Program-made: the position numbers and the translations under genes
IMG/VR virus record: IMGVR_UViG_3300036781_000418
Location: 278,592-342,591 of that record
Reading direction: 5' to 3' (one strand)
Length of the DNA stretch: 64,000 bases
Shown here: piece after piece, positions 1-64,000 of the stretch
Layout of the letters: every line of letters begins with the position of its first letter
Position numbering within the stretch: position 1 is the stretch's first letter
Notes under the pieces: model-generated
The model's database searches: none
The model's input: the letters and a program-made list of their open reading frames with translations, nothing else
Told to the model about the DNA's origin: nothing

Positions 1-2485
1 AGCTTGAACCAGTGGAGGTGCCAGACGTGTGGCCAGTGTAGATGTTCGCAGCACCGGCTCCGGTGATCACGTTCCCGCCGACGTTAGTTGCGATCTGCGA
101 TGTGTCAGTGTACCCAACCAACAGATTACCTGAACCGTCAAGAGTCATCGACTGCGTGAAGGTAATCGCGGTTCCTGCAGTTGGAGTACCGACCGATGAG
201 TACCATTGATGGTTCCCTGTGCTTGGTGAGAACTCGTTCAGCCCAGCTTTTGCGGTGAAGCGTGCAATCCAGTTCGCGCCGTTGAAATAGCTGTTGTAGG
301 CGGTGCCAACGTTCGTAGTACCTGAGTCATAGTGTGCCAAGTACGAGCCGAACTGCATGGCTTTCATGGTGCCCCATGCATCTGGAATGACGTTCAAGCC
401 AAGAATACCGTTCGCATCCAACGCCATGGAGGATGTCAAGGTCGCCGCATTCCCGGCGGTGCCTGCTGGGGCCGACTGCCATTGGAACGAACCATTTGAC
501 ACCGTGAAGGCAGCGCCACCGGTGGAACCAGCATACGTGTACTGTGATCCAGTGTAGAATAGGTTCTCAATCAAGCGAATTGAATCTCCACGGGCCCAGA
601 GTGAACCAGTAGTTCCACTCGTACCGCCAGCACCCGCCGAAGAAAGTTGGATGACCTTTGCCCCTGACTCCCAAGCGCTCGGCGTAACGCCCTGTCCTAC
701 GTTGCCGTTGTTATCAAGGCGAACGCGCTCGGTACCAGTTGGTCCACCAGTGTATAGAGAAAGGAATGCACCTGCACCGATAGACACGCGAGATTCGGTG
801 GTTGAGCGCAGGTACAAACCAGTCAGGTTTGCTGGGGTGCTGGTGTCACCGATCACCACCGGCGCGGACGCAGCTCCGGCATGAGACACCAACAGGCCGC
901 TAGCACCGGTGATGAAGCCAGTTGCCGAAGCACCGATACCAAGTGCCCCACTTAGCAGGCTCTGGTTTGTACCTGACTGGTTGATGAAGTAGTTGCCAGT
1001 GAACGCAAGGTTGTCGGCGATGGTGGCGTTGTTCGTGCCAACCGTCTGATCAAGCGCATACAGCCCGATCGCACGGGTGATCGTCGAGCCCGCGCCCTTG
1101 ATGATCGCCTGTGATGCGTATCCAGCAACGTACGGCACCGTGAACGCGGAGGCCGCGGTAGCTGGAACTGAGTTTACGCCGATGGCGGCGACCGTCGCCG
1201 TGGCGGTGATCGCCAACGCTGAGTTCACGCCAGTCTGTGACGTACTAGCCAACGGACCAGAGGTGCCAACCGTCAGGGCCGCGGACGAAACGTACGAGCT
1301 GGCGCCGAGCCCGGTTGGCTTGCTGGTGTTCAAGCCGTTTCCATCGTACGTGAACGAGCCAGACGATGTCAGCGCCTTTGAACCACCAGTGTACATCACG
1401 CAGTTCGCCGATAGGTTCGACATCGTAAGGTTGCCGGCCAAGGTGATGCTGCCGCCGATGAACGACGCCACGTTACTCTGTTGGTTGATGAACCATGAGC
1501 CAGTAAAGTTGGTCGTGTCCGCGAGCGTGGCGTTGTTCGTGCCCGCCGTTTGGGTTGGTGCAAGGATACCAACGGTGTTCGTAATCGTCGAGCCTGCACC
1601 CTTGATGATCGGCGCGCTGTTGAAGTTCGAGACATACGGTGCCGTAAACGTCGCGGCTGAAGTTGACGTTGCTGAGGAGACACCAACCACGGCGACCGTC
1701 GCGGCGGACGTAGCCGTCAACGAAGTCAGCTGGCCAATTTGGGTCGTCGTCGACAGTGGGTTGGTGTTGGCGATGGAGACGGCTGAGTTGGCGGCCGTTG
1801 AACCGGCCAGACCCAACAAGCTGCCACTGGTGATCAGCTGACTGGTGCCCACCTGCAGTCCGTTGACTGGAAGGTTGAGCGTACCCGTCATGGTGTCACC
1901 GGTCTTCTGTACGAAGCCAGTACCCAGCGCACCCGTGATGTCGGAGCTTGTCACCGCGGTGGTACCGGTGACAAGGCCCTTGCCGTTGACCGTCACCTTC
2001 AAGAAGGAACCGGTGCCGCTGTCCGTTTGGTTAGCAAGCGACGAGATGATGTTGACGTTCTGGGAACCGTCGAAGGTGGTCGAGCCGGTGACAGCGCCTG
2101 AGATGACGATGTTCCGACCAGTCTCAAGCAAGGTCGCCTTGGAGGCGGTGCCGATGAAGTTGGAAGCCGTCACCGTGCCGGTTGAGCTGACGTTGCCGCC
2201 TGCGACGACGAGCTGACCAACGCCGACGTTCAGACCGTTGGATGGCAGGTTCAAGGTGCCAGTCATGGTATCACCGGACTTCAACACGAACAAGCCGTCG
2301 GCGTCGGTGCTCAGTCGAGCCCAGTCACCGTTCAGGTAGCAGTACATGCCCTTGATTGACAGGTCCGAATCTGAACGGTAGAACAGCTCGCCTTCATCTG
2401 GATCCGATGGAAAGCTAGCACCGGACGCAATGGACGCGTTGGCGATCACCGATCCTTCTTGGATCTGTACACCGTGAAACTTCAT
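1..2485 (-). CDS. Tail fibre protein (3' end runs off window; absent from ORF track)
   Basis: ATG at 2485 after AAGGAG. Translates MKFHGVQIQEGSVIANASIASGASFPSDPDEGELFYRSDSD..., paralogous to the N-terminus of 3342..6200. Gly/Thr/Ser-rich, with KSGDTMTG/KTGDTMTG fibre motifs and an internal repeat (~1077 vs ~1581). Confidence 0.85.
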   Translation of the reverse strand, partial: MKFHGVQIQEGSVIANASIASGASFPSDPDEGELFYRSDSDLSIKGMYCYLNGDWARLSTDADGLFVLKSGDTMTGTLNLPSNGLNVGVGQLVVAGGNVSSTGTVTASNFIGTASKATLLETGRNIVISGAVTGSTTFDGSQNVNIISSLANQTDSGTGSFLKVTVNGKGLVTGTTAVTSSDITGALGTGFVQKTGDTMTGTLNLPVNGLQVGTSQLITSGSLLGLAGSTAANSAVSIANTNPLSTTTQIGQLTSLTATSAATVAVVGVSSATSTSAATFTAPYVSNFNSAPIIKGAGSTITNTVGILAPTQTAGTNNATLADTTNFTGSWFINQQSNVASFIGGSITLAGNLTMSNLSANCVMYTGGSKALTSSGSFTYDGNGLNTSKPTGLGASSYVSSAALTVGTSGPLASTSQTGVNSALAITATATVAAIGVNSVPATAASAFTVPYVAGYASQAIIKGAGSTITRAIGLYALDQTVGTNNATIADNLAFTGNYFINQSGTNQSLLSGALGIGASATGFITGASGLLVSHAGAASAPVVIGDTSTPANLTGLYLRSTTESRVSIGAGAFLSLYTGGPTGTERVRLDNNGNVGQGVTPSAWESGAKVIQLSSAGAGGTSGTTGSLWARGDSIRLIENLFYTGSQYTYAGSTGGAAFTVSNGSFQWQSAPAGTAGNAATLTSSMALDANGILGLNVIPDAWGTMKAMQFGSYLAHYDSGTTNVGTAYNSYFNGANWIARFTAKAGLNEFSPSTGNHQWYSSVGTPTAGTAITFTQSMTLDGSGNLLVGYTDTSQIATNVGGNVITGAGAANIYTGHTSGTSTGSS

Positions 2486-2515
2486 CCCATATCTCCTTGT
2501 AGATATGGGTATTTA
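2486..2515 (-). promoter_or_regulatory. Late promoter TAAATA plus 9-bp hairpin occluding the RBS
   Basis: Minus strand reads CTAAATA-CCCATATCT-ACAAGG-AGATATGGG-ATG. Confidence 0.7.
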
Positions 2516-2532
2516 GGTCCTGGTGTCCCGGT

Positions 2533-3345
2533 TTACCGAACCATGAGCATGACCTGGTTCGTGCCGCCCATGTTCGAGTCAAGGCTGGAACCACCCTGCA
2601 CGTAGACGTTTCCAGAGAGCGAGGCACCGTTGCAGAACGCACCTGGGTACCATGCTGGACTAGACACGTTACAGTACGTTGTGGTCATGCCAGTCGCGTT
2701 GATTCCGTAACCACCGACGCTTGGGGTGCAGCAGTCGCGCATGAAGTAGTTGTCGTCAGCCGTCGCGGTAATTGGGAAGCCAAGGTTCGTCTGCATACCA
2801 GGAAAGATTGAACCACCACCGTAGACGCTGGTGTCCTGCTTAAGCACCGCCACGCCCGTGTACGTCTGGGTCGTGTCGCTGTTGAACAGCTGCCCGGCTC
2901 CACCAACGAAGCTGACCATGTAGATGTACGGACCCCAAGAGAAGTCGTCGTTCCGAGCTTGGTTGCCGTACATGTACTGGTAGAAGTTCAAGCCGTTCTG
3001 CCAGAGGCCGTAGATTCCAAGTTGGTAGCAGTTGTTCATGACCGCCAGGGAGCCGATCGCCGGCCCACGCCAGCCCCATGTTCCAGCGGTGGCTAGGGTC
3101 GCGCCTGGGTTGGTGCGAGCGACCAACATCCAACCACCGCCGTCCGTCGTCATGTCGCAGTAGACCTGCACCGCCGAGCCAGCGGGCGGCTTGATCCAGT
3201 AGGCACCACTTCCAGATGTTGGAAACTGTCGCTTAATCTGCAGGGCTGACGCCCCGGCGTTTACGGCCGTTGAGCCGTCACGCGTTCCAGCTCCACCAAC
3301 GGTGATGTACCCCGCACCAAGGTGCATCGTCTGCTGCATCGTCAT
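2533..3345 (-). CDS. Fibrinogen C-terminal-like domain virion/tail accessory protein
   Basis: SGAYWIKP...VYCDMTTDGGGWMLV fibrinogen signature. Coupled (ATGA) to the upstream tail fibre. Confidence 0.8.
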   Translation of the reverse strand: MTMQQTMHLGAGYITVGGAGTRDGSTAVNAGASALQIKRQFPTSGSGAYWIKPPAGSAVQVYCDMTTDGGGWMLVARTNPGATLATAGTWGWRGPAIGSLAVMNNCYQLGIYGLWQNGLNFYQYMYGNQARNDDFSWGPYIYMVSFVGGAGQLFNSDTTQTYTGVAVLKQDTSVYGGGSIFPGMQTNLGFPITATADDNYFMRDCCTPSVGGYGINATGMTTTYCNVSSPAWYPGAFCNGASLSGNVYVQGGSSLDSNMGGTNQVMLMVR

Positions 3346-6200
3346 GTCACGTTCCCGTTGATGACACAGGTAGCCGTGTCAATAAACCAAATGGTGGCAA
3401 ACCCAAACGGTAGCAGCGTGCGGTTGCCCGTGGCGGTCGTCCCACCAAGGCGTAGTGTCACTCCAGCGTCTTGAATAAGGGTGACCGCCGAGTTGGAGTT
3501 GTTGAAGACGGAGAACGTGGCCCCCGCGGTGCTTGTGCCTACTGTCTGACTGGTTGTAATCACCCAGCACGCACCACGTACAAACCCAGAGGCAACTGGT
3601 GGAATGTTACGCCAACCAAGCTCTTGGGTGTTGGTCTGGTCGAAGATGCCGTTTTGATTGATCAACATCCGCTCAGTGTAGACCGCCGTCTGGGAGTTGT
3701 AGCTACCAAACGAGATCGACGTAGGTGACGCACCAGCCGACCCAGCGAAGAGGTTCAACTGAAAGGAGGAGCCTGTACCCATGTCAACTCCGAAGCCGTG
3801 CTGCGCGTTGCCTGGGTTGTCGTACATAAGGGCGCGGACGCCAGTCGTAGTGCCAAGTGAAAGGGCCGCGCTTGGTGACTGCGTGCTGATGCCCAGCTTC
3901 GAGTTGACCGCCACGACTCCAGTGTTCAAAATCGTGATGGCACCGTTTGCCGGCTCCGTATTACCGTTGCCGCCAAGTTCAAGCGTGTTTCCAGGCTTGC
4001 CAGTGAACCAGTACGCCACACCTGAACCGGCGTTCGCCTGCAGAACCATGTTGGCGCTGACTGACGCGGCCCCACGCAGCTGCAGTGGAACGTTGTCAGT
4101 CGCCTGAATCAACAGGTCGCCCGTCATCGTGTCACCAGTCTTCAACACGTTCAGTGAGGCTGCACCGACCACCGAGCCGACGAAGCCTGGGGCCGTGACG
4201 TTACCGGAGAAGGTGGCTGCCCCAGATGCTCGGTTGACGGCCAGCGCCGTGCTAAGCACGACACCGGTATCGGAGTAGCGAATCAGGCTGAAGTCTGAGC
4301 CAACGTTCAACCCAGACTCAGCGGTGTTCGTCTTCTGAATCGTCCAACGGTTTGAGTTGGACGTCTGCAAGTTGACGCCGCCCGTCTGTGTCGCAGCCGA
4401 GGAGTTGATGTTGATGACGGGGTTCGCCTTCGTCATCGTCATGTCGCCGCCCAGACCGATCAAGCCGGTGGCGCGTCCAATGGCGAACGGCGTATCAATC
4501 AAGACGCCGTTGTCGGCGTAGCGTGAGATCAAGAAGGTTGAACCAGCGTTGCCACCCGTCTCGGTGTCGTTGTTCTTACCCACCTGCCAACGCAGCAGAC
4601 CAGTTGAAAAGTACTGGGTCAGCGACTGCTTGCCCGAAGCGGCGCTTAGCCGTAGGAACGCGTCCGTAGATGAGCCAATCAACATGTAGCTGCCTGACGA
4701 CGTGATGTTCGCGCCAGCACGGTCAATTGACAGCGCGGTGTCAATGGCGACACCGTTGTCGGCGTACCGAGTGATGGTGAAGTTGGAGCCAGAGTTGGTG
4801 CCAGATTCGGTAAGGTTGTTCTTACCTACACCCCAACGCAGCGAACCGTTCGTCGACATCGACAGCATCGCGGGCTGTGCAACCGCGGCCGTGTTAAGGC
4901 TGATGGACGGAGTGGCCTTTGAGATCACCAGGTCACCCACCATGGTGTCGCCAATCTTCTTAACGTAGGCACTATCGGTGAAGGTGGTAATGTCACTTGA
5001 TACCACAGGTGTCGTCCCTGAAACTCGACCGAACCCATCACGCGCAAACTTAAGGAACGTTCCACCTCCACCGTCCAACAGCGACGCTAGGCTGAAAACG
5101 TTGGAAATCAGGGTAAGGCCGGTGCCGGCTTGATAGGCGTTCTGCGCTGAGAACTGGACGAAGACCATAGGGTCCGTGCCGATCGTCGTGACCGTCGCCG
5201 TTTGGGTCCAGCCAGTATCGCCGTTCACGGTACCTTGCTGCACAAACACGGCGGCCGAGTTCACCTCATCGATTGGTGAGATGGAATCCATGTCGGTCGA
5301 ACGAGTCCACGCGCCTGAAGCCACGACGTAGATGCCGTTGTCAGGCTGGTTCGTTTGGTTCTTGACCAGCACTCGATCGCCGACGTTCGCCACAACGGAG
5401 TCAATGGACTGCGAAGCCGACAGGGTGACGTTGCCGGTCGTCGCCAACTTTACTGGGTTCTTCCATGAGAAACCGGCGACGATGTTGTCGGCGTAGTCCT
5501 TCGTCACCAGGTGCAGGCCAGACGTCGGAGTCGCTCCAGTCACGGGGTTGTTGAACGTCCAGTTGCCGGTGATCGTCTCGTTGCCGGCGTTACGTGACAG
5601 CAGGGTGCCGTCCGTAACCTGTGACTCAAGGATCGTCAGCGCAGCCTGGTGCTGGGTAACTGAGCTCTGCGCGATACGACCATCGGCCAAGGTACCGGAA
5701 GTCACCTGGTTGCCGTCGATAGCGATTGCGGTGGTCGTCACCGACGTTGTCCGACCCTTCGCGTCGATCGTCATGACTGGAACGGCTGAGGCTGTACCGT
5801 AGGTTCCAGCCGTCGCGACCGTTACCAGGTTCAAGGTAGACGATGAGGAGCTCAACGTACCGGCCACGTCACCCGTCACATTGAAGGTTGACGACGTCGA
5901 GGTCCAAGCCGTGCCGGTGTAGAAGTACAAGACATCGGTCGAGGTATTGTAAAATAGGTCGCCACGCAACGCCGCCGTTGGAAAGCTGGCTCCAGATGGG
6001 GCGGTGATTGCGTCCGACGACGCGACTCGTTCCCATGCGGCCGAGATGTAGCAGTACAGTCCGCGCAGTGTGACGTCCGAGTCGGTACGGAAGAACATCT
6101 CACCTTCGTTTGGACTGGCTGGGAAGGATCCCGTTGCCGAGGCAACCACCAAGTTAACGATGGTGCCGCCCTCACGCAGGGTGATGGTGTGGTAAAGCAT
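3342..6200 (-). CDS. Long tail fibre protein
   Basis: 952 aa, Gly/Thr/Ser-rich. DRVLVKNQTNQPDNGIY module, three G(S)xFxIxRY(A/S)DxG repeats, GDTM(T/V)G motifs. Late promoter upstream. Confidence 0.85.
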   Translation of the reverse strand: MLYHTITLREGGTIVNLVVASATGSFPASPNEGEMFFRTDSDVTLRGLYCYISAAWERVASSDAITAPSGASFPTAALRGDLFYNTSTDVLYFYTGTAWTSTSSTFNVTGDVAGTLSSSSSTLNLVTVATAGTYGTASAVPVMTIDAKGRTTSVTTTAIAIDGNQVTSGTLADGRIAQSSVTQHQAALTILESQVTDGTLLSRNAGNETITGNWTFNNPVTGATPTSGLHLVTKDYADNIVAGFSWKNPVKLATTGNVTLSASQSIDSVVANVGDRVLVKNQTNQPDNGIYVVASGAWTRSTDMDSISPIDEVNSAAVFVQQGTVNGDTGWTQTATVTTIGTDPMVFVQFSAQNAYQAGTGLTLISNVFSLASLLDGGGGTFLKFARDGFGRVSGTTPVVSSDITTFTDSAYVKKIGDTMVGDLVISKATPSISLNTAAVAQPAMLSMSTNGSLRWGVGKNNLTESGTNSGSNFTITRYADNGVAIDTALSIDRAGANITSSGSYMLIGSSTDAFLRLSAASGKQSLTQYFSTGLLRWQVGKNNDTETGGNAGSTFLISRYADNGVLIDTPFAIGRATGLIGLGGDMTMTKANPVININSSAATQTGGVNLQTSNSNRWTIQKTNTAESGLNVGSDFSLIRYSDTGVVLSTALAVNRASGAATFSGNVTAPGFVGSVVGAASLNVLKTGDTMTGDLLIQATDNVPLQLRGAASVSANMVLQANAGSGVAYWFTGKPGNTLELGGNGNTEPANGAITILNTGVVAVNSKLGISTQSPSAALSLGTTTGVRALMYDNPGNAQHGFGVDMGTGSSFQLNLFAGSAGASPTSISFGSYNSQTAVYTERMLINQNGIFDQTNTQELGWRNIPPVASGFVRGACWVITTSQTVGTSTAGATFSVFNNSNSAVTLIQDAGVTLRLGGTTATGNRTLLPFGFATIWFIDTATCVINGNVT

Positions 6201-6222
6201 TAAGCGCTCCTTGTAGATCCCC

Positions 6223-6263
6223 TATTTAGGAAAAGCACACCGTTCGGCCGTCTCGTGTAAATA
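6223..6263. promoter_or_regulatory. Divergent late promoters (TAAATA on minus at 6223-6228, on plus at 6258-6263)
   Basis: T4-late-like TAAATA boxes upstream of both divergent genes. Confidence 0.65.
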
Positions 6264-6287
6264 TCAAATCACATCTTTTGGCTAACC

Positions 6288-7286
6288 ATGCATAAGTTCA
6301 CCACAATTAACCAGCTCCTGAACGAGGCCGCCGGCGGTCGCAAGAAGGACGTTGACTATGAAGATGTCATGGTCAACAAGAAGCAGCCTAAGGGCACTCC
6401 AAAGCCGCCGAAGGGCACGCCCGTCGAGAAGGTGCTGGACCGCGTGGTGGCCAACCTTAAGTCCCACCAGGCCGGCGCGTTCAGCCGCCTGACCGCACGC
6501 TACGAGCGCTTGGACAAGGTCATGAAGAACATGATCAAGGCCCGTGACGACGTCAACGACAAGGTGCGTGGTGAACTTGAGGAGCTGTTCGACGCCGAAG
6601 ACGAAGTGCTGACGCGCGTCGTGCAGACCGCCTCTTGGACGATCACGCTGTCTAAGTTCGTGGCTGGCGCCGACAAGCCACCGAAGATTACCAAGGAGTA
6701 CGAGGACATCATCAAGGGGCTCATGGAGCTGATCGATGAGGAACTCGTGCCGAAGGCTGAAGAGATCATCAAGGCGTTCACGAAGGCGCTACCAGCCGAT
6801 GACACCCCAACCAAGCTGACCGTCAAGCCGGTTGGCGATAAGGCCGAGGACCTGTCCGAAGGGCTGCTGAAGCAGGCGAAGATCTGGCTGTCCAACTTCG
6901 TCTCCAAGATGAAGTCATGGTGCAAGTCCTACGACCGCAAGCTGGCGGACCTGAAAGCTGACTTCGCGGCGATCGAAGAAAAGCCGATCGCCGAAGCGGC
7001 TGATTCCGCTCAAGCCAAGGTGGATGAGTACAACACCAAGAAGCTGGCTGATCAAGACAACTGGAAGGTCACCGACCGCGTCGGTGAAGAAGGTACTTGG
7101 AAGCTTGACGATCAGATGCTTACTGGAACTATCCTCGCAGTGAGCGAAGATTATCCATATCTCTTCCTTGTTGAAGTTGAGCAGGCAATGAACAAGGTCG
7201 GCCGCCGGTGGGTAGATGAGCCAGTCAAGGGAGATGAAAAGTACTTTGAGCTGGACGAATCACAGTGGGAACATTCCTATCATTAA
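6288..7286 (+). CDS. Hypothetical protein, probable virion/internal head protein
   Basis: 332 aa, Lys/Glu-rich. Late promoter; N-terminal INQLLNE and internal LSE/IAE resemble prohead-protease sites. Confidence 0.55.
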   Translation: MHKFTTINQLLNEAAGGRKKDVDYEDVMVNKKQPKGTPKPPKGTPVEKVLDRVVANLKSHQAGAFSRLTARYERLDKVMKNMIKARDDVNDKVRGELEELFDAEDEVLTRVVQTASWTITLSKFVAGADKPPKITKEYEDIIKGLMELIDEELVPKAEEIIKAFTKALPADDTPTKLTVKPVGDKAEDLSEGLLKQAKIWLSNFVSKMKSWCKSYDRKLADLKADFAAIEEKPIAEAADSAQAKVDEYNTKKLADQDNWKVTDRVGEEGTWKLDDQMLTGTILAVSEDYPYLFLVEVEQAMNKVGRRWVDEPVKGDEKYFELDESQWEHSYH

Positions 7287-7334
7287 CCTGAGAGCAAAAG
7301 CACTCATAGGTTTCTAACAACTTACAATCAACAT

Positions 7335-7405
7335 CTCACCGCCAATGGATTGGTCCGATCCCTCCGAAGGATTGGTGTCGGGTTCGAATCCCGACGGTGG
7401 GTCCA
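7335..7405 (+). tRNA. tRNA-Arg(CCG), non-canonical short D-arm
   Basis: Acceptor CTCACCG/CGGTGGG + T + CCA. Anticodon stem GATCC/GGATT with loop CTCCGAA. T arm TCGGG-TTCGAAT-CCCGA. TACAAT box just upstream. Confidence 0.7.
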
Positions 7406-7419
7406 ACTGGAGATAGAAA

Positions 7420-7698
7420 ATGGCATTCATTCTTGAACAACTGCAGGCCCTGGCCGAAAAGAAGCGCGGTAAGAAGTGGAGCGCGGACGTTGAGACGAAG
7501 TGGGAACCTGAAGAGGGTTTCTTCGACGGCTCGGCTGGTAAGATCGCCAAGGGTCTCAAGGCCGCGAGCAAGGACCTGAAGCAGGCCATGTCGCGCCTGA
7601 ACTTCTACGTCAACCGTGCTGGCAAGAAGCTGGACGACAAAGCCAAGGCCCGTCTGGACATGGCTAAGGAAAAGCTGAGCGCCTTGTATGAAGATTGA
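7420..7698 (+). CDS. DUF3175-like protein
   Basis: KWSADV...EEGFF...KIAKGLK...AMSRLNFYVNRAGK pattern; GGAG RBS. Confidence 0.7.
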   Translation: MAFILEQLQALAEKKRGKKWSADVETKWEPEEGFFDGSAGKIAKGLKAASKDLKQAMSRLNFYVNRAGKKLDDKAKARLDMAKEKLSALYED

Positions 7699-7999
7699 TC
7701 AACTGCTTGAGGCCGAAGACAAGCCAAAATGGAAAACTAGATCAGTTGAGGCCGCGCTGAAAAACGGCTACAACGAAATCTCGGACTTCATGTCTGGAAA
7801 GCTTAACATCAAAGGCTTTGCCGACTTCATCTCCAACATGGCCATGAGCCAGACTGAAAATTCGCGTGAAGCACGCGTGAAGTCAAATCTAGAAACTGCC
7901 GCAAGGCACATCTACAAGCACCTCAAGAAGGAAGGCAAGTACTCGGAAGAGGAGCTTGACGACTTGATGGACGCCATTGAAGAATTGGAAGAATCATGA
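7688..7999 (+). CDS. Hypothetical protein with capsid-targeting-like N-terminus
   Basis: MKIDQLLEA start matches the 56.4-59.3 kb family leader. Confidence 0.6.
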   Translation: MKIDQLLEAEDKPKWKTRSVEAALKNGYNEISDFMSGKLNIKGFADFISNMAMSQTENSREARVKSNLETAARHIYKHLKKEGKYSEEELDDLMDAIEELEES

Positions 8000-8670
8000 A
8001 ACGCATCATTGAACTACGCGCCGCTGAAGGCGGCGAAGACAGCAAGCTGTTCGTCAAGGACCTTGCTTCAGCCTACATCAAGCTCGCGCAACGCGAAGGC
8101 TGAACTACCCGCCTGGTGGACGATCGCCTGGGAGAGCTTCACCTTGAAGTCTCCGGCGACGATCTATCAGAGCTCAACAACGAGCCAGGCGGACACCGTA
8201 TCCAGCGCATCCCACCGACCGAGCGTCGTGGCCGTGTGCACTCCTCCACCGTCACGGTGGCGGTCATTGATCCCAAGGAACGACGTACCATCGAGTACAA
8301 CGACCGAGACTTCAAACTCGAGTGGTACTCTGGAACGGGGGCGGGCGGTCAACACCGCAACAAGCACCAGAACTCCTGTCGCCTTACGCACCTCCAAACC
8401 AAGGAGGTCGCCACTGCCCAGTGCCGTTCACGTGAGAACTCCTTCGCCCAAGCGCAGTCCGAGCTGTTGGCAAGGCTGAACGGCTCGGCCCTCAGCTCCG
8501 ACCTAAAGGAAGTTGCCCAGTTCCGTAAGGAGCAGGTCGGTTCAGGCGAACGTGGTGACAAGATCCGCACGTACCGCTTCCAAGACGACCAGGTGAAGGA
8601 CCACCGTACGGGGCAGACCGCCGTGTTGTCCAAGGTCATGCAAGGTAACTTCAGGTTGCTTTGGTCCTAA
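7996..8670 (+). CDS. Class I peptide chain release factor (RF1-type, lacking domain 1) with in-frame TGA at 8101-8103
   Basis: ATG 7996 gives MKRIIELRAAEGGEDSKLFVKDLASAYIKLAQREG*TTRLVDD..., in frame with track ORF 8116..8670. That ORF has HRIQRIPPTE (PxT), GAGGQHRNK and KIRTY. Confidence 0.85.
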
Positions 8671-8712
8671 GCTGGGGACGCTGACGATGTGGCGACGACC
8701 TATGATCATAGT

Positions 8713-9579
8713 ATGAACGCCCTCATCATCGGCTCCACCGCCATGTACCACTGGTTCCCAGACGCTCGGAAGCCGAAGGACCTTGACCTCCTAACGCCCG
8801 CCAAGATCGTCGGGAACCATGGTGACGTGTGCGTAGTCGATGCCCAGTGGCACGAGGCCGCTGAGGCAATCATGATGGCGTCGACCGACAAAGTCTTCGC
8901 CACGCCTAACGTCCTGCTGACCCTGAAGGTAGCCCACGCCCACTGGAACGTTGAGCACCAGAAGACGCTGTTCGACATCAAGTTCCTGCAGGACAAGGGT
9001 GCTGAGGTCATCGAGCACCTGTACCTTGCCCTGATTCCAGTGTTCACTGCGCGGTACGGCAAGAACAAGGTTACCGTGAACAAGCCCATGAGGGAGTTCT
9101 TTACGGACGCGGTGCCACGTGCGTACGACCATGAGTGGCTGCACGAGAAGTTGGCCTTTCACGGTCGCCCAATCCACGAACGACTGCGTCCAGACATGGG
9201 CAACGTCTGGTGCTCACGTGAACTGTTCGAGCGACTGTCCTACGATGACCAGTGCGCGTGCGCCCTTGAAGAGATCTTGGTGACCGCCGTTGAACGGCGA
9301 AACCTAACCACACACAGCAAACGAAGTGAACTGCTCTCCGCTGTGTACCTCGCTCACCACAAGCTCTGCACCACCATGGCGTCAGGCTGGTTCGCGCGGT
9401 TCAACATCGAGCACCACCACGAACTTTTGATTAACCGGAGAATCCAATGGATGACACATCTAACCCAAGCCTTGTCGAGCTTGCCACCACCGACGCCCGG
9501 GGCTTTCTATCAGCCTTCCTTGAACGACAAAGTGAAGGTCGATGCAACACCCATGACGTCTACCAGTTCCAGCACCTGA
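8713..9579 (+). CDS. Phage nucleotidyltransferase-fold protein
   Basis: LIIGSTA...PKDLDLL (GS...DxD) N-terminal motif. Confidence 0.55.
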   Translation: MNALIIGSTAMYHWFPDARKPKDLDLLTPAKIVGNHGDVCVVDAQWHEAAEAIMMASTDKVFATPNVLLTLKVAHAHWNVEHQKTLFDIKFLQDKGAEVIEHLYLALIPVFTARYGKNKVTVNKPMREFFTDAVPRAYDHEWLHEKLAFHGRPIHERLRPDMGNVWCSRELFERLSYDDQCACALEEILVTAVERRNLTTHSKRSELLSAVYLAHHKLCTTMASGWFARFNIEHHHELLINRRIQWMTHLTQALSSLPPPTPGAFYQPSLNDKVKVDATPMTSTSSST

Positions 9580-9812
9580 AGCATTGGGACGGGGTCGACG
9601 GCGTCTCCATCGAGCTTGTTCACTCCGAAGGTGGCGGTGAAGGCGAAGGTGAACACGTCGAACGCATCTTTGAGGTTGCCGCCAACGGCGCGGTAGTGTC
9701 GCACATCCGCGTGACTGGCTTCTACGCCTCGTACAACGGCACTGACTACAACGACGACTGGCACTTCGTCAAGCCACAAGAGGTGGTCGTAACGCAGTAC
9801 GTCAAGTCGTAA
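9447..9812 (+). CDS. Conserved phage hypothetical protein
   Basis: GGGEGEGE...GFYASYNG...VKPQEVVVTQY pattern; good codon usage. Confidence 0.6.
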   Translation: MDDTSNPSLVELATTDARGFLSAFLERQSEGRCNTHDVYQFQHLKHWDGVDGVSIELVHSEGGGEGEGEHVERIFEVAANGAVVSHIRVTGFYASYNGTDYNDDWHFVKPQEVVVTQYVKS

Positions 9813-9830
9813 GCGGCTGAATCTGTAATA

Positions 9831-9860
9831 AATAGGGGCGCTTTGCCCCTATTCCGTTTT
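9831..9860 (+). terminator. Intrinsic terminator, followed by late promoter TAAATA (9868-9873)
   Basis: AATAGGGGC-GCTTT-GCCCCTATT then CCGTTTT. Confidence 0.55.
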
Positions 9861-9933
9861 CCAGGACTAAATAGAGGATTGATAGACCGCAAGAGATGCA
9901 GTACGAGTCTAGCCGGCATATTGGGAGACATAG

Positions 9934-10821
9934 ATGAAGTTCATCATCGGGCTAGTGTTGGCCCTGGCGCCGCTGCTCATGGCCAACAGCCAGCAGGTCG
10001 TCACAGTTTCGGGCATCGCAGTCCCGCCACACAGCAACGCGCCGCTGTTCACGCTCTACAGCGGCTCACCCAAAGGGGCCTACACCCGCCTCGCCGAAGA
10101 CCTGCAACGGGTCTGTACGAACCTCAACATTCAAATCCAACCAACTGACGGTGCCGTTGCCAACATGAAGGCCCTCTCCGACGAGCAGGTCATTCGTACC
10201 GGGGTCCGCATCGCCTTCGCGCAGCAGGACGTCGTCGTGGCCTTGTCTGGTCAGGGTTACCCAGCGCCGAAGGTCGTCATGCCGCTCTACAACGAGGACG
10301 TAAACGTGCTCGTCAACGTCGGCTCCCACATCGGTTCGTTGAGGGACCTCAACGGCAAGCGAGTCGCGGTCGGTAAGCCTGGTTCCGGCAACTGGCAGAC
10401 CGCCAAGACGATCCGTGAAGAGCTGAAGATCAACTGGATTCCAGTTGAACAGTCCCCAGACGAGTCCATCCTTGGGCTCCTAACCGGTGAGGTGGACGCC
10501 ATGATCCTAACCTCCGGTCACCCAATCAAGCTCTTCTCCGAGCTGAGCGGCAACATGCGTAGCCTCATTACCATGCTGCCAACCACCGAACTCAAGAGCT
10601 ACTCCACCGTCGAGAAGCTCCCAGCGAACACGTATCTTTGGCAACCTACCGAAGTTGAGATGAAGTCGACCAGATCGCTGCTGATCGCCGCTTCAGGCAC
10701 AACTCAAGCCGAGATGAACGAGGTGCTGATGTGCGTCTCGTCCAACAAGGAGGTGCTGAAGAAGCTCGGCCATCCTGCATGGAACCAGGTGACCTTTCCA
10801 ACCACTAAGAGATCCAAGTAA
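9934..10821 (+). CDS. TAXI-family TRAP transporter solute-binding protein (periplasmic)
   Basis: Signal peptide; SGSPKGAY, TDGAVANM, AFAQQD, PLYNEDVNVLV, DLNGKRVAVGKPGSG, GEVDAMI motifs. Confidence 0.85.
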   Translation: MKFIIGLVLALAPLLMANSQQVVTVSGIAVPPHSNAPLFTLYSGSPKGAYTRLAEDLQRVCTNLNIQIQPTDGAVANMKALSDEQVIRTGVRIAFAQQDVVVALSGQGYPAPKVVMPLYNEDVNVLVNVGSHIGSLRDLNGKRVAVGKPGSGNWQTAKTIREELKINWIPVEQSPDESILGLLTGEVDAMILTSGHPIKLFSELSGNMRSLITMLPTTELKSYSTVEKLPANTYLWQPTEVEMKSTRSLLIAASGTTQAEMNEVLMCVSSNKEVLKKLGHPAWNQVTFPTTKRSK

Positions 10822-11523
10822 ATGAGCGACAAGTCCCCACTCGACACCGTCAGCGAGGTGTTCCAGGTTCTTCAGGATATTTCAGACAAGCTGACCATCG
10901 TACGGATCATCACCGTGCTCGTGGTCGGGCTGATGGCGACTGGACTGTCCATGCTGTACGAGAACCGTGCTACCCTGTTTCAGACGGCCTTCGTGCGGGT
11001 GACTGGAGATCCTGAACCAAAGGCGGGCTGGGCCATCTCGGACGAGACTCAGAAGCAGCTCAACAACTTCGTGACGTCCGTCGACCTAGTGAACTTCGTC
11101 ACGGTGGTTGAGGTCGACCTAAAGAAGAACGTCCGTTGGCCGCGCTACGTCTTCTTCGACGACACGGAAGGCCAGCAGACGAAGGACCAGATCCTTGGCG
11201 TCCTGCCGCAGTCCATGTTTGACTACGACCAGAAGAACACGACCCAGATGGTCTCAGTGCTCCAGAACGAGTTCACCTGCGTTCGACTGCAGGACACTAA
11301 CTACCAACGCACCGTGCCAAACCTGGCCAAGAAGGTGCCGATCATCTGCCGCATCGCCATTCCACCGTTCTACAACAAGTTTGCCGGCTACATCGACATT
11401 GGCCTAAACCAAGCCCCAACGAAGTACGAGCTGGATTCTCTACGGATTGAGGCAACTCGACTCGCCGTGGAAATCTACCTCCGTGACGTCGTGAAGAAAC
11501 CGGTCGGTTACCCGCTTAACTGA
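10822..11523 (+). CDS. Single-TM protein with periplasmic GAF-like domain, T4 holin (gp t)-like; paralogue 1
   Basis: N-terminal amphipathic helix, one TM, two Cys, C-terminal CRIAIPPFYNKFAGYI. Confidence 0.5.
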   Translation: MSDKSPLDTVSEVFQVLQDISDKLTIVRIITVLVVGLMATGLSMLYENRATLFQTAFVRVTGDPEPKAGWAISDETQKQLNNFVTSVDLVNFVTVVEVDLKKNVRWPRYVFFDDTEGQQTKDQILGVLPQSMFDYDQKNTTQMVSVLQNEFTCVRLQDTNYQRTVPNLAKKVPIICRIAIPPFYNKFAGYIDIGLNQAPTKYELDSLRIEATRLAVEIYLRDVVKKPVGYPLN

Positions 11524-11546
11524 GCAAATCCAGTCATCCCGGCCCA

Positions 11547-11579
11547 TAGCTCCATAAATATCCTTGTAACTCGGAGCTA
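11547..11579 (+). promoter_or_regulatory. Late promoter (ATAAATA 11554-11560) inside an RBS-sequestering stem
   Basis: TAGCTCC (11547-11553) is complementary to GGAGCTA (11573-11579), which carries the SD. Confidence 0.6.
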
Positions 11580-11581
11580 AC

Positions 11582-12253
11582 ATGGACTACAAGAAGGCAC
11601 TGCCGCTAATCGACAAGTTTCTTGGATGGGTGTCCATCAAGCGCGTGGTCATGCTCGCGCTGATCATCGTGGTGTGCATCACCACCCAGACGATCTTTGA
11701 GAACCGGGCGCAGCTCAGCGAGGGTATCGCGGACCGTGGCAAGGAGCACAACGTGTTCGACGCCCCGATCAAGCTATCGAAGAACTCGGAAGAGGCGATC
11801 AAGAACCTCGTGAACAACCACTCAGAGATCCTGCTGGCGACCGTCATGTCTGTGAACATGCGCGCCCTGCAGCGGACCCCAGTCTTCTTCTACTCTGGCG
11901 ACGCACAGGTCACGAAGATGATTGACGGTCAGCTCTCCCAGCGCACTGGAACCCTCCCAATCTTTACGCACGATGAGAAGGCCGACGGCGAGATCGTCGG
12001 CCTTATGAACGGGGACTTCTCCTGCGTTAAATACTCGGACACCGTGAACGCCTCCATCTTCCCATCGCTGGTCGGGAAGGTAAAGCTGCTCTGCCGTGTT
12101 GGTCTTCCACCGTACAAGGGTAACTTCTCTGGGTACATCTCCTTGCTGGTGATGGACTTGAGCGGTCCGTACAAGGAAGACGAGATCCGCCTTGAGCTTA
12201 CCAAGGTCGCTACCGACATCTACCTGTCCGATGTCGTCGGCAAGCAACGTTAA
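11582..12253 (+). CDS. T4 holin-like single-TM/periplasmic-domain protein; paralogue 2
   Basis: Aligns with 10822..11523: (Y/F)ENRA, F(T/S)CV, CRxxxPP(F/Y)xxxF(A/S)GYI, RxExTxxAxxIYLxDVVxK. Confidence 0.5.
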   Translation: MDYKKALPLIDKFLGWVSIKRVVMLALIIVVCITTQTIFENRAQLSEGIADRGKEHNVFDAPIKLSKNSEEAIKNLVNNHSEILLATVMSVNMRALQRTPVFFYSGDAQVTKMIDGQLSQRTGTLPIFTHDEKADGEIVGLMNGDFSCVKYSDTVNASIFPSLVGKVKLLCRVGLPPYKGNFSGYISLLVMDLSGPYKEDEIRLELTKVATDIYLSDVVGKQR

Positions 12254-12273
12254 GGACAGATAAGGTCCACACC

Positions 12274-12486
12274 ATGCACATGGGAATGATTCCACTTCTA
12301 CTGCTGTTCATTACCGTCATTGGGGTGGTCGGCATCGTGCTGTATCGTACCATCTGGTGCCGCCTGTTTCGCCATCCGACTAACGACCGTCGTGAAGCGG
12401 AGCTTGACTTTGAAGGTCGAGACCGCCGTCGCGGCAACCGCACTGGAACGGCCGCAGACCGCAAGGACACAGTTCCCACGCCCTAA
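12274..12486 (+). CDS. Small membrane protein (one TM, basic tail), possible lysis accessory
   Basis: Hydrophobic N-terminus, Arg-rich C-terminus. Confidence 0.5.
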   Translation: MHMGMIPLLLLFITVIGVVGIVLYRTIWCRLFRHPTNDRREAELDFEGRDRRRGNRTGTAADRKDTVPTP

Positions 12487-12583
12487 ATAGGACTCACGTT
12501 GAATCTAAGGTTCGGGCCAATGTGCAAACATTCGGCCCGAGTTTGATTTGCGCGACTGTATAACACATAGTAGGATAGAACAA

Positions 12584-13039
12584 ATGGAACAACTAGACGA
12601 ACTCCAATATGAAAAGAAGCCACGAGCTGGCCTAATCCCGTACATCATGGGTCAGGATGGGCGGTACCGTTACCTGATGATGATCGCCTCTAACTCGAAG
12701 TTCGGTGGCCCAAGACCAATGATCTCCAAGGGCAAGATTGAGGAGGGTGAGACCCCCTACATCGCCGCGGTTCGCGAGGCCGAGGAGGAACTTGGGTTGA
12801 TCGCGTACAACATGAAGGGAACCCCCGCCCTCCTCACCGAGGAACAGGTCACCCTTCGATCCGGAACTTACTTCTTTACGGTGTACGCCGTGGAGATCTA
12901 CGATCGCTCCCTCTTCAACATGTGGTGTAGCGAGACGGAGTATACGGAGTGGTACACGCTCGACGAATTCCAACAACATGGACGACGCGATCACATCAAG
13001 TTCATCCAACAACTCGAACAACAGCTTAGACAAACCTAA
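12584..13039 (+). CDS. NUDIX hydrolase
   Basis: GKIEEGETPYIAAVREAEEELG Nudix box. Confidence 0.85.
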   Translation: MEQLDELQYEKKPRAGLIPYIMGQDGRYRYLMMIASNSKFGGPRPMISKGKIEEGETPYIAAVREAEEELGLIAYNMKGTPALLTEEQVTLRSGTYFFTVYAVEIYDRSLFNMWCSETEYTEWYTLDEFQQHGRRDHIKFIQQLEQQLRQT

Positions 13040-13052
13040 ATGAGATAGCATA

Positions 13053-13718
13053 ATGGCAAAGGTACTCTTCCTTGACAAATCAGGTCAACCACTTGACTGG
13101 GGCACGTGGCGTGACGCCGTGGAGCACTACGCTAAGGACCACGTGCTGTGGGAACTTGGCGACAAGAACCGTGAGTCGATCACGTTCCGTGGCGGGTTCA
13201 ACTGCAACGGCGATCAGTCAAAGATCTCGGTCGCACCGATCATCGCCTTGAACGGTGAGGCCACGGGTCGTAAGCGCTACAAGATCCCAACCCTGAACAA
13301 CCGGTACCTGTTTGCCCGTGACCGTTGGACCTGCGCGTACTGCGGCTCGACCAACCCCAACGAGTCAAAGCTGTCGTGCGACCACGTCGTGCCGCGTTCC
13401 CGTGGTGGCAAGGACATCTGGGAAAACGTCGTCACCTCCTGCGGTCCATGCAACAACTTCAAGGACAACTGGCTGTTGAGTGAAATTGGGATGGAGCTCA
13501 GGTACGTGCCGTACGTCCCGACACAGGCCGACATCCTGTTCATGGAGTCTCAGGGCATTCTCCCGAGTCAGGCCGAGTACCTGCTGCCGTTCTGCTCCGA
13601 GCGTGCTCGGCTCTCGTTCCAGGGCGTCGCGAACCAAGGTGGTCCCGCGTTGAACCACCTTGAAGAGGCGGCTCGGGCGGCTGGACCTCGTCGTTCGAAG
13701 GCACCGACCCGTAAGTAA
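13053..13718 (+). CDS. HNH endonuclease
   Basis: RDRWTCAYCG...DHVVPRSRGG...WENVVTSCGPCNNFK. Confidence 0.9.
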   Translation: MAKVLFLDKSGQPLDWGTWRDAVEHYAKDHVLWELGDKNRESITFRGGFNCNGDQSKISVAPIIALNGEATGRKRYKIPTLNNRYLFARDRWTCAYCGSTNPNESKLSCDHVVPRSRGGKDIWENVVTSCGPCNNFKDNWLLSEIGMELRYVPYVPTQADILFMESQGILPSQAEYLLPFCSERARLSFQGVANQGGPALNHLEEAARAAGPRRSKAPTRK

Positions 13719-13802
13719 CCTGGATGGTTCCTCCGTAATGGGACCATCTAGACAACTACGGGTCGTCCAACAACGTACAATGGTCGTAACAACTGGTGCA
13801 GC

Positions 13803-14243
13803 ATGATCGATTCAAACAAGGTTCTCGGTGCGGCGATGCTTATCTCGCTCGCCCTTCTCACGCTCGTTGACATTACGGGAACGGGTGGTGTGGTGCGGTT
13901 GGCGGTCAGCTTAGTGGTGTTCCCACTGCTCTCGCTGTTCATCACCTGGCTGTTTGGAATTGTGATGGAGGCGGTCGGGCTTGGACACAAGCTAATGCAG
14001 CCTCCGGTCATGCACGACCTTGAGCCTGAGGTCATCATCGGCGAGTTGGTCGGTCAGTCGACGACGGTGGCTGGTTCGCTCAACGGCGATCCGTTTCCGG
14101 AGTGGGTCGACATTCTCCAAGCGAAGACGGGTGATACCCTTCGGTACTACTACCACTCCGTGGAGATTCCAAACTACATGTACCCAGTTGGGTACATCGT
14201 CATGACCTTCGGCAAGGCGCACCTCGTCTACGCTGGCACCTGA
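13803..14243 (+). CDS. Hypothetical membrane protein
   Basis: Two N-terminal TM segments; TACAAT box upstream. Confidence 0.55.
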   Translation: MIDSNKVLGAAMLISLALLTLVDITGTGGVVRLAVSLVVFPLLSLFITWLFGIVMEAVGLGHKLMQPPVMHDLEPEVIIGELVGQSTTVAGSLNGDPFPEWVDILQAKTGDTLRYYYHSVEIPNYMYPVGYIVMTFGKAHLVYAGT

Positions 14244-14364
14244 TCCTGGGTATCGTGTGCATGGCTACGCCGCCTGCATACAATAGGCAGACCGGTTAAG
14301 CACCGGTTGACTACCCAAACCGCGCCCTCACGGGTCCCTTCTTCGTTTGATTCCAAAGTAGTTT

Positions 14365-14805
14365 ATGTCCACACTCATCACGACCATCAAAGTTGACCAA
14401 CTGGCCGCCCGCAAGGCCCGCGAGCAAGGTAAGACCGCGCTCCTCACCACGTTGATCGGCGAAGCTGACACGAAGGCGAAGAATGAAGGGACCACCCTGC
14501 TGTCTGATGAGAAGACGCTCAAGCTCGTGACGACGTTCATCTCCAACCTACGTGACAACCTGAAGCTCATCGAGCCAAACTCGATCGCTGGCATTCAGGC
14601 GACGCAGGAGATCGAGATCCTTGAAAAGTACGTGCCCACGCAGCTCACTGAAGATGAGCTTGTGGCGAAGGTCAAGGCCATCCTTGTGGATTCGCCCGAG
14701 GTCCCTAAGATCGGCGTCCTGATGGGCGCCCTCAAACAACAACTTACCCCAGGCACCTACGACGGAAAGCTCTTGGCCGACGTCGTAAAGCGCCTGATCA
14801 GTTAA
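14365..14805 (+). CDS. GatB/YqeY domain protein
   Basis: IKVDQLAARKAR...LLTTLIGE...EIEILEKYVPTQLTEDEL...IGVLMGALK. Confidence 0.85.
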   Translation: MSTLITTIKVDQLAARKAREQGKTALLTTLIGEADTKAKNEGTTLLSDEKTLKLVTTFISNLRDNLKLIEPNSIAGIQATQEIEILEKYVPTQLTEDELVAKVKAILVDSPEVPKIGVLMGALKQQLTPGTYDGKLLADVVKRLIS

Positions 14806-14817
14806 CCCTTTTTGGTT

Positions 14818-15057
14818 CGTGGTTGAACCGTTGATATTGCTTATCATCTAAAGCACTGTGAACCCCTGTTCGTCGGATCCAGCCTCAAAGCCGACTATCT
14901 GCAAGTAAGAAGACTTGAACGTGTCTCAGGTAGCTGGGATGTGATTTAGCTGCATATCACTAAAAAGTAGCAGGCCTAACGGGATGCCTATTACTCCGTT
15001 GTTCGGTCGTACCATCGTGTGACCGTCCCTTGCGATGTCGTTTTTCGCTCAACCACG
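14818..15057 (+). ncRNA. Candidate Y-RNA-like structured RNA upstream of Ro60
   Basis: Ends pair: CGTGGTTGA/TCAACCACG and TGATATTGC/GCGATGTCG. Several internal hairpins; U-rich 3' flank; no convincing ORF. Confidence 0.6.
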
Positions 15058-15099
15058 TTTCCTTTTCTCTCGTTGAAACCCTTTGTTTTGGAGAACCAG

Positions 15100-16731
15100 A
15101 TGTCTGCATCAACTTACACCGACTTTGCCCAGTCACAGAACCCAGCCAACGCCGTGACCCACCAGACGCAGCCGATCCCAGGCCGCGAAGGTGAGATGGC
15201 CAAGAACAACGCGGGTGGCTTCACCTTCGCGCTTGACCAGTGGGGCGTGTTCGACCGCTTCCTGTTGATCGGTTCGGAAACCCCAGGCTACTACGTCGGT
15301 ACCAAGGAGCAGACCGCTGAAAGCTTCAAGAGCACCATCGCGTGCGTCAAGGCCGACGGCCTCCGTGCGATCAACCGCCTGAAGGAAATCTCGCTCGCTG
15401 GTCGCGCACCGAAGAACGACCCAGCCGTCGTGGCGCTCGCCTTGGCGGCCATCTACGGTGACGCCACGGTCAAGGCCGCCGCGTACGAAGCCCTGCCACA
15501 GGTCGCACGTACCGGCACCTGGCTGTTCCAGTTCGTCTCCATCGTCGACTCGCTCGGCAAGTGGAACGCGGCGACCAAGCGTGGTGTGGCCAACTGGTAC
15601 ACCAGCAAGAACCTCGACAAGCTGGCCATCCAGCTCCTGAAGTACCAGTCCCGCAACAACTGGTCGCACCGCGACGTGCTGCGTCTGGCCCACATCAAGC
15701 CGACGGAACAGAACACCACGTTGTTCAAGTACGTGGTCAAGGGTGCCGACGGTATGGTGCAAGGCGACTTGCTGCCGAACCTCGTCATCGACTTCGAACG
15801 CCTGAAGCGCGCCACCACCAAGGCTGAGGTCTTGGCCGTCGTCAACGGCAACAAGGACGTCACGTGGGAAATGGTGCCGACGGTGTGGCACAAGGACAAG
15901 GACGTCATGCTGGCGTTGCTGCCGAACATGGGCCTGACCGCGATCATCCGCAAGCTTGGTATCCTCACCATGCACGGCGTCATCACGCAAGGCGACGGTC
16001 TGAAGCACGTCACCGACGTGCTGACCAATCCTGAGCAACTGACGCGCTCGCGCATTCACCCGCTCTCGGTGCTCCAGGCCTTCAAGCAGTACAGCCAAGG
16101 TCGCGGTGAAAAGGGCTCCAATACCTGGTCACCGGTCAACGACGTGAAGAACGCCCTTGACATGGCCTTCTACAGCGCGTTCCAGAACGTGCCAGGTACT
16201 GGTGGCTCCGTGTTCCTCGGTGTCGACTGCTCGGGCTCGATGTTCGGTGCTCCTGTCAACGGCTCGCCAAACTTGGTGGCCGCTGAAGTCGCCGCGGTGA
16301 CCGCCCTGGCGATCGCCAAGCAGCAGAAGAACTACTTCATCGGTGGCTTCAACACCACGATGGCGCCGATCGGCATCGACCCGGATATGCGCCTTGACAA
16401 GGCGTTGGAGGTGATTCGTCGCTTCCCATGGGGCGGCACGAACTGCGCCCTGCCGATGATCTACGCCGCGCAGAAGAAGATGGAGGTCGACACGTTCGTG
16501 ACCATCACGGACAATGAGACCTACGCTGGTTCGATCCAACCGTCTCAGGCCCTGCGCGACTACCGCAAGCAGTTCAAGAAGCCGAAGGCCTCGAACATCG
16601 TCATCGGTACGTCCGTCAGCAAGTTCACGATCGCGGATCCGAAGGACCCGTACCAACTGGACATCGCCGGTTTCGACTCGGCCGCTCCGGTTCTGATCGC
16701 TGAGTTCATGAAGGCTTCAGCCGCGACCTGA
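15100..16731 (+). CDS. rsr: Ro60/Rsr TROVE-domain RNA-binding protein with vWA domain
   Basis: NNAGGFTF, RFLLIGSE, KYQSRNNWSHRDVLRLAH, RIHP, DCSGSM (MIDAS), GGTNCALPM, TDNET, GFDS. Confidence 0.95.
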   Translation: MSASTYTDFAQSQNPANAVTHQTQPIPGREGEMAKNNAGGFTFALDQWGVFDRFLLIGSETPGYYVGTKEQTAESFKSTIACVKADGLRAINRLKEISLAGRAPKNDPAVVALALAAIYGDATVKAAAYEALPQVARTGTWLFQFVSIVDSLGKWNAATKRGVANWYTSKNLDKLAIQLLKYQSRNNWSHRDVLRLAHIKPTEQNTTLFKYVVKGADGMVQGDLLPNLVIDFERLKRATTKAEVLAVVNGNKDVTWEMVPTVWHKDKDVMLALLPNMGLTAIIRKLGILTMHGVITQGDGLKHVTDVLTNPEQLTRSRIHPLSVLQAFKQYSQGRGEKGSNTWSPVNDVKNALDMAFYSAFQNVPGTGGSVFLGVDCSGSMFGAPVNGSPNLVAAEVAAVTALAIAKQQKNYFIGGFNTTMAPIGIDPDMRLDKALEVIRRFPWGGTNCALPMIYAAQKKMEVDTFVTITDNETYAGSIQPSQALRDYRKQFKKPKASNIVIGTSVSKFTIADPKDPYQLDIAGFDSAAPVLIAEFMKASAAT

Positions 16732-16769
16732 TCGTCGTACATCCCCAACGCGCACGAGCGCGTATAATG

Positions 16770-16796
16770 AAAGGACGCTAACCAAGCGTCCTTTTT
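16770..16796 (+). terminator. Intrinsic terminator after Ro60
   Basis: AAAGGACGCT-AACCA-AGCGTCCTTT followed by TT. Confidence 0.6.
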
Positions 16797-16804
16797 CGCA
16801 TCCT

Positions 16805-16936
16805 ATGACCATCACCCGACTTCCTCTTGACTCGGCGAACCGCATGATTCGCGTCGGCTTCGGCCTCAACGACGGCCGCTGGTTTGCACGTGTCGACCTG
16901 TGGTGGGTCGGGTTCCGACTGACCGGCAACCGGTGA
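16805..16936 (+). CDS. Small hypothetical protein (43 aa)
   Basis: MTITRLPLDSANRMIRVGFGLNDGRWFARVDLWWVGFRLTGNR; TATAAT at 16763. Confidence 0.4.
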   Translation: MTITRLPLDSANRMIRVGFGLNDGRWFARVDLWWVGFRLTGNR

Positions 16937-16952
16937 GGCCGAGGGCACACGA

Positions 16953-17183
16953 ATGACGACGACCTTAGAGCTCCACAAGATCAAACGATCGATGCACCAC
17001 GACGTCGTTCGGTCCTTCCAGGCAATGCTCAGCGAGTGCGACGTCAAGGCCGTTGACAAGCTTGACCCCGTACTGATGAAGTCCGTCGAAGGTTGGTACA
17101 AGCAGTGGAACCGTATGACGGGCGACGACGCGCAACCTTCATGGATCCGACCATGTTCTCGAACCTCATCAACGACTCTATGA
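16953..17183 (+). CDS. Hypothetical protein
   Basis: 76-aa ORF in operon orientation. Confidence 0.45.
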   Translation: MTTTLELHKIKRSMHHDVVRSFQAMLSECDVKAVDKLDPVLMKSVEGWYKQWNRMTGDDAQPSWIRPCSRTSSTTL

Positions 17184-17899
17184 TCAAAGACCACCTCACC
17201 CACACTGAGAAGCTGAAGCTCTCGGCCAGGTACTGGCTGCTCGGGGCCGCTACGTTCGACAAGCGGTACTACAAGTGCCTTGACGCGTTGGAGATCGCCA
17301 TCGGCCACCATGACGGCGTCCGCAACGACGGCACCGACGAGATCGCCCACATGATCGGCGTCTTCCAACTGCTGCGGACGATGCACAACCACCTGCTTGA
17401 TCCGGTGAGCGCGTACATCGAGGCGCTCCTCCATGACTGCATCGAGGATCCGAACCAGCTGACGAAGAAGTTCATCGCCCCGTCCGAGATTCAAGCGCAG
17501 TTTGGCAGCCAGATCCACGACGAGCTGCTGATCATGTCGAAGGAGATCCTCGGCCAGAAGAACCCTCAGTTTCTGCTGAGCAACGTCTTCCTCAACGTGA
17601 ACACGAGCGTGGTGAAACCAGGTGACCGTGACAACAACGTCGCGTCGATGTACGGCACGTTCAAGCCCGCTCGCCTGGCACGGTACATCAAGGAGACCAA
17701 GGAGGAGTACTTCGCCGGTCTCAAGGTTGCGCGTCGCAAGTTCCCTGAGCAGGAGCCCATCTATGAAAACATCAAGCTCTCCCTCACCCACAAGCTCCAG
17801 CTTATCGAGCACCTCGCCAAGAAAGACGAAGAGTCAAGTGCAGCTGGACGGGGAGAGGTTCCTGAAGCTAGCGGCACTAATTCACGCGGGCCTGGGTGA
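17141..17899 (+). CDS. HD-domain RelA/SpoT-type hydrolase (small alarmone hydrolase/Mesh1-like)
   Basis: HDGVRNDG..EIAH, ALLHDCIED, VKPGDRDNN motifs. Confidence 0.8.
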   Translation: MDPTMFSNLINDSMIKDHLTHTEKLKLSARYWLLGAATFDKRYYKCLDALEIAIGHHDGVRNDGTDEIAHMIGVFQLLRTMHNHLLDPVSAYIEALLHDCIEDPNQLTKKFIAPSEIQAQFGSQIHDELLIMSKEILGQKNPQFLLSNVFLNVNTSVVKPGDRDNNVASMYGTFKPARLARYIKETKEEYFAGLKVARRKFPEQEPIYENIKLSLTHKLQLIEHLAKKDEESSAAGRGEVPEASGTNSRGPG

Positions 17900-18010
17900 A
17901 CTGGCGGTCGTAAAGTACTCGATTTCCAAACGTGGTATCGAGCGTAAGAAGATCCTGTCGATCCGTGAACTACGTCGCGTGATCGACGATGAAGCAAGAA
18001 AGGCTGAACT

Positions 18011-18556
18011 ATGAAGGCGTTGGTTAAGCTCATCGCGGGCGTACGCGACGACGGTGTCATCGGCAACGCGGACCATTCGCTGCCGTTCAAGAGCTCACGT
18101 GACATGAAGCGCTTCAAGGAGCTGACTTCAGGGCACCATGTCATCATGGGTCGCGTGACGTTCGACACGCTCAAGCGGCCAGGTGGACTGCCTAACCGCT
18201 ACAACTACGTGGTGTCACGCACGAACTCGTGGTCGGCGATGGCCAGGCTGTGCGGTTCGTTGGATCAAGCGATTCAAGACTGCCACGACAGCAATGAGGT
18301 CATCGGCTATCCCAAGGACATCTGGATCATCGGTGGTGCGTCGATCTACAAGGAGGCGATTGAGCGCACCTTGGTGGATGAGTACTACCTGACCATCGTC
18401 CACCAACCAGGCGAAGTGCATCCAGCACAGGTGCACTTTCCGGTGTCGTTGGACGTCTTCATGCTGAGTGAAGGCGCTGAGATCGTGCATGAGCCAGCCA
18501 CGGAGACTGACCCTGCACTGACCTTCCTGACCGTCAAGCAACCACGGTCTGCTTGA
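18011..18556 (+). CDS. frd: Dihydrofolate reductase
   Basis: GVIG..LP...DMKRFKELT..VIMGRVTF..LPNR..IIGGASIY. Confidence 0.92.
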   Translation: MKALVKLIAGVRDDGVIGNADHSLPFKSSRDMKRFKELTSGHHVIMGRVTFDTLKRPGGLPNRYNYVVSRTNSWSAMARLCGSLDQAIQDCHDSNEVIGYPKDIWIIGGASIYKEAIERTLVDEYYLTIVHQPGEVHPAQVHFPVSLDVFMLSEGAEIVHEPATETDPALTFLTVKQPRSA

Positions 18557-18977
18557 CGACGGTTGCTGGTGGAACGCCCGTTGGGAACGGGCTGTCAGAC
18601 ACGACCATCGTCACGGTCGGCGTGATCATGGAGATGGTCGGCGTGCCAAGCGTGACGGCGTCCGTCGTCCACGTGAAGCTGGACGTAGCGTCCAGCACGC
18701 TGATCGGCGAGAGCAGGACAGTTGACATCGTCACCGTCGAGCTGGCCATCGCGCCCTTAGTCGACACTTCAACCTGCTGCAACAGCCCGCCAGACGCGTT
18801 GGCGTTCGGTCCAAGCGACTCCAAACTGAGCGTGTACAGTTCAGAGGTCTTGTTGGCGCGTGTGTCCTTCACCGTGATGTTGTAGGTCGCCGTCGCCGTC
18901 GTCAACGCGATGCGCGTCATAAACTTGGCCGCACCCACGGTGTCGGTTGAGAAAACGTAGTTTACGTCGTTAGCCAT
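18534..18977 (-). CDS. Probable structural protein
   Basis: Thr/Ser/Val-rich; follows the late gene 18980..20761. Confidence 0.55.
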   Translation of the reverse strand: MANDVNYVFSTDTVGAAKFMTRIALTTATATYNITVKDTRANKTSELYTLSLESLGPNANASGGLLQQVEVSTKGAMASSTVTMSTVLLSPISVLDATSSFTWTTDAVTLGTPTISMITPTVTMVVSDSPFPTGVPPATVVKQTVVA

Positions 18978-18979
18978 GA

Positions 18980-20761
18980 TCAGTCCTTGGATTGGTCATC
19001 GTTGTGGGTCCAGATGTACTTACCTGGAGCGTCGCCTGCGGCGTAGCATTGGTTTTCACAGAAGATCGTCGCAACGTAACCCATGCCAGCGTACGTGACA
19101 CTGACGATTTCCTCCCAACGGAAGCCGTTGTCGTCTTGGACTGGCAGCTTCTTGTTGAGCACGTTGCTGGCGAAGGTCGATGAACCGTCTTCAAGCGTGA
19201 CCGGAGTTGAGTCTGAGCAGGTCAACGTGATGCCTGAGCGCGAGATCAGCTTAACCAACGGCTGCAGTGAGGTACGGTTCGAGATGACGGTACCTGGCAC
19301 CGTCGTCGTGCGGTCAGTTGAGAGCAGGGAAAGCTCATCACCAACATCAACCTCACCAGCCACCTTACCAGACGGTAGGTAGGCTTGAACTGAGACTGAA
19401 CCACCGCCTCCTCCACCACCACTGCTCACAAAGGCCGCGGTGTTGATGCCGAAGTAGGAGTTACCAGCCGTCGTAGTTTCAAGACCGGTGACGTTCACCT
19501 GTCCACCAGCTGCGCCGAAGGCGCCGTTCACGAGGGAGTGCTTGACCCATGAGAGCGTTGGTGTCGTGTTCGCGCTAGCGAGCTTCGCGCCCACCACGTA
19601 GTAGGAGGCCGTCGTAAGGTCCGCGCTACCGACGACGTAGCTGCAGTAGATGTACAGGTTGTTCGCGTTGTCGGTGGAGATGTGTGGGACTCGGAAGCCA
19701 TCGCCAGAGGTGCCTGAACCGACCACCCCAAGTGATGGAACTGCAAGTGACCGTGACCAGGTAATGCCACCCGTCGTGATCTTGGCGATGTAGAGCTGGT
19801 CGTTGGCGTGTGGCGTGGTACCAGTAGTTGCACCAGACGAATAAGCCGTGACGTAGTAGTAGTTGCCCGCTGAGTCCACCGCGTGTTGAACACCGCGGAA
19901 GTGGTTGCCACTGTAGCTGAACGTTTGGTTAGCGACGTTCTGCGAGGTGTTGACGTCGATCGAGGCGGTGTTGACCAGCGCGCCGTTGGCGGGGTTCAGC
20001 TTCTGGAAGCTGCCAGTTTGGCTGACAATTGAACCGCCATGTGAGGACCCGTACAACGTGAACGAGTAGAGGTTGTCACTAGCGTCGACGGACAGGTGAC
20101 CTGAAGCCAACAGAATTGCTGACACTCCAGAGATCGTCGAGACGTAGCGCTTGTTCCAAGTGATGTTGCCAAACGAGTCCAGCTTCATGATGCAGAACGA
20201 ACCTTCAACTACACGACCCGCGTAGTAGGACACGTAGATGTTGTTGGCCGAGTCAGTGACGATACTCGTCACGACTGGAAACTGAAATTCATTGTTCGGG
20301 CTGCTTGGGTAGACCCAGTGCGTGATGCCGTTGCGCCAAGCCAACGTGCTGCCGTCGGCCGAGTACTTCCAGACGCCAAGGCCAGACTTTGACGTTGATC
20401 CGGCACCAGCCGTGTAGGTCACGTCGGTCTGGTAGAAAGTAGCAACGATGATGTTACCCGCCGAGTCGGTCGTCGTAAAGCTGGAGGCATCCAAGTAGTT
20501 CGGGTTGGCTTGCGTGCCGACCGTGTAGGTGGCCGGGTTGTTCATGCTCGACGAGAGCCAACGAGTCGTGGCCTGAGGCGCGCCGTAGAAGTTGAACAGT
20601 GAGAGCGGACCGCTGGTCGGAATCGCACCGCTTACGCCCGTCGTACCTGACGGGACGAACGTGCCACCGGCGTAGTAGTCCTCAAGCGAGGGCGAGGTGT
20701 TCCCGCCGAACTGCGTCTTCAGGTCGTTGATTGAGATGGGACCGGAGGTCTGGAGGGTCAT
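18980..20761 (-). CDS. Tail-associated beta-rich protein with C-terminal Hint domain
   Basis: MTLQTSGPISINDL..FGG..YY N-terminus and DSAGN repeats. Poly-Gly linker, then SVSV...VDVGD...LTCSDSTP...WEEIVSV...WTHN. Late promoter at 20791-20796. Confidence 0.7.
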   Translation of the reverse strand: MTLQTSGPISINDLKTQFGGNTSPSLEDYYAGGTFVPSGTTGVSGAIPTSGPLSLFNFYGAPQATTRWLSSSMNNPATYTVGTQANPNYLDASSFTTTDSAGNIIVATFYQTDVTYTAGAGSTSKSGLGVWKYSADGSTLAWRNGITHWVYPSSPNNEFQFPVVTSIVTDSANNIYVSYYAGRVVEGSFCIMKLDSFGNITWNKRYVSTISGVSAILLASGHLSVDASDNLYSFTLYGSSHGGSIVSQTGSFQKLNPANGALVNTASIDVNTSQNVANQTFSYSGNHFRGVQHAVDSAGNYYYVTAYSSGATTGTTPHANDQLYIAKITTGGITWSRSLAVPSLGVVGSGTSGDGFRVPHISTDNANNLYIYCSYVVGSADLTTASYYVVGAKLASANTTPTLSWVKHSLVNGAFGAAGGQVNVTGLETTTAGNSYFGINTAAFVSSGGGGGGGSVSVQAYLPSGKVAGEVDVGDELSLLSTDRTTTVPGTVISNRTSLQPLVKLISRSGITLTCSDSTPVTLEDGSSTFASNVLNKKLPVQDDNGFRWEEIVSVTYAGMGYVATIFCENQCYAAGDAPGKYIWTHNDDQSKD

Positions 20762-20922
20762 GGCTGTAGGGTTAACAAGCTTACGTCCCCTATTTAGCCT
20801 CGAGCCAGATCAAAGCTGAACCTGTTTCATGGTTAAGTGGATCCTAGATCTACAACGAACGATGGGTTCATGGCAACTTCGGCAAGTTAAGATGGGCCTA
20901 CCACCACAAGTAGCGACGCACC

Positions 20923-21303
20923 ATGCGATCCATCTTCAAAAACCGCGGCTTCGACACGATCATCAGCGACGGCAACGACTACACCTGTCTCGCCTTCGTC
21001 ACGAACGGTACCGTCCTGCTCTACGGTATGGTCTCAACGTCCAGCGTCTCGGCGTACAACGACGCGAAGACGCAGGTGCTGAAGATCTTCGGTCGGCTCT
21101 ACGCCACCGAAGAGCTGGTTCACCCCCACTTGGTAGTCTCCGGTATCGTGGTCGCCGGCAAAATCTCCGTAGGTCGTCTCGTAGTACGTAAGACGGCCTC
21201 ACTCCAAGCAACGTCCATCGAATATGATGAACTTGTCATTGAGCCTGGTGCTTACCTCGACGTAGGAAAGCTCAGCAAGAAGGTCCCTCAACCCGTGGCT
21301 TAA
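20923..21303 (+). CDS. Bactofilin-like (polymer-forming beta-helix) protein
   Basis: DTIIS..G, VSGIVVAGKISVGRLVVRKTASL...YDELVIEPGA. Confidence 0.55.
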   Translation: MRSIFKNRGFDTIISDGNDYTCLAFVTNGTVLLYGMVSTSSVSAYNDAKTQVLKIFGRLYATEELVHPHLVVSGIVVAGKISVGRLVVRKTASLQATSIEYDELVIEPGAYLDVGKLSKKVPQPVA

Positions 21304-21327
21304 CCGCCTTTTCCACCACTAGGAGCT

Positions 21328-23298
21328 ATGATGTCTCTGAAAAAACTGGCTGAACAACGCAAGAACCAACTTGGGCAATCCGAGCCGATGACGCTCGAAG
21401 CCTACCTCGAACTGTGCAAGAGCGACCGCATGGCGTTCGCCACGGCGGCCGAGCGGTTCATGGACGCCGTTGGCGAGCCACGCATCGTTGATACTTCCGA
21501 AGACCAGCGCCTCTCGCGCATTCACTCCAACCAGAAGATCCGCGTCTACGACGCCTTCTCCGACTTCTACGGCATGGAAGCCGCGGTCGAACGCGTCGTC
21601 GCTTACTTCCGCCACGCGGCTCAAGGCCTCGAGGAATCGAAGCAGATCCTGTACTTGCTGGGTCCCGTCGGCGGCGGCAAGTCGAGCCTCTCCGAGCGCA
21701 TCAAGGCGCTGATGGAGAAGCACGCTATGTACGTGCTGTACGACGAGAACGAGACCAACCCCGAGCTGAAGCTCTCGCCGGTCTTCGAATCGCCGCTGGC
21801 CCTCTTCAACCCCAACAACCCCGACGACGCCGCCGTCCTGAACGAGTACGGCATTCCGCTGTCCTACGCAGGCCGCTCGCCGCTCTCCGGCTGGGCCCAA
21901 CAGAAGCTCGACGAGTTCAAGGCCAACGACCTCGACTTCAGCGCCTTCAAGGTGGTCAAGCTGTACCCCAACAAGGACCGTCAGATCGGCATCATGAAGG
22001 TCGAGCCGGGCGACGAGAACAACCAAGACGTCTCGGTGCTGATCGGCAAGACTGACCTGCGCAAGCTCGAGAAGTTCCCGCAGAACCACCCGTACGCCTA
22101 CTCCTACAGCGGCGGCCTGAACCGCACGACGCAAGGCCTGATGGAGTTCGCCGAAATGTTCAAGGCGAACATCAAGACCCTCAACCCCTTGCTGATGGCC
22201 ACGCAGGACCGCTCCTACAAGGGCACTGAAGCGATTCCCGCCCTCCCGTATGGTGGCGTGATCATGGCCCACTCCAACGAGTCCGAGTGGGAAACCTTCC
22301 GCAACAACAAGTCGAACGAGGCTTTCCTCGATCGCGTGTTCATCGTCAACGTGCCGTACTGCCTGCGCTACGACGAAGAGGAACGCATCTACCAGAAGAT
22401 GCTGAACTCCTCGGTGCTGCGTGATGTGCGCGTCGCGCCTGGCACGCTGAAGATGCTGTCGCAGTGGTCGGTGCTGACGCGCCTGAAGAGCCCTGAAAAC
22501 TCGACCATCGCGGCCAAGCTGGCGGTCTACAACGGCGAGAACGTCAAGGACAAGATGCCCAACGTCAAGTCCCACGAGGAGTACGTCGAGGCCGCTGGTC
22601 CGCGCGAAGGCATGGCCGGCATGTCCACCCGCTTCGCCTTCAAGGTGTTGAGCTCGGTGATCAACTTCCGCCCTGAAGAACTCCAGGCCAACCCCGTTGA
22701 CCTGATGTTCGTGCTGACGGAAGCCTTGAAGAAGGAAGGTCTGCCGCCTGAAACCCAACAGGCCTACGAGAACTTCATCAAGGAGATCCTGCAACCGAAG
22801 TACTTCGAGACCCTCGAGAAGGAACTCCGTGCGGCCTACCTCGACTCGTTCAGCGCCTTCGGCCAGAACCTCTTCGAGCGCTACATCCGCTTCGCCGAAG
22901 CGTGGATCGCCGACGAGCAGTGCAAGGACCCCGAGACCCACCAACTGCTGGACCGTCGGAAGCTCAACGACGAACTGGAAGCGATCGAGAAGGCCAGCGG
23001 CATCACGAACGCGAAGGACTTCCGCCAGGACATCGTGAACTACGTCCTGCGCTACAAGTCGCGCAGCGAAGGCAAGTCGCCGGCGTGGACCGAGTACGAG
23101 AAGATCCGCCAAGTCCTCGAGAAGCGCATGTTCAGCGCCACTGAGAACATCATGCCCGTGATCTCGTTCGGCCCCAAGCACGACCGCGACCTCGAGGACA
23201 AGCACAACGCGTTCATCCAGCGCATGCTGGACAAGGGCTACTCCGAGCTGCAGATCAAGCAGCTGGTGGCCTGGTGGTCGAACAACAAGCGCACCTAA
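21328..23298 (+). CDS. prkA: PrkA/YeaG AAA+ serine kinase
   Basis: HAAQGLEESKQILYLLGPVGGGKSSLSE, EPGDENNQDVS, GLMEFAEMFKA, NEAFLDR, VPYCLR. Confidence 0.95.
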   Translation: MMSLKKLAEQRKNQLGQSEPMTLEAYLELCKSDRMAFATAAERFMDAVGEPRIVDTSEDQRLSRIHSNQKIRVYDAFSDFYGMEAAVERVVAYFRHAAQGLEESKQILYLLGPVGGGKSSLSERIKALMEKHAMYVLYDENETNPELKLSPVFESPLALFNPNNPDDAAVLNEYGIPLSYAGRSPLSGWAQQKLDEFKANDLDFSAFKVVKLYPNKDRQIGIMKVEPGDENNQDVSVLIGKTDLRKLEKFPQNHPYAYSYSGGLNRTTQGLMEFAEMFKANIKTLNPLLMATQDRSYKGTEAIPALPYGGVIMAHSNESEWETFRNNKSNEAFLDRVFIVNVPYCLRYDEEERIYQKMLNSSVLRDVRVAPGTLKMLSQWSVLTRLKSPENSTIAAKLAVYNGENVKDKMPNVKSHEEYVEAAGPREGMAGMSTRFAFKVLSSVINFRPEELQANPVDLMFVLTEALKKEGLPPETQQAYENFIKEILQPKYFETLEKELRAAYLDSFSAFGQNLFERYIRFAEAWIADEQCKDPETHQLLDRRKLNDELEAIEKASGITNAKDFRQDIVNYVLRYKSRSEGKSPAWTEYEKIRQVLEKRMFSATENIMPVISFGPKHDRDLEDKHNAFIQRMLDKGYSELQIKQLVAWWSNNKRT

Positions 23299-23382
23299 CC
23301 GTGCGTCGGTTGTAAGTAAGGTAAGGAGGGTGGCCGTGGTGGGCTACCCTCCATTACCCCTCCCCTTGAAAGGCGACCCATC

Positions 23383-24744
23383 ATGACAACGGACATTATG
23401 CACAAGTCAGACATGATCATCGTCGACCGCCGCCGCACGGCGCGCGGAAAGTCGCTCCCCAACCGAGAGCGACTGCTCGACCGGATCCGCGATGCAATTC
23501 GCTCGGCGGATCCAGAAAACATCGGCACCGGCGGTGTCAAGGCTTCCGGTGCGCCGACTGGCGGCGCTGGTGGTGCCAACAACCCCGTCACCGTGGCCCG
23601 TGAGGCCTTGGCCGAACCAACCTTCCACTACGCCCGCCAATCAGGCAAGCACACCATCGTGCTGATTGGCAACAAGGAGTGGAACCGTGGTGACGACTTC
23701 CCGCTTGAAGGTGAAAGCGACGAAGAAGGTGGTGGCGGTGAAGGCGGCTTCGGTGAAGACGAAGAAGACGACTTCATCGTGAACATCTCGGCCGAGGAGT
23801 TCTACAAGGTCTTCTTCGACGACTGTGAGCTCCCCAACATCCAAGAGTCCACGATGCGCGTGGTGCCGGATGAAGCACCCTCGCACGCTGGCTTCCAGCG
23901 CAGCGGCAACCCCGCCCAGCTGTCGGTCATCCGCTCCTACAAGAACTCCATGGGTCGCCGCAACGCGCTGACCAAGCCCGCTCGTGAGGAGCTGGCGGAA
24001 CTGGAAGCCGAGTTCGAACTTCGTTCGCAGGGCAAGCACCCACAAGGTGAGTACCTCGACGAGGCGGAGAACATCTCGATCATGGCGACCTTGGCCGAAC
24101 GGATCGAGGAACTGCGCCGCAAGATCGGCGCCACGCCGTTCTTCGAGGAGCTGGACCTTCGCTTCGTTCACCGTGAACGCCAGCAAGTCAAGAAGGCCGA
24201 GGCCGCGTTCTTCATGCTGATGGACGTGTCCGGTTCGATGGACGAGGAGCGCAAGCGGATCGCCCGCAAGATGTTCACGTTGCAGTACGTGTTCATCAAG
24301 CGCACGTACCCCGACACGGACATCGTGTTCATCTCCCACACGAACACGCCGCTTGAGGTGACCGAGACGGACTTCTTCACGTCCACCCGCTCCGGTGGTA
24401 CGTCCATCTCGCCAGCCTACACGATGGCGCATGACCTCATCAACAAGCGGTACGATCCGAACCTCACCAACATCTACCTGTCGCACGCCAGCGACAGCGA
24501 CAACTGGGACACGGACAACCTGCTGGTGGAGAAGGAGTTGGTGGGTAGTGGCCTGCTGCCGAAGCTGCGCCACATGGTCTACTTTCACTGCGGCTTTGGC
24601 TCCAACCAGTACGGTGCACGGGCCTTCATGGTGCTGCTCAAGGGCATCGCCAACAAGTCCAACAACAAGCTCACCGTGGCTTCGATCGAAGATGAAGGTG
24701 CCGTGTTCACGGTGTTCAAGGCGGTCTACCGCAAGAAGGGTTAA
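23383..24744 (+). CDS. yeaH: YeaH/YhbH (DUF444) vWA protein
   Basis: IVDRR..GKSLPNRER, GNKEW.RGD, LMDVSGSMDE, SGGTSIS, HASDSDNW. Confidence 0.93.
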   Translation: MTTDIMHKSDMIIVDRRRTARGKSLPNRERLLDRIRDAIRSADPENIGTGGVKASGAPTGGAGGANNPVTVAREALAEPTFHYARQSGKHTIVLIGNKEWNRGDDFPLEGESDEEGGGGEGGFGEDEEDDFIVNISAEEFYKVFFDDCELPNIQESTMRVVPDEAPSHAGFQRSGNPAQLSVIRSYKNSMGRRNALTKPAREELAELEAEFELRSQGKHPQGEYLDEAENISIMATLAERIEELRRKIGATPFFEELDLRFVHRERQQVKKAEAAFFMLMDVSGSMDEERKRIARKMFTLQYVFIKRTYPDTDIVFISHTNTPLEVTETDFFTSTRSGGTSISPAYTMAHDLINKRYDPNLTNIYLSHASDSDNWDTDNLLVEKELVGSGLLPKLRHMVYFHCGFGSNQYGARAFMVLLKGIANKSNNKLTVASIEDEGAVFTVFKAVYRKKG

Positions 24745-24746
24745 CC

Positions 24747-26222
24747 ATGAAACCAATCGACTCCAAAGAGGACTTCTCCGCTCCTCGCATCGTCGAGATC
24801 TGGAATGAAGTGGCGATCATCGCGAAGGATGAGCTGGGCATGGAGGTTGGCAAGAACCTCTACATCAACCAGTTTGAGATCGTGACGGCCGAACAGCTGC
24901 TGGACGCGTACGCTTCGATTGGACTGCCCGTCAACTACCACCACTGGTCGTTCGGCAAGAAGTTCATCGAAAACGAGCGCTCGTACGCTCAAGGCAAGAT
25001 GGGGCTGGCGCTGGAGATGGTGATCAACTCCAACCCCTGCATCAACTACCTGTCCGAGCAGAACACCATGGTCGAGCAGGCCATGGTGATCGCCCACGCC
25101 GCGATCGGTCACAACTTCTGCTTCACCAACAACGTCTACTTCAAGGAGTGGACGTCGGCCTCGAACATCGTGGACTACATGGTCTTTGCTCGTGACTTCA
25201 TCGGTCGCTGTGAGGACCAGTACGGGCGCGACGAGGTGGAGAAGGTGATCGACGCGTGCCACTCCATCGGCACCCACTCGATCGACAAGTACCACCGTCG
25301 CAACACGACCAAGGAGAACGAGGAAGCGCGCCTCGAGAAGATCCTCAAGGAAGACGACCGTCGCCAGCGTGAGCTGGACATCGTGATGCGCAAGACGTCG
25401 CTGAACTACATGAAGGACGATCCGGTCGCTGACACCGCCGAGGTGGACCAAGAGGAGAACATCCTCTACTTCATCATGAAGAAGGCGCCCAACACGCCGC
25501 AGTGGAAGCGCGAGATCATGCGCATCTGCTACAAGGTGGAGTCCTACTTCCAGCATCAAGGCCTGACCAAGGTATTGAACGAGGGCATCGCCACCTTCGT
25601 CCACTACTACATCATGGAGCGGCTCGAGGCCAAGGGCTGCATCACGTCGGACGCGTACATCAAGTTCCTTGATCTGCACGCCTCGGTGATTCGTCAGCCA
25701 CACTACAAGCAACGTGGCGGCACACGTTTCAACCCCTACAAGCTCGGCTTCGAGATCCTCATGGACCTCAAGCGCATCTGCACCGAGCCGACGGAGGAAG
25801 ACAAGCGCTGGTTCCCCAACATCATCGGCCGCCCATGGTGCGAGGTGGTCAAGGAGGCCGTGACGGAGTACCGTGACGACTCCTTCATCCAGCAGTTCAT
25901 GTCACCGAAGCTGATGCGCGACTTCGGGCTGTTCTCCATCGAGATCGACTACGAAGAGTCGGACGACTACGCCAAGGTGCTGGAGATCCAAGACGATCAA
26001 GGGTACTCCAACCTTCGCACGCAGCTCGCCCAAAGCTACGAGCGCATCAACTACGTGCCGGAAATTGCGGTGGTCAAGGCCGACCTCGGCGGCGACCGCA
26101 CCCTGCACCTGCGCTACAAGCAGTTCAACGAGCGCACAGTGGACGTGGACGACGCACGTGACGTGATTCGCCACCTGAAGTTCCTCTGGGGCTACCCAGT
26201 CTCGTTTGAAATCCCTGATTGA
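24747..26222 (+). CDS. ycgB: SpoVR/YcgB family protein
   Basis: GLPVNYHHWSFGK, EMVINSNPCINYL, AHAAIGHN, TKVLNEG, NPYKLGF. Confidence 0.93.
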   Translation: MKPIDSKEDFSAPRIVEIWNEVAIIAKDELGMEVGKNLYINQFEIVTAEQLLDAYASIGLPVNYHHWSFGKKFIENERSYAQGKMGLALEMVINSNPCINYLSEQNTMVEQAMVIAHAAIGHNFCFTNNVYFKEWTSASNIVDYMVFARDFIGRCEDQYGRDEVEKVIDACHSIGTHSIDKYHRRNTTKENEEARLEKILKEDDRRQRELDIVMRKTSLNYMKDDPVADTAEVDQEENILYFIMKKAPNTPQWKREIMRICYKVESYFQHQGLTKVLNEGIATFVHYYIMERLEAKGCITSDAYIKFLDLHASVIRQPHYKQRGGTRFNPYKLGFEILMDLKRICTEPTEEDKRWFPNIIGRPWCEVVKEAVTEYRDDSFIQQFMSPKLMRDFGLFSIEIDYEESDDYAKVLEIQDDQGYSNLRTQLAQSYERINYVPEIAVVKADLGGDRTLHLRYKQFNERTVDVDDARDVIRHLKFLWGYPVSFEIPD

Positions 26223-26433
26223 AAGGACCACCATGATCACCGCTGAACAAGAAACCAAGTTGCGCGCCTTGCTGAAGCGCAACCTCCTCGACGAGGAGCA
26301 GCTGGCCGATGAGGAACCATGGGGGCAGGACGGCTCGATGAACTGCTTCGACAACGGGAAACCGTTTGGCGCCCACGACCTGGCTGAAGAGATCTTCGAG
26401 ATCATCGGCCAGTAGTTTTCAGCATTGTCGCAC

Positions 26434-26454
26434 AAGGGACCTTTGGGTCCCTTT
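26434..26454 (+). terminator. Intrinsic terminator, then late promoter TAAATA (26469-26474)
   Basis: AAGGGACC-TTTG-GGTCCCTT followed by T. Confidence 0.55.
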
Positions 26455-26499
26455 CCGGTCTCCGGCTGTAAATACCAACACAGCTAGCTACAACCTGAC

Positions 26500-27387
26500 A
26501 TGCGGTCATTCAAACAGTTTCTCCTCCAAGAAGGCGGTAAGGCCATGGAGGAACACGGCGTAGACCGTGCTACCAAGGCGGACATCGAGTCCGTACTTGA
26601 TCAACTCGCCTCCGCGCTCTCCATGTCGAAGGACGACCTAGCCAAGCAGCTGCTTGGCTCGACGACCTTGACGCTGAAGGGCAAGAAGGAAGACTCAGGT
26701 GACGTCGACGTCGGCCTGTTGAAGGACACCCGTGACGAGGCGGTCGCTGCCGTCGAGCAGCACGTTGGAGTTCAAGGCAAGAAGATCGGCGCCAACATCG
26801 TCTCGTTCCCATTTACGGTCGGTGACAAGAAAGTCCAAGTCGACCTGGTGTTCGTGCCTGACCTACGCTGGGCACGCTTCTCGCACTTCGCCTCGGCCAA
26901 CTCACAACACAAGTCCGGTGTTCGCAACGAACTGATCCACTCCGCCCTCAAGTTCTCCCACGTACCTGGTGAGGACGTCGTGCACGTGGACAAGGACGGC
27001 AACCTGGTGGTGCGTGCGTCACGTTCCTACAACCTTGAGGACGGTGTCAAGCGAATCTTCAAGGTCGCCCCGAAGCGCAAGGACGGCCAAGGTCGGGTGA
27101 AGTCCACGGTCCACACCACGCCCGAAGAAGTTCGTCGCACCCTTGACGACATCGGCGTCTCCACGAAGTTCTCCGACAAGGAGGACCTGATCCTTGACCC
27201 TAACCAGCTCGGTGAGCTTCTGTTCGGTCAAGGCGTCGGTGGGAACGACATGCTCTCCACTGAGCAGCTCATCAAGCTGATCAAGGACAAGAAGGGCGAC
27301 CGTGCCGAGGCTATCCTCAAGGACGCGGTGCAGGGGATCAAGGCCCGTAAGTTCGACGTCCCCGACGAGCTCAAGCAGTACGAGTAG
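26500..27387 (+). CDS. Pol-beta-family nucleotidyltransferase with capsid-targeting-like leader
   Basis: MRSFKQFLLQE leader; LLGS...SGDVDV and QVDL catalytic Asp pattern; late promoter. Confidence 0.65.
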   Translation: MRSFKQFLLQEGGKAMEEHGVDRATKADIESVLDQLASALSMSKDDLAKQLLGSTTLTLKGKKEDSGDVDVGLLKDTRDEAVAAVEQHVGVQGKKIGANIVSFPFTVGDKKVQVDLVFVPDLRWARFSHFASANSQHKSGVRNELIHSALKFSHVPGEDVVHVDKDGNLVVRASRSYNLEDGVKRIFKVAPKRKDGQGRVKSTVHTTPEEVRRTLDDIGVSTKFSDKEDLILDPNQLGELLFGQGVGGNDMLSTEQLIKLIKDKKGDRAEAILKDAVQGIKARKFDVPDELKQYE

Positions 27388-27440
27388 AGGCATTAGCTGA
27401 CAGATAGTGCGGGTTCACCGTACGGCGACACGAAATGAAC

Positions 27441-27462
27441 AGAGGGACCCTAGGGTCCCTCT
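27441..27462. terminator. Bidirectional terminator between convergent genes
   Basis: AGAGGGACC-CTAG-GGTCCCTCT. Confidence 0.6.
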
Positions 27463-27521
27463 TCTGTTGTGCTCTATGTCGAAGTTAGCCGGGATGAACC
27501 GGCGTCGCCTCGTGTCGCCGA

Positions 27522-29723
27522 TCAACGATCCTTCAGCGCCTCAACGTCAGCCTTCAGCTGTTCGATCATGGCCTGCTGTTCGTTCATTCCGGCAACCAAC
27601 AGTGAAACCAGCTTCTCGTAACGGACCGTCAGGTAGTCGTTGTTGAACGGCGCTGGCGCCACGGCGTCCGGCATAACTTGCATAACGTCCTGCGCGATGA
27701 GACCGTGTTCGTGCTCGTTCGCTGGCATGTAGCCAAGCTCGTTGCAGAGGTCCATCTTCCAGTCGTAGGTCACACCACGAATTGCCTTCACCTTGTCCAC
27801 GGCGTTCGTGATCACCTGCACGTTGTCCTTCAAACGGATGTCGGAGGCGGAGGCGGTGATGTTGCCCGTGGCGGTGATGTTGCCCGTGAAGGCGTGCGTC
27901 GTGCCGCCATTCAAGGCCACGTAGTTCATGGCCGTCGTGCCGGAACCGAGACCGATGTAACCCAGCTGCGTACCGCCTGAAGTCAGGAACTGCACCACAC
28001 CCGTGTTGGAGCCGTTGTTCGTGATGAAAACGGAGCCAATGCCAGCGTAACCAACCATCACCGAGCCGTCGACGTTGATCTGCGATTGGTTGTGCAGGAT
28101 ACCCGTCATCGTGTCGCCAGCCTTGGCGACATAGGTGCCGCTGATCGAGGCGTTCGTCACGTACCCAGCGTCGTTCGACAGCTGTGAGACGCTGGTAAGG
28201 TTCTGGTTGTTCCAGATGGTGGACCAAGCGGACCAGCTAGTTTGATCACTGGTATCGTCGTTCACTCGGAAGTAAAGGCCTGACGGCGCGCCTTCCTCCG
28301 CGTTCCAGTTGGCCGTGAGCTGCATGGAACGCACGCCACCTGGACCAATGGCTTGAATACCAACGTGGTACGGTGTTGGAAAGTCAGTAGCCGCCAACGC
28401 ATCGAAGCCGGCAATTGACAGTGATGGGAAAGTCAGTGGGCCTGGGGAAACGCCTGAGCCGAAGCTGTAGTACAGGACTGGAGCACCCGTCACGTTGGCG
28501 TAGGCGACCGACGAGGCCGTCGCGGCGTTGCCAGTAATGTTGATACCCCACGTGCCTGAAGCGCCACCACCCGTCAACGATGGCGAGTAAGACGTGTAGT
28601 TGCCGTCGGTGAGGAGGGTGCGCCAGCCGTTCCATGCATGTGCGTCGCCGTCACGTGTACGAATCTTGATGTCGTTACCACCAAGACCATAGGCTGCCAC
28701 GAGCTGAGCCGTGTACTCGAAGGTCGTGCCGCTGAGACCGCCGAAGGTGATGAACGGTCCAGTTGGTTCACCAGTGCCACCGTACGTAAAGCCAGTTTCC
28801 AGCTTCGTGATGGACGTGTTCATGGACGTGCCGTCAGCTGAACTGATACGAGCACGACGTTGCAAGATGGCCTTGTCTTCCGTGACACCACCCAACTGCG
28901 CCGAGTTCGTGGCGTTTGTGGCCGAGTTCGCGGTGTTGGCGTTCGTGGCGAAGCCGACCGACAGTGCGGACTGCAGTGCCCAGTACGGTGCCGCGTTGTT
29001 GCCAGACAGGAAGACCATGTCCGCGCTAGACGCGGCGGCTGCGAAGCCAAACGAGGAACCGGTGTCGGCGTACAAGACCCCACCTGAGACCACCGTCGAA
29101 CGACCAGTGCCGCCGTGTGAGACTGGCAGGACGCCGGCCGTGATGTTGCCGGCGTTTAGGTAGTACGTGCTGTCCTGGCCGTCGAGCAAGTCAGCGTCAA
29201 GACCAGAGCCAGCGCCGTCGTTGTTCGCGTGCCAGACTTGTACGCCGTTGTACTTCAGACCGGCGTTTCCAAGCGTGCCGTCGATAGTCAAGGCGACGGC
29301 GTTGAGGGTGCCGCCGTTGCCGCCCCACGAATCACCAAAGCCGATTTGAACTGCACCACCACCCGCCTGAATGATGGACGGACGGTTGGTGCCGGTCGAA
29401 TCCTGGTTACCGATGACGATGCGCTGCGGTCCAGACGTTTGGGTGATGCGCAGGTAGCCTGGCAACTCCAGCTGACCGGTCATCACGTCGCCGATCTTCT
29501 TCACGAACTGGCTAGGGTCGCCACCGACTTGCAGCCAGCCTTGGGTCAGCTGCGGTGAACCCGCACCGAAACCACCCGTGTAGCCGTAAAGGTAGACACC
29601 GGTGGTACCCAGCCCGTCGGCGTTGTTGGTCTTGTAGAAGGCCAGGCCGTCCGGGATATCGTTTGTGGATGGCAGCGTCGGACCGTATGGGAGCTGCGCG
29701 CCGCCGTTAAGCGTCTTTGACAT
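27522..29723 (-). CDS. Tail fibre with C-terminal intramolecular chaperone (peptidase S74)
   Basis: GSGLDADLLDG, KAGDTMTG, ASDIRLKDNV...GLIAQDV..P.AV..YEKL..coiled coil. Late promoter at 29756-29761. Confidence 0.9.
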   Translation of the reverse strand: MSKTLNGGAQLPYGPTLPSTNDIPDGLAFYKTNNADGLGTTGVYLYGYTGGFGAGSPQLTQGWLQVGGDPSQFVKKIGDVMTGQLELPGYLRITQTSGPQRIVIGNQDSTGTNRPSIIQAGGGAVQIGFGDSWGGNGGTLNAVALTIDGTLGNAGLKYNGVQVWHANNDGAGSGLDADLLDGQDSTYYLNAGNITAGVLPVSHGGTGRSTVVSGGVLYADTGSSFGFAAAASSADMVFLSGNNAAPYWALQSALSVGFATNANTANSATNATNSAQLGGVTEDKAILQRRARISSADGTSMNTSITKLETGFTYGGTGEPTGPFITFGGLSGTTFEYTAQLVAAYGLGGNDIKIRTRDGDAHAWNGWRTLLTDGNYTSYSPSLTGGGASGTWGINITGNAATASSVAYANVTGAPVLYYSFGSGVSPGPLTFPSLSIAGFDALAATDFPTPYHVGIQAIGPGGVRSMQLTANWNAEEGAPSGLYFRVNDDTSDQTSWSAWSTIWNNQNLTSVSQLSNDAGYVTNASISGTYVAKAGDTMTGILHNQSQINVDGSVMVGYAGIGSVFITNNGSNTGVVQFLTSGGTQLGYIGLGSGTTAMNYVALNGGTTHAFTGNITATGNITASASDIRLKDNVQVITNAVDKVKAIRGVTYDWKMDLCNELGYMPANEHEHGLIAQDVMQVMPDAVAPAPFNNDYLTVRYEKLVSLLVAGMNEQQAMIEQLKADVEALKDR

Positions 29724-29860
29724 GCGTTTTCCTACTTGTAGGTAGATAGATCGGCTATTTAGCTTCCGGCGTCCCAAGTTCATGATCTTGCAGTCCAATC
29801 GATGGGTTGAGGTCGTCGCCCAAAAATCTACAATCATCTGTACACGTTTATGGAGACCTA

Positions 29861-30862
29861 ATGTCAACCGGCTACCTCAATCAAGACTTCAAGCAGTGTC
29901 TCATCGACCTCAACACGCATGGCATCGTCAGCGCCCCACGTGGATCCGAGACGAAGGAGCTGCTGAACTACAACATCACCCTGCGCGATCCACGCAACCG
30001 CCTGATCACGATGCGCGATCGCAACACCAAGCTGCCCTACCTGCTGGGCGAGTTCATCTGGTACCTCGGTGGCTCGAATGAACCGACCGACATCCTGGCG
30101 TACTCGAAGTTCTGGGGACAGCTCACCAACGTCGGTGGACCTGAAGGTTACGCGGACGGCACGATCAACTCCAACTATGGCTACCGCTTCTTCGGCCACG
30201 ACAAGAACGCGGCGGTCGACCGCGGCTACGACGAGAAGACGTCGCAGTGGTACACGGTGGTCGACATCCTGTCCAAGGACAAGGACTCCCGTCAGGCCAT
30301 CATGAACGTGCACTTGCCCGCTGACCGCTGGGCTGGCAACAAGGACGTGCCGTGCACCCTGTCCCTGCAGTTCTTCATTCGTGACAACGCCCTGCACATG
30401 ATCGTGAACATGCGGTCGAACGACGTCATCTTGGGCTTCACCAACGACGTCTTCCAGTTCACCATGCTGCAGGAAGCGATGCTGCTCCAGCTCCAGCGCT
30501 TCTACCCGGACATTGAACTCGGCTTCTACTACCACAACGCCGGCTCGATGCACATCTACGACCGTCACTACGCCATGATGGACAAGATCATGGCCGACGA
30601 GACCGTGATCGACGTGTCCATGGTTCCGATGGACAAGTTCAACGACCAGATCATTCTGGGTCTGTACACGGTTGAGCAGGTCTGGCGTCAAGCTGGCATG
30701 AATCCCGACTTCGATCCGGCTACCGTCGGTGCTTGGGCCCTCCTGACGCCGTACTGGCAGAACCTCTTCCGCATGTGTTTCCTTGAAGACGCCGAGGCCT
30801 TCAGCTACATCTTCGGTGACACCCATGACGATCACGTTCACGGTGAGCACTGTGAGCACTGA
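29861..30862 (+). CDS. Thymidylate-synthase homologue, dCMP hydroxymethylase/hydroxylase-like (T4 gp42-type)
   Basis: INSNYG, DSRQA, KDVPCT, MRSNDVILGFTND (Asp at the cytosine-specificity position), GSMHIY. Confidence 0.8.
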   Translation: MSTGYLNQDFKQCLIDLNTHGIVSAPRGSETKELLNYNITLRDPRNRLITMRDRNTKLPYLLGEFIWYLGGSNEPTDILAYSKFWGQLTNVGGPEGYADGTINSNYGYRFFGHDKNAAVDRGYDEKTSQWYTVVDILSKDKDSRQAIMNVHLPADRWAGNKDVPCTLSLQFFIRDNALHMIVNMRSNDVILGFTNDVFQFTMLQEAMLLQLQRFYPDIELGFYYHNAGSMHIYDRHYAMMDKIMADETVIDVSMVPMDKFNDQIILGLYTVEQVWRQAGMNPDFDPATVGAWALLTPYWQNLFRMCFLEDAEAFSYIFGDTHDDHVHGEHCEH

Positions 30863-31058
30863 ACGCTACCCAGTCGGCACGCTGCTGCGATTTTTAGAGA
30901 ACAGCAGCGTGCCTGAAGATCCAATCTACGGGTACGTCGTGGAGAACTACAAGTTGCCAGGCGACGTCTGCGTCTGTTGGGAGACCAACATGATGTCGTC
31001 CTACGACGAAGAGTGGCTCGACGGACACACGGTCATCAACACAACTGGTAAACGCTAA
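30852..31058 (+). CDS. Hypothetical protein
   Basis: Short ORF overlapping the previous stop. Confidence 0.4.
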   Translation: MSTERYPVGTLLRFLENSSVPEDPIYGYVVENYKLPGDVCVCWETNMMSSYDEEWLDGHTVINTTGKR

Positions 31059-31060
31059 CC

Positions 31061-31303
31061 ATGTTCGCATACGCAATCCTCGCAATCCTCGTGCTGATGG
31101 GCACGACCTTCGGTACTCGGTACCTCAACTTCTCGTCTGACCACACCATCGGCGCGATGGTGCTGTCAGCCGGTTTGGCGGTTGGCCTGCTCATCATGGG
31201 TGGTGTCGCCCATGTAGATGAAATTGCCCATGACAGGGTCATCGCCGCCGCACAGTGCGCGACTGGTCCGGTTCCGACACCCGCACCACCAGCGTCCAAG
31301 TGA
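31061..31303 (+). CDS. Small membrane protein
   Basis: Two hydrophobic segments. Confidence 0.5.
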   Translation: MFAYAILAILVLMGTTFGTRYLNFSSDHTIGAMVLSAGLAVGLLIMGGVAHVDEIAHDRVIAAAQCATGPVPTPAPPASK

Positions 31304-31490
31304 AGCACAACCTCGGCGCGCAACCAAGGTCAGTGACCGTCAAGGCGCTGCTGACCTCGTTGATTGAACGACGTGAACCCCAAGAGGTGATCGTCGTTCA
31401 CCACTACATCGATAAGATGGACGTTCTTCAGCTGGAGGTCGAGCGTCGATCAACGACGTTGGGCGTTCACTTTGAAAGGGTTTTCATCAG

Positions 31491-32072
31491 ATGAAATATG
31501 GAATCCAAATTCGGTTTCACGATGGACAAATCGAATACCTGTACAGCAGCCGCTATTTGGGGTTGACGAAGGACATCACCGAGACCGCGCTCTACAACCA
31601 AGAGCAGAGCGCGATCGACGCGGTCAAGCTACTGCGCAAGGACGGGCATGAGCCAGATGATGGGGAGTTTGAAGTCATCGGCGTAGAGTACGCCGTGCAG
31701 AAGACCGTCACGGTTAAGCAGCCTCCACGGAAGACGGGCTACGCAATCATCACCTCATCGGTTGAAAAGCCCGACATTGACGTCTTCTTCAACGGTACCA
31801 AGCGACCTGGCATTCACGACAACCGACTCCACCAGTTCTTCGGAACCATTCATCGCGCCACCACGTTCGAGACTGAGGCCTTGGCTGAGGCGCGTGTTCA
31901 GGTGATCATCGCCGCCGCCGACTTCGCGTTGAACGAGGCTGGTAAACCAGCTTACGACTACGGCGGTTTCCGAAACACCGCGGAAGAACGTGAGCGCTCA
32001 CGACAAGCGTGCATCGCCTACGCCCAACGACTTCGAGACGACTTGAACGCAATCCACGTAGAAAAGCTCTAA
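31491..32072 (+). CDS. Hypothetical protein
   Basis: 193 aa, coupled to its neighbours. Confidence 0.6.
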   Translation: MKYGIQIRFHDGQIEYLYSSRYLGLTKDITETALYNQEQSAIDAVKLLRKDGHEPDDGEFEVIGVEYAVQKTVTVKQPPRKTGYAIITSSVEKPDIDVFFNGTKRPGIHDNRLHQFFGTIHRATTFETEALAEARVQVIIAAADFALNEAGKPAYDYGGFRNTAEERERSRQACIAYAQRLRDDLNAIHVEKL

Positions 32073-33826
32073 TGAAATACGAATCGCAGATCCTCGAGGC
32101 CTATACGTACCTCGGCTTCGCACCACGGCCAGGTCAGGTTGAGAACATCAACCTGATCCTCACGACCTTCCTTGACGACGGTATCAAGACGATCACACTG
32201 TCCGCGCCAACCGGCACGGGCAAGTCACTGATCGGGGCGGTGACCGCCGAGGTACTTCACCGCATCAAGCACCCAGACGTTGAAGCGGGCGCGAGCTTTC
32301 TGCTGTCGCCGACGAACCTGCTGTCCGAGCAGTACCACACCACCTTCCAACAGGGGCGTGATCCAATGGACACTCGGTTCAGGATGTTAAAGGGCGCGAA
32401 CAACTACGAGTGTTCAGCCCTGTCCACGGATGAGGAACAGCAGAACGCCGAGGTCTGCGCCAACATCATGTTCAAGAAGCAGGGCATGGAGCCGATCATC
32501 CAAGAGCACTGCAACAAGTGCCTCTTCATGTTCCACAAGAGCATGCGTGACCGCGCCCGCCACCTGATCACGAACTACTCCATGTTCTTCGTTGATCGGA
32601 TGTACACGAAGCGGATGGCCCCGCGCACCTTGACCGTCTTTGACGAGGCCCACCTCATCAACGACCTGTTCACCGAGCACAACGCCATCTACTTCTCAGA
32701 CTCACGCCTCGTGAAGATGCAGAAGGAAGTGTCGGAAGGCCTGACTCTTGGCCACACCTCGATCTTCAAGGACCTGAAGCAGATTCGACTGGACATGCTG
32801 GATGGCAAGATCAACGAAGGCACGTACATCCAGTACCTGACTCAGCTTGCGGAAATCTACGCCGACGTGTCGGAGCAGGCGGCCGCCGAGATGGAGCGTA
32901 CCATCCGCTCACCGAAGCGCTACATGCAGCTGTCCGACCTGCAGCGGAAGTACTTCGGCCTGGGCTGTAAGATCGGCGACCTGCTGCTCTACCAGTACCC
33001 ACACGCTTTCGAGCACAAGGTCCGTGATCCGAAGTTCAAGGGCAGTGAGGACGAGGTCTCCGTGAAGCCGATCTTCGTCGGCGACATGTTCAAGATCCTT
33101 GACTACTCGGAGCACAACCTCTTGATGTCGGCGACGTTCTCCAAGACGTACGCCACCCGCACCCTGACGTTGGGCGACTCGCACCGCCACATTCGCCTTG
33201 AACCCACGTTCCCACGTGAGAACAAGAAGGTCCTGTTCTTCAAGACGCAGACCTTGAACTACAACACGATGCAGCAGCCTGAGACCTTGAAGAAGCTCCA
33301 AGCTTCGGCCTACGAGATCGTCAAGCACCACACCGACCTTGGTGAACGCGGCATCCTGCTGGCACCGTCGTTCATCGTGGCCAACGGGGTGGCTGAAGCG
33401 CTCCGTGGCATGAAGGTCGGCACCCGCATCTTCGAGCAGGTGCGTGGTGAGAAGCTGGGCACCGTCGTGGCGCGCTTCAAGGAGTTCAACGAAGGTCCCG
33501 CCCTGTTGGTGACGCCGTCTGGCTTCGAAGGTCTTGATCTGGCCGGTGACCTTAGCCGCTACCAGATCATCTTGAAGACCCCGTACGCCTCGCTTGGTGA
33601 AGCACGCATCCGCCACATCGCCAACGGCTACCCCGACATCTACCGCCTCATGGCGACGATGAAGGTGGTCCAAGGTGCGGGTCGGTCAGTGCGTGGTCCA
33701 GACGACTACGCCATCACGTACATCATGGACGCGGCGGCCCAAGCCCTTTGGACTAGCTCGGACATGGAGTGGGCCAACGAGTTCTCAACGCGCTTCAGCA
33801 GCCTGCTGGTTGATCCCAATGAATGA
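32072..33826 (+). CDS. DinG/Rad3-like SF2 helicase
   Basis: PRPGQ, APTGTGKS, KGANNYEC plus Cys cluster, DEAH, MSAT, EGLD, QGAGRSVR. Confidence 0.9.
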   Translation: MKYESQILEAYTYLGFAPRPGQVENINLILTTFLDDGIKTITLSAPTGTGKSLIGAVTAEVLHRIKHPDVEAGASFLLSPTNLLSEQYHTTFQQGRDPMDTRFRMLKGANNYECSALSTDEEQQNAEVCANIMFKKQGMEPIIQEHCNKCLFMFHKSMRDRARHLITNYSMFFVDRMYTKRMAPRTLTVFDEAHLINDLFTEHNAIYFSDSRLVKMQKEVSEGLTLGHTSIFKDLKQIRLDMLDGKINEGTYIQYLTQLAEIYADVSEQAAAEMERTIRSPKRYMQLSDLQRKYFGLGCKIGDLLLYQYPHAFEHKVRDPKFKGSEDEVSVKPIFVGDMFKILDYSEHNLLMSATFSKTYATRTLTLGDSHRHIRLEPTFPRENKKVLFFKTQTLNYNTMQQPETLKKLQASAYEIVKHHTDLGERGILLAPSFIVANGVAEALRGMKVGTRIFEQVRGEKLGTVVARFKEFNEGPALLVTPSGFEGLDLAGDLSRYQIILKTPYASLGEARIRHIANGYPDIYRLMATMKVVQGAGRSVRGPDDYAITYIMDAAAQALWTSSDMEWANEFSTRFSSLLVDPNE

Positions 33827-34943
33827 GCTTGAAGAGGATGAAGAAGAGCCCCGTGTCGGTAGAATATCAAAGATGTCAAGACACTTTTCAACACGCGACC
33901 TTACTATCTTGGGTGGAGCCACAATGAGAGACGGAACGTACATCACCGACGACTACGAAGAGTCGAGGAAGATGGCCTTCATCACGAGTCTTGTCGATCA
34001 AGGCCACACGGTGCTGAACGATCGGCGCAAGTGCCAGAAGCCTGACATGCCGCTGATGGCCTTCGTCAAGCTCGTGCAGGCCTTGGCCGCCAAGGTGAAC
34101 AGCTCGACGGCCCAGGTCATCATGTACGGGCCTGGCTACTCGGACAACGCGAACACCGGTACGGCCACGGTGTTCAGCAAGGACATCTACATCAACGTGC
34201 AGTTCGAGCCGGACATTGCCACGATCGACGTCTTCTGCTGGGGCAACTACATTCCCATCATCGGCAAGGCGATCGAGGAGATCACCATGCCACTCGGTCC
34301 ACGCATTCACTGGGCGTACGGCAAGCACGGTGAGACCATGACTCAGCAGCTGAACATGGTTCCCCTCGTCATCGGTGCGTACCCATGGATGAAGCAGACG
34401 TACGAGGACTACGTCGACGCGTTCATGAAGTCGAGCGCGAACATCCTCATCCTGCTTGGCCCAGCCGGAACCGGCAAGACGTCGTTCATCCGCAACATGA
34501 TCGCCCGCACGAAGTCCCAAGCGCTGCTCACCTACGACCAAGAGCTGATTCGCGACGAGCGCTTCTTCGTGAACTTCATGGAGGGTCAGTCCACCTTCAT
34601 GGTGGCCGAGGACTGTGACACCATGCTGAAGTCCCGTGAGGACGGCAACACGATGATGCACCGGTTCCTGAACATCGCCGACGGTCTGGTCTCGAGCTCG
34701 AAGAAGAAGCTGATCTTCAGCACGAACCTGCCAACGGTACGTGACATCGACACGGCGCTGATCCGTCCTGGTCGCTGCTTCGACGTGATGGAGTTCCGTC
34801 CACTGACCCGTGTTGAGGCGACCGCCGTGACGACGCGCTACAACCTTGACCTGGCAGACGGCAACTCGTTCACGTTGGCCGAGCTCTTCAACGGCGAACA
34901 ACCAAGCGCGACCACCGTGAACAGGTCGATGGGTTTCACCTGA
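33819..34943 (+). CDS. AAA+ ATPase
   Basis: GPAGTGKT, VAEDCD, FLNIADG, STN, DTALIRPGRCFD. Confidence 0.85.
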   Translation: MNELEEDEEEPRVGRISKMSRHFSTRDLTILGGATMRDGTYITDDYEESRKMAFITSLVDQGHTVLNDRRKCQKPDMPLMAFVKLVQALAAKVNSSTAQVIMYGPGYSDNANTGTATVFSKDIYINVQFEPDIATIDVFCWGNYIPIIGKAIEEITMPLGPRIHWAYGKHGETMTQQLNMVPLVIGAYPWMKQTYEDYVDAFMKSSANILILLGPAGTGKTSFIRNMIARTKSQALLTYDQELIRDERFFVNFMEGQSTFMVAEDCDTMLKSREDGNTMMHRFLNIADGLVSSSKKKLIFSTNLPTVRDIDTALIRPGRCFDVMEFRPLTRVEATAVTTRYNLDLADGNSFTLAELFNGEQPSATTVNRSMGFT

Positions 34944-35040
34944 TCACGAGCAAAGTCTAACCAGAACCTGTATCGTGTTCAAGCGTAGCGTCTCGTTTGC
35001 GTAGAATGAGACCTACTGTTCCACAACTCATAGGTCTGAC

Positions 35041-35466
35041 ATGATCCTCACGACTGAAAAGGCCGTCGAGCCGCCGCGGATTCTCGCCAAGATTCAGCTC
35101 GACGCAGCCGAGCTGCTGTTGCTGAACCGCATCATCACGCTGGTTGAGAGTCGCGCCTTGCCAGACGACACTGGTGTCACTCAGTCCAGCGAAGCGTACT
35201 ACTTTGGCCGTGACGCCATCGAAACGCTTGGCCGCAAGCTGCGCAACGAGTACCGTGCGTTGGACCAAACCAACCCGTTCACCGCCGCCCGTGACTACAG
35301 CGCATTGAACTACAACGCGGTGACGACGATGTCCATCGTCGACGGCAGGGTCATATACGTGAAGGGGCACGACACCCGCGTGCAGCTCGCCTTCAGCGAC
35401 GGCGACGTGCTGTGGATCAAGGACGCCGACGCCAAGATCAACACCTCGGTGGAGCAAGCCGAATGA
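35041..35466 (+). CDS. Hypothetical protein
   Basis: 141 aa; TAGAAT box upstream. Confidence 0.55.
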   Translation: MILTTEKAVEPPRILAKIQLDAAELLLLNRIITLVESRALPDDTGVTQSSEAYYFGRDAIETLGRKLRNEYRALDQTNPFTAARDYSALNYNAVTTMSIVDGRVIYVKGHDTRVQLAFSDGDVLWIKDADAKINTSVEQAE

Positions 35467-35867
35467 CGACCATCTCCACTGAAGACGGCAAGCGGGACTT
35501 CAAGCCGGGCACGATCACGTTCACGCCGCTGGAACTGCTCATGCTGCGCCGTATGCTGTACGCCACCGGCGCGGCTCACAACACGACGCATGGCGAGCCA
35601 CTGACGTCGGCACAGTTCGATACCGGCTATACGACCCTTGAAGGCATGAAGCACAAGGTGCGCAGCCACTTCAACGCCGTCGATGAATATGCTCGTGAGT
35701 TCGTTGATCCGTCGAACGTCGCCAACGAATGCGCCAGCATGTACATTGAAGAGCGTGTCGGTCGCGCCCTGATCTCGTACGGTGACCATTTCGTCATGCG
35801 CATGAGCCTCTCCGAGCGTGACATCAAGTGGTCCATCACCCTTCCACAACCTCGCCCGACAACCTAA
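35463..35867 (+). CDS. Hypothetical protein
   Basis: ATGA-coupled; shares an ELLxLxR helix with the previous ORF. Confidence 0.55.
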   Translation: MTTISTEDGKRDFKPGTITFTPLELLMLRRMLYATGAAHNTTHGEPLTSAQFDTGYTTLEGMKHKVRSHFNAVDEYAREFVDPSNVANECASMYIEERVGRALISYGDHFVMRMSLSERDIKWSITLPQPRPTT

Positions 35868-36485
35868 ATGACCGACTACCCTCAACCCTCCGTCTTCCTG
35901 ATTGAAGGTCTCGACCGCCTTGGTAAGTCCACGCTCGTCGAGAACATCATCGACAAGCTGGGCTACTACCAGCGCCTCCACTTCTCCAAACCGAAGATGG
36001 TCGAGCGCTACGCCAATGCGGAAGCGGACGTTGAGTTGGCGGTCAAGTACGGCGTGTCCAGTGAGAACGCCGCGCTGTTCCACTACCAGCAGGCGTGCTT
36101 CCGCAACTTGTTCATCATGGCCCACAGCTACGGTCGCTTCATCTGCGACCGCGCCCACCTCGGCGAGGCGGTCTACTCGAACCTCTACCGCGGCTACGAC
36201 GGCAACTACGTCTTCGACCTTGAAGAGAACCTCGCGGCCAACGAGCTCGCCCGAGTGCGGCTCATTCTGTTGGTCGAGAACTTCACGTGCTCCAAGCACT
36301 TCGTCGACGACGGCCACAGCCTTGGCCCAGAGTCGGCGCGCGCCAAGGAGCAGGACCTGTTCATGCACGCGTTCAACCGCTCCATCATCCGCGACAAGCG
36401 CGTGGTGAGCGTGACGGACATCTACACGGGCCAGTTCCGTGATCCACAGGACATCCTCGAAGAGGTTCTGGCTCATGCTTTCTGA
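35868..36485 (+). CDS. Thymidylate/dNMP kinase
   Basis: IEGLDRLGKST P-loop; ICDRAHLGEAVYS..YRG. Confidence 0.85.
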   Translation: MTDYPQPSVFLIEGLDRLGKSTLVENIIDKLGYYQRLHFSKPKMVERYANAEADVELAVKYGVSSENAALFHYQQACFRNLFIMAHSYGRFICDRAHLGEAVYSNLYRGYDGNYVFDLEENLAANELARVRLILLVENFTCSKHFVDDGHSLGPESARAKEQDLFMHAFNRSIIRDKRVVSVTDIYTGQFRDPQDILEEVLAHAF

Positions 36486-37111
36486 GGTTCCACCCAATGC
36501 GCCTGGTTTATCGCTTGAAGATCTTCAGTCAAATGAGGGCCTTACGTTCTTGGCTATCTGCTACGACGCGTGCTTTCCGAACGAGGATGGCCCAGTTGAC
36601 GACGCCACCGCCACGGCACGTCAGGCAACCTATCCGGCCGCCAGTACCACCAGCCCCTCCAAGGCGGTCTCCTTCCCCAACAAAACCCGCTTCCTCCAGT
36701 TCGTCAAGAGTCTCCTCAGACACCACGAACGTGCTCTTGCTCGCGCGAGAGAGACAGAGACTTGAAAACGAGAAACGTATGCACGCCGAACAAATCTTCC
36801 GAACTACGCTCAAGGAGCTGGCAGCCGATGGAAACGAGAAGGCGAGGCTCGCCTTGACCCTCTGCGCCGACGTTCCGCCCGCCGACCCGAACGTGATCAG
36901 TGACGCAAAGGGCATGCTGCAGAACGCGATCATCGAATTGCAAGGTGCGCTTAAGGCAAACGGTTTGGAGTGGACGTCGACCACTGACAAATACATCGCA
37001 ACGGCGACACGCATGATCGTCGCGACCATCGCGAAGCTCTAACCCAAGTTAAGGGTTAGAGCGGCTCATGTTTCGGGCTACAATGAGCGCAGTTCAACTA
37101 CTTCTAATCCT

Positions 37112-38272
37112 ATGAACATCGGTGTTATCAAGCTTGGCGCCCGCATCACCTGGGAAACCGACGCCGCCGTCGGACCAGGCGAGGCCATTTCCATCTGCAA
37201 GGCCCTCCAACGCGGTGGCGCCAACGTCAGCGTCCTCACGAAGATTCTGCCCAAGGACACGCTTCACCCGTCGCTGACGTGGAAGAACATCCTCGAGGCG
37301 ACGACCGCTGACTCGCTCGAGCACCTTGATCACCTGATCGTCGTCAACGGCAACGTGAACTTCTTCGGCGGGGCCGAGGACGAAGCCCAGATCGCGAACT
37401 ACACGGTGATCAACAACTTCCCAGGCAAGGTCACCTACGTGATGTGCGACCCTGAGCTGCCACTTATGCAGATTTGGGGCAACGTGTCCGGCAAGGAGTG
37501 GGGCTCGAAGTACGCCGAGGCCGACATTAACATCACCCGCCCTGACATCAGCGTCCTGTCGCAGCCGTTTGCCACCGACAAGGTGCGTGAACGCTGGAGC
37601 AAGAAGAAGGGTGCGGCACCGATCGGCAACTTCTTCCACTTCCCAATGGAGCGTTTTCCACTGCTGAACGAGTGGCTGCCACCCAACCCAACTCCACAGG
37701 TTGATCTCATGTACGGCGGCACGACTCGGGGCGGTCGCAGAATTCCTAACCTGTTGAAGTGGTACGTTGACTTGCCTGAGGACATCAGCGTTAACGTCTT
37801 TGGCAAGATCGATCGCGATGACTTTACCAAGCATCCAAAGTACGTACCACAGGTGATGCAGTTGGATCAGCCAGCTGATCATCGCTGGCCAGTGTTTACT
37901 GGCATGGTGAAGTACTGTAGCGTCCTGCCAAAGATGAACACGGCCTTGGCCCACCTGGTTACTGGCGACCCGTCCTACGAGGTGTTGGACATCATTCCAC
38001 AGCGCGCCATGGAGTGCATTGCCGCCGGCAACGTTGTCTTCGTGGACGCGAACATGGACTCCTCACGTCGCATCTACCCAACAGGACTTGCACGCGAGTT
38101 CCTGTACGTGACCAACCAAGCTGAGCTGGTTGAGAGGTTGCGGCAGGTAAAGTCCAACGACGGACTGCGCCAACAACTCATTGCTTCGCAGGTCGCTGAA
38201 ACTCGCTTTGACGCTGACGAATTTTGTCAGAGTCTGGTTACAACCTTGAAGGCACAACGATGGACACGATAA
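37112..38272 (+). CDS. DNA beta-glucosyltransferase homologue (T4 BGT family glycosyltransferase)
   Basis: Colinear with T4 BGT as recalled: DHLIVVNGNVNFFGG, CDPELP..IW.NV, SQ, FP.E, DLMYGG..RGGRR. Confidence 0.8.
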   Translation: MNIGVIKLGARITWETDAAVGPGEAISICKALQRGGANVSVLTKILPKDTLHPSLTWKNILEATTADSLEHLDHLIVVNGNVNFFGGAEDEAQIANYTVINNFPGKVTYVMCDPELPLMQIWGNVSGKEWGSKYAEADINITRPDISVLSQPFATDKVRERWSKKKGAAPIGNFFHFPMERFPLLNEWLPPNPTPQVDLMYGGTTRGGRRIPNLLKWYVDLPEDISVNVFGKIDRDDFTKHPKYVPQVMQLDQPADHRWPVFTGMVKYCSVLPKMNTALAHLVTGDPSYEVLDIIPQRAMECIAAGNVVFVDANMDSSRRIYPTGLAREFLYVTNQAELVERLRQVKSNDGLRQQLIASQVAETRFDADEFCQSLVTTLKAQRWTR

Positions 38273-38610
38273 GCAGGCTGGTTGACAGACTGACGACCCT
38301 TACGCGGCACCTGGTGGACAATGAAAACTCCACCTTGATCGTTGAGTCTACGCGTGAGAAAAACGCTGAAAACATCGGCCGCGAGTTGCTTGACTGCCGG
38401 CGCGAGCTGTTCGCCGAGCTGAAGAAGTTGCGGGAGAAGGCCAAGCGCTGGGACGCGCTGAAGAAGCATGGGCAGTTGGAGCAGGCGCATCTTGACTACA
38501 GCACCGTTCGCTACTCCATCGAGTTCGACATCAGCAAGGTTGATTTGTCCATGCGTAAAGCGGTCGACCGTCTGATCAAGGAACACGAGACCAAGGAGAG
38601 CACTGAATAA
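38260..38610 (+). CDS. Hypothetical protein
   Basis: Coiled-coil ORF in operon. Confidence 0.5.
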   Translation: MDTISRLVDRLTTLTRHLVDNENSTLIVESTREKNAENIGRELLDCRRELFAELKKLREKAKRWDALKKHGQLEQAHLDYSTVRYSIEFDISKVDLSMRKAVDRLIKEHETKESTE

Positions 38611-39113
38611 TGCCGTCCCTTAACGCCTTTAGAAACTTGGACAAGATCGTCCGTCTGGCGATCATCAACCGATGCGTCGCCCGTAAGTACGCCTTTTTGA
38701 AGACCAACTCCCTCGTGCGATCAGACTCCACCCAGTTCCTCGAGTTCGTGAAAGGTAAGGTGCTTCTCATCGGCGACCGGCCGGCGCCCTCAGCCCCCGA
38801 CGACCCTGAGTTCCACTACACCCCGTTCGCGGCCCTGTGGAACTCCAGCCTGTGGCTGAACTTGAAGCTCCACGAAGCGGGCGTCGATGAGGCCAACCTA
38901 CGGTGGATCAACTCGGCCGAGAAGAACGGCACGCCCACGAACTATGGCATCATGCTGGGTGAGTTTTCCAAGGTCATCTGCCTTGGTGGCAACGCCGAGA
39001 AGTGGCTGTTGAAGACTGGCTGGGGCAAGGCCTACAGCCGGGTGGACCACCCCGCCTACTGGAAGCGCTTTCATCCGAAGGATGACTACCCGCTGATTGA
39101 GCTCCTTAAATGA
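38610..39113 (+). CDS. Uracil-DNA-glycosylase-superfamily-like protein
   Basis: VLLIGDRP, PF, WIN, VICLGGNA, HPAY motif order. Confidence 0.55.
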   Translation: MPSLNAFRNLDKIVRLAIINRCVARKYAFLKTNSLVRSDSTQFLEFVKGKVLLIGDRPAPSAPDDPEFHYTPFAALWNSSLWLNLKLHEAGVDEANLRWINSAEKNGTPTNYGIMLGEFSKVICLGGNAEKWLLKTGWGKAYSRVDHPAYWKRFHPKDDYPLIELLK

Positions 39114-39436
39114 CGCCCAAGCTCCTCGCTCGTCACATCAAGATCGACAAGTGGGGCACTAAGGCGTACGTGACTGGGGACGGTCGGGTGTTCAAGCGGG
39201 TATTGGGCAGCGCACATGATGTCGTTCAAGTTGGTAAACCGTGCTGGTTGATCCACCACCTTGGCCTACACCACGGTGAAGTCTGGCGCTACGAGCTCTA
39301 TGAGGTGATCATTGATTGCTGGGACGCCGAGTTGCCGGAGTTACCACGCACATGGTACCGCAAAGGCCGGTTCTTGGTGTACGAAGACCCAAACTTCAGG
39401 TTACCAGTACTCGCCAACGTCATACAATCAAGGTGA
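39110..39436 (+). CDS. Hypothetical protein
   Basis: Coupled ORF. Confidence 0.45.
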   Translation: MTPKLLARHIKIDKWGTKAYVTGDGRVFKRVLGSAHDVVQVGKPCWLIHHLGLHHGEVWRYELYEVIIDCWDAELPELPRTWYRKGRFLVYEDPNFRLPVLANVIQSR

Positions 39437-39453
39437 ATCATACAGGAGACACC

Positions 39454-40101
39454 GTGAAGTTCACGCGCCCCACCATCGTCCTCATCACCGCCCCGACCTG
39501 TTCGGGCAAGACCCACCTGCTTGAACACCTCATAAAGGAGGGCCTGTTTGCACGAGTGGTTGGTACCACGACGCGACCACGGCGCCAAGGTGAGGTGGAC
39601 GGCGAGACCTACCAGTTCGTCTCCAAAGACGAGTTTAGTTACATGGCTGACCATGGCAAGTTCACGCAGACGGTCACGTTCAGCGGCAACTCCTACGGTG
39701 TGACCACGGCGGCGTTGGACAAGGCTGCTGAAACTGGACTGGCGCCCGCCATTATCGTCGAACCAACTGGCATCGGCCAGTACCGCCAATTTGCGTACAG
39801 CAGTGGAATGTGGGACGTTTTCCAGATCTACGTTTCCACTGAGCAGAAAGTCTGCCTGCAGCGGTTGAACCAGCGGACGCTGGCCGACCTTGACAAGGCG
39901 CTCAACGCTGTGGAACGCACCAAGCTCATGGAAGTCCACACCACCCGCACCAAGTCGATTCTGCAGGATGAAGCTGGTTGGCAGGCCAAGTCAACGTGGA
40001 ACGTCATCGCACCTGGAGACGACATTGAAGGCGCCGTGCTGATGATCAAGGCGGGCATTTACCAGCAGAACCGCAGGGTCTTGGACGGAACGCTCGTATG
40101 A
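39454..40101 (+). CDS. Guanylate kinase-like protein
   Basis: APTCSGKT, TTTRPRRQGEVDGETYQFVS, GNSYG; GTG start with AGGAG. Confidence 0.85.
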   Translation: MKFTRPTIVLITAPTCSGKTHLLEHLIKEGLFARVVGTTTRPRRQGEVDGETYQFVSKDEFSYMADHGKFTQTVTFSGNSYGVTTAALDKAAETGLAPAIIVEPTGIGQYRQFAYSSGMWDVFQIYVSTEQKVCLQRLNQRTLADLDKALNAVERTKLMEVHTTRTKSILQDEAGWQAKSTWNVIAPGDDIEGAVLMIKAGIYQQNRRVLDGTLV

Positions 40102-40589
40102 TCTACATGCTGAAGCCGCCCACGGCGATCAACCTCATGCGGATCAACCGTCGCACGGTGTTTCTGGCGGGCTCAATCGAGATGGGTAAGGCCGTCGATT
40201 GGCAGACCGTCGTTACCCGTGCACTCCTGGACTCTGGCATTGATGAGGACGTGCTGGTGCTAAACCCGCGTCGTGATGACTGGGACTCGACGTGGACGCA
40301 GGCTGAGTCCAACCCGCAGTTCAATGAGCAGGTCACGTGGGAGCTCAACGGCCTCGACGCAAGTCAGGCCGTGTTCTTCTACTTTCAGCCAGGCACGGTC
40401 TCGCCGATCAGCCTGCTTGAGCTCGGACTAATGCTCAACTCAGAACACGATCCGGCCATGTTCATCGTCTGTCCTGAAGGCTACGCTCGAAAGGGCAACG
40501 TGGACATCACCGCGCACCGAACCGGACACGCGGTCTACGGCTCGCTCGAGGGCGGTATCGCCGCGCTCGTCTCCTGGCTCAAGGACTAA
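40098..40589 (+). CDS. Nucleoside 2-deoxyribosyltransferase-like protein
   Basis: VFLAGSIEMG..DWQ, LNPRRDDWD, QVTWEL, SPISLLELGL, RKGNV. Confidence 0.85.
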   Translation: MIYMLKPPTAINLMRINRRTVFLAGSIEMGKAVDWQTVVTRALLDSGIDEDVLVLNPRRDDWDSTWTQAESNPQFNEQVTWELNGLDASQAVFFYFQPGTVSPISLLELGLMLNSEHDPAMFIVCPEGYARKGNVDITAHRTGHAVYGSLEGGIAALVSWLKD

Positions 40590-40675
40590 CCCGAGCAGGT
40601 GCCGGGTTCAGCCTACACGCGTAGGCACGGACGTGTTATGATGGTGCTACGTGTATACTGGTAGGGAGAACCCGT

Positions 40676-40999
40676 ATGAGAGCATGGAAGGGCTGGTTAG
40701 CCCACATCAGCTGGCACCACAAGACTAGCATGACCGTCCGGCAACTGCGCAAGGACAAACAGGAGTTGCTCAAGCTCGCCGATCGGTGCAGCAAAGTCCT
40801 GAGACCGCTCTCCGTGAGCGTGCACGCTGGCGTGCTTCGACTCAACATCACTGGTCATGACAGCTTCAACGACATCATGGCCAAGTACAAGGAGGAGCTC
40901 GCCCTCGCCAGGTCACTGGCGGACGCCATGATCACGAACGACCGTGAGCTTGTCCGAAACGAACAACTTCTCCGCATTCCATATCGGATCTTCTCATGA
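40676..40999 (+). CDS. Hypothetical protein
   Basis: GGGAG RBS; -10-like boxes upstream. Confidence 0.5.
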   Translation: MRAWKGWLAHISWHHKTSMTVRQLRKDKQELLKLADRCSKVLRPLSVSVHAGVLRLNITGHDSFNDIMAKYKEELALARSLADAMITNDRELVRNEQLLRIPYRIFS

Positions 41000-41346
41000 C
41001 GATTGCCAACTCACTCAAGGCCGCCAAGCAGTACTTGGCTGACTCCCACGACTCAGCTAAGACGCGACTCATCTGTCACGCCCTTCAAAAAGCCGTGAAC
41101 ATGGGCGTCATCACCTACAACGACTGTAGTGAGGCTTCCAAGTTCATCATCCGCACGCTTCGAGCCGACGGCTTTCGTGACAAGGCTGGTTTCCAAGTGC
41201 ACACGGTCGAAGGCTGGTTGCGCGCTCAGAAGCTGATCAGTGACGAGTGGGTGAACAAATCGTACAACTACTCGAATGAGCTGCTCACGGAGATTCAGCT
41301 CTACCGCCACCGCTGGGTTGACCAGCTTATCATGGAGCTCTCATGA
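40996..41346 (+). CDS. Hypothetical protein
   Basis: ATGA-coupled. Confidence 0.55.
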   Translation: MTIANSLKAAKQYLADSHDSAKTRLICHALQKAVNMGVITYNDCSEASKFIIRTLRADGFRDKAGFQVHTVEGWLRAQKLISDEWVNKSYNYSNELLTEIQLYRHRWVDQLIMELS

Positions 41347-41777
41347 GCAAGCACAAGTTCGAAGATGCGGAGCTGTCCGAACTGCAGGTGATGTTCCGTG
41401 AGGACCTCAAGGTCAAGCGCAACCGGATCGACAAGGCCAAGAAGGAGTACAAGCGACTCCGTGCCACGTGTCAACACGTCATCTCGCCCAAGATGACGGA
41501 GGAGCTCAAGGCCCTGCTGAACTCCGACAACAAGAAGGACTGGACCGAACAGTGGAAGTACGACGCCGCTGTCTGCGACATCTGTGAGGTGCACTTTGGG
41601 TTCCGCTGCACCAAATCTCCGGATACTGTGTGTCACTACGAGTTGAAGGACCACACGGTGACCCTTGTCAACGGCCAGCCCTTCGAGCTCAGTGATGCGC
41701 AGAAGGAGAACTTTGAACCTGACTACCATAATGAAGACAGCTGTGTCTTCTGCTGGAGTCCACGGGAGCGCAAATGA
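41343..41777 (+). CDS. Cys-rich (Zn-binding) hypothetical protein
   Basis: CDIC, C.KSPD.VCHY, CVFC. Confidence 0.6.
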   Translation: MSKHKFEDAELSELQVMFREDLKVKRNRIDKAKKEYKRLRATCQHVISPKMTEELKALLNSDNKKDWTEQWKYDAAVCDICEVHFGFRCTKSPDTVCHYELKDHTVTLVNGQPFELSDAQKENFEPDYHNEDSCVFCWSPRERK

Positions 41778-42124
41778 AAACGCCAAACTTTCCAAAGTTG
41801 CTCAAGGATGTCCGACGCGTCGTCTTGCAGGAAGCCGCCAAGGGTAGCCGAGGCATATGGCTCAGCCACATCGTGATGAAGGTGACACCGTTTAACGACC
41901 GCCGACACCACTACTTCAGTGACTCGCAGACGACGTCTCGAGCGCCGAAGAAACTCCGAGGCCTCGTGCAGCGGGCATTATCCTTGCTCGCGGTCCAAGG
42001 GATGATGTTCACGCGACAGCGCCCTGAGGCAAACGTCCAGTCATATGAGCATTGGGAAACGGACAAGGGGTTTAGCATTCGGATCTCACAGGAAGAAGCG
42101 ATAAGACAGTTGTCCAAGATGTAA
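41774..42124 (+). CDS. Hypothetical protein
   Basis: ATGA-coupled. Confidence 0.45.
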   Translation: MKTPNFPKLLKDVRRVVLQEAAKGSRGIWLSHIVMKVTPFNDRRHHYFSDSQTTSRAPKKLRGLVQRALSLLAVQGMMFTRQRPEANVQSYEHWETDKGFSIRISQEEAIRQLSKM

Positions 42125-42126
42125 GT

Positions 42127-42190
42127 TGTAACGGGTCCTTAGGACCCGTTACAGTTTTCTTGTGTACTTTTCCCGGCCAGGATCTAGAAT
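42127..42190 (+). promoter_or_regulatory. Terminator hairpin followed by early-type promoter
   Basis: TGTAACGGGTCC-TTA-GGACCCGTTACA-GTTTT, then GTGTAC-17 nt-TAGAAT. Confidence 0.55.
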
Positions 42191-42196
42191 AGCACC

Positions 42197-43756
42197 ATGA
42201 ACACCGAAACAACTCCTATCGCAGCTGCAGTCGCTAAGGCCTTCCTGCCTAGCCCGCAGCAACAGGACTTCTTCAACTGGATCGTGAACGGCACTGGTTC
42301 ATGTATCCTCGAAGCGGTTGCCGGAGCCGGCAAGACGACCACCCTGATCGAAGGCGTCAAGCTGATGACTGGTCGGATCTTCGTCGGAGCGTTCTCCTCC
42401 GACATCAACAAGGAGATCGGCGCTCGACTCGAGAAGAAACCCGGCCTCTTCAACGGCACGATGCACTCCTTCGGCTTCTCATGCCTGCGGAAAGCGTACA
42501 AGAACATCATCGTGGAGGGCGGCAAGCTCAACTCGATCTGGAACGAGACGGTCACGCGTTACCCAGAGTACGTGGCACTTGGTGGCAGCGTCCTCAAGCT
42601 GGTCTCGCTCGCCAAACAGGCCGCGCTCGGTGTAGACACCCGACTGCGTGACCCAAAGCCTTGGCTCGAGCTGATCGACCACTACGACATCGAGACGTTT
42701 AGCCTGTCCGACGACGGTGACGTCGAGAACGACAAGACTGAGCTCCTCATCAAGTTGAGCATGAAGCTCCTTGAGGTTTCGAATTCCCAGATCCACGAAC
42801 GTGTCGACTACGACGACATGGTCTACGGCCCGCTCATCCACAACCTTGACATCTACAAGCACAACTGGGTGCTGGTGGACGAGGCCCAAGACACGAACAA
42901 GGCCCGCCGCTTGCTCGCTCTACGGATGCTCTACCGCAACGGTCGTCTGGTCGCCGTGGGCGACCCCAAGCAGGCGATCTTCGGTTTCACTGGAGCCGAC
43001 GCGGACTCTCTCAACCGGATCGCGGAGGATACCAACGCGATCCGCCTGCCACTCAGCATCACGTACCGCTGCCCGAAGGCCGTGGTCGCCTACGCACAAC
43101 AATGGGTCAGCCACATCCAAGCCGGTGACACCGCTCCTGACGGTATCGTTCGTGACGATGTCATCGAGAACCTCCTGACGGTCGCCCGCCCTGGTGACGT
43201 GGTCCTCTGCCGACTGTCCAAGCACCTGGTCGCGAACGTCTACAACTTCATCAGAGCCGGTATCCCAGCCAAGATTGAAGGTCGCGCAATCGGTGAAGGT
43301 CTCGCGAAGCTGGCCAAGCGTTGGAAGGTCAAGTCCTTCACAGCGCTGCGTGACAAACTGCTCGCCTACAAGGAACGTGAAGTCGCCAAGTACATCGCCA
43401 AGGAAGAAGAATCCAAGGCGGTCATGGTCGAGGACATGGTCTCCTGCCTGATGATCATCGTTGACCGTGTGGAGCAACTCAAGCCCAACACGAAGACTCC
43501 AGTCCAAGACGTGGTGGCCGAGATCGAGCGTCTCTTTGAGAACACCACGGACGAGAACTCCAAGACGAAGTCCGAGAACATCGTCATCTTGTCCACCATC
43601 CACAAGGCCAAGGGTCGTGAATGGCAACGAGTCATCTGGTTGTTCACGGGTCCCTCACCCTGGGCGAAGAAGGAGTGGGAGATGGAGCAGGAAGTCCACC
43701 TCAACTACGTCGCCGCCACACGCTCTAAGTTCGAGCTGGTCATCATCTACGTCTAA
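42197..43756 (+). CDS. UvrD/Rep-like SF1 helicase
   Basis: AVAGAGKTT, TMHS, VDEAQD, VGDPKQAIFGF, TYRC, STIHKAKGRE, YVAATRSK. Confidence 0.92.
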   Translation: MNTETTPIAAAVAKAFLPSPQQQDFFNWIVNGTGSCILEAVAGAGKTTTLIEGVKLMTGRIFVGAFSSDINKEIGARLEKKPGLFNGTMHSFGFSCLRKAYKNIIVEGGKLNSIWNETVTRYPEYVALGGSVLKLVSLAKQAALGVDTRLRDPKPWLELIDHYDIETFSLSDDGDVENDKTELLIKLSMKLLEVSNSQIHERVDYDDMVYGPLIHNLDIYKHNWVLVDEAQDTNKARRLLALRMLYRNGRLVAVGDPKQAIFGFTGADADSLNRIAEDTNAIRLPLSITYRCPKAVVAYAQQWVSHIQAGDTAPDGIVRDDVIENLLTVARPGDVVLCRLSKHLVANVYNFIRAGIPAKIEGRAIGEGLAKLAKRWKVKSFTALRDKLLAYKEREVAKYIAKEEESKAVMVEDMVSCLMIIVDRVEQLKPNTKTPVQDVVAEIERLFENTTDENSKTKSENIVILSTIHKAKGREWQRVIWLFTGPSPWAKKEWEMEQEVHLNYVAATRSKFELVIIYV

Positions 43757-43930
43757 CGAGAACACCATGAGAATCCAAATCGACCCCGACTGCACGCTGG
43801 ATGCGCTGTGGCACGCCGCAAGCAAGGCCGGTTTCCTGCGCGCTGATCCACGCAAGACTTGGACCGAGCATGAAAAGAAAGAAGCGGCCCGCTGGTTTAT
43901 TGAACGACTCGTTGAACAACAGGTGAACAA

Positions 43931-44362
43931 ATGAAAACCAAATTTTCCGAAAAACTCACCTTCATCGGCATGATCGACTGGTTCGATTTCCCGCTGGCCT
44001 CGCACTCGCAGGACCATGGAACCGGTCAGAACTACGTGATGGTCTGGTGCGATGAATATTCCAAGGTGATCGAGGAAATGTCGCTGCCCTTTGTGCAGTG
44101 GATGTCCATCCCCGTCACGCCCGACCAGCTGACGAAGCTGCTGAACGCGGACTACACGCAGGCCATGACGCTCCTTGAGCTCCTTGAAACTGGCGTGACG
44201 TTCTACCTCTGTGAGGGTCAGACGTACATCTACGACTCCATCACCGTGGGCGAGCCGATGACGTTGGCCACCATGCCCAAAGACCTCGTGCCGATGCCTG
44301 GTTCCTACATGGACCTGCGCGCCTCGATCGCGGCGGACAAAGCCAAGGGAGCAATCCAATGA
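43931..44362 (+). CDS. Hypothetical protein
   Basis: 143-aa ORF with RBS. Confidence 0.55.
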   Translation: MKTKFSEKLTFIGMIDWFDFPLASHSQDHGTGQNYVMVWCDEYSKVIEEMSLPFVQWMSIPVTPDQLTKLLNADYTQAMTLLELLETGVTFYLCEGQTYIYDSITVGEPMTLATMPKDLVPMPGSYMDLRASIAADKAKGAIQ

Positions 44363-44556
44363 GCACCATGCCAGCACGTGAGCTGAAGAAGTGGGCGCAG
44401 CAGGAAGTCGCTGAGGCCCTCGTCGAATGGCTCAAGGAACGGATCAAGGACCCGTCCTTCGACTTCGACGATCGTCAAGCCTTGAAGATCCAAGCAATCC
44501 GAGTCGCCGCGTACATGGGCCAGCCGGCGACCGTTGAAAAGTTGGCCAGAGTTTAG
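44359..44556 (+). CDS. Hypothetical protein
   Basis: GGAG RBS, coupled. Confidence 0.5.
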   Translation: MSTMPARELKKWAQQEVAEALVEWLKERIKDPSFDFDDRQALKIQAIRVAAYMGQPATVEKLARV

Positions 44557-44609
44557 TTTTCCATTAACCCTTAACGACGCGAAAGCACATGTCATAGGAG
44601 CACACCATC

Positions 44610-44981
44610 ATGTCAACCCACAAAACCTACCACCTCCCCGTCAAGTTCTCGTGCGAGACCGACGGCAGCGGATTCTGGACACGCAAGACCCGCGTGGTAC
44701 CCATCGCCGAACTGGAGCTGATCGCACACAGCACGGACGACCATGCGCGGTACGGTGAGGTACGGGTTCACTTTGATGAGGGTGCCTGGAACACGAACAC
44801 GGACGGTCTGATCTTCACGGACCGCAACTTCATCAACGAGCTCAAGCTCGAGCTGAAGAAGCTCGGAATGCCGGCCGCCGAGTACCTCTCCTACGGGGAC
44901 AAGTCCGAGCAAGGACTTACGTACGTGCAGCTCGACTGCGACACGGCGTTCATCGCCGAGTTCAAGAAGCTGCTCAAGTGA
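44610..44981 (+). CDS. Conserved phage hypothetical protein
   Basis: AGGAG RBS; TDGSGFW...DGLIFTD...SEQG. Confidence 0.6.
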   Translation: MSTHKTYHLPVKFSCETDGSGFWTRKTRVVPIAELELIAHSTDDHARYGEVRVHFDEGAWNTNTDGLIFTDRNFINELKLELKKLGMPAAEYLSYGDKSEQGLTYVQLDCDTAFIAEFKKLLK

Positions 44982-45084
44982 TACGGCGACACGGTTGAGG
45001 CCGAGAGCATTCTCCGTGCCGAAGCTGATGAGCCATACAGCGACACGAGCCGGGACGCACCAGCGCCCTCTCGTGTCGCTCCGT
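44981..45084. repeat. Cluster of GCGACACG(AG) motif copies (direct and inverted)
   Basis: ATACGGCGACACG at 44981, ATACAGCGACACGAG at 45035, inverted copy at ~45070. Also at 27421, 27499-27520 and 56287. Confidence 0.5.
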
Positions 45085-45170
45085 TTTGAACCCGCACTAT
45101 CTGCCAGCTAATGCCTCCGGCCGAGTGCGAACTGTGGTACATTAACCTGTCTTTAACCTGAGGAGACCTT

Positions 45171-45731
45171 ATGTCCGACCGTAGCCTTCCTTCGTCCAAC
45201 ATGAACTACCGACTCTACTCGTTCGCGATGGGTCACTACATCAAGGAGATTCAGTGGGGGATTCAGACTGCCCATGGTGCCACTCAGATGATTGGTCGCG
45301 CGTTGGCGGCCCACATTGAAAACCCGGTTGACACCGAAGTTTTGGCCAAGTGTCTGCAGCTCGCGGATTGGTCAGTGCCAGGTCGTTCGAATGGCGCGAC
45401 CGTGATCGTGTGCGACGTGATCAACTACCAAGGTCTCCATGACGTCATCGACAACATGAAGCCGTTGGCTGATTTGCTCATGATGCCGTTTGAAATCTTC
45501 AAGGAGGACTTCGCCTCGCTCGGTGGCCTCATCACGAACGTGGCGGTCCTCGTGCCTGACGCACTCTACGACGTGATCGATGTCATCGATACGCTCAACC
45601 CTGGCTGCGACGCCTACGCGCTCAACCCTGAAGTCGCCAAGCGACTGGGTGAACCGGGCGTCACCTACTCGGTTGGCACGCCCGAGCACGCCATGATCAA
45701 GATGTTGAAGTCCTACAAACTCGTCAAGTAA
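45171..45731 (+). CDS. Phage protein, possible PTH2 (peptidyl-tRNA hydrolase 2)-like fold
   Basis: GIQTAH helix, TVIVC strand, FKED..LGGLITNVAVLVP. Confidence 0.4.
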   Translation: MSDRSLPSSNMNYRLYSFAMGHYIKEIQWGIQTAHGATQMIGRALAAHIENPVDTEVLAKCLQLADWSVPGRSNGATVIVCDVINYQGLHDVIDNMKPLADLLMMPFEIFKEDFASLGGLITNVAVLVPDALYDVIDVIDTLNPGCDAYALNPEVAKRLGEPGVTYSVGTPEHAMIKMLKSYKLVK

Positions 45732-45741
45732 GGAGACGATC

Positions 45742-46227
45742 ATGACACGGCCAAGCAATGAAAAGGTCCTCACGCGGATCTTCGCCGCCCTCAAGCAACA
45801 ACAGGAGGCCAACGGCTTTGGGGTGATGTTGGTCTTGGGCGATACTGAGCAGGAGTCGTTCGCCTACACGGTCGGTCTTTACGACGCGTTGGGGTATGAG
45901 TTCATCATGACGGGGGCCGCGACGATGGCCGCCAAGACGGTGTTCAGCTTGATCTGGACAACGGTCAGCAAATCAGATCGTCGTCCAGTCGTCGGCGGTG
46001 CTCGTGACGACATCATGAACCACCCCCTGAACGTGAACCTTCGCTTCTTCGCCGTGCCTGAGGAGTTGGCCTACGAGAACTACACCTTCCAAGTCGAGAA
46101 CTGGCACGATAAACGGGTTCCAATCGTGCAGATCATGGTGCCGGACGACAATGACCGGTTCTTCGACGACGCAGGCTGCAACATTCCGCCTGAGCTTCAC
46201 GTTCGACTGTTCCCTACGTTGAACTGA
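45742..46227 (+). CDS. DUF4262-like protein
   Basis: FAYTVGL...EFIMTG...VQIMVPDDNDRF. Confidence 0.65.
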   Translation: MTRPSNEKVLTRIFAALKQQQEANGFGVMLVLGDTEQESFAYTVGLYDALGYEFIMTGAATMAAKTVFSLIWTTVSKSDRRPVVGGARDDIMNHPLNVNLRFFAVPEELAYENYTFQVENWHDKRVPIVQIMVPDDNDRFFDDAGCNIPPELHVRLFPTLN

Positions 46228-46353
46228 GGCGACACCGGTGCGGCCGAGGGCACACGTTCGTCCTTCGGCATATAGCACCTGATCACGTAGTTCAGGACGC
46301 CTCTGGCCCTTAGTGTTGGTATGATTTGAGTACCATTCACTAAGGGCCTTTTC

Positions 46354-46818
46354 ATGTCCGGATACAACAACCCGATCCCCGTCGTCGTGGCGCTCATCCC
46401 CACGATGACACAACTCATTCCCCTCAACGGCCAACCCAACTTGAAGTTCGGCTACGTGGCCCAAGTCCGCGCGATCGAGCCGGGCCTCGGTGGCGTCTGT
46501 CTGCCCTCGGGCTACATCAACGAGGGTGAGACCGCCGAGATCGCCTGCTCCCGTGAAGTCAAGGAAGAGATGGGGCTTGACATTCCGTCGGAAGAGTGGT
46601 CGACCATCTGCACGCGCATCACCCCGCAGAACCGCCTGCTGATCTTCTTGACGTACGTCGGCGAGACGTACATGCAGATGGACTTCAAGGACCTGCCGCC
46701 GCACGTGCCCAACGACGAGGTCTCGGCCCGCGTGATGGTCGACGAGACCGACGAGCTGGTCTTCCCGCTGCACCAAGAGGTCGTGCGTCTGATCTTGAAC
46801 GCCCTCCACGGCAATTAA
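46354..46818 (+). CDS. NUDIX hydrolase
   Basis: YNNPIPV; LPSGYINEGETAEIACSREVKEEMG. Confidence 0.85.
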   Translation: MSGYNNPIPVVVALIPTMTQLIPLNGQPNLKFGYVAQVRAIEPGLGGVCLPSGYINEGETAEIACSREVKEEMGLDIPSEEWSTICTRITPQNRLLIFLTYVGETYMQMDFKDLPPHVPNDEVSARVMVDETDELVFPLHQEVVRLILNALHGN

Positions 46819-46913
46819 GGTGACCCACGCTGCGGTTCCGGTGAACCGCAGTTTTGTGTGCGCAGGGTTACTGGTCGGTTACAATGGTGGCATCACCGTT
46901 TGATGGAGACCCC

Positions 46914-47729
46914 ATGTCCGAGAAAAGCCAACTAGTCGCCCGCCAGTACTCCATAATGCTGGCCAACGACAACATCACCAAGCAGATCGCCGCCCTGCAG
47001 AACCTCTACAAGGTGTTGGTGGATCCGGTCTACACGGAGATCGTTGACCTCCTTACCAAGGTCGCGCAGACCCAGTACCTGCGCCGCATCATCTTGACGG
47101 GCGTCGGCAAGAACGCCAACATCGCCACCAAGATCGCGGAGACGATGGCCAGCCTCGGCATCCCCGCCTTCTACTTGAACACCGCCCACACGGGGCACGG
47201 TGACTACGGCTTCATCGGCCACAACGACGTGATCGTTCACATCTCCCGTTCGGGCACAACCCGTGAGATGCTCGAGACGGCGGCCCACACCAAGCTAATC
47301 CGCCCAAACGTCAAACAGGTCCTCATCCACTGCAAGCCCACGAAGCCGGTCTGCGAGCACATGGATCTTGAGCTGTGCCTTGGCAAGGTCGAGGAGGGTG
47401 ACGAGCACGGCCTCGCACCGACGACCTCAACCACCGCCTTGCTCTGCGCGTTGGACTGCATCTCAATTCAAGTGTCCCACAACGTCGGCTTCGAGCGGAT
47501 GGACTTCTTGAAGCTGCACCCGGACGGCGCGCTTGGCGACATGCTAAAGGCCGAGACGATGCAGACGCCGAGTAAGTTCAACTCGGACTTGTCGCTTGGC
47601 GAGCTGCCAATGAAGAACCAGGTGGAGTACCTTCAAGCCGTCGACGACAACGTGGAGGCCGACGCGCTCATCATGGCCGTCGGTCGAGCCGCCCTGGACC
47701 TCCCACAACCTGGTATGGAGCACGTGTAA
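46914..47729 (+). CDS. KdsD/GutQ-like arabinose-5-phosphate isomerase (SIS domain)
   Basis: TGVGKN..IATKIAETMASLGIP, HGDYG, ISRSGTTRE, LAPTTST, F.KLHPDGALG. Confidence 0.88.
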   Translation: MSEKSQLVARQYSIMLANDNITKQIAALQNLYKVLVDPVYTEIVDLLTKVAQTQYLRRIILTGVGKNANIATKIAETMASLGIPAFYLNTAHTGHGDYGFIGHNDVIVHISRSGTTREMLETAAHTKLIRPNVKQVLIHCKPTKPVCEHMDLELCLGKVEEGDEHGLAPTTSTTALLCALDCISIQVSHNVGFERMDFLKLHPDGALGDMLKAETMQTPSKFNSDLSLGELPMKNQVEYLQAVDDNVEADALIMAVGRAALDLPQPGMEHV

Positions 47730-47732
47730 ACC

Positions 47733-49346
47733 ATGCACCTCGTAATTCTCGCGTCTGGGCTTGGTTCACGCCTCGCGCCGCTGACCAACCACATTCCAAA
47801 GTTCCTCGTCAACATTGGCAAGGAGACGGGACTCACTGAGCAGATCCGGTACTGGAAGCAGTACTACCCCGAGTCCATCACGCTGGTCGTGCACTCGGCC
47901 TACGAGGAACTCGTGAGGTCCTACTATCAGCTGTACTTCAGCAAGGACGAGCAGCTCGAGGTGCTGGCTGAAAACGGCGAAGACTTCGTGCCGACTCCAC
48001 TGCACATCAAGACGGTCGACGAGGCGCTGGGTTCCGCCCACGCCATCATGAACTCGTGTGAGCACCTTGACGGCGTGGACAACGTGATGATCAGCTGGTG
48101 CGACATCCTGCCAGGTGAGCAGATCAACTACGACAACCTGCAGACGTTCACGGGCGATCCAACGGTCTTCACCAACTACGACTACCCCAACCGCTATGGC
48201 TTGGTTCCAAGTGGGCACGCGTTCGCGCCTCAGCCTGTGACGCACGGTGGCGGTGTGGTTGGGTTGTACTTCGTGCCGCACTTCAAGCTGGTGCCCTTCA
48301 CCGACGGCCAAGACTTCGTCGACGTGATCACCAAGTACTCCACCACTGGCACCGTTGGAGAACAGCGGTTGAGCAGCGTCGTGGACTGGGGCGACAAGCC
48401 AAAGCTGGAGCACACCCGCTCCACGGCTGACAAGGCCCGCTCGTTCAACGCCGTTGAGTTCCACGGCGACCTCGTGAAGAAGTACGCGTTGAACGAGCAA
48501 GGCCGTCCACTGATCAAGCGTGAGATCGCCTGGTACGACGCGCTGACTCAGCTCAACTCGAAGGTCAACCGCCCCAAGACATGGCTGGCCGACGACAGCT
48601 TCGTCATGTCGAAGGTCAAGCACGGCGTGATGATCTGGGAACACTGGCCGATGCTGGACGAGATCGGTCGGGCCGAGGTGCTGACGCAGGTCCTTGACCA
48701 ACTTGACCTGCTCCACGCCTGCACCGTGCAGGCGACCAAGGAGGTCGTGCAGCGTGACGTGAAGGTCGAGGCGTTCGACAAGCTGCGCGCCCGGTACGAC
48801 GAGATCAAAGAGGTGGTAGACTCCTTTGGTAAGGTCGACCGTGTGAACGGCTACCACATCGGTGACGTCGATCCGATTGAGCTGATCACATGGACCGCCA
48901 CCGAGTTGATGAAGCACTACGAGGACGTCGACACGTACTCCATCATCCACGGTGACCTGCAGTTCTCGAACAGCATGATCAGCCCAGCCAGTCATGAGGT
49001 GACGTTCATCGACCCACGCGGCTACTTCGGCAAGACGGAGCTCTACGGCCTGCCTGACTACGACAAGGCCAAGCTGCTCTACGCGCTGTCGGGCTACGAC
49101 CAGTTCAACTACAGCCATGACTTCCACCTGAAGCGACTGGGCAATGGTGAGATTTGGTTTGACCTGCCACGACCTGATCTGCGCGGCTGTGAGCAGATCA
49201 TCAAGGAGCGGTTCGACAACGTGCAAACGCTCTGGCTGGCGATCATCTGGCAGGGGTTGGCGCAGTACATCAAGAACGACCCCGTGAAGTCCGTGGCCGC
49301 TCACTATCATGGACTTTCTCTGATGCACAAACTCCGTGTCGGTTGA
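47733..49346 (+). CDS. Sugar nucleotidyltransferase fused to APH/choline-kinase-like phosphotransferase
   Basis: ILASGLGSRLAPLT..PKFL, GSAHAI, WCD, DWGD; C-terminal IIHGDLQFSN, FIDPRGYFG, YDKAKL. Confidence 0.85.
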   Translation: MHLVILASGLGSRLAPLTNHIPKFLVNIGKETGLTEQIRYWKQYYPESITLVVHSAYEELVRSYYQLYFSKDEQLEVLAENGEDFVPTPLHIKTVDEALGSAHAIMNSCEHLDGVDNVMISWCDILPGEQINYDNLQTFTGDPTVFTNYDYPNRYGLVPSGHAFAPQPVTHGGGVVGLYFVPHFKLVPFTDGQDFVDVITKYSTTGTVGEQRLSSVVDWGDKPKLEHTRSTADKARSFNAVEFHGDLVKKYALNEQGRPLIKREIAWYDALTQLNSKVNRPKTWLADDSFVMSKVKHGVMIWEHWPMLDEIGRAEVLTQVLDQLDLLHACTVQATKEVVQRDVKVEAFDKLRARYDEIKEVVDSFGKVDRVNGYHIGDVDPIELITWTATELMKHYEDVDTYSIIHGDLQFSNSMISPASHEVTFIDPRGYFGKTELYGLPDYDKAKLLYALSGYDQFNYSHDFHLKRLGNGEIWFDLPRPDLRGCEQIIKERFDNVQTLWLAIIWQGLAQYIKNDPVKSVAAHYHGLSLMHKLRVG

Positions 49347-49444
49347 CCCTACGTCCTCTGCTAGACCTGAATCGTTACAATTGAGTTCAACCTGTTTTCT
49401 CGGGTGGTGTTATAGTTAGCCTATGCACTAATCCGAGGAAACTC

Positions 49445-49738
49445 ATGAAGCTGAATCTAATCAAGAAAGAAGCGAAGCTGATTCCCATAGGCAAGCAAGG
49501 TAAGACCAAGACTGAAGACGTCTACACGTACGAGTCTGAGGACAAGGCTGTGAAGCTAACCTTCCATGCCAGCCCAACGAATGCGTGGAACTGGACCATG
49601 GTGCGGGACGATGGTGCTTCTAACTCGCTGGGTATGCGCCGCCGCCATGCGATTATTTGTGCATTCATAGAAGCCATATCCGGCACCAACAAGCCGTGGG
49701 ACGACGTGATCAAGGTATTGGTGATCGGGTATTGGTGA
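49445..49738 (+). CDS. Hypothetical protein
   Basis: GAGG RBS; -10 boxes upstream. Confidence 0.5.
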   Translation: MKLNLIKKEAKLIPIGKQGKTKTEDVYTYESEDKAVKLTFHASPTNAWNWTMVRDDGASNSLGMRRRHAIICAFIEAISGTNKPWDDVIKVLVIGYW

Positions 49739-49742
49739 TCGA

Positions 49743-50222
49743 ATGAGCAAAATTCTCTATGTCGAGACAGCCGTCCAGCAGGCCGCACTCGTCGACATTC
49801 TCATTCCGGCCATCATCAGCGGTTTCTGGTCAACCCATCGACCAGCGGGACATGGTGATGTTTTTAAGGACGTGGCCGTACTCTTGACCACGGATGGTCA
49901 GCTCGGTCCAGTTGGGTTTGAAGGTCGTCGAAACTACGACTTCAAGAACCTTGACTTTAGGTATGAGCATGAGAAAGTACTCCTTGCACTTCTTGAGTCA
50001 CATGGTTTGGCGCCCAAGATGAGTGTCCTCAACAAGCTCCTTGTGGAGCTTGGGATAATCGTTAACAGTCGGAAGAAGAGTGTCACCGATACCCCAATCA
50101 AAATTTACCGAGGCAACCATTGTCTTGGTACCATCACCACTGAGCCACGACGCGTCGCCTTGCGTCGACACGATGCTCGGCATGTCGTTCTCATACCGAT
50201 TAAGCCAAATGGGAATGAATAG
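49743..50222 (+). CDS. Hypothetical protein
   Basis: 159-aa ORF. Confidence 0.5.
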   Translation: MSKILYVETAVQQAALVDILIPAIISGFWSTHRPAGHGDVFKDVAVLLTTDGQLGPVGFEGRRNYDFKNLDFRYEHEKVLLALLESHGLAPKMSVLNKLLVELGIIVNSRKKSVTDTPIKIYRGNHCLGTITTEPRRVALRRHDARHVVLIPIKPNGNE

Positions 50223-50586
50223 TCCTACACGGCCCAACGCTGACCTCATCACACGAGGGTTGCAAAAGCGTGCGGCACAGGCATCTGACCAAGTTTCGCA
50301 CTACATCGATCTCCTAAAGATCTCGCCGTACGCGGCCGCTCATGGAATGGACGCGCTCCTTCAGGCGGCCGCCACCGTGGAGGTGTGCAACACCGTGCTC
50401 ATGGCCATGCACGCGAACCACCACCTCGCGGAGACTCTGGACTTCTCACACCTGATCGACTTGGCCGCTCGCAAGCTGCAGGGCGAAGCGGTCAGCGACC
50501 CCTGTCAACTTTCCCTCCACGTCCACGTGGTCCGGCTGTTCATGGACCTCCGCGACGAACTTGACTCCCACCTGAAAGGAACTTGA
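50215..50586 (+). CDS. Hypothetical protein
   Basis: Overlapping start ATG at 50215. Confidence 0.45.
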   Translation: MNSPTRPNADLITRGLQKRAAQASDQVSHYIDLLKISPYAAAHGMDALLQAAATVEVCNTVLMAMHANHHLAETLDFSHLIDLAARKLQGEAVSDPCQLSLHVHVVRLFMDLRDELDSHLKGT

Positions 50587-50777
50587 GATGTTTGGATCAC
50601 ACGCTCTTGGTGAAGTTGTTGGCATGGAGCGGGCCATTAAGCTCGCGAAGGCCCTGATGGCGGACTGTGACTCGGAGCATGAGAAGCTCACGATGCAGAT
50701 TCTGATCACGCGCCTGGAGGCTGAGCTCGCGAAGATCAAGGCGGACAACGTCATCATCTGAACCCGACCTAATCCAA

Positions 50778-50803
50778 CACCTGGGACCACAAGGTCCCAG
50801 GTG
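50778..50803. terminator. Hairpin/terminator
   Basis: CACCTGGGACC-ACAA-GGTCCCAGGTG. Confidence 0.45.
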
Positions 50804-50850
50804 GGGGTGCGTGGATAAGTGCCTACTCACTAAAATGATGCTACAATGTT

Positions 50851-51147
50851 ATGAAGGTAGCTATGCACAAAGTGAGACCGGTCCAAATCCTCTATGTGTT
50901 GGAGTGCACGGAGTATGAGCGTGGTTGGGATTCAAAGAACGACGGGTACGTGCTGTTCATCGATCAGGCGGAAGCCACACGTTGGGCGACCACACAGCTT
51001 GGTGATCGCAGTGGCGCGGTGCCGGACTACTACGTGAACTACACTGAGCGCGGATTTGAGGAAGCAGGTCCCCGCACGATGGCCCGCATTGAGGCAAGCC
51101 CCGAGGGCCGGATCTACATAGATCGTCTCTCTGAGATGTCCCAATAA
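50851..51147 (+). CDS. Phage hypothetical protein
   Basis: EYERGW...VPDYY; TACAAT upstream. Confidence 0.55.
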   Translation: MKVAMHKVRPVQILYVLECTEYERGWDSKNDGYVLFIDQAEATRWATTQLGDRSGAVPDYYVNYTERGFEEAGPRTMARIEASPEGRIYIDRLSEMSQ

Positions 51148-51162
51148 CTTTCAAGTTTTCAA

Positions 51163-53100
51163 ATGTCAAAATCAGTAGCACAAACCTACCAGAAGCTCGA
51201 CGACATCGAGCACGTCCGCCTACGAACAGGCATGTACGCCGGTTCCGTCGAACCAACCGCCAAGGAGCAATGGTTCTACAACCTTGAAACTGGCAAGATG
51301 GAGAAGGCCCTCCTTACCACCATCCCCGCGTTCGTGAAGATCTTTTCGGAGATTCTCGACAACGCCATCGACGAAGGTCGGCGCGCCCCCAGCGTACTCG
51401 ATACCATCAAGGTGACCTTTGACCAGGGGACTGGCGAGATCACGGTGTGGGACAATGGCCGCGGCATTCCAGTGGTGATCCACCCCGAAGAAAAGGTGTA
51501 CGTCGCCGAGATGATCTTCTCCAACTTGCGGTCTGGCTCGAACTTCAACGACGACGAAGACCAGCAGTTGATCGGCACCAACGGCGTCGGCTCCACCCTC
51601 ACCAACATCCTCTCGACCGAGTTCAACGTCGAGTCGTGTGACGGCAAGAAGATGCTGCGTCAGACCTTCAGCGAGGGCATGCGCGAGCGCACCACGCCGA
51701 AGATCACCACGAACAGCCGCAACCACACCGAGATTCGCTTCACGCCCGACTACGCGTTCTTCAAGCTTGAAGGCCTGGACGACGACCACGTGCGCCGAAT
51801 GACCAAGAAGGTCGTGGACGCCACCGCGTGCAACCCTGGGATCAAGTTCTTCGTCAATGGTGAGCGCATCAACGTGAAGAACTTTGGTGACTACGTGGCC
51901 CTCTATGACGCCGAGCACGTGTACGACGACACCACCGACTGGAAGGTCGGCATCTCGTACTCCGACAGCGAGTTCGAGCAGATCAGCTTCGTCAACTCAG
52001 TTGAGACGTTCGAGGGTGGCACGCACGTCTGGTACGTGATGGATCAGATCACCGCCGAACTCCGTGAGTACATCAAGAAGAAGTACAAGGAGGACGTCAA
52101 GCCTGGTGACATTCGCGCCCACATGCGTGTGTACATCTCAGGCAACGTCAACCGTCCGAAGTTCTCCTCACAGACGAAGGAGAACATGATCTCGCTGCCT
52201 GGGTCGTACCAGACCACGTGGGCCGTCCCCGAGGCGTTCATTCGCAAGCTCATCAAGTCGCCCATCATCAACTCGGTGATGGACCTTGTGAAGGCCAAGA
52301 ACATGGCCGCCGAGCTGAAAGAGCTCCGTGAGAACTCCAAGAACTTGGCGAAGAAGTCGCCAAAGGCGGTGGACAAGTTCACTGACGCCGTCGCCAAGTC
52401 GGACCGCCACCTCTGCGAGTGCTACTTCACGGAAGGTGACTCAGCACGTGCGTCCATCCAGTCGGCCCGCGGCAAGAACCAACACATCGGCTCCTACTCA
52501 CTACGTGGTAAGCCGAAGAACGTCTTCGAAGAGGAACCAAAGAACATCATCGCCCCACGTAAGAACAAGAAGACCGGTGAGGCGACGGGCGAGCTCCCAG
52601 AGCTGGCCAACGTGATGCTCATCCTTGGTCTGGAGTTCGGTGTGAAGGTAACATCCGTCCACCAACTCCGCTTCGGTAAGATCGTGATTCTGTCCGACCA
52701 AGACTTGGATGGCTTCCACATCACTGGCCTGCTGCTCGCCTTCTTCGCCAAGTTCTGGCCGGAGTTGTTCGAACTCGGCATCATCTACCGGATGAACACC
52801 CCGTTGTTCATCGCGACCGTTGGCAAGAGCGACACGTACGAGTTCTTCACTGAGGAAGAGTACGCCGCTTGGGCGAAGACCGCACCCAAGCACAAGGCTG
52901 ACTACTACAAGGGACTGGGTGGCTTCGACACCGACGTCTTCGAAGGCTTCATCAACAACCGTCAGAACTACCTGACGCAGTTCGCGCCCCTCACGGCGTC
53001 CGACCTGGAGTTGATCGAGATGGCCTTCGGTAAGACCGAGCAAGAAGCACGCAAGGAGTGGCTGGAAGACGTCCGCTACTTCGACTCCATCGACGCCTGA
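51163..53100 (+). CDS. DNA topoisomerase II large subunit (T4 gp39+gp60 fused)
   Basis: EHVRLRTGMYAG, EILDNAIDE, DNGRGIP, GTNGVG, TEGDSA, LRGK, DQDLDG, YKGLG. Confidence 0.95.
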   Translation: MSKSVAQTYQKLDDIEHVRLRTGMYAGSVEPTAKEQWFYNLETGKMEKALLTTIPAFVKIFSEILDNAIDEGRRAPSVLDTIKVTFDQGTGEITVWDNGRGIPVVIHPEEKVYVAEMIFSNLRSGSNFNDDEDQQLIGTNGVGSTLTNILSTEFNVESCDGKKMLRQTFSEGMRERTTPKITTNSRNHTEIRFTPDYAFFKLEGLDDDHVRRMTKKVVDATACNPGIKFFVNGERINVKNFGDYVALYDAEHVYDDTTDWKVGISYSDSEFEQISFVNSVETFEGGTHVWYVMDQITAELREYIKKKYKEDVKPGDIRAHMRVYISGNVNRPKFSSQTKENMISLPGSYQTTWAVPEAFIRKLIKSPIINSVMDLVKAKNMAAELKELRENSKNLAKKSPKAVDKFTDAVAKSDRHLCECYFTEGDSARASIQSARGKNQHIGSYSLRGKPKNVFEEEPKNIIAPRKNKKTGEATGELPELANVMLILGLEFGVKVTSVHQLRFGKIVILSDQDLDGFHITGLLLAFFAKFWPELFELGIIYRMNTPLFIATVGKSDTYEFFTEEEYAAWAKTAPKHKADYYKGLGGFDTDVFEGFINNRQNYLTQFAPLTASDLELIEMAFGKTEQEARKEWLEDVRYFDSIDA

Positions 53101-53151
53101 CCCGCGTACCTGGATGTCACCCAACAACACTGAATGATAGAGTAGCAACCA

Positions 53152-54489
53152 ATGGCAAAACCTTCACAGATGTCCGTCACGGACTTCATCAACACCAAGC
53201 TCAAGCTGTACTCAGCTCAGTCCAACGTGCGCGGCATTCCGTTCACCGGTGACGGGTTCAAGGAAGCCCACCGCAAGGCGGTCTGGGGTATCCTCAGCCG
53301 AGGCGAGCACGCCGACTTCGAGTCGGTTGAACGTATCTCGGCCGCAGCCGCCGTGTCGACCGACTACCACCATGGCATCGGCTCCCTGCAAGGCACGATG
53401 TCCGTGCTGGCGCAGGACTTTCCCAACACCAACAACCTACCGCTGTTCCTTGGCAAGGGCCAGTTCGGCAGCCGCATCAACGCCAAGCCGTCCGCGGCTC
53501 GGTACGTGAAGATCAAGCTGGCACCGATGTTCCGACAGATCTTCAACAAGGCCGACGACCTCATCCTCGAGTACAACCTCTCGAACGGCATGAAGGTCGA
53601 ACCGAAGTACTTCATCCCCATCATCCCCATCACGCTCGTCAACGGCGCGCAGGGCATGGGCACTGGCCACTCCACCGACATCTGCCTTTACAACCCAGTT
53701 GAAGTGCGCAAGATGATCCTTGACATGCTGAACGGCAAGCAAGTCGAGCAGCACACCCTCACCCCACACTGGAAGGGCTACAGCGGTGAAGTTGGTCGTG
53801 ACGAGGAGACTGGTCAGGTGACAACCACCGGCTCGTACGAGGTCAAGCGTGGTCGCACGCTGACGATCAAGATCACCGAGCTGCCGGTGTGGACCACGGG
53901 CGAGGCCTACAACTCCTTCCTCAAGGAGCTTATCGAGAAGGACAAGATCATCGGCTACGATGATCAGACCGACAAGAACGGCTTCGACTACACGGTGCAG
54001 GTCCCTAAGGACTTCGACGTCAGCGACGACAACATCAAGAAGTTCTTCCGCCTGATCGGCCGCACGACGGAGAACCTTACGGTATGGGACGGTGAAGGCA
54101 AGCTCGTTCGGTACGACTCGATCGAGGACATGCTCGTTGAGTGGGTGAACTGGCGGTTGGACCGCTACGAAGACCGTCGCCTGGCCCTCATCAAGAAGAC
54201 CGCCGACGACATCGTCTGGGCGAACATGAAGGTGCGGTTCATCCGCTACTACCTCGCCAACACGAAGTACTTCCGTGACACCCCCAACAAGGAGCTGGCC
54301 GTCACTCTCGTCAGTGAAGGCTTCGTCCGTCACGACGAGCTGCTTGGCATGCCGATGCGCAACCTCACGCACGACAAGATCAAAGAGCTTGAGCAGGACA
54401 TTGAAGATCTGAAGGTGGAGAAGGCGGCCTACGAGGCCACTGACAACGCCACCATGTTTACCACTGAACTGAAAGCACTGAAGCTATGA
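53152..54489 (+). CDS. DNA topoisomerase II medium subunit (T4 gp52)
   Basis: RGIP..GDGFK, YHHG, GQFGSR, SAARY (catalytic Tyr), LVNGAQGMGTG, ITELP. Confidence 0.95.
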   Translation: MAKPSQMSVTDFINTKLKLYSAQSNVRGIPFTGDGFKEAHRKAVWGILSRGEHADFESVERISAAAAVSTDYHHGIGSLQGTMSVLAQDFPNTNNLPLFLGKGQFGSRINAKPSAARYVKIKLAPMFRQIFNKADDLILEYNLSNGMKVEPKYFIPIIPITLVNGAQGMGTGHSTDICLYNPVEVRKMILDMLNGKQVEQHTLTPHWKGYSGEVGRDEETGQVTTTGSYEVKRGRTLTIKITELPVWTTGEAYNSFLKELIEKDKIIGYDDQTDKNGFDYTVQVPKDFDVSDDNIKKFFRLIGRTTENLTVWDGEGKLVRYDSIEDMLVEWVNWRLDRYEDRRLALIKKTADDIVWANMKVRFIRYYLANTKYFRDTPNKELAVTLVSEGFVRHDELLGMPMRNLTHDKIKELEQDIEDLKVEKAAYEATDNATMFTTELKALKL

Positions 54490-55073
54490 ACTCGTTCATC
54501 GTCGACGACCGTATCCGCGCAGTTAAGGCGTTCTTGACCACAAGCCCCAACTACACCAAGCCGCACGCGAACCACCCCAAGTTCTCGACGGCCATCTTCA
54601 AGGCTGTGAAGAACGCCTATGAGCGGGCGGCGCGTGAAGGTTGGGGTACAATCTACTGGGCCGTCGACCTACATGACACGGTGATCATGCCGTCGTACCA
54701 GCCAGGTATCATTGGTCAATCCTACCCCTTTGCGCTGGACACGCTCTACTGGTTGTTGTCGTTCCCCGAGACTGGCATCATCCTCTGGTCGTCAATGTCA
54801 AAGGAAGAGTTGGCGCGGCACCGCAGCGTGCTCTTTGAAGGTGTGGCTGACCATGAAGTCCGGGTCTTCCTCAACGAGAACCCCGACATCGGCGCGACGC
54901 GGTACGCGAACTTCGATCAGAAGATGTACTTCAACATGCTGCTGGACGACAAGGCCGGCTTCGACCACACTACAGACTGGCAGCTTATCCAGGAGGCGGT
55001 CAACTACTACCGGCCGCGCAACATTGACCGGATGATCAGCGACGAGTTCATTGAAGTGACCGAGCACGCATGA
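54486..55073 (+). CDS. HAD-superfamily phosphatase-like protein
   Basis: AVDLHDTV, LWSS, NENP, LLDDKAGF. Confidence 0.7.
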   Translation: MNSFIVDDRIRAVKAFLTTSPNYTKPHANHPKFSTAIFKAVKNAYERAAREGWGTIYWAVDLHDTVIMPSYQPGIIGQSYPFALDTLYWLLSFPETGIILWSSMSKEELARHRSVLFEGVADHEVRVFLNENPDIGATRYANFDQKMYFNMLLDDKAGFDHTTDWQLIQEAVNYYRPRNIDRMISDEFIEVTEHA

Positions 55074-55927
55074 AGCCCGCACATGAAGTCCTCGGCATCG
55101 GCAAAGGCTCCTCCGCCGAGGAGGCCAAGACGGCCTACAAGCGCCTCGCCTCCAAGTACCACCCTGACAAGCACCCTGAAGCCGAGAAGCTCGAGTGGGA
55201 GCAGAAGTTCAAGGAGATTGGCGAGGCGCTGAAGTGGTTTGAAGAGCGTGAGACGGGCAAGACCAACGTGTGGCAGGACTTCAGTGGTGGCGGTAGGCCC
55301 TACACCAACAGCGACATGGCTGACATCCTACGTGCGTTCGCCGAGTCGCACAACCGTGACTATCAAAACCGAGTCGTGCCGATCAATCTCACGGTTGACC
55401 TGCAGCTCGCCTTCACCGGCGGTACGGTCGGTGTCACCCACCGCGGCCGGTCCTACGGCTTCGTCCTCAAGGCTGGCTTGCCGCAAGGCTCCACCTTCAC
55501 CGACGAGCTGCCCACGCCCGAAGGTGCCATCAAAGTGTTGGTCACAACCAACTTCACCAGCAAGGAATATCGGTTCCTCGCCGACAACAACGGCACCTTC
55601 CTGTCCGGTGACCTTGAGAAGGTCGTGTCCATCCACGCCGCGACGATCATGGTCGGCGGCCACGTGCAGGTGAGTGACCTGTCGAACAAGACCTTCGAGG
55701 TGCGCGTGCCGAAGGGCTTCGACATCACCAACCGCCTGAAGCTAAAGGGCCGTGGCTACACCGCCTACAACACAGGTGGCAGCGCGACCGGTCGTGGCGA
55801 CCTCTACATCGTCCTCAAGCCCACCTTCAAGATGGCGGCGATGGCGGAAGAGTCCCTCCACTGGTTGGCGGCCGCGATCGAAGAAGAGGTGAACCGTCGT
55901 GGCGAAGAAGCCAGCCCCAAAGAGTGA
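55070..55927 (+). CDS. DnaJ/CbpA-like co-chaperone
   Basis: J domain with YHPDK; C-terminal LKGRG...GDLY; no Zn finger. Confidence 0.85.
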   Translation: MKPAHEVLGIGKGSSAEEAKTAYKRLASKYHPDKHPEAEKLEWEQKFKEIGEALKWFEERETGKTNVWQDFSGGGRPYTNSDMADILRAFAESHNRDYQNRVVPINLTVDLQLAFTGGTVGVTHRGRSYGFVLKAGLPQGSTFTDELPTPEGAIKVLVTTNFTSKEYRFLADNNGTFLSGDLEKVVSIHAATIMVGGHVQVSDLSNKTFEVRVPKGFDITNRLKLKGRGYTAYNTGGSATGRGDLYIVLKPTFKMAAMAEESLHWLAAAIEEEVNRRGEEASPKE

Positions 55928-56489
55928 CCTCACCGGCTTTGACTTCGACGACGTACCGTACGAGGGGTTGAAGAAGGTTATCTCAGGCGGGCAGACCGGT
56001 GCCGACATTGCCGGGCTCTACGCCGCTCGTGAACATGGCCTTGAGACCGGTGGTCAGGCGCCTGAGGGGTACTTGACCACGGTGGGCTGCATGCCCGAGC
56101 TGGCGGACTTCGGCCTCACGGCTGCCGGGTCGTACTCACAACGGACCCTGGTGAACGTGAAGTCTTCAGACGCGACACTTGTCCTGAGCAACAACCCGGG
56201 TTCGACCGGGACCGCCCTCACGATCAAGTACTGCGTTCAGCAGCGGAAGCCGTATCTGCTCGTGCACACTACTGAGTTCATACAGCATACGGCGACACGA
56301 GGCGACGCCGGCGTCGCGCCGTCTGAGGAGTTAATAGGCTCTGTGGTCGAGTTCATTCGGCGACACCGGTGCACCACCTTAAACGTCGCCGGAAACCGTG
56401 AACGCCACAGCGATCAACGGATCACCATGGCGTGCTTTGACGCCTGTTACAAAGTCTTTCAGGCTATTCGTCCGGCATCCCGTCCTTGA
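55899..56489 (+). CDS. SLOG-family 'putative molybdenum carrier' (cpYpsA-like) protein
   Basis: VISGGQTGADIAGL, RT..NV..SDATL, GTALT, LNVAGNRE. Confidence 0.8.
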   Translation: MAKKPAPKSDLTGFDFDDVPYEGLKKVISGGQTGADIAGLYAAREHGLETGGQAPEGYLTTVGCMPELADFGLTAAGSYSQRTLVNVKSSDATLVLSNNPGSTGTALTIKYCVQQRKPYLLVHTTEFIQHTATRGDAGVAPSEELIGSVVEFIRRHRCTTLNVAGNRERHSDQRITMACFDACYKVFQAIRPASRP

Positions 56490-56844
56490 TCCACTGCTTG
56501 TACAGTCCGATCATCCTCTTAAGGTCACCAACAAGCTCGCGGTCGTTGGCTGGAGCCCGCGCAGCCTTGAATGTTTGGACAATAACGTACAGGTGAGCTT
56601 TATCGTCGTAGTCGTAGACGATCACCGCCACATGGTCCCAACGGCCGCTAAAATAATTAAGCTCCACCGTTCCATGGAGCTTGCCTTCAATTTTATTTTT
56701 AGCCGCCAAGACTGGAGGGTCTCCGTCGAAGTGTTCAACGACAAACCCTTCACGCTCAAGGTATGGCTTGAGCACCTCAAGCGTTTCCATGGCACCATCT
56801 GGATCATGATGCGCTTCGCCTTCAAGCAGGTGGTCAAGCTTCAT
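56464..56844 (-). CDS. Putative internal head protein, array member 6
   Basis: MKLDHLLEG leader. Confidence 0.6.
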   Translation of the reverse strand: MKLDHLLEGEAHHDPDGAMETLEVLKPYLEREGFVVEHFDGDPPVLAAKNKIEGKLHGTVELNYFSGRWDHVAVIVYDYDDKAHLYVIVQTFKAARAPANDRELVGDLKRMIGLYKQWIKDGMPDE

Positions 56845-57220
56845 TCTGTTCTTCCACGTAGCGGTCAACCGCCGTCATAAGGCGCTTGAAGAGCTTAGCG
56901 GCGTCGCCGGAATCCGTCGGCGTTCCACCGTTAAACTTCTTGGCCTTTTCATTAGGGTCGTCAAGCTGTGAATAGTCATGAATGATGCCCTCTACGGCCA
57001 ACCAGGTGCCCTCATAAAAGAGGGTGCCGAGCACGCAGATGTAGGGCAGGTTTTTAATCCTGACTTCCTTCATGCAGTGGATACCAGCACTGATGTTGTC
57101 CTTACTGTTGCCAGTGACGTTGGTGTCGTACCCATGCTTGCGCGCGTAGACGGCAAAGACCTCAAACGTGTCATGCACGTCGGATAGATCTTCTTCTTCA
57201 AAGAGAACGTTCAACTTCAT
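56834..57220 (-). CDS. Putative internal head protein, array member 5
   Basis: MKLNVLFEE leader. Confidence 0.6.
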   Translation of the reverse strand: MKLNVLFEEEDLSDVHDTFEVFAVYARKHGYDTNVTGNSKDNISAGIHCMKEVRIKNLPYICVLGTLFYEGTWLAVEGIIHDYSQLDDPNEKAKKFNGGTPTDSGDAAKLFKRLMTAVDRYVEEQNEA

Positions 57221-57660
57221 TTGCCACCCTTAAATGCAGCTTCAAACTTATCCAGCTTCTTTGTGTAGGCCGCGACGTCAACCTTCAGCAGCTTCTTCAG
57301 CATTGGAATGACGGACGTGACGGCAATGCCCTGGTGTTTAACGATTGGAAAGTGCGCCTTGCTCAACAGCCCAGTGCTTGGCTCATACGTGTCAAGCTCC
57401 ACGGTCCAAGCTGAGTCGTCGTCCTTCTTGAAGTCGTGGTAGATAACGAACGACATTACAAGGTGACCGGAGTTCATCTCCCACTTGCGAGTAGATACGT
57501 AAGTGTGGTAGAACAACTGGTCGTTGTTAGCAGACTTGCGCATTCGAACGTCGCTCTTGAAGCCGTACGACTTCAGGAACTTGCTGAACAGCATCATATT
57601 CAGCTCGACCTCATCGTGGTCCTCTTCAAATAGGTGATCAAGTAGGGTTTGAAGCTTCAT
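57217..57660 (-). CDS. Putative internal head protein, array member 4
   Basis: MKLQTLLDHLFEE leader. Confidence 0.6.
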   Translation of the reverse strand: MKLQTLLDHLFEEDHDEVELNMMLFSKFLKSYGFKSDVRMRKSANNDQLFYHTYVSTRKWEMNSGHLVMSFVIYHDFKKDDDSAWTVELDTYEPSTGLLSKAHFPIVKHQGIAVTSVIPMLKKLLKVDVAAYTKKLDKFEAAFKGGK

Positions 57661-58115
57661 GCTCTGTTTGCTTTCTCAAATTCAGCTTGCTTGGCGTCCA
57701 GCTCCTTAACCATGGTTGGAACAAGCTTAAGCACCTTGTCAATTGCTTGTAGCACCTGCTTTACGTCGAGATCACGAGCTTTAAACGAGCTAAAGCCATG
57801 GCGCTCTTTATTGTCGAAGACCTCACCATTGTCCTCGTCAAGCACACTTGCGAAAATCGTCCAAGTGTTCTTATTAGGCTCACAATAGATGATGACGTTT
57901 AGCACCACTTCGCCGCGCGCAATCTTCCAGATCTGCCAATCGTTGTAGTTGAAGTAGACGGCTGGATGGACGCCAGGACGTTTAACTGGATCGTAAATTA
58001 CTGTCTTCTCAAAGTTGTGCTTCTGCATGTACTTGATGAACAACTTCAAGTCCGTTGACGCGTCCTCTGGATCGTAGTCGGCGTGATCGTTTTCTAGGAG
58101 CAGGTCGAGTTTCAT
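57657..58115 (-). CDS. Putative internal head protein, array member 3
   Basis: MKLDLLLEN leader. Confidence 0.6.
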   Translation of the reverse strand: MKLDLLLENDHADYDPEDASTDLKLFIKYMQKHNFEKTVIYDPVKRPGVHPAVYFNYNDWQIWKIARGEVVLNVIIYCEPNKNTWTIFASVLDEDNGEVFDNKERHGFSSFKARDLDVKQVLQAIDKVLKLVPTMVKELDAKQAEFEKANRA

Positions 58116-58723
58116 GGAAACTTCTTCTTAAAAGTTTCGATATACTTCTTAGCTACCTCGAAGGCCTCTTCAGGCGTCTTAATGTTTTGGCGAGCACCGC
58201 CAATGATGTACTTCTTGTCGTACTTTTCAACGTTGTGGAAGCGTACGCTTTGAGTGCCGTGAAGGTGTTGAATGAAACTGTTGGTACGAACAGCCCACAC
58301 CCCGTGTTCAAACTCAGCAACTACTGTGAATTTTAGCTCGCCATCAACGTGCGTGACTTCATCCTCAACCCACTGGCTACTCGTGGTATCGTAGTATTTG
58401 ACCCGTGTAACTGGCACCACCCACTTACCGATTGCGTGACCACTGACGGCGTGCTTTGCCGCTGAATGAGTTGCAATACGCGGCACCGTAAACCCATTCG
58501 TCTTAAACATTGCCGCGATCAGCTTAAGTGACGTTGTAACGTCTTCAACGTCAATTTGGTCGGTGAACTGGGCCAGCACCCTGTTGAGCTCACTGTTTCC
58601 AGCGCCAGCCACGATGAACTTGGTAAACTCTGCACGACACTTCAAGAACTGCTCGTCCGTCAGCTCGTCAATAATGTTCTTTTTCGTCTTGCCAATAGCT
58701 TCTAGCAACTGATCAAATTTCAT
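58112..58723 (-). CDS. Putative internal head protein, array member 2
   Basis: MKFDQLLEA leader. Confidence 0.6.
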   Translation of the reverse strand: MKFDQLLEAIGKTKKNIIDELTDEQFLKCRAEFTKFIVAGAGNSELNRVLAQFTDQIDVEDVTTSLKLIAAMFKTNGFTVPRIATHSAAKHAVSGHAIGKWVVPVTRVKYYDTTSSQWVEDEVTHVDGELKFTVVAEFEHGVWAVRTNSFIQHLHGTQSVRFHNVEKYDKKYIIGGARQNIKTPEEAFEVAKKYIETFKKKFP

Positions 58724-59274
58724 TTTGGGTACTTCTTGTTGAACTTTGCGATGATACTACGAATACCAACCAAGGCGGCCGAGGCGTCTTCTACCTTTGG
58801 TGTGGTTATAGGCTTGTCGATGTCGTTATGGCTACGAGTATCCGACGCGGCGGTTGGGTAAGCCGCCACCTCCCACTGTGCGTTGGAATATTCAACGCGC
58901 AAGATGCCTTGGATGGTGTGCATGTTTGGATAGTTGGCACCGGTAGGCCGCTGTGGAAATTCTGCCACCAACACACCCATTGGATTCTTGTAACGGTCCA
59001 GCACGATTTTGTTTCGAGTGACCTCAAGGTCTTCTTGTTCAATGGCCTTCTGGAACAAGTCAAGGTCCACTTGCACGTCGTCCACGTTAACCTCAATGTT
59101 CTTGATCTGCACCAGCAGCGCGTCAATTTCACTGTTGGTCAAGCCGGAGCCAATGATGTTCAGCAGGTGCTCCTTGTTGTCCAGCAACTCCTTGTCGGTG
59201 ATTGTTGCCAGCTTTTTGAGCTTGCTTGGATTGGCGTCCTTAAGAAACGCCTCCGACAGGTGTTCAAATTTCAT
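58720..59274 (-). CDS. Putative internal head protein, array member 1
   Basis: MKFEHLSEA leader; late promoter at 59297-59302. Confidence 0.6.
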   Translation of the reverse strand: MKFEHLSEAFLKDANPSKLKKLATITDKELLDNKEHLLNIIGSGLTNSEIDALLVQIKNIEVNVDDVQVDLDLFQKAIEQEDLEVTRNKIVLDRYKNPMGVLVAEFPQRPTGANYPNMHTIQGILRVEYSNAQWEVAAYPTAASDTRSHNDIDKPITTPKVEDASAALVGIRSIIAKFNKKYPK

Positions 59275-59296
59275 GACTGATCCAGGTTTAAACGTC

Positions 59297-59326
59297 TATT
59301 TAGACAACAGCTGGGCGCCGTAAATA
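59297..59326. promoter_or_regulatory. Divergent late promoters (TAAATA on minus at 59297-59302, on plus at 59321-59326)
   Basis: TAAATA boxes, each inside a short palindrome (GTCTATTTAGAC; GCCGTAAATACGGC). Confidence 0.6.
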
Positions 59327-59350
59327 CGGCAACAATCACCACCATCCTAT

Positions 59351-60178
59351 ATGAGCGCCTACAAGACCCTTGGTATTCCCGAAGGTTCCACCGTCGAGGT
59401 AGCCAAGGCCGCCTACCGCAAACTTGCCATGAAGAACCACCCCGACCATGGTGGCAACGCGGAGACGTTCAAGACGATCAAGTTGGCCTGGGAGGACATC
59501 GAGGCTGGTCGTGTCAAGGCTGCGCCACCGCCCTTCACCGGTTCGACCTCGTTCGGCGACATCCCAAAGCGGCGCCCAGCACCGAAGTCGGCGTACCAGC
59601 ACACGCCCGGCAACCGCCGTCCACGTGACGAGATGCCGCGGATCTACACTCGCACGATCGGCACCAAGCCGCAACACTTCTGCGACATCTACATCACGGA
59701 GGAGCAGGCTTTCGACGGCTGCTTCGTGCCAATCCTGAACGGCAAGGAGCAGATCGACTTCATCATTCGTCCAGGCTGTGGTCAAGGCTCGATCAGCGAG
59801 ACTATCCGCGGCTCCAACGTCATCGGCGCCATGGTCAGTTCGCTGACCGTCCAGTTCAACATCTACATCGTGCACGAGGCGGAAGCCGACGAGGTGCGCA
59901 AGGACATGGAGCTGAACGTTTCCATCTCGGCGCTGGCCTTGCTGGTCGGTGCGACCTTCGGCGTCTCGGACGCGAAGGGGGTACGTGTTGAAGTCACGGT
60001 GCCGCCTGGCTACGACCCAGCCCAGAAGCTGCGTGTCGCTAACCGAGGCTACGGTCCTGACGGCGGGCGCGGTGACCTCCTGCTCTTTCTCAAGCCGGTC
60101 TGGACCAACCCAACCAGCTTCACACCGGTCGAGCGTCAGCTCGCCGTCAACCTCTACACGATGATCAACCAAAAGTAA
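59351..60178 (+). CDS. Second DnaJ/CbpA-like co-chaperone
   Basis: YKTLG..AYRKLAMKNHPDHGG; C-terminal LRVANRG..RGDL. Confidence 0.85.
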   Translation: MSAYKTLGIPEGSTVEVAKAAYRKLAMKNHPDHGGNAETFKTIKLAWEDIEAGRVKAAPPPFTGSTSFGDIPKRRPAPKSAYQHTPGNRRPRDEMPRIYTRTIGTKPQHFCDIYITEEQAFDGCFVPILNGKEQIDFIIRPGCGQGSISETIRGSNVIGAMVSSLTVQFNIYIVHEAEADEVRKDMELNVSISALALLVGATFGVSDAKGVRVEVTVPPGYDPAQKLRVANRGYGPDGGRGDLLLFLKPVWTNPTSFTPVERQLAVNLYTMINQK

Positions 60179-60225
60179 GGTTGAACGAAGCCCCTCAACA
60201 ATTAGAATCGAACTTAGGAAACACC

Positions 60226-60504
60226 ATGAAGATCATCTCAACCGACGCCATCGTCCTTCAGCCGCAGACCAACCACCATGACCTCTTTGAGCTGTTCAAG
60301 GTCGTCGCCGCCAGCGACACCTTGATCGAGTTCACCGTAGATTCGCAGGTTGATCCGGCCGAGTTTCGCGTCGTCGTTGCCGATCAGCTTGGTCAGGAGT
60401 TCATGGCGTTGTCCATGCCTGCCGATGAACCCATCACGATCTCAGACCTCGTACAGCTCTTTGATCGGTTGGGCTACGACACCGACATCAACTACCTTAC
60501 ATGA
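60226..60504 (+). CDS. Hypothetical protein
   Basis: AGGA RBS; TAGAAT upstream. Confidence 0.5.
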   Translation: MKIISTDAIVLQPQTNHHDLFELFKVVAASDTLIEFTVDSQVDPAEFRVVVADQLGQEFMALSMPADEPITISDLVQLFDRLGYDTDINYLT

Positions 60505-61448
60505 GAAACAACGCATTTACCTGGGAAACCAAGCTTCACGCTCTGTTCAACGACATCATCCTGATGGGCGATGAACGAGCTGACCGCACTGGAACTGGCA
60601 CGCTGGCCATGTTCGGCGGCAACCTAACTATCGACCTATCGCGCGGTTTCCCAATGGTGACTACCAAGGCGATGACCTTGCGCCCAATCGTGAGTGAGCT
60701 GCTTTGGTTCTGTGAAGGTTCGGGCGACGAACGTCGGCTGGCTGAAATTCACCACGGTACACGTGACCGATCCAAGCGAACCATTTGGTCGCCGAACGCC
60801 GACGCTACCACGGGTTCTAAGTACACGCCTAAGCAGTATGGTGACCTTGGTGAGGTCTATGGGGTTCAGTGGCGACACTGGCCAACCGTAGACGTCAAGG
60901 AGTACGGCGACTTCATGGAACATCCAGCGGGTGGTACCACGTACTTCAACGCCAAGGTGACGACTGGAGAAGTCGATCAGCTTCAAGCTCTGATCGACGG
61001 CCTGAAGAACGATCCACATGGTCGCCGTCATATCTTGTCCGCCTGGAACGTTGGGCGGCTTGACAAGATGGCGCTACCACCATGCCACATGATGGCCCAG
61101 TTCTACTTGAACAACGCTGGTTACTTGTCCTGTCAGATGTACCAACGTTCAGTGGACACGTTCCTTGGTCTTCCGTTCAACATCGCGTCCTACGCTGCGC
61201 TGACGCATATGATCGCCCACCTAATTGGTGCGAAGCCTGGTGCGTTGAAGATCGTCATGGGTGACACCCACATCTACAAGGATCACCTTGACCAAGTCCA
61301 ACTTCAGCTCAAGCAAGAGATCAAGGACGCACCGAAGCTAAGACCGTTTAGAGACGACATCAAGTCGATTGAGGACTTTTCCATTGATGACTTTGTCCTT
61401 GAAGGCTACACACCTGGAATCAAGATCACTGGAGCCATGTCGGCATGA
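60501..61448 (+). CDS. td: Thymidylate synthase (canonical, dUMP-specific)
   Basis: DRTGTGT, ELLWF, VYGVQWR, SAWN, MALPPCH, YQRSVDTFLGLPFNIASY, HIY. Confidence 0.95.
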   Translation: MRNNAFTWETKLHALFNDIILMGDERADRTGTGTLAMFGGNLTIDLSRGFPMVTTKAMTLRPIVSELLWFCEGSGDERRLAEIHHGTRDRSKRTIWSPNADATTGSKYTPKQYGDLGEVYGVQWRHWPTVDVKEYGDFMEHPAGGTTYFNAKVTTGEVDQLQALIDGLKNDPHGRRHILSAWNVGRLDKMALPPCHMMAQFYLNNAGYLSCQMYQRSVDTFLGLPFNIASYAALTHMIAHLIGAKPGALKIVMGDTHIYKDHLDQVQLQLKQEIKDAPKLRPFRDDIKSIEDFSIDDFVLEGYTPGIKITGAMSA

Positions 61449-61954
61449 GCAAGTCACGCAGCGTCTACCTTTCTTTGCTGCTCAGGCACCAGCCTGAGAA
61501 GGCCAACCTCACCTTGGACAAGGAGGGCTGGGTCACCCTTGAGCAGCTCACCGCCAACACCGACTTCACCGTGCCTGAGCTCGAGGTCATCGTGGCTGAG
61601 GACCAGAAGACTCGGTACTCAATCAAGGACGGCAAGATTCGCGCCAACCAGGGCCACTCCACCGACGTCCAGCTGACCTTCAAGAAGGTCACCCCACCAA
61701 CCGTCCTGTACCATGGCACGCCACGTAAGTCGGTCGAGGTCATCCGCAAGGAGGGCCTTAAGCCGATGTCGCGTCACCACGTCCACCTCAGCGCGTCCTA
61801 CCCAACGGCCGAGCAGGTCGGTGGTCGTCGAGGCAGCGCCGTGGTGCTCATCATCGACACCTTCAAGATGGTCTCGGACGGCGTCCAGTTCTACATCTCC
61901 GACAACGGGGTTTACCTCGTTGACCACGTTCCTTCAAAGTACATTACCGTATGA
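61445..61954 (+). CDS. kptA: RNA 2'-phosphotransferase (Tpt1/KptA)
   Basis: LLRHQP, KTRY, IRANQGHS, LYHGT, RHHVHLS, NGVYL. Confidence 0.93.
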   Translation: MSKSRSVYLSLLLRHQPEKANLTLDKEGWVTLEQLTANTDFTVPELEVIVAEDQKTRYSIKDGKIRANQGHSTDVQLTFKKVTPPTVLYHGTPRKSVEVIRKEGLKPMSRHHVHLSASYPTAEQVGGRRGSAVVLIIDTFKMVSDGVQFYISDNGVYLVDHVPSKYITV

Positions 61955-62244
61955 CCAACTTCAGCCCAGTCCTCGACCGCATCATCGTCCAGCGTGACGC
62001 CGCTCCAACTCAAACCGAGTCCGGCATCCTCTTCCTCGCCAACACGGCGTTGGAAAAGTCCAACCAAGGCACCGTGGTCGCCGTCGGTCCAGGCCGCCAC
62101 AAGCCAGACGGCACGCTCATCCCAGTCGACGTCAAGGCCGGTGACCGCGTCCTGTTCACCCGCTTCAACGGCCAGACCATTGAGGTTGGTGGTGAGGAGT
62201 ACCTCATCCTGGCACCGCACGACATCATGGCCGTCGTCGAATGA
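61951..62244 (+). CDS. groES: Co-chaperonin GroES
   Basis: PVLDRIIV, TESGI, GTVVAVGPG, VKAGDRVLF, GEEYLIL..DIMAVVE. Confidence 0.93.
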   Translation: MTNFSPVLDRIIVQRDAAPTQTESGILFLANTALEKSNQGTVVAVGPGRHKPDGTLIPVDVKAGDRVLFTRFNGQTIEVGGEEYLILAPHDIMAVVE

Positions 62245-62744
62245 ACCGCAAGATCATCATCAACCGCTTCATCCGTCCACTGCGGATCGACGACCGCGGT
62301 GAGCTGGTGACGGACGAGTTCGGCGGAGTCGGCCTCCAATTTCACGGGGTGGAAGAAGGGGTTGAGACTCGTTGGTGGGCGGTGGGAACCTTCCTGGCAC
62401 GCGACACCAAGTTCGCCCGCTCGACGGCCGCCAACGTCTTGACGAAGCTGGCCCAGACTGAGAGCCTCAACGGGGTGAGTGAACGGCTGGTCTTCGGTTC
62501 AACTACCGACAACCTCGTCCAAGAGTTTACCGACTGGGCGGACGCGTACGTCACCAGCGTGGAGAAGCACGGCTGCATCACCGCGTTGGAGCTCTACCGA
62601 AGCAGCCACCTGCAGAAGCTGCTTGAGCAGCTGGTAATCCTTACGTGTGAGAACGACATCATCACTGAGCTTCACGTGAACCTGATGAAGAGCTTGGAAG
62701 GAACGGCGAAAGAATATGACGACGAAGCAAACCCAACTGGGTGA
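62241..62744 (+). CDS. Hypothetical protein
   Basis: ATGA-coupled 167-aa ORF. Confidence 0.5.
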   Translation: MNRKIIINRFIRPLRIDDRGELVTDEFGGVGLQFHGVEEGVETRWWAVGTFLARDTKFARSTAANVLTKLAQTESLNGVSERLVFGSTTDNLVQEFTDWADAYVTSVEKHGCITALELYRSSHLQKLLEQLVILTCENDIITELHVNLMKSLEGTAKEYDDEANPTG

Positions 62745-63204
62745 CATTACATCAGTCTCGAAGGGGATCATCATCCACCAGGTGAACGCCCAAGGCCTGA
62801 TGGGTAGTGGTGTGGCGCTGGCCCTTCGGCGCCGGTACCCGTCCATCTTCGACGACTACGCCGAGGAGATCAAGCCACGCCAGCCCAACCACGCCTCCGC
62901 GCTGTACATGGGTCGGTTGATCATGAGCACGGTGGGTGAGAACCTGAGGGTGGCTCAAATCGTCGGCCAGCAGTTCTGCGGTTCAGACGGGTTGAAGTAC
63001 ACCTCGTACGACGCCCTCGACGCCGGTCTGACGCACCTTGCCGACTGGATCGAAACTCGCGTGGACAACGGTGACATGCCCGCACCGCACATCCACTACC
63101 CACTGATCGGCGCCGGCCTTGGTGGTGGAAACTGGGAGGTGATCGAGCAGATCATCGCCCACCGTCTGGCTCGGTACGAACGGACCCTATGGCGCTTTAT
63201 GTGA
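62716..63204 (+). CDS. Macro domain (ADP-ribose/Appr-1''-p processing) protein
   Basis: GDIT, HQVNAQGLMGSGVA, TSYDAL, PLIGAGLGGGNW. Confidence 0.88.
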   Translation: MTTKQTQLGDITSVSKGIIIHQVNAQGLMGSGVALALRRRYPSIFDDYAEEIKPRQPNHASALYMGRLIMSTVGENLRVAQIVGQQFCGSDGLKYTSYDALDAGLTHLADWIETRVDNGDMPAPHIHYPLIGAGLGGGNWEVIEQIIAHRLARYERTLWRFM

Positions 63205-63902
63205 CCAACACCCAGTTGGCTGGACGCCCATATCCAGCCGACAAGGAAGCTCTTCGCCGCCGTCTCGATGGACCACCCTCACTAGGCCGCCTAGTTGGCG
63301 ATCCAACTGAGGCGTACAACGAGTTCGTGGCCAAGGAGCCTGAGTTCGCCAAGCACATCTTCAAGCTGACGGAGACGTTCGTCGGTCCAGGTGAGCTGCT
63401 GATGTGCTACCTCTTCGACAACGTCACGATCAACTTCAACCGATCGCCTGACCTGCTGGTCGACGGCAAGCCGACGTTCGAGTGTAAGTCCGCCAAGCTG
63501 CCGTCACGCGGTGAGTGGAAGGGCTACGCCGTGGATTTTTCACTAGGTGACATGGGCGCCTACCAGCTCTTCGACGACCTGCATGACTACCGCGTCAACC
63601 ACATCCAGTACAACGGTCAAGACGTACCCGAGCTGACCTCCGTCTACGACATGAAGGCCGCCAGCCTGCGGTACATCAAGAACACTGATATTCCACAACA
63701 CCCGAAGTACGAGACGCTTGAACGCCGGTGGGCGAAGACTACCTACAAAAGCTACATAGAAGATAAGAACTTTCTGTTGTTCGACCGCAGTACGGCAAAG
63801 TTGGTCCACGCTGGACCTCTCTTTCCACACCAGCTGTCGGTTTATCGGGTCCATCGTCAGGTCTATGCCGGCGTGAAGATGCAACCGTCATTGGAGAAGT
63901 GA
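63189..63902 (+). CDS. Hypothetical protein, possible PD-(D/E)XK nuclease
   Basis: GPGE...SPDLLVDG..FECKS. Confidence 0.4.
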   Translation: MALYVTNTQLAGRPYPADKEALRRRLDGPPSLGRLVGDPTEAYNEFVAKEPEFAKHIFKLTETFVGPGELLMCYLFDNVTINFNRSPDLLVDGKPTFECKSAKLPSRGEWKGYAVDFSLGDMGAYQLFDDLHDYRVNHIQYNGQDVPELTSVYDMKAASLRYIKNTDIPQHPKYETLERRWAKTTYKSYIEDKNFLLFDRSTAKLVHAGPLFPHQLSVYRVHRQVYAGVKMQPSLEK

Positions 63903-63911
63903 GAAGGAGTT

Positions 63912-64000
63912 ATGGGCACACACGTCAACACACGCGACAAGACGCGCAAGCACAAGCGTCTGAACGAGGACGCCGACGCGCGTCAACGTCGCATCAGCTT
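63912..64000 (+). CDS. Partial hypothetical protein (runs off window)
   Basis: AAGGAG RBS and ATG at 63912, open to the window end. Confidence 0.45.
   Translation, partial: MGTHVNTRDKTRKHKRLNEDADARQRRIS

What the first reader, a model, noticed from the sequence alone, without database searches (positions are those of the whole stretch)
9868..12486. Late operon: periplasmic TAXI solute-binding protein plus two T4-holin-like paralogues (possible metabolite-sensing lysis control)
Seen: late TAAATA box, then a secreted TAXI solute-binding protein with no TRAP membrane subunit in the window. It abuts (TAA-ATG) a single-TM protein with a two-Cys periplasmic domain. A paralogue follows with its own late promoter and RBS-occluding stem, then a small TM peptide. 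Known: T4 holin T has this topology with a periplasmic GAF-like domain bound by the secreted antiholin RI during lysis inhibition, and T4 gene e uses an RBS-occluding hairpin. Inference: the orphan binding protein may act as a ligand-responsive antiholin or sensor that tunes lysis timing to nutrients or lysate signals. The holin assignment is tentative.
Basis: inference. Interest (0 to 1): 0.75.

Follow-up and report, generated by a model that had tools for sequence, protein, structure and literature searches.

The report
Late T-like holin pair with binding protein
A soil jumbo phage carries a late-expressed four-gene module in which two paralogous membrane proteins look like the phage T4 lysis-timing protein (holin T) and are translationally coupled to a secreted nutrient-binding protein, so cell-bursting time may be tuned by an outside signal, though that link is unproven.

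Summary
Window 9868-12545 is one late transcription unit: a TAAATA box, a secreted TAXI solute-binding protein (SBP), two paralogous single-pass membrane proteins (A, B), and a 70-aa membrane peptide, lying between two stable hairpins.

TAAATA is a real late promoter motif. It occurs 111 times in the 342.6-kb genome, in front of virion genes and the endolysin.

A and B belong to a large unannotated phage family (phrog_31287; 380 clusters, no Pfam match). The domain beyond the membrane helix, predicted periplasmic, is a GAF fold with two invariant cysteines. It matches the T4 holin T periplasmic domain at Z 13, but no better than ordinary GAF domains, and no sequence homology to T is detectable.

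The strongest functional evidence is positional. In Edwardsiella phages GF-2 and Edno5 a family member sits in the holin slot (Q, member, endolysin, spanins). T4-like phage S13 has a member but no T.

SBP-A-B order is conserved in 7 of 12 related loci. However, the SBP is lost in close relatives and occurs alone in other large phages. The genome has no TRAP permease.

The holin reading is supported. The SBP-as-antiholin idea remains untested, because complex prediction gave no answer.

The parts
9829..9853 (+). Stable GC-rich hairpin (AATAGGGGC / GCCCCTATT) with a TAAATA at 9829-9834 forming its start, followed by a short T-run. Probable terminator of the upstream unit.
   Evidence: Fold gives -16.3 kcal/mol, z -3.3, 1 of 200 shuffles as stable. 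It fails the T-run rule of the simple terminator scan. The same TAAATA-plus-hairpin design recurs across the genome.
9868..9873 (+). TAAATA late-promoter box for the module. It lies 60 nt upstream of the SBP start codon, which is longer than the usual 20-35 nt.
   Evidence: A TAAATA box precedes the first gene of the module in 10 of 12 related loci.
9934..10821 (+). Secreted TAXI-family solute-binding protein (SBP), 295 aa. It has a signal peptide and two cysteines (C61, C267) conserved among phage copies. A GGGAG ribosome-binding site lies at 9923-9927.
   Evidence: Pfam NMT1_3 at 7.5e-17; TIGR02122 at 8.3e-24; PDB 1US4 at 1.5e-10. The TAXI-invariant residues are retained in alignment A4.
10822..11523 (+). 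Paralogue A, 233 aa. It has an N-terminal amphipathic helix, one transmembrane helix (about residues 24-46), and a periplasmic GAF-like domain with invariant C153 and C176. Its ATG abuts the SBP stop codon.
   Evidence: AF2 model pLDDT 80.5. Z 13.0 to 6psk_T. Matches phrog_31287. The A-type orthologues form a clade with 99/98 support.
11547..11579 (+). Second TAAATA box (11555-11560) sitting in the loop of a 7-bp stem (11547-11553 pairing with 11573-11579) that covers the GGAG of B. A transcript started at this box would lack the 5' arm of the stem.
   Evidence: -12 kcal/mol, z -1.5, so weak; RNA from 11566 onward is unstructured. A TAAATA box lies in the A-B spacer in 8 of 12 loci.
11582..12253 (+). 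Paralogue B, 223 aa, with the same architecture as A. Invariant C148 and C171, plus C32 within the transmembrane helix.
   Evidence: 29% identity to A. AF2 model pLDDT 92.4. Z 13.0-13.1 to T4 T chains at ranks 2-4.
12274..12486 (+). 70-aa single-pass membrane peptide. Four N-terminal residues are followed by one helix and then an Arg-rich, probably cytoplasmic, tail carrying a Trp-Cys motif just after the helix.
   Evidence: No family match. Analogous peptides follow B in 6 of 7 SBP-bearing loci and in 0 of 5 SBP-less loci.
12484..12541 (+). Third TAAATA box (12484-12489, overlapping the stop codon of the peptide gene), followed by a strong hairpin at 12511-12541 and a T-rich tail. Probable end of the unit and promoter for the NUDIX gene.
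   Evidence: -21.8 kcal/mol, z -2.6..

Best explanation
The locus is a late transcription unit of a soil jumbo myovirus whose core is a pair of anciently duplicated class-III-type lysis-control membrane proteins, A and B.

Each protein is anchored N-in/C-out by one helix. Each exposes a disulfide-bonded GAF-like domain in the periplasm, which is the design of T4 holin T. Late in infection they accumulate in the inner membrane, probably as a hetero-oligomer, or as a holin plus a paralogous antiholin. At a set time they open holes that release the soluble GH108 endolysin, which is encoded about 135 kb away. This scattering of lysis genes resembles T4.

The secreted TAXI binding protein and the small membrane peptide are dispensable accessories that travel together. 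They most likely modulate the A/B periplasmic and membrane parts, and so the timing of lysis, rather than feeding a transporter.

**Shown here:** gene anatomy, the late motif, paralogy, fold, family size, synteny, and the position of family members in lysis cassettes.

**Inferred:** membrane topology, the disulfide, hole formation, hetero-oligomerisation, and any action of the SBP or the peptide on A/B.
For: - **Family size and annotation.** The family has 380 representative clusters. All 104 of 108 scanned members that matched any PHROG matched phrog_31287, and none matched Pfam.
- **Lysis-cassette position.** GF-2 gp77 and Edno5 gp70 are family members (E about 1e-22 against the family profile). 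They lie between the Q antiterminator and a Phage_lysozyme endolysin that has no signal-anchor segment, followed by Rz/Rz1 spanins. No other membrane ORF is present in that cassette.
- **Second lysis-linked context.** The MW202825 member lies two genes upstream of a lysozyme.
- **T4-like phage without T.** Straboviridae phage S13 has a member (E 1.6e-30) and no PF11031 match.
- **Fold.** A and B match the T4 T periplasmic domain at Z 13.0-13.1 across nearly the whole domain.
- **Language-model neighbours.** The ESM atlas places A near clusters that carry PF11031.
- **Late expression.** TAAATA precedes virion genes, the endolysin, the module and B.
- **Need for a holin.** The endolysin (GH108 + PG_binding_3) has no export signal, so it needs a hole-forming holin. 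No membrane ORF lies next to it.
- **Old, retained duplication.** The A then B order is kept in all 12 loci, and the A-type clade has 99/98 support.
- **SBP coupling.** SBP-A junctions are abutting or overlapping in 7 loci.
- **No permease.** The genome has no DctM.
Against: - There is no detectable sequence homology to T. hhalign probability is 1.9-2.9%. The only weak, in-register signal lies in the N-terminal helix plus transmembrane segment, where composition bias is expected.
- The fold match does not separate T from ordinary GAF sensor domains.
- One related genome has five family copies, which is odd for a holin.
- In MW202825 a 168-aa multi-pass membrane protein sits directly before the lysozyme and could be the holin there.
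- A and B are about 135 kb from the endolysin, and no spanins were located.
- For the accessories: complex prediction gave no answer (median 0.25 against a mark of 0.32). The SBP is missing from loci whose A and B are sisters of SBP-bearing ones. SBP homologues occur in RsoM2USA and Motura, which lack the family.
Confidence: 0.5

Rival explanations
1. The SBP is an auxiliary metabolic gene. It is secreted late and docks onto the host's own TAXI-TRAP permease to raise uptake of a dicarboxylate or amino acid. This would parallel the orphan PstS of cyanophages working with the host PstCAB transporter (my own knowledge). On this view its adjacency to A/B is operon packaging without functional contact.
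For: - The TAXI signature residues are retained.
- Similar SBPs stand alone in RsoM2USA, Motura and RHph_I1_18.
- RsoM2USA and Motura have no A/B-family member.
- A/B occur without the SBP in 5 of 12 loci.
- There is no evidence of binding.
Against: - SBP-A translational coupling (abutting or overlapping stop and start codons) is kept across relatives of 40-50% identity and 42-58% GC.
- The small membrane peptide co-occurs with the SBP: 6 of 7 SBP loci against 0 of 5 SBP-less loci.
- Expression comes from a late promoter shared with a lysis-type gene pair.
- The host and its permeases are unknown.
Confidence: 0.25
2. A and B are periplasmic GAF-type sensor or receptor proteins unrelated to hole formation. 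Candidate roles include superinfection exclusion, envelope remodelling, or a receptor that reads the ligand state of the SBP. The Gofduovirus members would then be a separate functional offshoot of the family.
For: - The fold is as close to sensory GAF domains as to T.
- The family is expanded to five copies in one genome.
- Only a short cytoplasmic segment is present, and the genes are far from the endolysin.
- Identity to GF-2 gp77 is low, roughly 20-25%.
Against: - Transcription is late, which is not expected for exclusion functions.
- There is no output domain.
- Family members lie in or beside lysis cassettes in two independent small-phage lineages.
- The T-less T4-like phage S13 has a member.
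- Language-model features are nearer to the holin T family than to GAF.
Confidence: 0.15
3. The 70-aa peptide, which has one membrane helix and a highly charged tail, is the actual hole-former. A, B and the SBP would all be its regulators.
For: Small size, one strong transmembrane helix and a charged C-terminal tail are common holin traits (general knowledge of holins). The gene is in the same late unit.
Against: - The peptide is absent from all five SBP-less loci that still carry A and B.
- It is absent from the GF-2 cassette, where the family member is the only membrane candidate.
- It matches no family.
Confidence: 0.07

Closest known systems
Phage T4 holin T (gpt; Pfam PF11031; class III, termed 'IIIa' in PMC12894885) with its antiholins RI (periplasmic) and RIII (cytoplasmic)
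   Same: - About 220 aa, with a short N-terminal cytoplasmic helix, a single N-in/C-out transmembrane helix, and a roughly 150-residue periplasmic alpha/beta (GAF-like) domain containing a cysteine pair.
- The fold superposes at Z 13 over almost the whole T domain.
- Late promoter of the T4 type (TAAATA here, TATAAATA in T4).
- Lysis genes are scattered across the genome.
- A secreted periplasmic protein is encoded alongside, as RI is for T.
   Different: - No detectable sequence or profile homology.
- From the sequences and predicted secondary structure, the cysteine pair appears to link strands beta3 and beta4, whereas in T it links beta4 to the last helix (C175-C207, my own knowledge). This is inference.
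- Two retained paralogues instead of one gene.
- The secreted partner is a 295-aa TAXI binding protein, not the 97-aa RI.
- No function has been tested.
TAXI-family TRAP solute-binding proteins (TIGR02122 / PF16868; for example Thermus GluBP, PDB 1US4/1US5)
   Same: Sequence family membership, a signal peptide, and conserved family-invariant residues.
   Different: - About 30-50 residues shorter than its cellular relatives.
- No permease gene anywhere in the genome.
- Translationally coupled to a single-pass membrane protein.
- Carries a phage-specific cysteine pair.
phiKZ holin gp142 (class IIIb) with its lysis regulator gp143 (PMC12894885)
   Same: A jumbo-phage single-pass N-in/C-out holin encoded together with a dedicated protein that shifts the triggering time.
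   Different: In phiKZ the large domain and its regulator are cytoplasmic, and the genes lie in a compact lysis cassette. Here the large domain and the candidate regulator are periplasmic, and the endolysin is distant.
T4 gene e translational control by an RBS-sequestering hairpin, relieved on late transcripts that start inside the hairpin (my own knowledge)
   Same: A late promoter box lies inside the loop of a stem that pairs with the Shine-Dalgarno sequence of B. The promoter-proximal transcript would lack the 5' arm.
   Different: The stem is only 7 bp, is not more stable than shuffled controls (z -1.5), and is not clearly conserved in relatives.

Membership tests
Phage_holin_T (PF11031, T4 gpt family) | Sequence match to the family profile | tested here: not met
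   - No Pfam hit for A or B at E<0.1, none in the genome, and none in 108 family members.
- hhalign probability is 1.9-2.9% against T-family alignments.
- The best HMM score is 13.9 bits and is confined to the N-terminal helix plus transmembrane segment.
Phage_holin_T (PF11031, T4 gpt family) | Single N-in/C-out transmembrane helix with a large periplasmic C-terminal domain | tested here: met
   - One hydrophobic segment in each protein.
- AF2 models show a long N-terminal helix followed by a globular domain.
- Lys-rich N-terminal extensions in homologues and an invariant cysteine pair in the C-domain favour N-in/C-out.
- Topology is predicted, not measured.
Phage_holin_T (PF11031, T4 gpt family) | Periplasmic domain with the fold of the T C-terminal domain (PDB 6PSK, 6PX4, 6PXE) | tested here: met
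   Z 13.0 for A and 13.0-13.1 for B, with 137-140 of 142-145 residues aligned. The match is not specific, because generic GAF domains score Z 13.6-11.
Phage_holin_T (PF11031, T4 gpt family) | Timed hole formation that releases a soluble endolysin | not testable with these tools
   Only indirect evidence exists. Family members occupy the holin slot in GF-2 and Edno5. The endolysin of this genome has no export signal.
Phage_holin_T (PF11031, T4 gpt family) | Late expression | tested here: met
   TAAATA boxes lie before the module and before B. The motif precedes virion genes and the endolysin. This rests on the motif only, because no RNA data were found.
TAXI-TRAP transporter solute-binding subunit (TIGR02122 / PF16868) | Sequence match to the family | tested here: met
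   PF16868 at 7.5e-17, above its cut-off. TIGR02122 at 8.3e-24, 84.0 bits, just under the 84.35 cut-off. PDB TAXI proteins at 1e-10 to 1e-7.
TAXI-TRAP transporter solute-binding subunit (TIGR02122 / PF16868) | Works with a cognate TRAP membrane permease encoded nearby | tested here: not met
   No DctM (PF06808) match at E<=1 in the complete 342,591-bp genome. A host permease cannot be excluded.
TAXI-TRAP transporter solute-binding subunit (TIGR02122 / PF16868) | Binds a small-molecule ligand | not testable with these tools
   Family-invariant residues are retained. No ligand was inferred.
Periplasmic antiholin (functional class of T4 RI) | Secreted protein that binds the periplasmic domain of the holin | tested here: inconclusive
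   Secretion is predicted from the signal peptide. Complex prediction of the SBP with A+B gave run scores of 0.39, 0.00 and 0.25, a median of 0.25 below the 0.32 mark. The tool's verdict was 'no answer'.
GAF domain (PF01590 and relatives) | Sequence match to GAF profiles | tested here: not met
   No GAF Pfam hit in A, B or 108 relatives. The fold is GAF-like.

The most novel reading that the evidence does not exclude
A secreted solute-binding protein acts as a ligand-gated periplasmic antiholin. Together with a small membrane peptide, it docks on the GAF-like domains of a heteromeric T-type holin. The phage would thereby set its lysis time by an extracellular metabolite such as a nutrient, a lysate product or a density cue. 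This would be a lysis-inhibition circuit analogous to T4 RI-T but built from a transporter component.
Probability: 0.2. Interest if true: 0.9.

Novelty: new variant of a known kind. Interest (0 to 1): 0.62.

Why it matters

This locus points to a much larger, unannotated family with the same architecture and fold. The family has 380 clusters at 50% identity and is found in lambdoid phages, T4-like phages and many uncultured jumbo phages. If these proteins are holins, they fill the missing-holin gap for many large phages and give new material for studying how periplasmic domains time lysis.

The conserved coupling to an orphan solute-binding protein gives a concrete, testable candidate for metabolite-sensing control of lysis. 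That mode of control has not been described.

Tried and rejected
- **DNA similarity.** A search of the region against isolate phages found nothing.
- **Endolysin hunt by Pfam family.** Phage_lysozyme, SLT and PG_binding_1 searches of the genome were all empty. The endolysin was found only through a PHROG scan of ORFs downstream of TAAATA boxes.
- **Homology to T.** The following were all negative or insignificant: profile against T4 T alone, profile against PDB sequences, profile-profile against 32 and 120 T homologues, and reciprocal HMM searches.
- **Related loci.** The search for related loci with the broad alignment failed for lack of conserved stretches. The narrower alignment worked.
- **Complex prediction.** Those rows were left out. 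The accepted job gave no answer.
- **Small peptide elsewhere.** I checked whether the SBP-plus-small-peptide pairing extends to RsoM2USA. The ORF after its SBP is not a membrane peptide.
- **Promoter and terminator scan.** It found no sigma-70-type promoter, and it did not flag the two flanking hairpins because their T-runs are short.
- **Sequencing runs.** Only one soil DNA run holds the region and no RNA run does, so transcript ends could not be examined.
- **Literature.** Searches found no description of this family, of phage TAXI proteins, or of SBP antiholins.
Full report
**Source and setting.** The window is the last 64 kb of a complete 342,591-bp viral record with direct terminal repeats and GC 57%. 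The only sequencing run holding the region is a soil metagenome DNA run. PHROG matches to tail sheath, tail tube, baseplate wedge and long tail fibre proteins mark it as a jumbo myovirus.

**Anatomy.** Four co-directional genes lie between two stable hairpins.
- The hairpins are at 9829-9853 (z -3.3) and 12511-12541 (z -2.6).
- The first gene (9934-10821) encodes a TAXI solute-binding protein (SBP) with a signal peptide.
- A (10822-11523) starts at the base after the SBP stop codon.
- B (11582-12253) follows A.
- A 70-aa peptide gene (12274-12486) follows B.
- A and B are paralogues: 29% identity, E 2e-31.
- Each has one hydrophobic helix after a short N-terminal helix, and two cysteines that are invariant in 108 relatives.
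- The 70-aa peptide has one N-terminal membrane helix and an Arg-rich tail.

**The promoter motif is real and late.**
- TAAATA occurs 13 times in the window against 3 expected and 111 times in the genome.
- It usually lies 20-35 nt before an ATG with a Shine-Dalgarno sequence.
- Sixty ORFs downstream of it include head decoration, prohead protease, head-tail adaptor, tail tube, tail sheath, tail fibre and baseplate proteins, and the endolysin.
- Boxes precede the module (9868) and B (11555), and a third overlaps the stop codon of the peptide gene (12484).
- The same layout recurs in relatives with GC from 32% to 58%: a box before the first gene in 10 of 12 loci, and a box in the A-B spacer in 8 of 12.

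**The stem over the B ribosome-binding site.** A 7-bp stem (11547-11553 pairing with 11573-11579) holds the box in its loop and pairs with the GGAG of B. A transcript started at the box would be free of it. However, the stem is no more stable than shuffled sequence (z -1.5). I treat this as a plausible but unproven echo of T4 gene e control.

**What A and B are.**
- A word-indexed search found only 15 relatives.
- An exhaustive profile search found 380 clusters at 50% identity, nearly all 210-230 aa.
- Of 108 members scanned, 104 match phrog_31287 (function unknown) and none matches any Pfam family. NCBIfam is also silent.
- AF2 models (pLDDT 80.5 and 92.4) show a long N-terminal helix followed by an alpha/beta domain with GAF topology.
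- Against the PDB, GAF domains and the T4 holin T periplasmic domain share the top ranks. T scores Z 13.0 for A at rank 3, and Z 13.0-13.1 for B at ranks 2-4. It aligns over 137-140 of 142-145 residues. Generic GAF domains score Z 13.6 down to 11.

**Sequence methods find no homology to T**.
- A weak in-register signal covers the N-terminal helix and the transmembrane segment (best 13.9 bits). It may be compositional.
- A language-model feature search puts A closer to clusters in which 23% of members carry PF11031 (0.97, 209 of 256 features) than to GAF clusters (0.89, 161). This is a lead towards distant kinship, not proof.

**Functional evidence from position.**
- The family profile recognises Edwardsiella phage GF-2 gp77 and Edno5 gp70 (E about 1e-22), MW202825 (3e-28) and Cronobacter phage S13_076 (1.6e-30).
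- In GF-2 and Edno5 the gene lies after the Q antiterminator and a roughly 380-nt gap. It overlaps the start of a Phage_lysozyme endolysin that has no signal-anchor segment, and is followed by an i-spanin with an embedded lipoprotein o-spanin. No other membrane ORF is present. That is the lambdoid holin slot.
- S13 is a T4-like Straboviridae phage with a member but no PF11031 match at E<=1.
- In MW202825 the member lies two genes before a lysozyme, but a 168-aa multi-pass membrane protein lies directly before the lysozyme. There the member may be a regulator or a second holin.

**The endolysin of this phage.**
- It is a 191-aa GH108 + PG_binding_3 protein at genome 152841-153416 with its own TAAATA box.
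- It has no export signal and no membrane neighbours, and lies about 135 kb from the module.
- So a hole-forming holin is needed and is encoded elsewhere, as in T4.

**Synteny.**
- Twelve related loci all keep two family genes in tandem.
- The first-position genes form a clade with 99/98 support, and the second-position genes are more divergent. This fits an old duplication with both copies retained, which suggests a hetero-oligomer or a holin-antiholin pair.
- The SBP precedes A, with abutting or overlapping stop and start codons, in 7 of the 12 loci.
- It is absent from L006, L009, L018, L025 and L026. L006 (no SBP) is the sister of L017 (SBP) in both the A and B trees, so the SBP is gained or lost easily.
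- A small single-pass peptide follows B in 6 of 7 SBP-bearing loci and in none of the 5 others. The SBP and the peptide therefore look like a co-travelling accessory pair. This conclusion rests on few and related genomes.
- SBP homologues stand alone in RsoM2USA, Motura and RHph_I1_18. RsoM2USA and Motura have no family member.
- One relative has five family copies.

**SBP role.**
- The genome has no TRAP permease, and the SBP keeps the TAXI-invariant residues.
- Prediction of the SBP with A+B gave run scores of 0.39, 0.00 and 0.25. The tool's verdict was 'no answer', so this is neither support nor refutation.
- The antiholin idea therefore rests on conserved coupling, shared late expression, periplasmic co-location and the T4 RI analogy.
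- The main rival is an auxiliary uptake protein that uses a host permease.

[quoted passage not shown] The family here has the class IIIa design without gpt sequence membership and has a far wider distribution. I found no paper describing it, nor any describing phage TAXI proteins or SBP antiholins.

**Verdict.**
- The holin-like reading of A and B is supported by architecture, fold, late expression and family members sitting in lysis cassettes. My confidence is about 0.6 for a lysis-control role.
- Membership in the T family by sequence fails.
- The SBP and peptide as lysis modulators are plausible but untested, at about 0.25-0.3.
- I rate the finding as a new variant of a known kind, of moderate-to-high interest.

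Noticed in passing
window 9826-9853; also genome positions near 44168, 104912, 118102, 160812, 239702 and 252885: A TAAATA box recurs as the start of a GC-rich hairpin of the form TAAATAGGGG...CCCCTATT. This looks like a composite terminator/promoter element placed between genes.
   Followed up: partly
window 8116-8670 (+): A 184-aa ORF carries PCRF and RF-1 domains and a GGQ motif, so the phage encodes a release-factor-like or peptidyl-tRNA-hydrolase-like protein.
   Followed up: no
window 12548-13718; L006, L007, L014-L018, L026: A NUDIX hydrolase and an HNH endonuclease lie downstream of the module and are conserved across relatives.
   Followed up: partly
L006 8231-9316; L026 5738-6829; L002 5932-7242: A saccharopine-dehydrogenase / homospermidine-synthase-like gene directly follows B in two SBP-less loci. 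An annotated homospermidine synthase directly follows the stand-alone SBP in Achromobacter phage Motura. A possible polyamine link was not explored.
   Followed up: no
record of L014 (G001): 12628-14009, 16722-17213, 18742-19311, 272736-273371: One related 311-kb phage record carries five copies of the A/B family.
   Followed up: no
L007 upstream of 9102; genome positions near 254741, 255693 and 257463: Sequences that look like tRNA 3' ends (GGTTCGAATCC...CCA) lie immediately before TAAATA boxes, suggesting tRNA genes interleaved with late promoters. ARAGORN was not run.
   Followed up: no
L020 3896-3961 (Edwardsiella phage GF-2): The family member gp77 has an in-frame ATG 21 codons upstream of the annotated start. 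This may be a dual-start arrangement like lambda S107/S105.
   Followed up: no
G000:C1:51812-52252 (-), outside the window: A second match to endolysin family phrog_315 (E 2.2e-34) lies in a 546-aa frame reported with two in-frame stop codons. It may be a virion-associated lysin domain or a broken gene.
   Followed up: no
window 9934-10821; alignment A4: All phage SBP copies share two cysteines (C61 and C267 in the window protein). The first is not at that position in the cellular TAXI relatives, which suggests a phage-specific disulfide.
   Followed up: no
window 14365-14805 (+) and 8689-9579 (+): The flanking genes are a GatB/YqeY-like protein (phrog_1460) and a DUF7275/DUF7277 protein.
   Followed up: no

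What the first reader, a model, noticed from the sequence alone, without database searches (positions are those of the whole stretch)
14365..16796. Phage Ro60 preceded by a ~240-nt structured RNA: candidate new, large Y-RNA class (YqeY-ncRNA-Ro60 unit)
Seen: the ~290-nt gap before Ro60 is unusual in this compact genome. Its ends form an interrupted stem: CGTGGTTGA 14818-14826 with TCAACCACG 15049-15057, and TGATATTGC 14832-14840 with GCGATGTCG 15032-15040. The stem encloses hairpins CAAGT/ACTTG, GTGAT/ATCAC, AGTAGCAGGC/GCCTATTACT and CGGTCGTAC/GTGTGACCG (15004-15025), and has a pyrimidine-rich 3' flank. Known: bacterial Y RNAs lie next to rsr and bind Ro through a 5'/3' stem. The 5' strand GTTGAACCG loosely resembles the GNCGAAN(0-1)G Ro-binding motif. 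Inference: a Y-like RNA longer than typical and without the YrlA tRNA-like T loop, so with a different effector module, next to a YqeY-domain gene.
Basis: partly seen in the sequence, partly recalled or inferred. Interest (0 to 1): 0.8.

Follow-up and report, generated by a model that had tools for sequence, protein, structure and literature searches.

The report
Large Y-like RNA before phage Ro60
The 294-base gap in front of a jumbo phage's Ro60 gene most likely encodes an unusually long (about 240 nt) Y RNA, the small RNA partner that Ro60 proteins carry in animals, bacteria and some phages; the kind is known, but this one is twice the usual size and has its own, unrelated middle part.

Summary
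All stems and hairpins are at the stated coordinates. The 294-nt gap is one of three gaps of at least 290 nt in a window whose median gap is 68 nt.

The reading as a Y-like RNA is supported by comparison, not by thermodynamics. The fold z-score is only -1.6.

About 40 related jumbo-phage Ro60 loci carry, just upstream of Ro60, RNAs built as follows: lower stem, CCG, upper stem, UUAUC, variable interior, upper-stem return, U-rich loop, lower-stem return. The stem sequences covary from locus to locus. A descriptor of this architecture hits the 64-kb window once, at 14818-15057, 42 nt before the Ro60 start.

Relatives usually carry two such RNAs: a 55-130 nt mini form and a 220-370 nt large form. 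The window has only the large form, and YqeY sits where the mini form normally lies.

YqeY is found next to Ro60 in none of about 240 other loci, so the "YqeY-ncRNA-Ro60 unit" is not conserved.

The RNA is not YrlA: it has no Rfam hit and no tRNA-like domain. Its 186-nt interior matches nothing in the relatives.

Covariance models built here miss it, but they also miss every large relative. No RNA data exist.

Verdict: a new variant of a known kind.

The parts
14270..14285 (+). Promoter-like element (TGCATACAATAGGCAG) upstream of YqeY; probable start of the YqeY - Y RNA - Ro60 transcript
   Evidence: It matches 11 of 16 positions of the conserved TGTATAAAATAGCAAC (-10 region) that heads the noncoding region in relatives L247 and L249. 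The consensus scan did not call it because the -35 is weak. This is inference.
14365..14805 (+). YqeY/GatB-C-terminal-like gene (146 aa)
   Evidence: Pfam PF09424 YqeY, 4e-14. PHROG 1460 'tRNA amidotransferase', 4e-26. Not found next to Ro60 in any other locus.
14818..15057 (+). Candidate large Y-like RNA (240 nt from the first to the last paired base; true ends unknown)
   Evidence: It is the only match in the window, on either strand, to the architecture descriptor derived from relatives. It ends 42 nt before the Ro60 start; relatives end 37-72 nt before it and span 221-372 nt.
14818..14826 (+). Lower stem P1, 5' strand (CGUGGUUGA), pairs with 15049-15057
   Evidence: P1 is locus-specific in relatives: their own partner gives a median of 10 bp, other loci's partners a median of 4 bp.
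14827..14831 (+). 5' internal loop ACCGU, holding the conserved CCG (14828-14830); presumed Ro60 contact
   Evidence: CCG is invariant at this place in alignment A5 (47 sequences) and in both RNA modules of the relatives. It corresponds to the CCG/CG of GGUCCGA and GNCGAA in PMC4201824. Ro60 binding is inferred.
14832..14840 (+). Upper stem P2, 5' strand (UGAUAUUGC), pairs with 15032-15040
   Evidence: 9 pairs, 3 of them G-U, so the helix is specific to the + strand. The top pair is C-G where relatives have G-C or A-U, a change on both sides.
14841..14845 (+). UUAUC motif directly after the upper stem
   Evidence: (G)UUAUC or UUACC follows P2 in the relatives and in the bacterial Ro60-adjacent RNAs. 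It also stands in the consensus of Rfam nematode sbRNA family RF01656. UUAUC is reported as conserved in sbRNAs and vertebrate Y RNAs (PMC4726728).
14846..15031 (+). 186-nt interior ('loop domain') with six predicted hairpins: 14872-14895, 14902-14917, 14924-14939, 14941-14960, 14967-14995, 15004-15025
   Evidence: MFE fold and direct reading. There is no sequence match to relatives, no Rfam family and no tRNA-like element. The structure is predicted only; no covariation data are available.
15032..15040 (+). Upper stem P2, 3' strand (GCGAUGUCG)
15041..15048 (+). U-rich 3' internal loop (UUUUUCGC)
   Evidence: Relatives have CA..UUUU(G) at this place. Bacterial forms have CACCAACUUG.
15049..15057 (+). 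Lower stem P1, 3' strand (UCAACCACG)
15091..15096 (+). Shine-Dalgarno sequence GGAGAA of Ro60
   Evidence: Read directly. It has the same position as AGGAG in the relatives.
15100..16731 (+). Ro60 gene (543 aa; TROVE ring plus vWA domain)
   Evidence: Pfam vWA_Ro60 9e-49 and TROVE 6e-27. 2,708 homologues at E<=1e-20; the closest is 66% identical.
16773..16796 (+). Intrinsic-terminator-like hairpin (GGACGCU / AGCGUCC, then UUUUU) ending the unit
   Evidence: Read directly. The simple scan did not list it.

Best explanation
Window 14818-15057 (+) encodes a Y RNA-like noncoding RNA, the RNA partner of the phage's own Ro60.

Proposed transcription and processing (inferred):
- It is most likely transcribed together with YqeY and Ro60 from a promoter near 14275, with termination at about 16796.
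- It may then be cut out of the precursor, as happens in M. smegmatis.

Proposed structure:
- The two ends pair into a lower stem (9 bp) and an upper stem (9 bp).
- An asymmetric internal loop separates the stems. Its 5' side carries the conserved CCG and its 3' side is U-rich.
- UUAUC follows the upper stem.

Proposed function:
- This stem module is the presumed Ro60-binding platform. That is inferred from Y RNAs of animals, Deinococcus, Salmonella, Mycobacterium and Thermus phage phiLo.
- The 186-nt, six-hairpin interior is the variable 'loop domain'. By analogy it gates the Ro60 cavity and tethers Ro60 to a partner. The partner would be a host exoribonuclease such as PNPase, or another RNA-handling protein, so that structured or damaged RNA is processed during infection.

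What is shown here: the sequence architecture, its uniqueness in the window, its position, and covariation of the same architecture in relatives.

What is inferred: transcription, processing, Ro60 binding and the partner.
For: 1. The stems are present as described. Their joint duplex energy is in the top 1.5% of same-geometry pairs in the window and is weaker on the - strand.
2. Relatives at 47-66% Ro60 identity almost all have a 430-620 nt ORF-free stretch before Ro60. It holds one or two modules with the architecture P1, CCG, P2, UUAUC ... P2', U-run, P1'.
3. P1 differs completely between loci yet pairs within each locus. Helices of 9 bp or more occur in 18 of 26 loci with their own partner, against 14 of 622 with another locus's partner. 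For P2, a score of 7 or more occurs in 12/29 own pairings against 36/794 cross pairings.
4. The descriptor hits the 128 kb of both window strands once, at this site, with a 9-bp P1. In 40 second-order Markov randomisations there were no hits at 9 bp or more.
5. Distance to the Ro60 start (42 nt) and span (240 nt) fall inside the ranges of the large module in relatives: 37-72 nt and 221-372 nt. Relatives L174, L180, L185, L198 and L016 also carry only the large module.
6. The C before UUAUC in the window is compensated by a G on the 3' strand. The window has TTGC/GCGA where relatives have TTGG/CCGA.
7. Short forms of the same architecture from 47 Ro60 loci align with 14 of 14 pairs showing changes on both sides. 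Pairing is 90% against 64% in shuffles and 39-46% in slid controls.
8. The Rfam model of nematode sbRNAs (Y RNA homologues) scores 37 bits on the small module of L183. It scores 41-43 bits, above its 38-bit threshold, in bacterial Ro60 loci. This ties the architecture to bona fide Y RNAs.
9. Y RNA-like RNAs upstream of phage Ro60 genes are described, and for phiLo they bind the phage Ro60 and host PNPase in vitro (PMC4201824, PMC12135203).
Against: - No transcript evidence: no RNA run was listed.
- No own promoter or terminator was detected in the gap.
- The whole-gap fold z-score is only -1.6.
- Sequence searches find no similarity to the relatives' noncoding regions: blastn and nhmmer E>=0.18.
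- Covariance models built from 11 and from 47 short Y-like RNAs do not recover it. The best partial hit is 9.1 bits, E=4.4, and nothing spans the full length. The same models miss every large module of the relatives, so this test is uninformative rather than negative.
- The descriptor was loosened after seeing the window: any base was allowed before TTATC, and an offset of 0-2 nt.
- The RAG that follows CCG in the GNCGAAG-type motif is UUG here.
- The interior has no relatives, so its structure is untested.
Confidence: 0.7

Rival explanations
1. The structure is a cis-acting 5' leader of the Ro60 mRNA. An example would be a site where Ro60 binds its own message to set its translation or stability. 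On this view it never exists as a separate stable RNA.
For: - No promoter or terminator lies between YqeY and Ro60.
- The stem ends 42 nt before the start codon, with a good Shine-Dalgarno sequence after it.
- In relatives too there is no terminator between the large module and Ro60. A conserved hairpin (UGCUGC..GCAGCCG) sits just before the ribosome-binding site.
Against: - The same architecture occurs in 1-4 tandem copies, and far from the start codon, in other Ro60 loci.
- In M. smegmatis both Y RNAs are cut from one precursor made upstream of rsr and are bound by Rsr as separate RNAs (PMC4201824).
- The two roles do not exclude each other.
Confidence: 0.15
2. This is a chance arrangement of stems in a spacer left by the insertion of YqeY. 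It would be noncoding DNA without a function of its own.
For: - The MFE z-score is -1.6, and 13 of 200 shuffles fold as well.
- About 1.5% of same-geometry segment pairs in the window pair as strongly.
- There is no sequence-level homology, and the covariance models fail.
Against: - The combined motif-plus-stem descriptor is unique in 128 kb and is expected fewer than 0.03 times at 9 bp.
- It sits exactly where relatives keep their large Y-like RNA, with matching distance and size.
- A compact genome (median gap 68 nt) rarely keeps 294 idle bases.
Confidence: 0.1
3. It is a member of a different, already described RNA family (riboswitch, tRNA-like element, tmRNA, group I intron, YrlA).
For: None found.
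Against: - There are no Rfam matches at gathering score in the whole window.
- There are none at E<=10 in 14700-15200.
- There are no tRNA or tmRNA genes.
- Rfam does hold YrlA, and it detects that family in control actinophage loci at 42 and 29 bits.
Confidence: 0.03

Closest known systems
Bacterial and phage Y RNA-like RNAs: YrlA/YrlB of Salmonella and M. smegmatis and 22 mycobacteriophages (Chen et al. 2014, PMC4201824; Rfam RF02553)
   Same: - They are encoded next to Ro60 on the same strand, upstream of it as in M. smegmatis.
- The 5' and 3' ends form the stem that carries the Ro-binding motif.
- There are usually two RNAs per locus, one a plain long hairpin and one with a large module. 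The window's relatives show the same pattern: a small and a large module made from one promoter.
   Different: - This RNA is 240 nt, against 80-130 nt.
- There is no match to the YrlA model at E<=10, while control phages score 29-42 bits.
- There is no T-arm or D-arm tRNA mimic.
- Of GNCGAAN0-1G, only the CG (as CCG) and a later G are kept.
- There is only one RNA at the locus.
Yrl1 and Yrl2 of Thermus phage phiLo (PMC12135203)
   Same: - A phage-encoded Ro60 has Y RNA-like sequences in the noncoding region directly upstream.
- The layout is stem, bulge, stem.
- In that system, binding to the phage Ro60 and to host PNPase was shown in vitro. It is the best functional precedent.
   Different: - Those RNAs were picked by a CGAA motif, which the window lacks.
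- There are two RNAs there and one here.
- I did not compare the sequences, because the phiLo locus was not fetched.
Metazoan Y RNAs and nematode stem-bulge RNAs (Rfam RF01656; PMC4726728)
   Same: - The order of elements is the same: lower stem, C/CG bulge region, upper stem, UUAUC at the start of the loop, a variable loop domain, then a bulge on the 3' strand before the lower stem returns.
- The RF01656 model scores 37-43 bits on short relatives of this RNA next to phage and bacterial Ro60 genes.
   Different: - The window RNA itself gets no RF01656 hit.
- Its loop domain is several times longer.
- The 3' bulge is UUUUUCGC rather than CACCAACUU.
- It has no Pol III-type 3' U tail context.
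The Ro60-proximal large Y-like RNA ('module 2') of related jumbo phages, defined here (for example L187 2157-2413, L174, L180, L247)
   Same: - Same position and strand, and same size range.
- Same elements: P1, CCG, P2, UUAUC, U-rich 3' loop.
- Same synteny: NUDIX, HNH, a small protein, then noncoding RNA region, then Ro60.
   Different: - The relatives share a conserved interior: GCAAGUUGAAAGACAAGC, three covarying hairpins ending in GUGUAGG, and CUGAAAUCUCCGA. The window has none of these.
- The relatives' conserved hairpin before the ribosome-binding site is also missing.

Membership tests
Y RNA (Ro60-associated noncoding RNA, broad sense) | Encoded close to the Ro60 gene (within about 4 kb) and on the same strand in prokaryotes and phages | tested here: met
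   It ends 42 nt upstream of the Ro60 start, on the + strand.
Y RNA (Ro60-associated noncoding RNA, broad sense) | The 5' and 3' ends pair into a long stem interrupted by a bulge or internal loop that carries the Ro-binding site | tested here: met
   P1 is 9 bp and P2 is 9 bp, with an asymmetric loop between them (ACCGU / UUUUUCGC). Duplex energy is -22.7 kcal/mol, in the top 1.5%. This is predicted, not probed.
Y RNA (Ro60-associated noncoding RNA, broad sense) | Conserved Ro-binding word on the 5' strand (GGUCCGA in animals, GNCGAAN0-1G in bacteria) | tested here: inconclusive
   The window has GAACCGUUG. Only the CCG and the final G agree. CCG is the invariant core in 47 aligned Ro60-adjacent RNAs. 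The bases after CCG also vary in the relatives' large module.
Y RNA (Ro60-associated noncoding RNA, broad sense) | Bound by Ro60 in vivo or in vitro | not testable with these tools
   This needs a pull-down or EMSA.
Y RNA (Ro60-associated noncoding RNA, broad sense) | Exists as a discrete stable transcript of 80-130 nt | tested here: not met
   On size: 240 nt between the outermost paired bases. On expression: untested, since no RNA run was listed.
YrlA (Rfam RF02553) | Match to the family covariance model (gathering score 69 bits) | tested here: not met
   No hit at E<=10 in 14700-15200. Control phage loci L246 and L245 score 42 and 29 bits.
YrlA (Rfam RF02553) | Internal tRNA-like module (T arm, acceptor-like stem, D arm) | tested here: not met
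   There is no tRNA or YrlA model hit at E<=10. ARAGORN finds nothing.
Metazoan-type Y RNA / nematode sbRNA stem (Rfam RF01656) | UUAUC directly after the upper stem | tested here: met
   UUAUC is at 14841-14845 and abuts P2. The motif is in the family consensus and in PMC4726728.
Metazoan-type Y RNA / nematode sbRNA stem (Rfam RF01656) | Match to the family covariance model (gathering score 38 bits) | tested here: not met
   No hit for the window. Short relatives score 37-43 bits. A 186-nt insertion in the loop would by itself cost such a model its score.
Large Ro60-proximal Y-like RNA of the related jumbo phages (defined here) | Architecture P1, CCG, P2, UUAUC ... P2', U-run, P1', ending 37-72 nt before Ro60 and spanning 221-372 nt | tested here: met
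   Single descriptor hit in the window. Distance 42 nt, span 240 nt.
Large Ro60-proximal Y-like RNA of the related jumbo phages (defined here) | Conserved interior blocks (GCAAGUUGAAAGACAAGC; hairpins ending in GUGUAGG; CUGAAAUCUCCGA) | tested here: not met
   There is no GUGUAGG-type anchor in the window RNA. nhmmer with the relatives' profile gives nothing significant.
Large Ro60-proximal Y-like RNA of the related jumbo phages (defined here) | Recognised by a covariance model of the shared stem module | tested here: inconclusive
   Models R1 and R2 do not find it. They also find none of the relatives' large modules.

The most novel reading that the evidence does not exclude
The window's RNA is the founding example of a 'giant' Y RNA whose 186-nt, six-hairpin effector domain is unrelated to two known designs: the tRNA-like module of YrlA and the conserved interior of its sister phages. 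On this reading the phage has re-tooled its Ro60 particle for a different partner or substrate. It may work together with the YqeY (GatB-tail-like, tRNA-binding-type) protein whose gene has taken the place of the small second Y RNA in the same transcription unit.
Probability: 0.2. Interest if true: 0.7.

Novelty: new variant of a known kind. Interest (0 to 1): 0.5.

Why it matters
Ro60 and its Y RNAs form a conserved RNA-surveillance particle. How the variable 'loop domain' of a Y RNA chooses the particle's partner is still open.

What this case offers:
- Phage versions are natural experiments. This clade of jumbo phages (about 340 kb) keeps a canonical stem module with animal-like features (CCG, UUAUC).
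- The interior is swapped freely. It ranges from nothing in 55-nt mini forms, to a conserved interior of roughly 170-320 nt, to the window's unique 186 nt.
- That gives a ready-made panel for asking what the interior recruits.
- It extends the known size range of Y-like RNAs well beyond 80-130 nt.

Limits: the existence of a Y-like RNA before a phage Ro60 is itself expected from earlier work. The window's copy has no expression or binding data.

Tried and rejected
1. Rfam. There is nothing at gathering score in the window or in 20 relatives, and nothing at E<=10 in the gap. So no known family fits, YrlA included.
2. blastn and nhmmer of the gap against 244 related loci and against GenBank phages. 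Only self hits and chance 26-49 nt matches came back.
3. YqeY as a conserved partner. Rejected: tblastn found it in none of the other loci.
4. Small ORFs in the relatives' gaps. They are not conserved in frame, so these regions are noncoding.
5. RNAalifold on a MAFFT alignment of the relatives' interior domain (A3). It gave no structure because the hairpin strands were misaligned. I did not pursue a hand alignment.
6. Covariance models R1 and R2. They do not reach long-loop members, the window included.
7. A by-eye match of the window's CGUUGUUCGGUCGUACC to the T-arm-like block of L170, and of GCAAGUAAGAAGAC to GCAAGUUGAAAGAC. I dropped both as unsupported by any test.
8. Public RNA runs. None was listed.
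9. A possible degenerate small module in the 121-nt leader before YqeY (ACCGGUUAAGCACCGGUUGAC). No closing stem was found, so it is left as an unexplained resemblance.
Full report
**What is there.** The window is part of a 342,591-bp IMG/VR contig, a jumbo-phage-sized genome. At the finding:
- a YqeY-domain ORF (14365-14805) is followed by a 294-nt ORF-free gap;
- then comes a 543-aa Ro60 gene (15100-16731; TROVE plus Ro60 vWA domain);
- a hairpin plus U-run at 16773-16796 closes the unit.

A crude ORF map gives a median intergenic gap of 68 nt. Only two other gaps are as long as this one.

**Is it more than chance?** Energy alone is weak:
- The whole gap folds with z = -1.6 on the + strand.
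- The interrupted terminal stem has a duplex energy of -22.7 kcal/mol. About 1.5% of same-geometry segment pairs in the window reach that value.
- The stem is weaker on the opposite strand, because three of the upper-stem pairs are G-U.

There are no Rfam families or tRNAs in the window, and nothing at E<=10 in the gap. Rfam does contain YrlA. It detects YrlA below threshold upstream of Ro60 in two control actinophages, so the negative result for the window carries information.

**Relatives.** The Ro60 protein has thousands of homologues. The nearest are 57-66% identical and come largely from contigs of 330-370 kb.
- In nearly all loci with 47% identity or more, Ro60 is preceded by 430-620 nt without conserved ORFs.
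- This region starts with a sigma-70-like promoter (TTTAC.., then TGTATAAT-like).
- The closest relatives share the window's gene order: NUDIX, HNH, a small unannotated protein, then the noncoding region, then Ro60.
- YqeY was found next to Ro60 in none of about 240 loci.
- In the window YqeY sits where the relatives carry the first of two RNA modules.

**Architecture.** The relatives' noncoding region holds two modules of one design: a lower stem P1, then CCG, an upper stem P2, (G)UUAUC, a variable interior, the P2 return, a CA..UUUU loop and the P1 return.
- The distal module is a mini form of 55-130 nt.
- The module next to Ro60 spans 221-372 nt and ends 37-72 nt before the start codon.
- P1 has a different sequence in almost every locus but always pairs. 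Each 5' strand was allowed to search its own or another locus's downstream region under the same rules. Helices of 9 bp or more were found in 18 of 26 own pairings and 14 of 622 cross pairings.
- P2 shows the same trend more weakly, because its top (UUGG/CCRA) is conserved in sequence.

A descriptor of this design matches both strands of the 64-kb window exactly once, at 14818-15057, with a 9-bp P1. Forty randomised windows gave no match of that strength. The descriptor had to be relaxed to accept the window's C before UUAUC. That C is matched by a G on the other strand, where relatives have G-C. This is the expected signature of a kept pair, but the relaxation was made after seeing the window.

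Distance to Ro60 (42 nt) and span (240 nt) are those of the large module. Several relatives also carry the large module alone.

**Link to Y RNAs.** Short versions of the same design are common beside bacterial and phage Ro60 genes.
- The descriptor gives 128 hits within 800 nt upstream on the Ro60 strand in 91 loci. Elsewhere in these loci there are 71 hits on both strands, and many of the + strand ones also look genuine.
- Forty-seven of them align without help. All 14 predicted pairs show changes on both sides. Pairing is 90% against 64% in shuffles and 39-46% in slid controls. These sequences were chosen with a pairing filter, so only the variety of pair types is independent evidence.
- The Rfam model of nematode stem-bulge RNAs, which are accepted Y RNA homologues, scores 37 bits on the mini module of L183. 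It scores 41-43 bits, above its 38-bit threshold, in bacterial Ro60 loci. Its printed consensus (..GGUCCGGAG..GGGUUAUC.. / ..CACCAACUUGACCG) shows the same elements.
- UUAUC is reported as conserved in sbRNAs and vertebrate Y RNAs (PMC4726728).
- Y RNA-like RNAs upstream of phage Ro60 are known from mycobacteriophages (PMC4201824). In Thermus phage phiLo they bind the phage Ro60 and host PNPase in vitro (PMC12135203).

**What does not fit.**
- The window RNA's 186-nt interior shares nothing detectable with the conserved interior of its relatives or with YrlA's tRNA mimic.
- Covariance models made from 11 and from 47 short members do not recover it. The same models miss every long-loop member in 14 relatives. 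This shows the limit of the models, not absence of the RNA.
- No promoter or terminator is evident inside the gap, so the RNA would be made as part of the YqeY-Ro60 transcript.
- No public RNA run was listed for the sequence.

**Mechanism proposed.** The stem module (P1, CCG loop, P2, UUAUC) docks on the outer face of the Ro60 ring. The long interior both guards the ring's cavity and tethers a partner enzyme, by analogy with the Ro60/Y RNA/PNPase machine. A cis role as an autoregulatory leader of the Ro60 mRNA is compatible with the same structure and cannot be excluded. Binding, processing and the partner are all inferred.

**Verdict.**
- The Y RNA reading is supported, with confidence of about 0.7.
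- The claims of a new class and of a YqeY unit are not supported in that form.

It is a divergent, oversized member of a Ro60-adjacent Y-like RNA family that Rfam does not yet cover in phages.

Noticed in passing
L187 1949-2476, L247 1924-2500, L008, L183 and about 35 other related loci: Related jumbo phages carry a conserved two-RNA locus before Ro60. It has its own promoter and a 5' hairpin. A mini Y-like RNA (55-130 nt) comes first, then a large one (221-372 nt). The large one has a conserved interior: GCAAGUUGAAAGACAAGC, three covarying hairpins ending in GUGUAGG, and CUGAAAUCUCCGA. No Rfam family covers either RNA.
   Followed up: partly
L139 1040-1111 and 1875-1944; L056 1159-1228; many loci in L024-L164 (for example L025 2340-2404): Bacterial Ro60 loci (MAGs labelled Verrucomicrobiota, Chloroflexota, Armatimonadota) hold 1-4 short RNAs of the form ..GGGCCGAAG..GGGUUAUC....CACCAACUUGUCCGC... 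These pass the gathering score of the Rfam nematode sbRNA family RF01656. This argues that bacterial and animal Y RNA stems are homologous. A 2015 review (PMC4726728) says the bacterial RNAs are not homologous with the vertebrate Y RNA clades. I found no paper in the held library that mentions UUAUC in bacterial Y RNAs.
   Followed up: partly
L096 170-2286, L162 45-1121, L052 195-1838 and 4216-5506, L056 4229-5463: Dense tRNA gene arrays lie directly beside Ro60 in several loci. There are also tRNA-model matches stretched over 105-140 nt (L139 1624-1747, L161 2113-2243, L100 1929-2034, L118 1936-2054). These may be tRNA-like Y RNA modules or interrupted tRNAs.
   Followed up: no
window 14244-14364: The 121-nt leader before YqeY starts with a promoter-like word shared with the relatives. 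It contains ACCGGUUAAGCACCGGUUGAC, which resembles the CCG..GGUUAUC signature, but no closing stem was found. It may be a decayed remnant of the small Y-like RNA that YqeY displaced.
   Followed up: partly
window 21328-26222: A PrkA kinase / DUF444 (YeaH-like) / SpoVR (YcgB-like) gene trio, normally a bacterial stress module, is encoded on this phage-sized contig.
   Followed up: no
window 31652-32008 and 2217-2532: These are the two other long ORF-free gaps of the window (357 and 316 nt). There is no Rfam match in either. They were not examined further.
   Followed up: no
window 12548-14243 and 17093-18556: Ro60 sits among nucleotide and RNA-handling genes. Upstream are a NUDIX hydrolase, an HNH endonuclease and a small protein weakly similar to the relatives' 190-aa protein. 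Downstream are an HD-domain phosphohydrolase and dihydrofolate reductase.
   Followed up: partly
L181 about 2450-2480 and most relatives (columns 630-655 of the trimmed alignment): A conserved hairpin UGCUGC-loop-GCAGCCG lies between the large Y-like RNA and the Ro60 ribosome-binding site in relatives. It is absent from the window. It could be a processing or regulatory site.
   Followed up: no
L245 2096-2610 (Mycobacterium phage ScoobyDoobyDoo) and L246 2102-2745 (Gordonia phage Cashline): The annotated records show 515- and 644-nt unannotated gaps before 'Ro-like RNA binding protein'. These gaps hold sub-threshold YrlA matches and, in L246, sbRNA-model and tRNA-model matches. Y RNAs are not annotated in these GenBank records.
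   Followed up: partly

What the first reader, a model, noticed from the sequence alone, without database searches (positions are those of the whole stretch)
29861..49346. Dispersed cytosine hypermodification kit pairing a T4 BGT homologue with an arabinose-type donor pathway
Seen: a second TS homologue with GFTND (29861), in contrast to GLPFN in the canonical TS at 60501. Also a dNMP kinase (35868), a BGT-like glycosyltransferase (37112), a KdsD-like isomerase (46914), an NTP-transferase/kinase fusion (47733) and a HAD phosphatase (54486). Known: Asp at this site gives dCMP specificity as in T4 gp42. T4 BGT uses host UDP-glucose and needs no donor pathway, whereas RB69-like phages with arabinosylated cytosine encode an arabinose-5-P isomerase and an NTP transferase. 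Inference: a BGT-fold enzyme may transfer a phage-made pentose, or two sugar modifications coexist.
Basis: partly seen in the sequence, partly recalled or inferred. Interest (0 to 1): 0.68.

Follow-up and report, generated by a model that had tools for sequence, protein, structure and literature searches.

The report
Hydroxymethylcytosine sugar kit with arabinose pathway
A soil jumbo phage combines the T4-style genes for making and sugar-coating hydroxymethylcytosine with the arabinose-donor genes so far known only from RB69-like phages, which use a different base, so its DNA probably carries a sugar-modified cytosine that has not yet been described.

Summary
The window is the last 64 kb of a complete 342.6-kb soil phage genome, distantly related to Ralstonia phage RsoM2USA.

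- **Second TS homologue.** It has the T4 gp42 signature: Cys, L143D, N177D, and Asp169, Gly173 and the folate Trp kept. It lacks the D169N mark of the flavin 5-hydroxy-dCMP synthases now known to act in RB69. I predict 5hm-dCMP.
- **BGT homologue.** It keeps Glu22, Asp100 and the UDP-binding Arg and Glu residues.
- **Donor genes.** The SIS isomerase is about 52% identical, and the NTP-transferase/kinase fusion about 35% identical over its full length, to the RB69/HY126 API and AfhE enzymes that make UDP-arabinose.
- **Missing RB69-type parts.** I found no AfhF phosphatase, U32-like protein, RB69-type arabinosyltransferases or gp56 dCTPase.
- **HAD at 54486.** It is weak and not conserved, so it is probably not part of the kit.

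Six related contigs carry both modules. RsoM2USA has only TS, kinase and BGT. Some fragments have only API-AfhE in the syntenic block. A second GT4-like glycosyltransferase lies outside the window. Which enzyme uses the arabinose is therefore open. I favour direct use by the BGT homologue only slightly, at about 0.35.

The parts
29861..30862 (+). Second thymidylate-synthase homologue, predicted folate-dependent dCMP hydroxymethylase (5hm-dCMP synthase). It has Cys165, Asp at Cys-3 (L143D), MRSND with Asp188 (Ec D169 kept), Gly192 (Ec G173 kept) and Asp196 (N177D).
   Evidence: PF00303 E 5e-21. Alignments and residue table. The tree places it outside the strongly supported 5ho-type clade. Homologues with the same motif occur in G001, G002, G004, G005 and G006.
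35868..36485 (+). Thymidylate-kinase-like dNMP kinase, the likely 5hm-dCMP kinase.
   Evidence: PF02223 27.8 bits, phrog_761. Homologues lie in G001 beside BGT and in RsoM2USA as gp6, between the TS homologue and BGT. Analogous Tmk-like kinases sit in the RB69, DLP3 and RL38J1 clusters (PMC13326640).
37112..38272 (+). T4 beta-glucosyltransferase-family (GT-B) DNA glycosyltransferase homologue. It keeps Glu24 (T4 E22), Asp113 (T4 D100), YGGTTRGGRR (T4 R191, R195), GDPSY (T4 G257, D258, Y261) and PQRAME (T4 R269, E272).
   Evidence: PF09198 E 1.4e-22, phrog_7922 E 6e-48, PDB 1bgt E 6e-34. Family alignment. Motif coordinates.
38610..39113 (+). Conserved neighbour of BGT with a uracil-DNA-glycosylase-superfamily-like fold. 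Its role is unknown. In some relatives it lies directly upstream of Gmk-API-AfhE.
   Evidence: ESM Atlas structure and feature hits to UDG clusters. It is conserved in G001, RsoM2USA and L084/L085/L105.
39316..40101 (+). Guanylate-kinase-like nucleotide kinase.
   Evidence: PF00625 E 5e-18, TIGR03263 E 4e-20. It is present in the API-AfhE-bearing relatives and absent from RsoM2USA.
40098..40589 (+). Nucleoside 2-deoxyribosyltransferase-like protein (DNPH1/MilB-type superfamily). This is a nucleotide-pool enzyme of unknown specificity.
   Evidence: PF15891 E 4e-30. It is conserved in G001 and RsoM2USA.
46354..46818 (+). NUDIX hydrolase immediately upstream of the isomerase. It is an optional accessory, present in 5 of 11 related contigs.
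   Evidence: PF00293 E 6.5e-7. Distribution.
46914..47729 (+). SIS-domain D-arabinose-5-phosphate isomerase (API; RB69 gp55 / DLP3 gp83 type). It converts Ru5P to Ara5P.
   Evidence: phrog_5670 E 4e-72, KdsD NF008141 E 5e-29, about 52% identity to Mosigvirus API. The start is supported by a GGAG.
47733..49346 (+). AfhE-type bifunctional enzyme. The N-terminal domain is a sugar-1-P nucleotidylyltransferase (GLGSRL...K motif). The C-terminal domain is an APH/choline-kinase-like kinase (IHGDLQFSN, IDPRGYFG). The predicted product is UDP-D-arabinofuranose.
   Evidence: phrog_4098 E 2e-114. It is 34-36% identical over 99% of its length to the HY126/RB69-type enzyme. Motifs are invariant in alignment A2. 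It is the only NTP_transferase in the genome.
54486..55073 (+). It is probably not a conserved member.
   Evidence: Only weak matches: BT0820 HAD E 5e-5, 2obb E 0.0097, phrog_1238 E 0.0038. Motif I is DLHDT. It is absent from G001 and G005, and present in LR756500.1, which lacks AfhE.
60501..61448 (+). Canonical thymidylate synthase ThyA (Leu143, Asp169, Asn177). It serves as the internal contrast to the second homologue.
   Evidence: PF00303 E 1e-88. Residue table.

Best explanation
The phage replaces cytosine by 5-hydroxymethylcytosine and then decorates it with sugar, in four steps.

1. The TS homologue at 29861 acts as a folate-dependent dCMP hydroxymethylase and makes 5hm-dCMP. This step is inferred from active-site residues.
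2. The Tmk-like kinase at 35868, with host NDP kinase, raises it to the triphosphate, and the phage polymerase incorporates it. This step is inferred by analogy with T4 and with the RB69/DLP3 assays.
3. In parallel, the isomerase at 46914 diverts ribulose-5-P to arabinose-5-P. The AfhE-type fusion at 47733 phosphorylates C1 and, after removal of the 5-phosphate by an unidentified phosphatase, makes UDP-D-arabinofuranose. This step is inferred from homology to the characterised HY126/RB69 enzymes.
4. After replication, the BGT-family enzyme at 37112 flips out 5hmC and transfers the sugar to its hydroxyl.

My committed reading is that in this clade the BGT homologue has taken the phage-made UDP-arabinose as donor. 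That would give arabinosyl-5hmC, a hybrid of the T4 and RB69 chemistries. The GT4-like second glycosyltransferase (G000:C1:237597-238667, minus strand, outside the window) may extend the sugar chain.
For: **Base maker**
- The TS homologue carries the full T4 gp42 signature: E60, W82, S94, Y96, D145, C148, D171, G175 and D179 equivalents.
- It lacks the D169N, G173V and Trp-loss signature of verified 5ho-dCMP synthases (criteria from PMC13326640 and PMC6400193).
- The 5ho-type enzymes form a clade with 99/98 support that excludes it.

**Transferase**
- The BGT homologue keeps the catalytic and UDP-binding residues.

**Donor module**
- API is 52% and AfhE 35% identical to the RB69/HY126 enzymes, and both AfhE domains keep their motifs.

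**Co-occurrence**
- All six relatives long enough to judge (G000, G001, G002, G004, G005, G006) carry the 5hm-type TS, BGT and API-AfhE together, in a fixed order inside the nucleotide-metabolism block.
- The BGT homologue is the nearest glycosyltransferase to API-AfhE, 7-9 kb away. No GT-sized conserved ORF lies between or just after them.
- No homologue of the RB69/HY126 arabinosyltransferases was found in G000, G001 or RsoM2USA.
- The second GT carries a frameshift in G001, where API-AfhE is intact.
Against: - No sequence feature shows a donor switch. No alignment column has all five BGTs from genomes without AfhE agreeing while the AfhE-bearing clade differs.
- BGT divergence from RsoM2USA (39%) equals the genome average of 38%.
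- T4 BGT is a hexopyranosyl transferase, whereas the donor here would be a pentofuranose.
- RsoM2USA and LR756500.1 have TS plus BGT without AfhE.
- Contigs G007-G010 keep API-AfhE but lack TS, kinase and BGT at the syntenic slots. The donor module therefore may have a BGT-independent consumer.
- A second, clade-wide GT-B enzyme exists.
- The AfhF phosphatase step has no conserved candidate.
- Nothing here is biochemical.
Confidence: 0.35

Rival explanations
1. Two sugars coexist. The BGT homologue still uses host UDP-glucose to make beta-glucosyl-5hmC, as in T4. The phage-made UDP-arabinose is consumed by another transferase, either the GT4-like enzyme at G000:C1:237597-238667 or an unrecognised one. 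That enzyme adds arabinose onto the glucose or onto a share of the 5hmC residues.
For: - All BGT family-invariant residues are unchanged.
- RsoM2USA and LR756500.1 run TS plus BGT without any arabinose pathway.
- A confident GT-B/GT4-like second transferase exists, with Atlas pTM 0.88 and TM about 0.9 to viral GT clusters. The known DNA arabinosyltransferases of RB69 and DLP3 are also GT4-like (PMC13326640).
- API-AfhE occurs without BGT at the syntenic place in G007-G010.
Against: - The second GT is also present in RsoM2USA, which has no arabinose pathway.
- It is frameshifted in G001, which has the pathway.
- It has no detectable sequence similarity to RB69 gp3.
- It lies about 88 kb from API-AfhE.
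Confidence: 0.28
2. The arabinose module is not for DNA. API-AfhE supplies a glycosyltransferase that modifies virion proteins or the host envelope, and the DNA carries only glucosyl-5hmC or plain 5hmC.
For: - The TS/kinase/BGT and API-AfhE modules are separable in relatives. State A has only the first and state C only the second in the syntenic block.
- This jumbo-phage lineage carries other sugar-nucleotide genes. RsoM2USA has a GDP-mannose dehydratase, a GT9-like gene and a GlmU-like gene (PMC8504454).
- No AfhF, U32-like protein or RB69-type arabinosyltransferase accompanies API-AfhE here.
Against: - In every characterised phage that encodes the API-AfhE pair, it feeds DNA arabinosylation (PMC13326640).
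- In this clade the pair sits inside the DNA-replication and nucleotide-metabolism block, among kinases, helicases and topoisomerase II, not among structural genes.
Confidence: 0.2
3. This is an RB69-like system after all. The TS homologue hydroxylates dCMP to 5-hydroxy-dCMP, and arabinose is attached directly to 5hoC.
For: The API-AfhE pair is otherwise known only alongside 5ho-dCMP synthases. The D169N rule is empirical and rests on a limited set of tested enzymes.
Against: - Asp169, Gly173, the folate-contact Trp and Ser94 are all kept, as in T4 gp42 and ThyA. All four 5ho-type sequences compared differ at these sites.
- The protein lies outside the 5ho clade.
- BGT-family enzymes act on a hydroxymethyl group.
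Confidence: 0.05

Closest known systems
T4 / T-even glucosyl-5hmC system (gp42 dCMP hydroxymethylase, gp1 kinase, beta-glucosyltransferase)
   Same: - A TS homologue with the same active-site signature.
- A BGT-family GT-B enzyme with the same catalytic and UDP-binding residues.
- A separate canonical ThyA and a dCMP deaminase in the genome.
   Different: - Identity is only 29-30%.
- The kinase is Tmk-like, not gp1-like.
- I found no gp56-type dCTPase and no alpha-GT.
- T4 needs no donor pathway, whereas this clade adds API-AfhE.
- The host genome is a 343-kb jumbo phage, not a member of the Straboviridae.
RB69 / DLP3 / HY126 arabinosyl-5-hydroxycytosine system (Afh pathway; PMC13326640)
   Same: An API of the same PHROG (52% identity) directly followed by an AfhE-type nucleotidyltransferase-kinase fusion (35% identity, full length). 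A Tmk-like kinase lies near the TS homologue.
   Different: - The base maker is the 5hm (folate) type, not the D169N flavin 5ho type.
- There is no AfhF phosphatase, U32-like protein or GT4-like Aat1/Aat2 homologue.
- The transferase next to the kit is BGT-family.
- The genes are spread over about 20 kb rather than packed into one tight cluster.
Ralstonia jumbo phage RsoM2USA and uncultured phage LR756500.1
   Same: These are the closest sequenced relatives. About 138 ORFs are shared with RsoM2USA at about 38% identity. They have the same TS homologue, Tmk-like kinase and BGT set, and the same 5hm-type signature.
   Different: They have no API-AfhE. RsoM2USA instead has a CofD-like and a CofC/MobA-like gene in the slot between BGT and topoisomerase II. 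No DNA modification has been reported for it.

Membership tests
dCMP hydroxymethylase (T4 gp42-type 5hm-dCMP synthase, TS superfamily) | Catalytic Cys (Ec C146 / T4 C148) and Glu (Ec E58 / T4 E60) | tested here: met
   Cys165 and Glu64 are invariant in alignments.
dCMP hydroxymethylase (T4 gp42-type 5hm-dCMP synthase, TS superfamily) | Asp at Ec N177 (T4 D179), giving cytosine specificity | tested here: met
   GFTND has Asp196. Criterion from PMC13326640 and PMC6400193.
dCMP hydroxymethylase (T4 gp42-type 5hm-dCMP synthase, TS superfamily) | Acidic residue at Ec L143 (T4 D145), admitting water | tested here: met
   K-D-V-P-C has Asp at Cys-3, as in T4 S-D-F-M-C.
dCMP hydroxymethylase (T4 gp42-type 5hm-dCMP synthase, TS superfamily) | Folate-type pocket kept: Ec D169, G173, W80; T4 S94, Y96 | tested here: met
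   All are kept in the window protein and in five clade relatives.
dCMP hydroxymethylase (T4 gp42-type 5hm-dCMP synthase, TS superfamily) | Product is 5hm-dCMP | not testable with these tools
   This needs an enzyme assay or LC-MS.
5-hydroxy-dCMP synthase (RB69 gp48 / DLP3 gp80 type) | Asn at Ec D169 (diagnostic D169N) | tested here: not met
   The window has MRSND. HY126, DLP1, Atu_ph04 and PTm1 have MRS(Q/N)N.
5-hydroxy-dCMP synthase (RB69 gp48 / DLP3 gp80 type) | Groups with verified 5ho enzymes in a tree | tested here: not met
   The 5ho-signature sequences form a clade with 99/98 support that excludes the window protein (12 sequences only).
T4 beta-glucosyltransferase family (Pfam PF09198; GT-B) | Family HMM over its cut-off and full-length homology to the solved enzyme | tested here: met
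   PF09198 scores 80.6 bits against a cut-off of 27. PDB 1bgt gives E 6e-34 over T4 residues 56-327. tblastn covers 93%.
T4 beta-glucosyltransferase family (Pfam PF09198; GT-B) | Catalytic base Asp100 (and Glu22); UDP contacts Arg191, Arg195, Arg269, Glu272 | tested here: met
   All are conserved in the alignment. D100 as catalytic base is cited in 10.1101/2023.12.21.572611. The UDP contacts come from my own knowledge of the Morera-lab structures.
T4 beta-glucosyltransferase family (Pfam PF09198; GT-B) | Donor is UDP-glucose | not testable with these tools
   No interpretable pocket difference was seen. The glucose-contact residues were not retrievable from the paper library.
Phage UDP-arabinose (Afh) pathway of RB69/HY126/DLP3 | SIS arabinose-5-P isomerase | tested here: met
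   phrog_5670 E 4e-72, and 52% identity to Mosigvirus API.
Phage UDP-arabinose (Afh) pathway of RB69/HY126/DLP3 | Bifunctional AfhE (nucleotidyltransferase plus APH-like kinase) adjacent to the isomerase | tested here: met
   Full-length match and conserved motifs. The gene starts 4 nt after the isomerase stop.
Phage UDP-arabinose (Afh) pathway of RB69/HY126/DLP3 | AfhF HAD phosphatase (PDB 9iqw / 1xpj type) | tested here: not met
   No phmmer or tblastn hit appeared in G000, G001 or RsoM2USA. The HAD-like 54486 matches the AfhF PHROG only at E 0.0038 and is not conserved.
Phage UDP-arabinose (Afh) pathway of RB69/HY126/DLP3 | GT4-like DNA arabinosyltransferases (RB69 gp46:47, gp3) and U32-like protein in the cluster | tested here: not met
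   There are no hits at E<=1 and no Peptidase_U32. An unrelated GT4-like GT exists elsewhere in the genome.

The most novel reading that the evidence does not exclude
A GT63 (T4 BGT-family) enzyme in this soil jumbo-phage clade has switched donor from UDP-glucose to phage-made UDP-D-arabinofuranose. The virion DNA would then carry genuine arabinosyl-5-hydroxymethylcytosine. That base was once claimed for RB69 and has since been reassigned, so it is currently known from no virus.
Probability: 0.33. Interest if true: 0.8.

Novelty: new variant of a known kind. Interest (0 to 1): 0.64.

Why it matters
Phage cytosine hypermodifications are now sorted into two chemistries. T-even phages use 5hmC with host UDP-glucose. 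RB69, DLP3 and RL38J1 use 5hoC, in the first two with phage-made UDP-arabinose.

This clade mixes the base maker and transferase of the first with the donor module of the second. That predicts a new nucleobase adduct. It also shows that the donor module moves between phage families independently of the base maker and the transferase.

The prediction is directly testable with synthetic genes in the published E. coli in vivo assay, without needing to isolate the phage. It bears on several practical questions:
- which Type IV restriction systems and DNA glycosylases such phages escape;
- how well the D169N rule predicts modifications from metagenomes;
- whether new DNA glycosyltransferases are available for 5hmC-labelling chemistry.

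Tried and rejected
- **Megablast.** A search of 8.4 kb against phage records found nothing.
- **Pfam GT models.** PF00534, PF00535, PF13692 and PF11440 across the genomes are too insensitive. PF13692, the one model also run on the positive control HY126, found none of its known arabinosyltransferases. The absence of further GTs therefore cannot be claimed.
- **MazG and dUTPase models.** PF03819 missed the HY126 dCTPase, and PF00692 found nothing in this clade or in the control. The dCTPase question stays open. RB69 gp56 itself gave no hit.
- **Phyletic screen.** About 60 ORFs are shared by G000 and G001 but absent from RsoM2USA. Fourteen were scanned and none is a recognisable GT or phosphatase.
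- **G001 isomerase ORF.** Its C-terminal extension is a GIY-YIG homing endonuclease, not a phosphatase.
- **BGT specificity positions.** I looked for positions that separate AfhE-bearing from AfhE-lacking genomes. No clean column emerged.
- **Glucose-contact residues of T4 BGT.** A literature search did not retrieve them.
- **HAD-like protein model.** A single-sequence AlphaFold2 model was unusable (pLDDT 35), so I ran no fold search.
- **State C contigs.** The metagenome scan for longer contigs of the API-AfhE-only type found none.
- **NUDIX.** I considered it as the missing phosphatase, as a dCTPase, or as a UDP-glucose hydrolase. It is present in only 5 of 11 related contigs, so it is not an obligatory part.

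Full report
**Setting**

The window is bases 278592-342591 of a 342,591-bp IMG/VR virus record with direct terminal repeats, judged complete. Its GC content is 57%, and GC3 is about 0.78 in real genes. One soil metagenome run holds the sequence. No phage record is similar at the DNA level.

By protein similarity, the nearest named relative is Ralstonia jumbo phage RsoM2USA. About 138 of roughly 420 ORFs are shared at about 38% identity. A closer uncultured relative, G001 (336 kb, 98% complete), shares about 200 ORFs at about 49% identity.

**Observation check**

Details and scores are in the observation field.
It has a GGAG six bases upstream, like the TS gene.
- The HAD-like ORF at 54486 is the only weak assignment.

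**What the literature now says**

Lee et al. (NAR 2026, PMC13326640) show the following:
- RB69 and DLP3 DNA carry mono- and poly-arabinosylated 5-hydroxycytosine, not ara-hmC.
- The TS homologue of those phages is a flavin-binding 5-hydroxy-dCMP synthase.
- An Asn at E. coli ThyA position 169 (D169N) is the diagnostic mark of such enzymes.
- The donor UDP-arabinofuranose is made by an SIS isomerase, the bifunctional AfhE (kinase plus nucleotidyltransferase) and the HAD phosphatase AfhF.
- GT4-like GT-B enzymes install the sugars.

**The base maker**

I aligned the window protein with these sequences:
- T4 gp42 and S16 gp25, the 5hm type;
- HY126, DLP1, Atu_ph04 and PTm1, the D169N type;
- the window's own ThyA.

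The window protein reads K-D-V-P-C ... M-R-S-N-D-V-I-L-G-F-T-N-D. It therefore has:
- L143D and N177D;
- Asp169 and Gly173 kept;
- the folate-contact Trp (T4 W82), Ser94 and Tyr96 kept.

These are exactly the T4 gp42 states. All four D169N-type sequences differ at Asp169, Gly173, Trp82 and Ser94. The roles of these residues in T4 gp42 are described in PMC6400193. A 12-sequence ML tree gives the D169N group 99/98 support as a clade that excludes the window protein. The remainder of the tree is unresolved. I therefore read the enzyme as a folate-dependent dCMP hydroxymethylase.

**The transferase**

The BGT homologue aligns with T4 BGT over the whole GT-B fold. It keeps:
- Glu22 and the catalytic Asp100;
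- the YGG-x-x-R-x-x-x-R loop (Arg191, Arg195);
- G-D-x-x-Y;
- Arg269 and Glu272.

D100 as catalytic base is cited. The UDP contacts are from my own recollection of the published structures. A UDP-sugar donor and a DNA acceptor are therefore likely. The identity of the sugar cannot be read from the sequence.

**The donor module**

The isomerase is about 52% identical to the Mosigvirus and HY126 isomerase. The fusion protein is 34-36% identical over 99% of its length to the HY126/RB69 AfhE type. Both AfhE domains keep their signature motifs: G-L-G-S-R-L...K in the N-terminal domain, and H-G-D-x-x-x-x-N and I-D-P-R-G in the C-terminal domain. The gene order, isomerase then AfhE, is the same as in HY126.

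The rest of the RB69-type cluster is missing. phmmer and tblastn with these queries found nothing in G000, G001 or RsoM2USA at E<=1:
- HY126 AfhF;
- the U32-like protein;
- the first arabinosyltransferase;
- the Tmk-like kinase;
- RB69 gp3;
- RB69 gp56 dCTPase.

Peptidase_U32 and AGT models also find nothing, and AfhE is the only NTP_transferase in the genome. A dCMP deaminase is present at G000:159789-160166.

**Comparative evidence**

A pattern scan of IMG/VR with an AfhE alignment returned 27 loci. phmmer annotation splits most of them into two architectures.
- **Straboviridae.** A tight cluster: API, AfhE, AfhF, sometimes a U32-like gene, 5ho-type TS, GT, kinase, and sometimes a gp3-like gene.
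- **Jumbo-phage clade.** Eleven contigs from eleven metagenomes, GC 46-59%. The order is BGT, UDG-like, Gmk, NDT-like, UvrD-like helicase, PTH2-like, DUF4262, sometimes NUDIX, API, AfhE, then topoisomerase II.

Every contig of this clade that extends far enough upstream also has the BGT homologue (62-68% identity) and a TS homologue with the same MRSND...GFTND signature. These are G001, G002, G004, G005 and G006.

Three states exist in the wider group.
- **State A.** TS, kinase and BGT only: RsoM2USA and LR756500.1.
- **State B.** Both modules: the window and the five relatives above.
- **State C.** API-AfhE in an otherwise syntenic block, with empty slots where TS, kinase and BGT sit in the window: G007-G010. 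In G008 only 126 bp separate the two genes that flank the TS slot. State C contigs are 4-7% fragments, so the missing genes could lie elsewhere. A metagenome scan found no longer examples.

**Who uses the arabinose?**

The BGT homologue is the nearest GT to the donor genes. No GT-sized conserved ORF lies between or just after them.

A second GT exists outside the window at G000:C1:237597-238667 (minus strand). Pfam support is sub-threshold. The ESM Atlas model is confident, and its neighbours are viral and bacterial GT4-like enzymes. This GT has the following distribution:
- It is present in RsoM2USA, which has no arabinose pathway.
- It is present in G005.
- In G001 it carries one frameshift, but is otherwise open.
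- It has no detectable similarity to RB69 gp3.

The BGT alignment shows no column that cleanly separates AfhE-bearing from AfhE-lacking genomes. I therefore give direct use by the BGT homologue 0.35, a two-sugar scheme through another GT 0.28, a non-DNA use 0.20, and an RB69-like 5hoC scheme 0.05.

**The phosphatase gap**

The HAD-like ORF at 54486 has HAD motifs II-IV and the nucleophile Asp, but His at Asp+2. It weakly matches the AfhF PHROG. It occurs only in G000 and in LR756500.1, which lacks AfhE. It is absent from G001 and G005.

The NUDIX gene before the isomerase is present in only 5 of 11 contigs.

The 5-phosphate removal step therefore has no conserved phage candidate. It may fall to a host phosphatase, or the chemistry may differ from HY126.

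**Verdict**

This is a clade-conserved hybrid of the T4 and RB69 chemistries. It is a new variant of a known kind, and the sugar-transfer step is unresolved.

Noticed in passing
window 38610-39113 (+): A 167-aa protein directly after the BGT gene has a uracil-DNA-glycosylase-superfamily-like predicted fold. It is conserved across the clade, and in other viruses it appears fused to a thymidylate-kinase domain (Atlas). In state C contigs it sits directly upstream of Gmk-API-AfhE. A role in the modification pathway is conceivable but untested.
   Followed up: partly
L003:15121-16980 (RsoM2USA gp1) and L057:3044-3793 (-) (RsoM2USA ORF486): In RsoM2USA, the slot between BGT and topoisomerase II, where this clade has API-AfhE, holds a 619-aa CofD-like (2-phospho-L-lactate transferase family) protein and a MobA/CofC-like nucleotidyltransferase. 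This could be a different add-on to the 5hmC kit.
   Followed up: partly
L105/L118-L119 (G008), L084, L086, L085/L120-L121 (G007): These related contigs are syntenic with the window and keep API-AfhE. They lack the TS homologue, Tmk-like kinase and BGT at the corresponding slots, so the donor module can exist apart from the 5hmC module.
   Followed up: partly
G000:C1:193536-194750 (+), outside the window (locus L062): A PurA-like adenylosuccinate-synthetase homologue (PF00709 E 4e-40) lies next to a NAMPT gene (G000:194845-196377). Its best phage hits are PurA-like genes of Rhizobium, Vibrio and Mycobacterium phages, some named PurZ-type by PGAP. No DatZ or MazZ partner was seen among the four flanking ORFs scanned with Pfam, so a 2-aminoadenine pathway is not shown.
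   Followed up: partly
window 61445-61954 (+); 55899-56489 (+); G000:C1:176836-178173 and 144283-145425: An RNA-repair-like set is scattered through the genome. It includes a Tpt1/KptA RNA 2'-phosphotransferase directly after ThyA, a cpYpsA SLOG protein, an RNA ligase, an HD plus AAA_33 kinase (Pnkp-like), and a HAD_SAK_2 protein beside the second GT.
   Followed up: no
window 56000-60000: This is a lower-GC patch (0.53 against 0.57-0.59) with reversed AT skew. It holds five overlapping minus-strand ORFs (56834-59274) inside an otherwise plus-strand block, and it lies between two DnaJ-like genes (55070-55927 and 59351-60178). It may be an inserted island.
   Followed up: no
L014:892-2097 (-), L008:9186-10001, L008:6655-7509, L010:663-1484 (G001): The relative G001 is studded with homing-endonuclease-like genes around the kit. 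A GIY-YIG domain is in frame with the isomerase ORF, and NUMOD3 and MTES_1575-like ORFs lie next to the BGT and kinase genes. This fits the idea that these modification genes are mobile.
   Followed up: partly
window 40098-40589 (+): A nucleoside 2-deoxyribosyltransferase-like protein (PF15891) is conserved in all three full genomes compared. From my own recollection, untested here, the same superfamily includes MilB, the hydroxymethyl-CMP hydrolase that partners the TS homologue MilA. A role in clearing canonical or modified dNMPs is possible.
   Followed up: no
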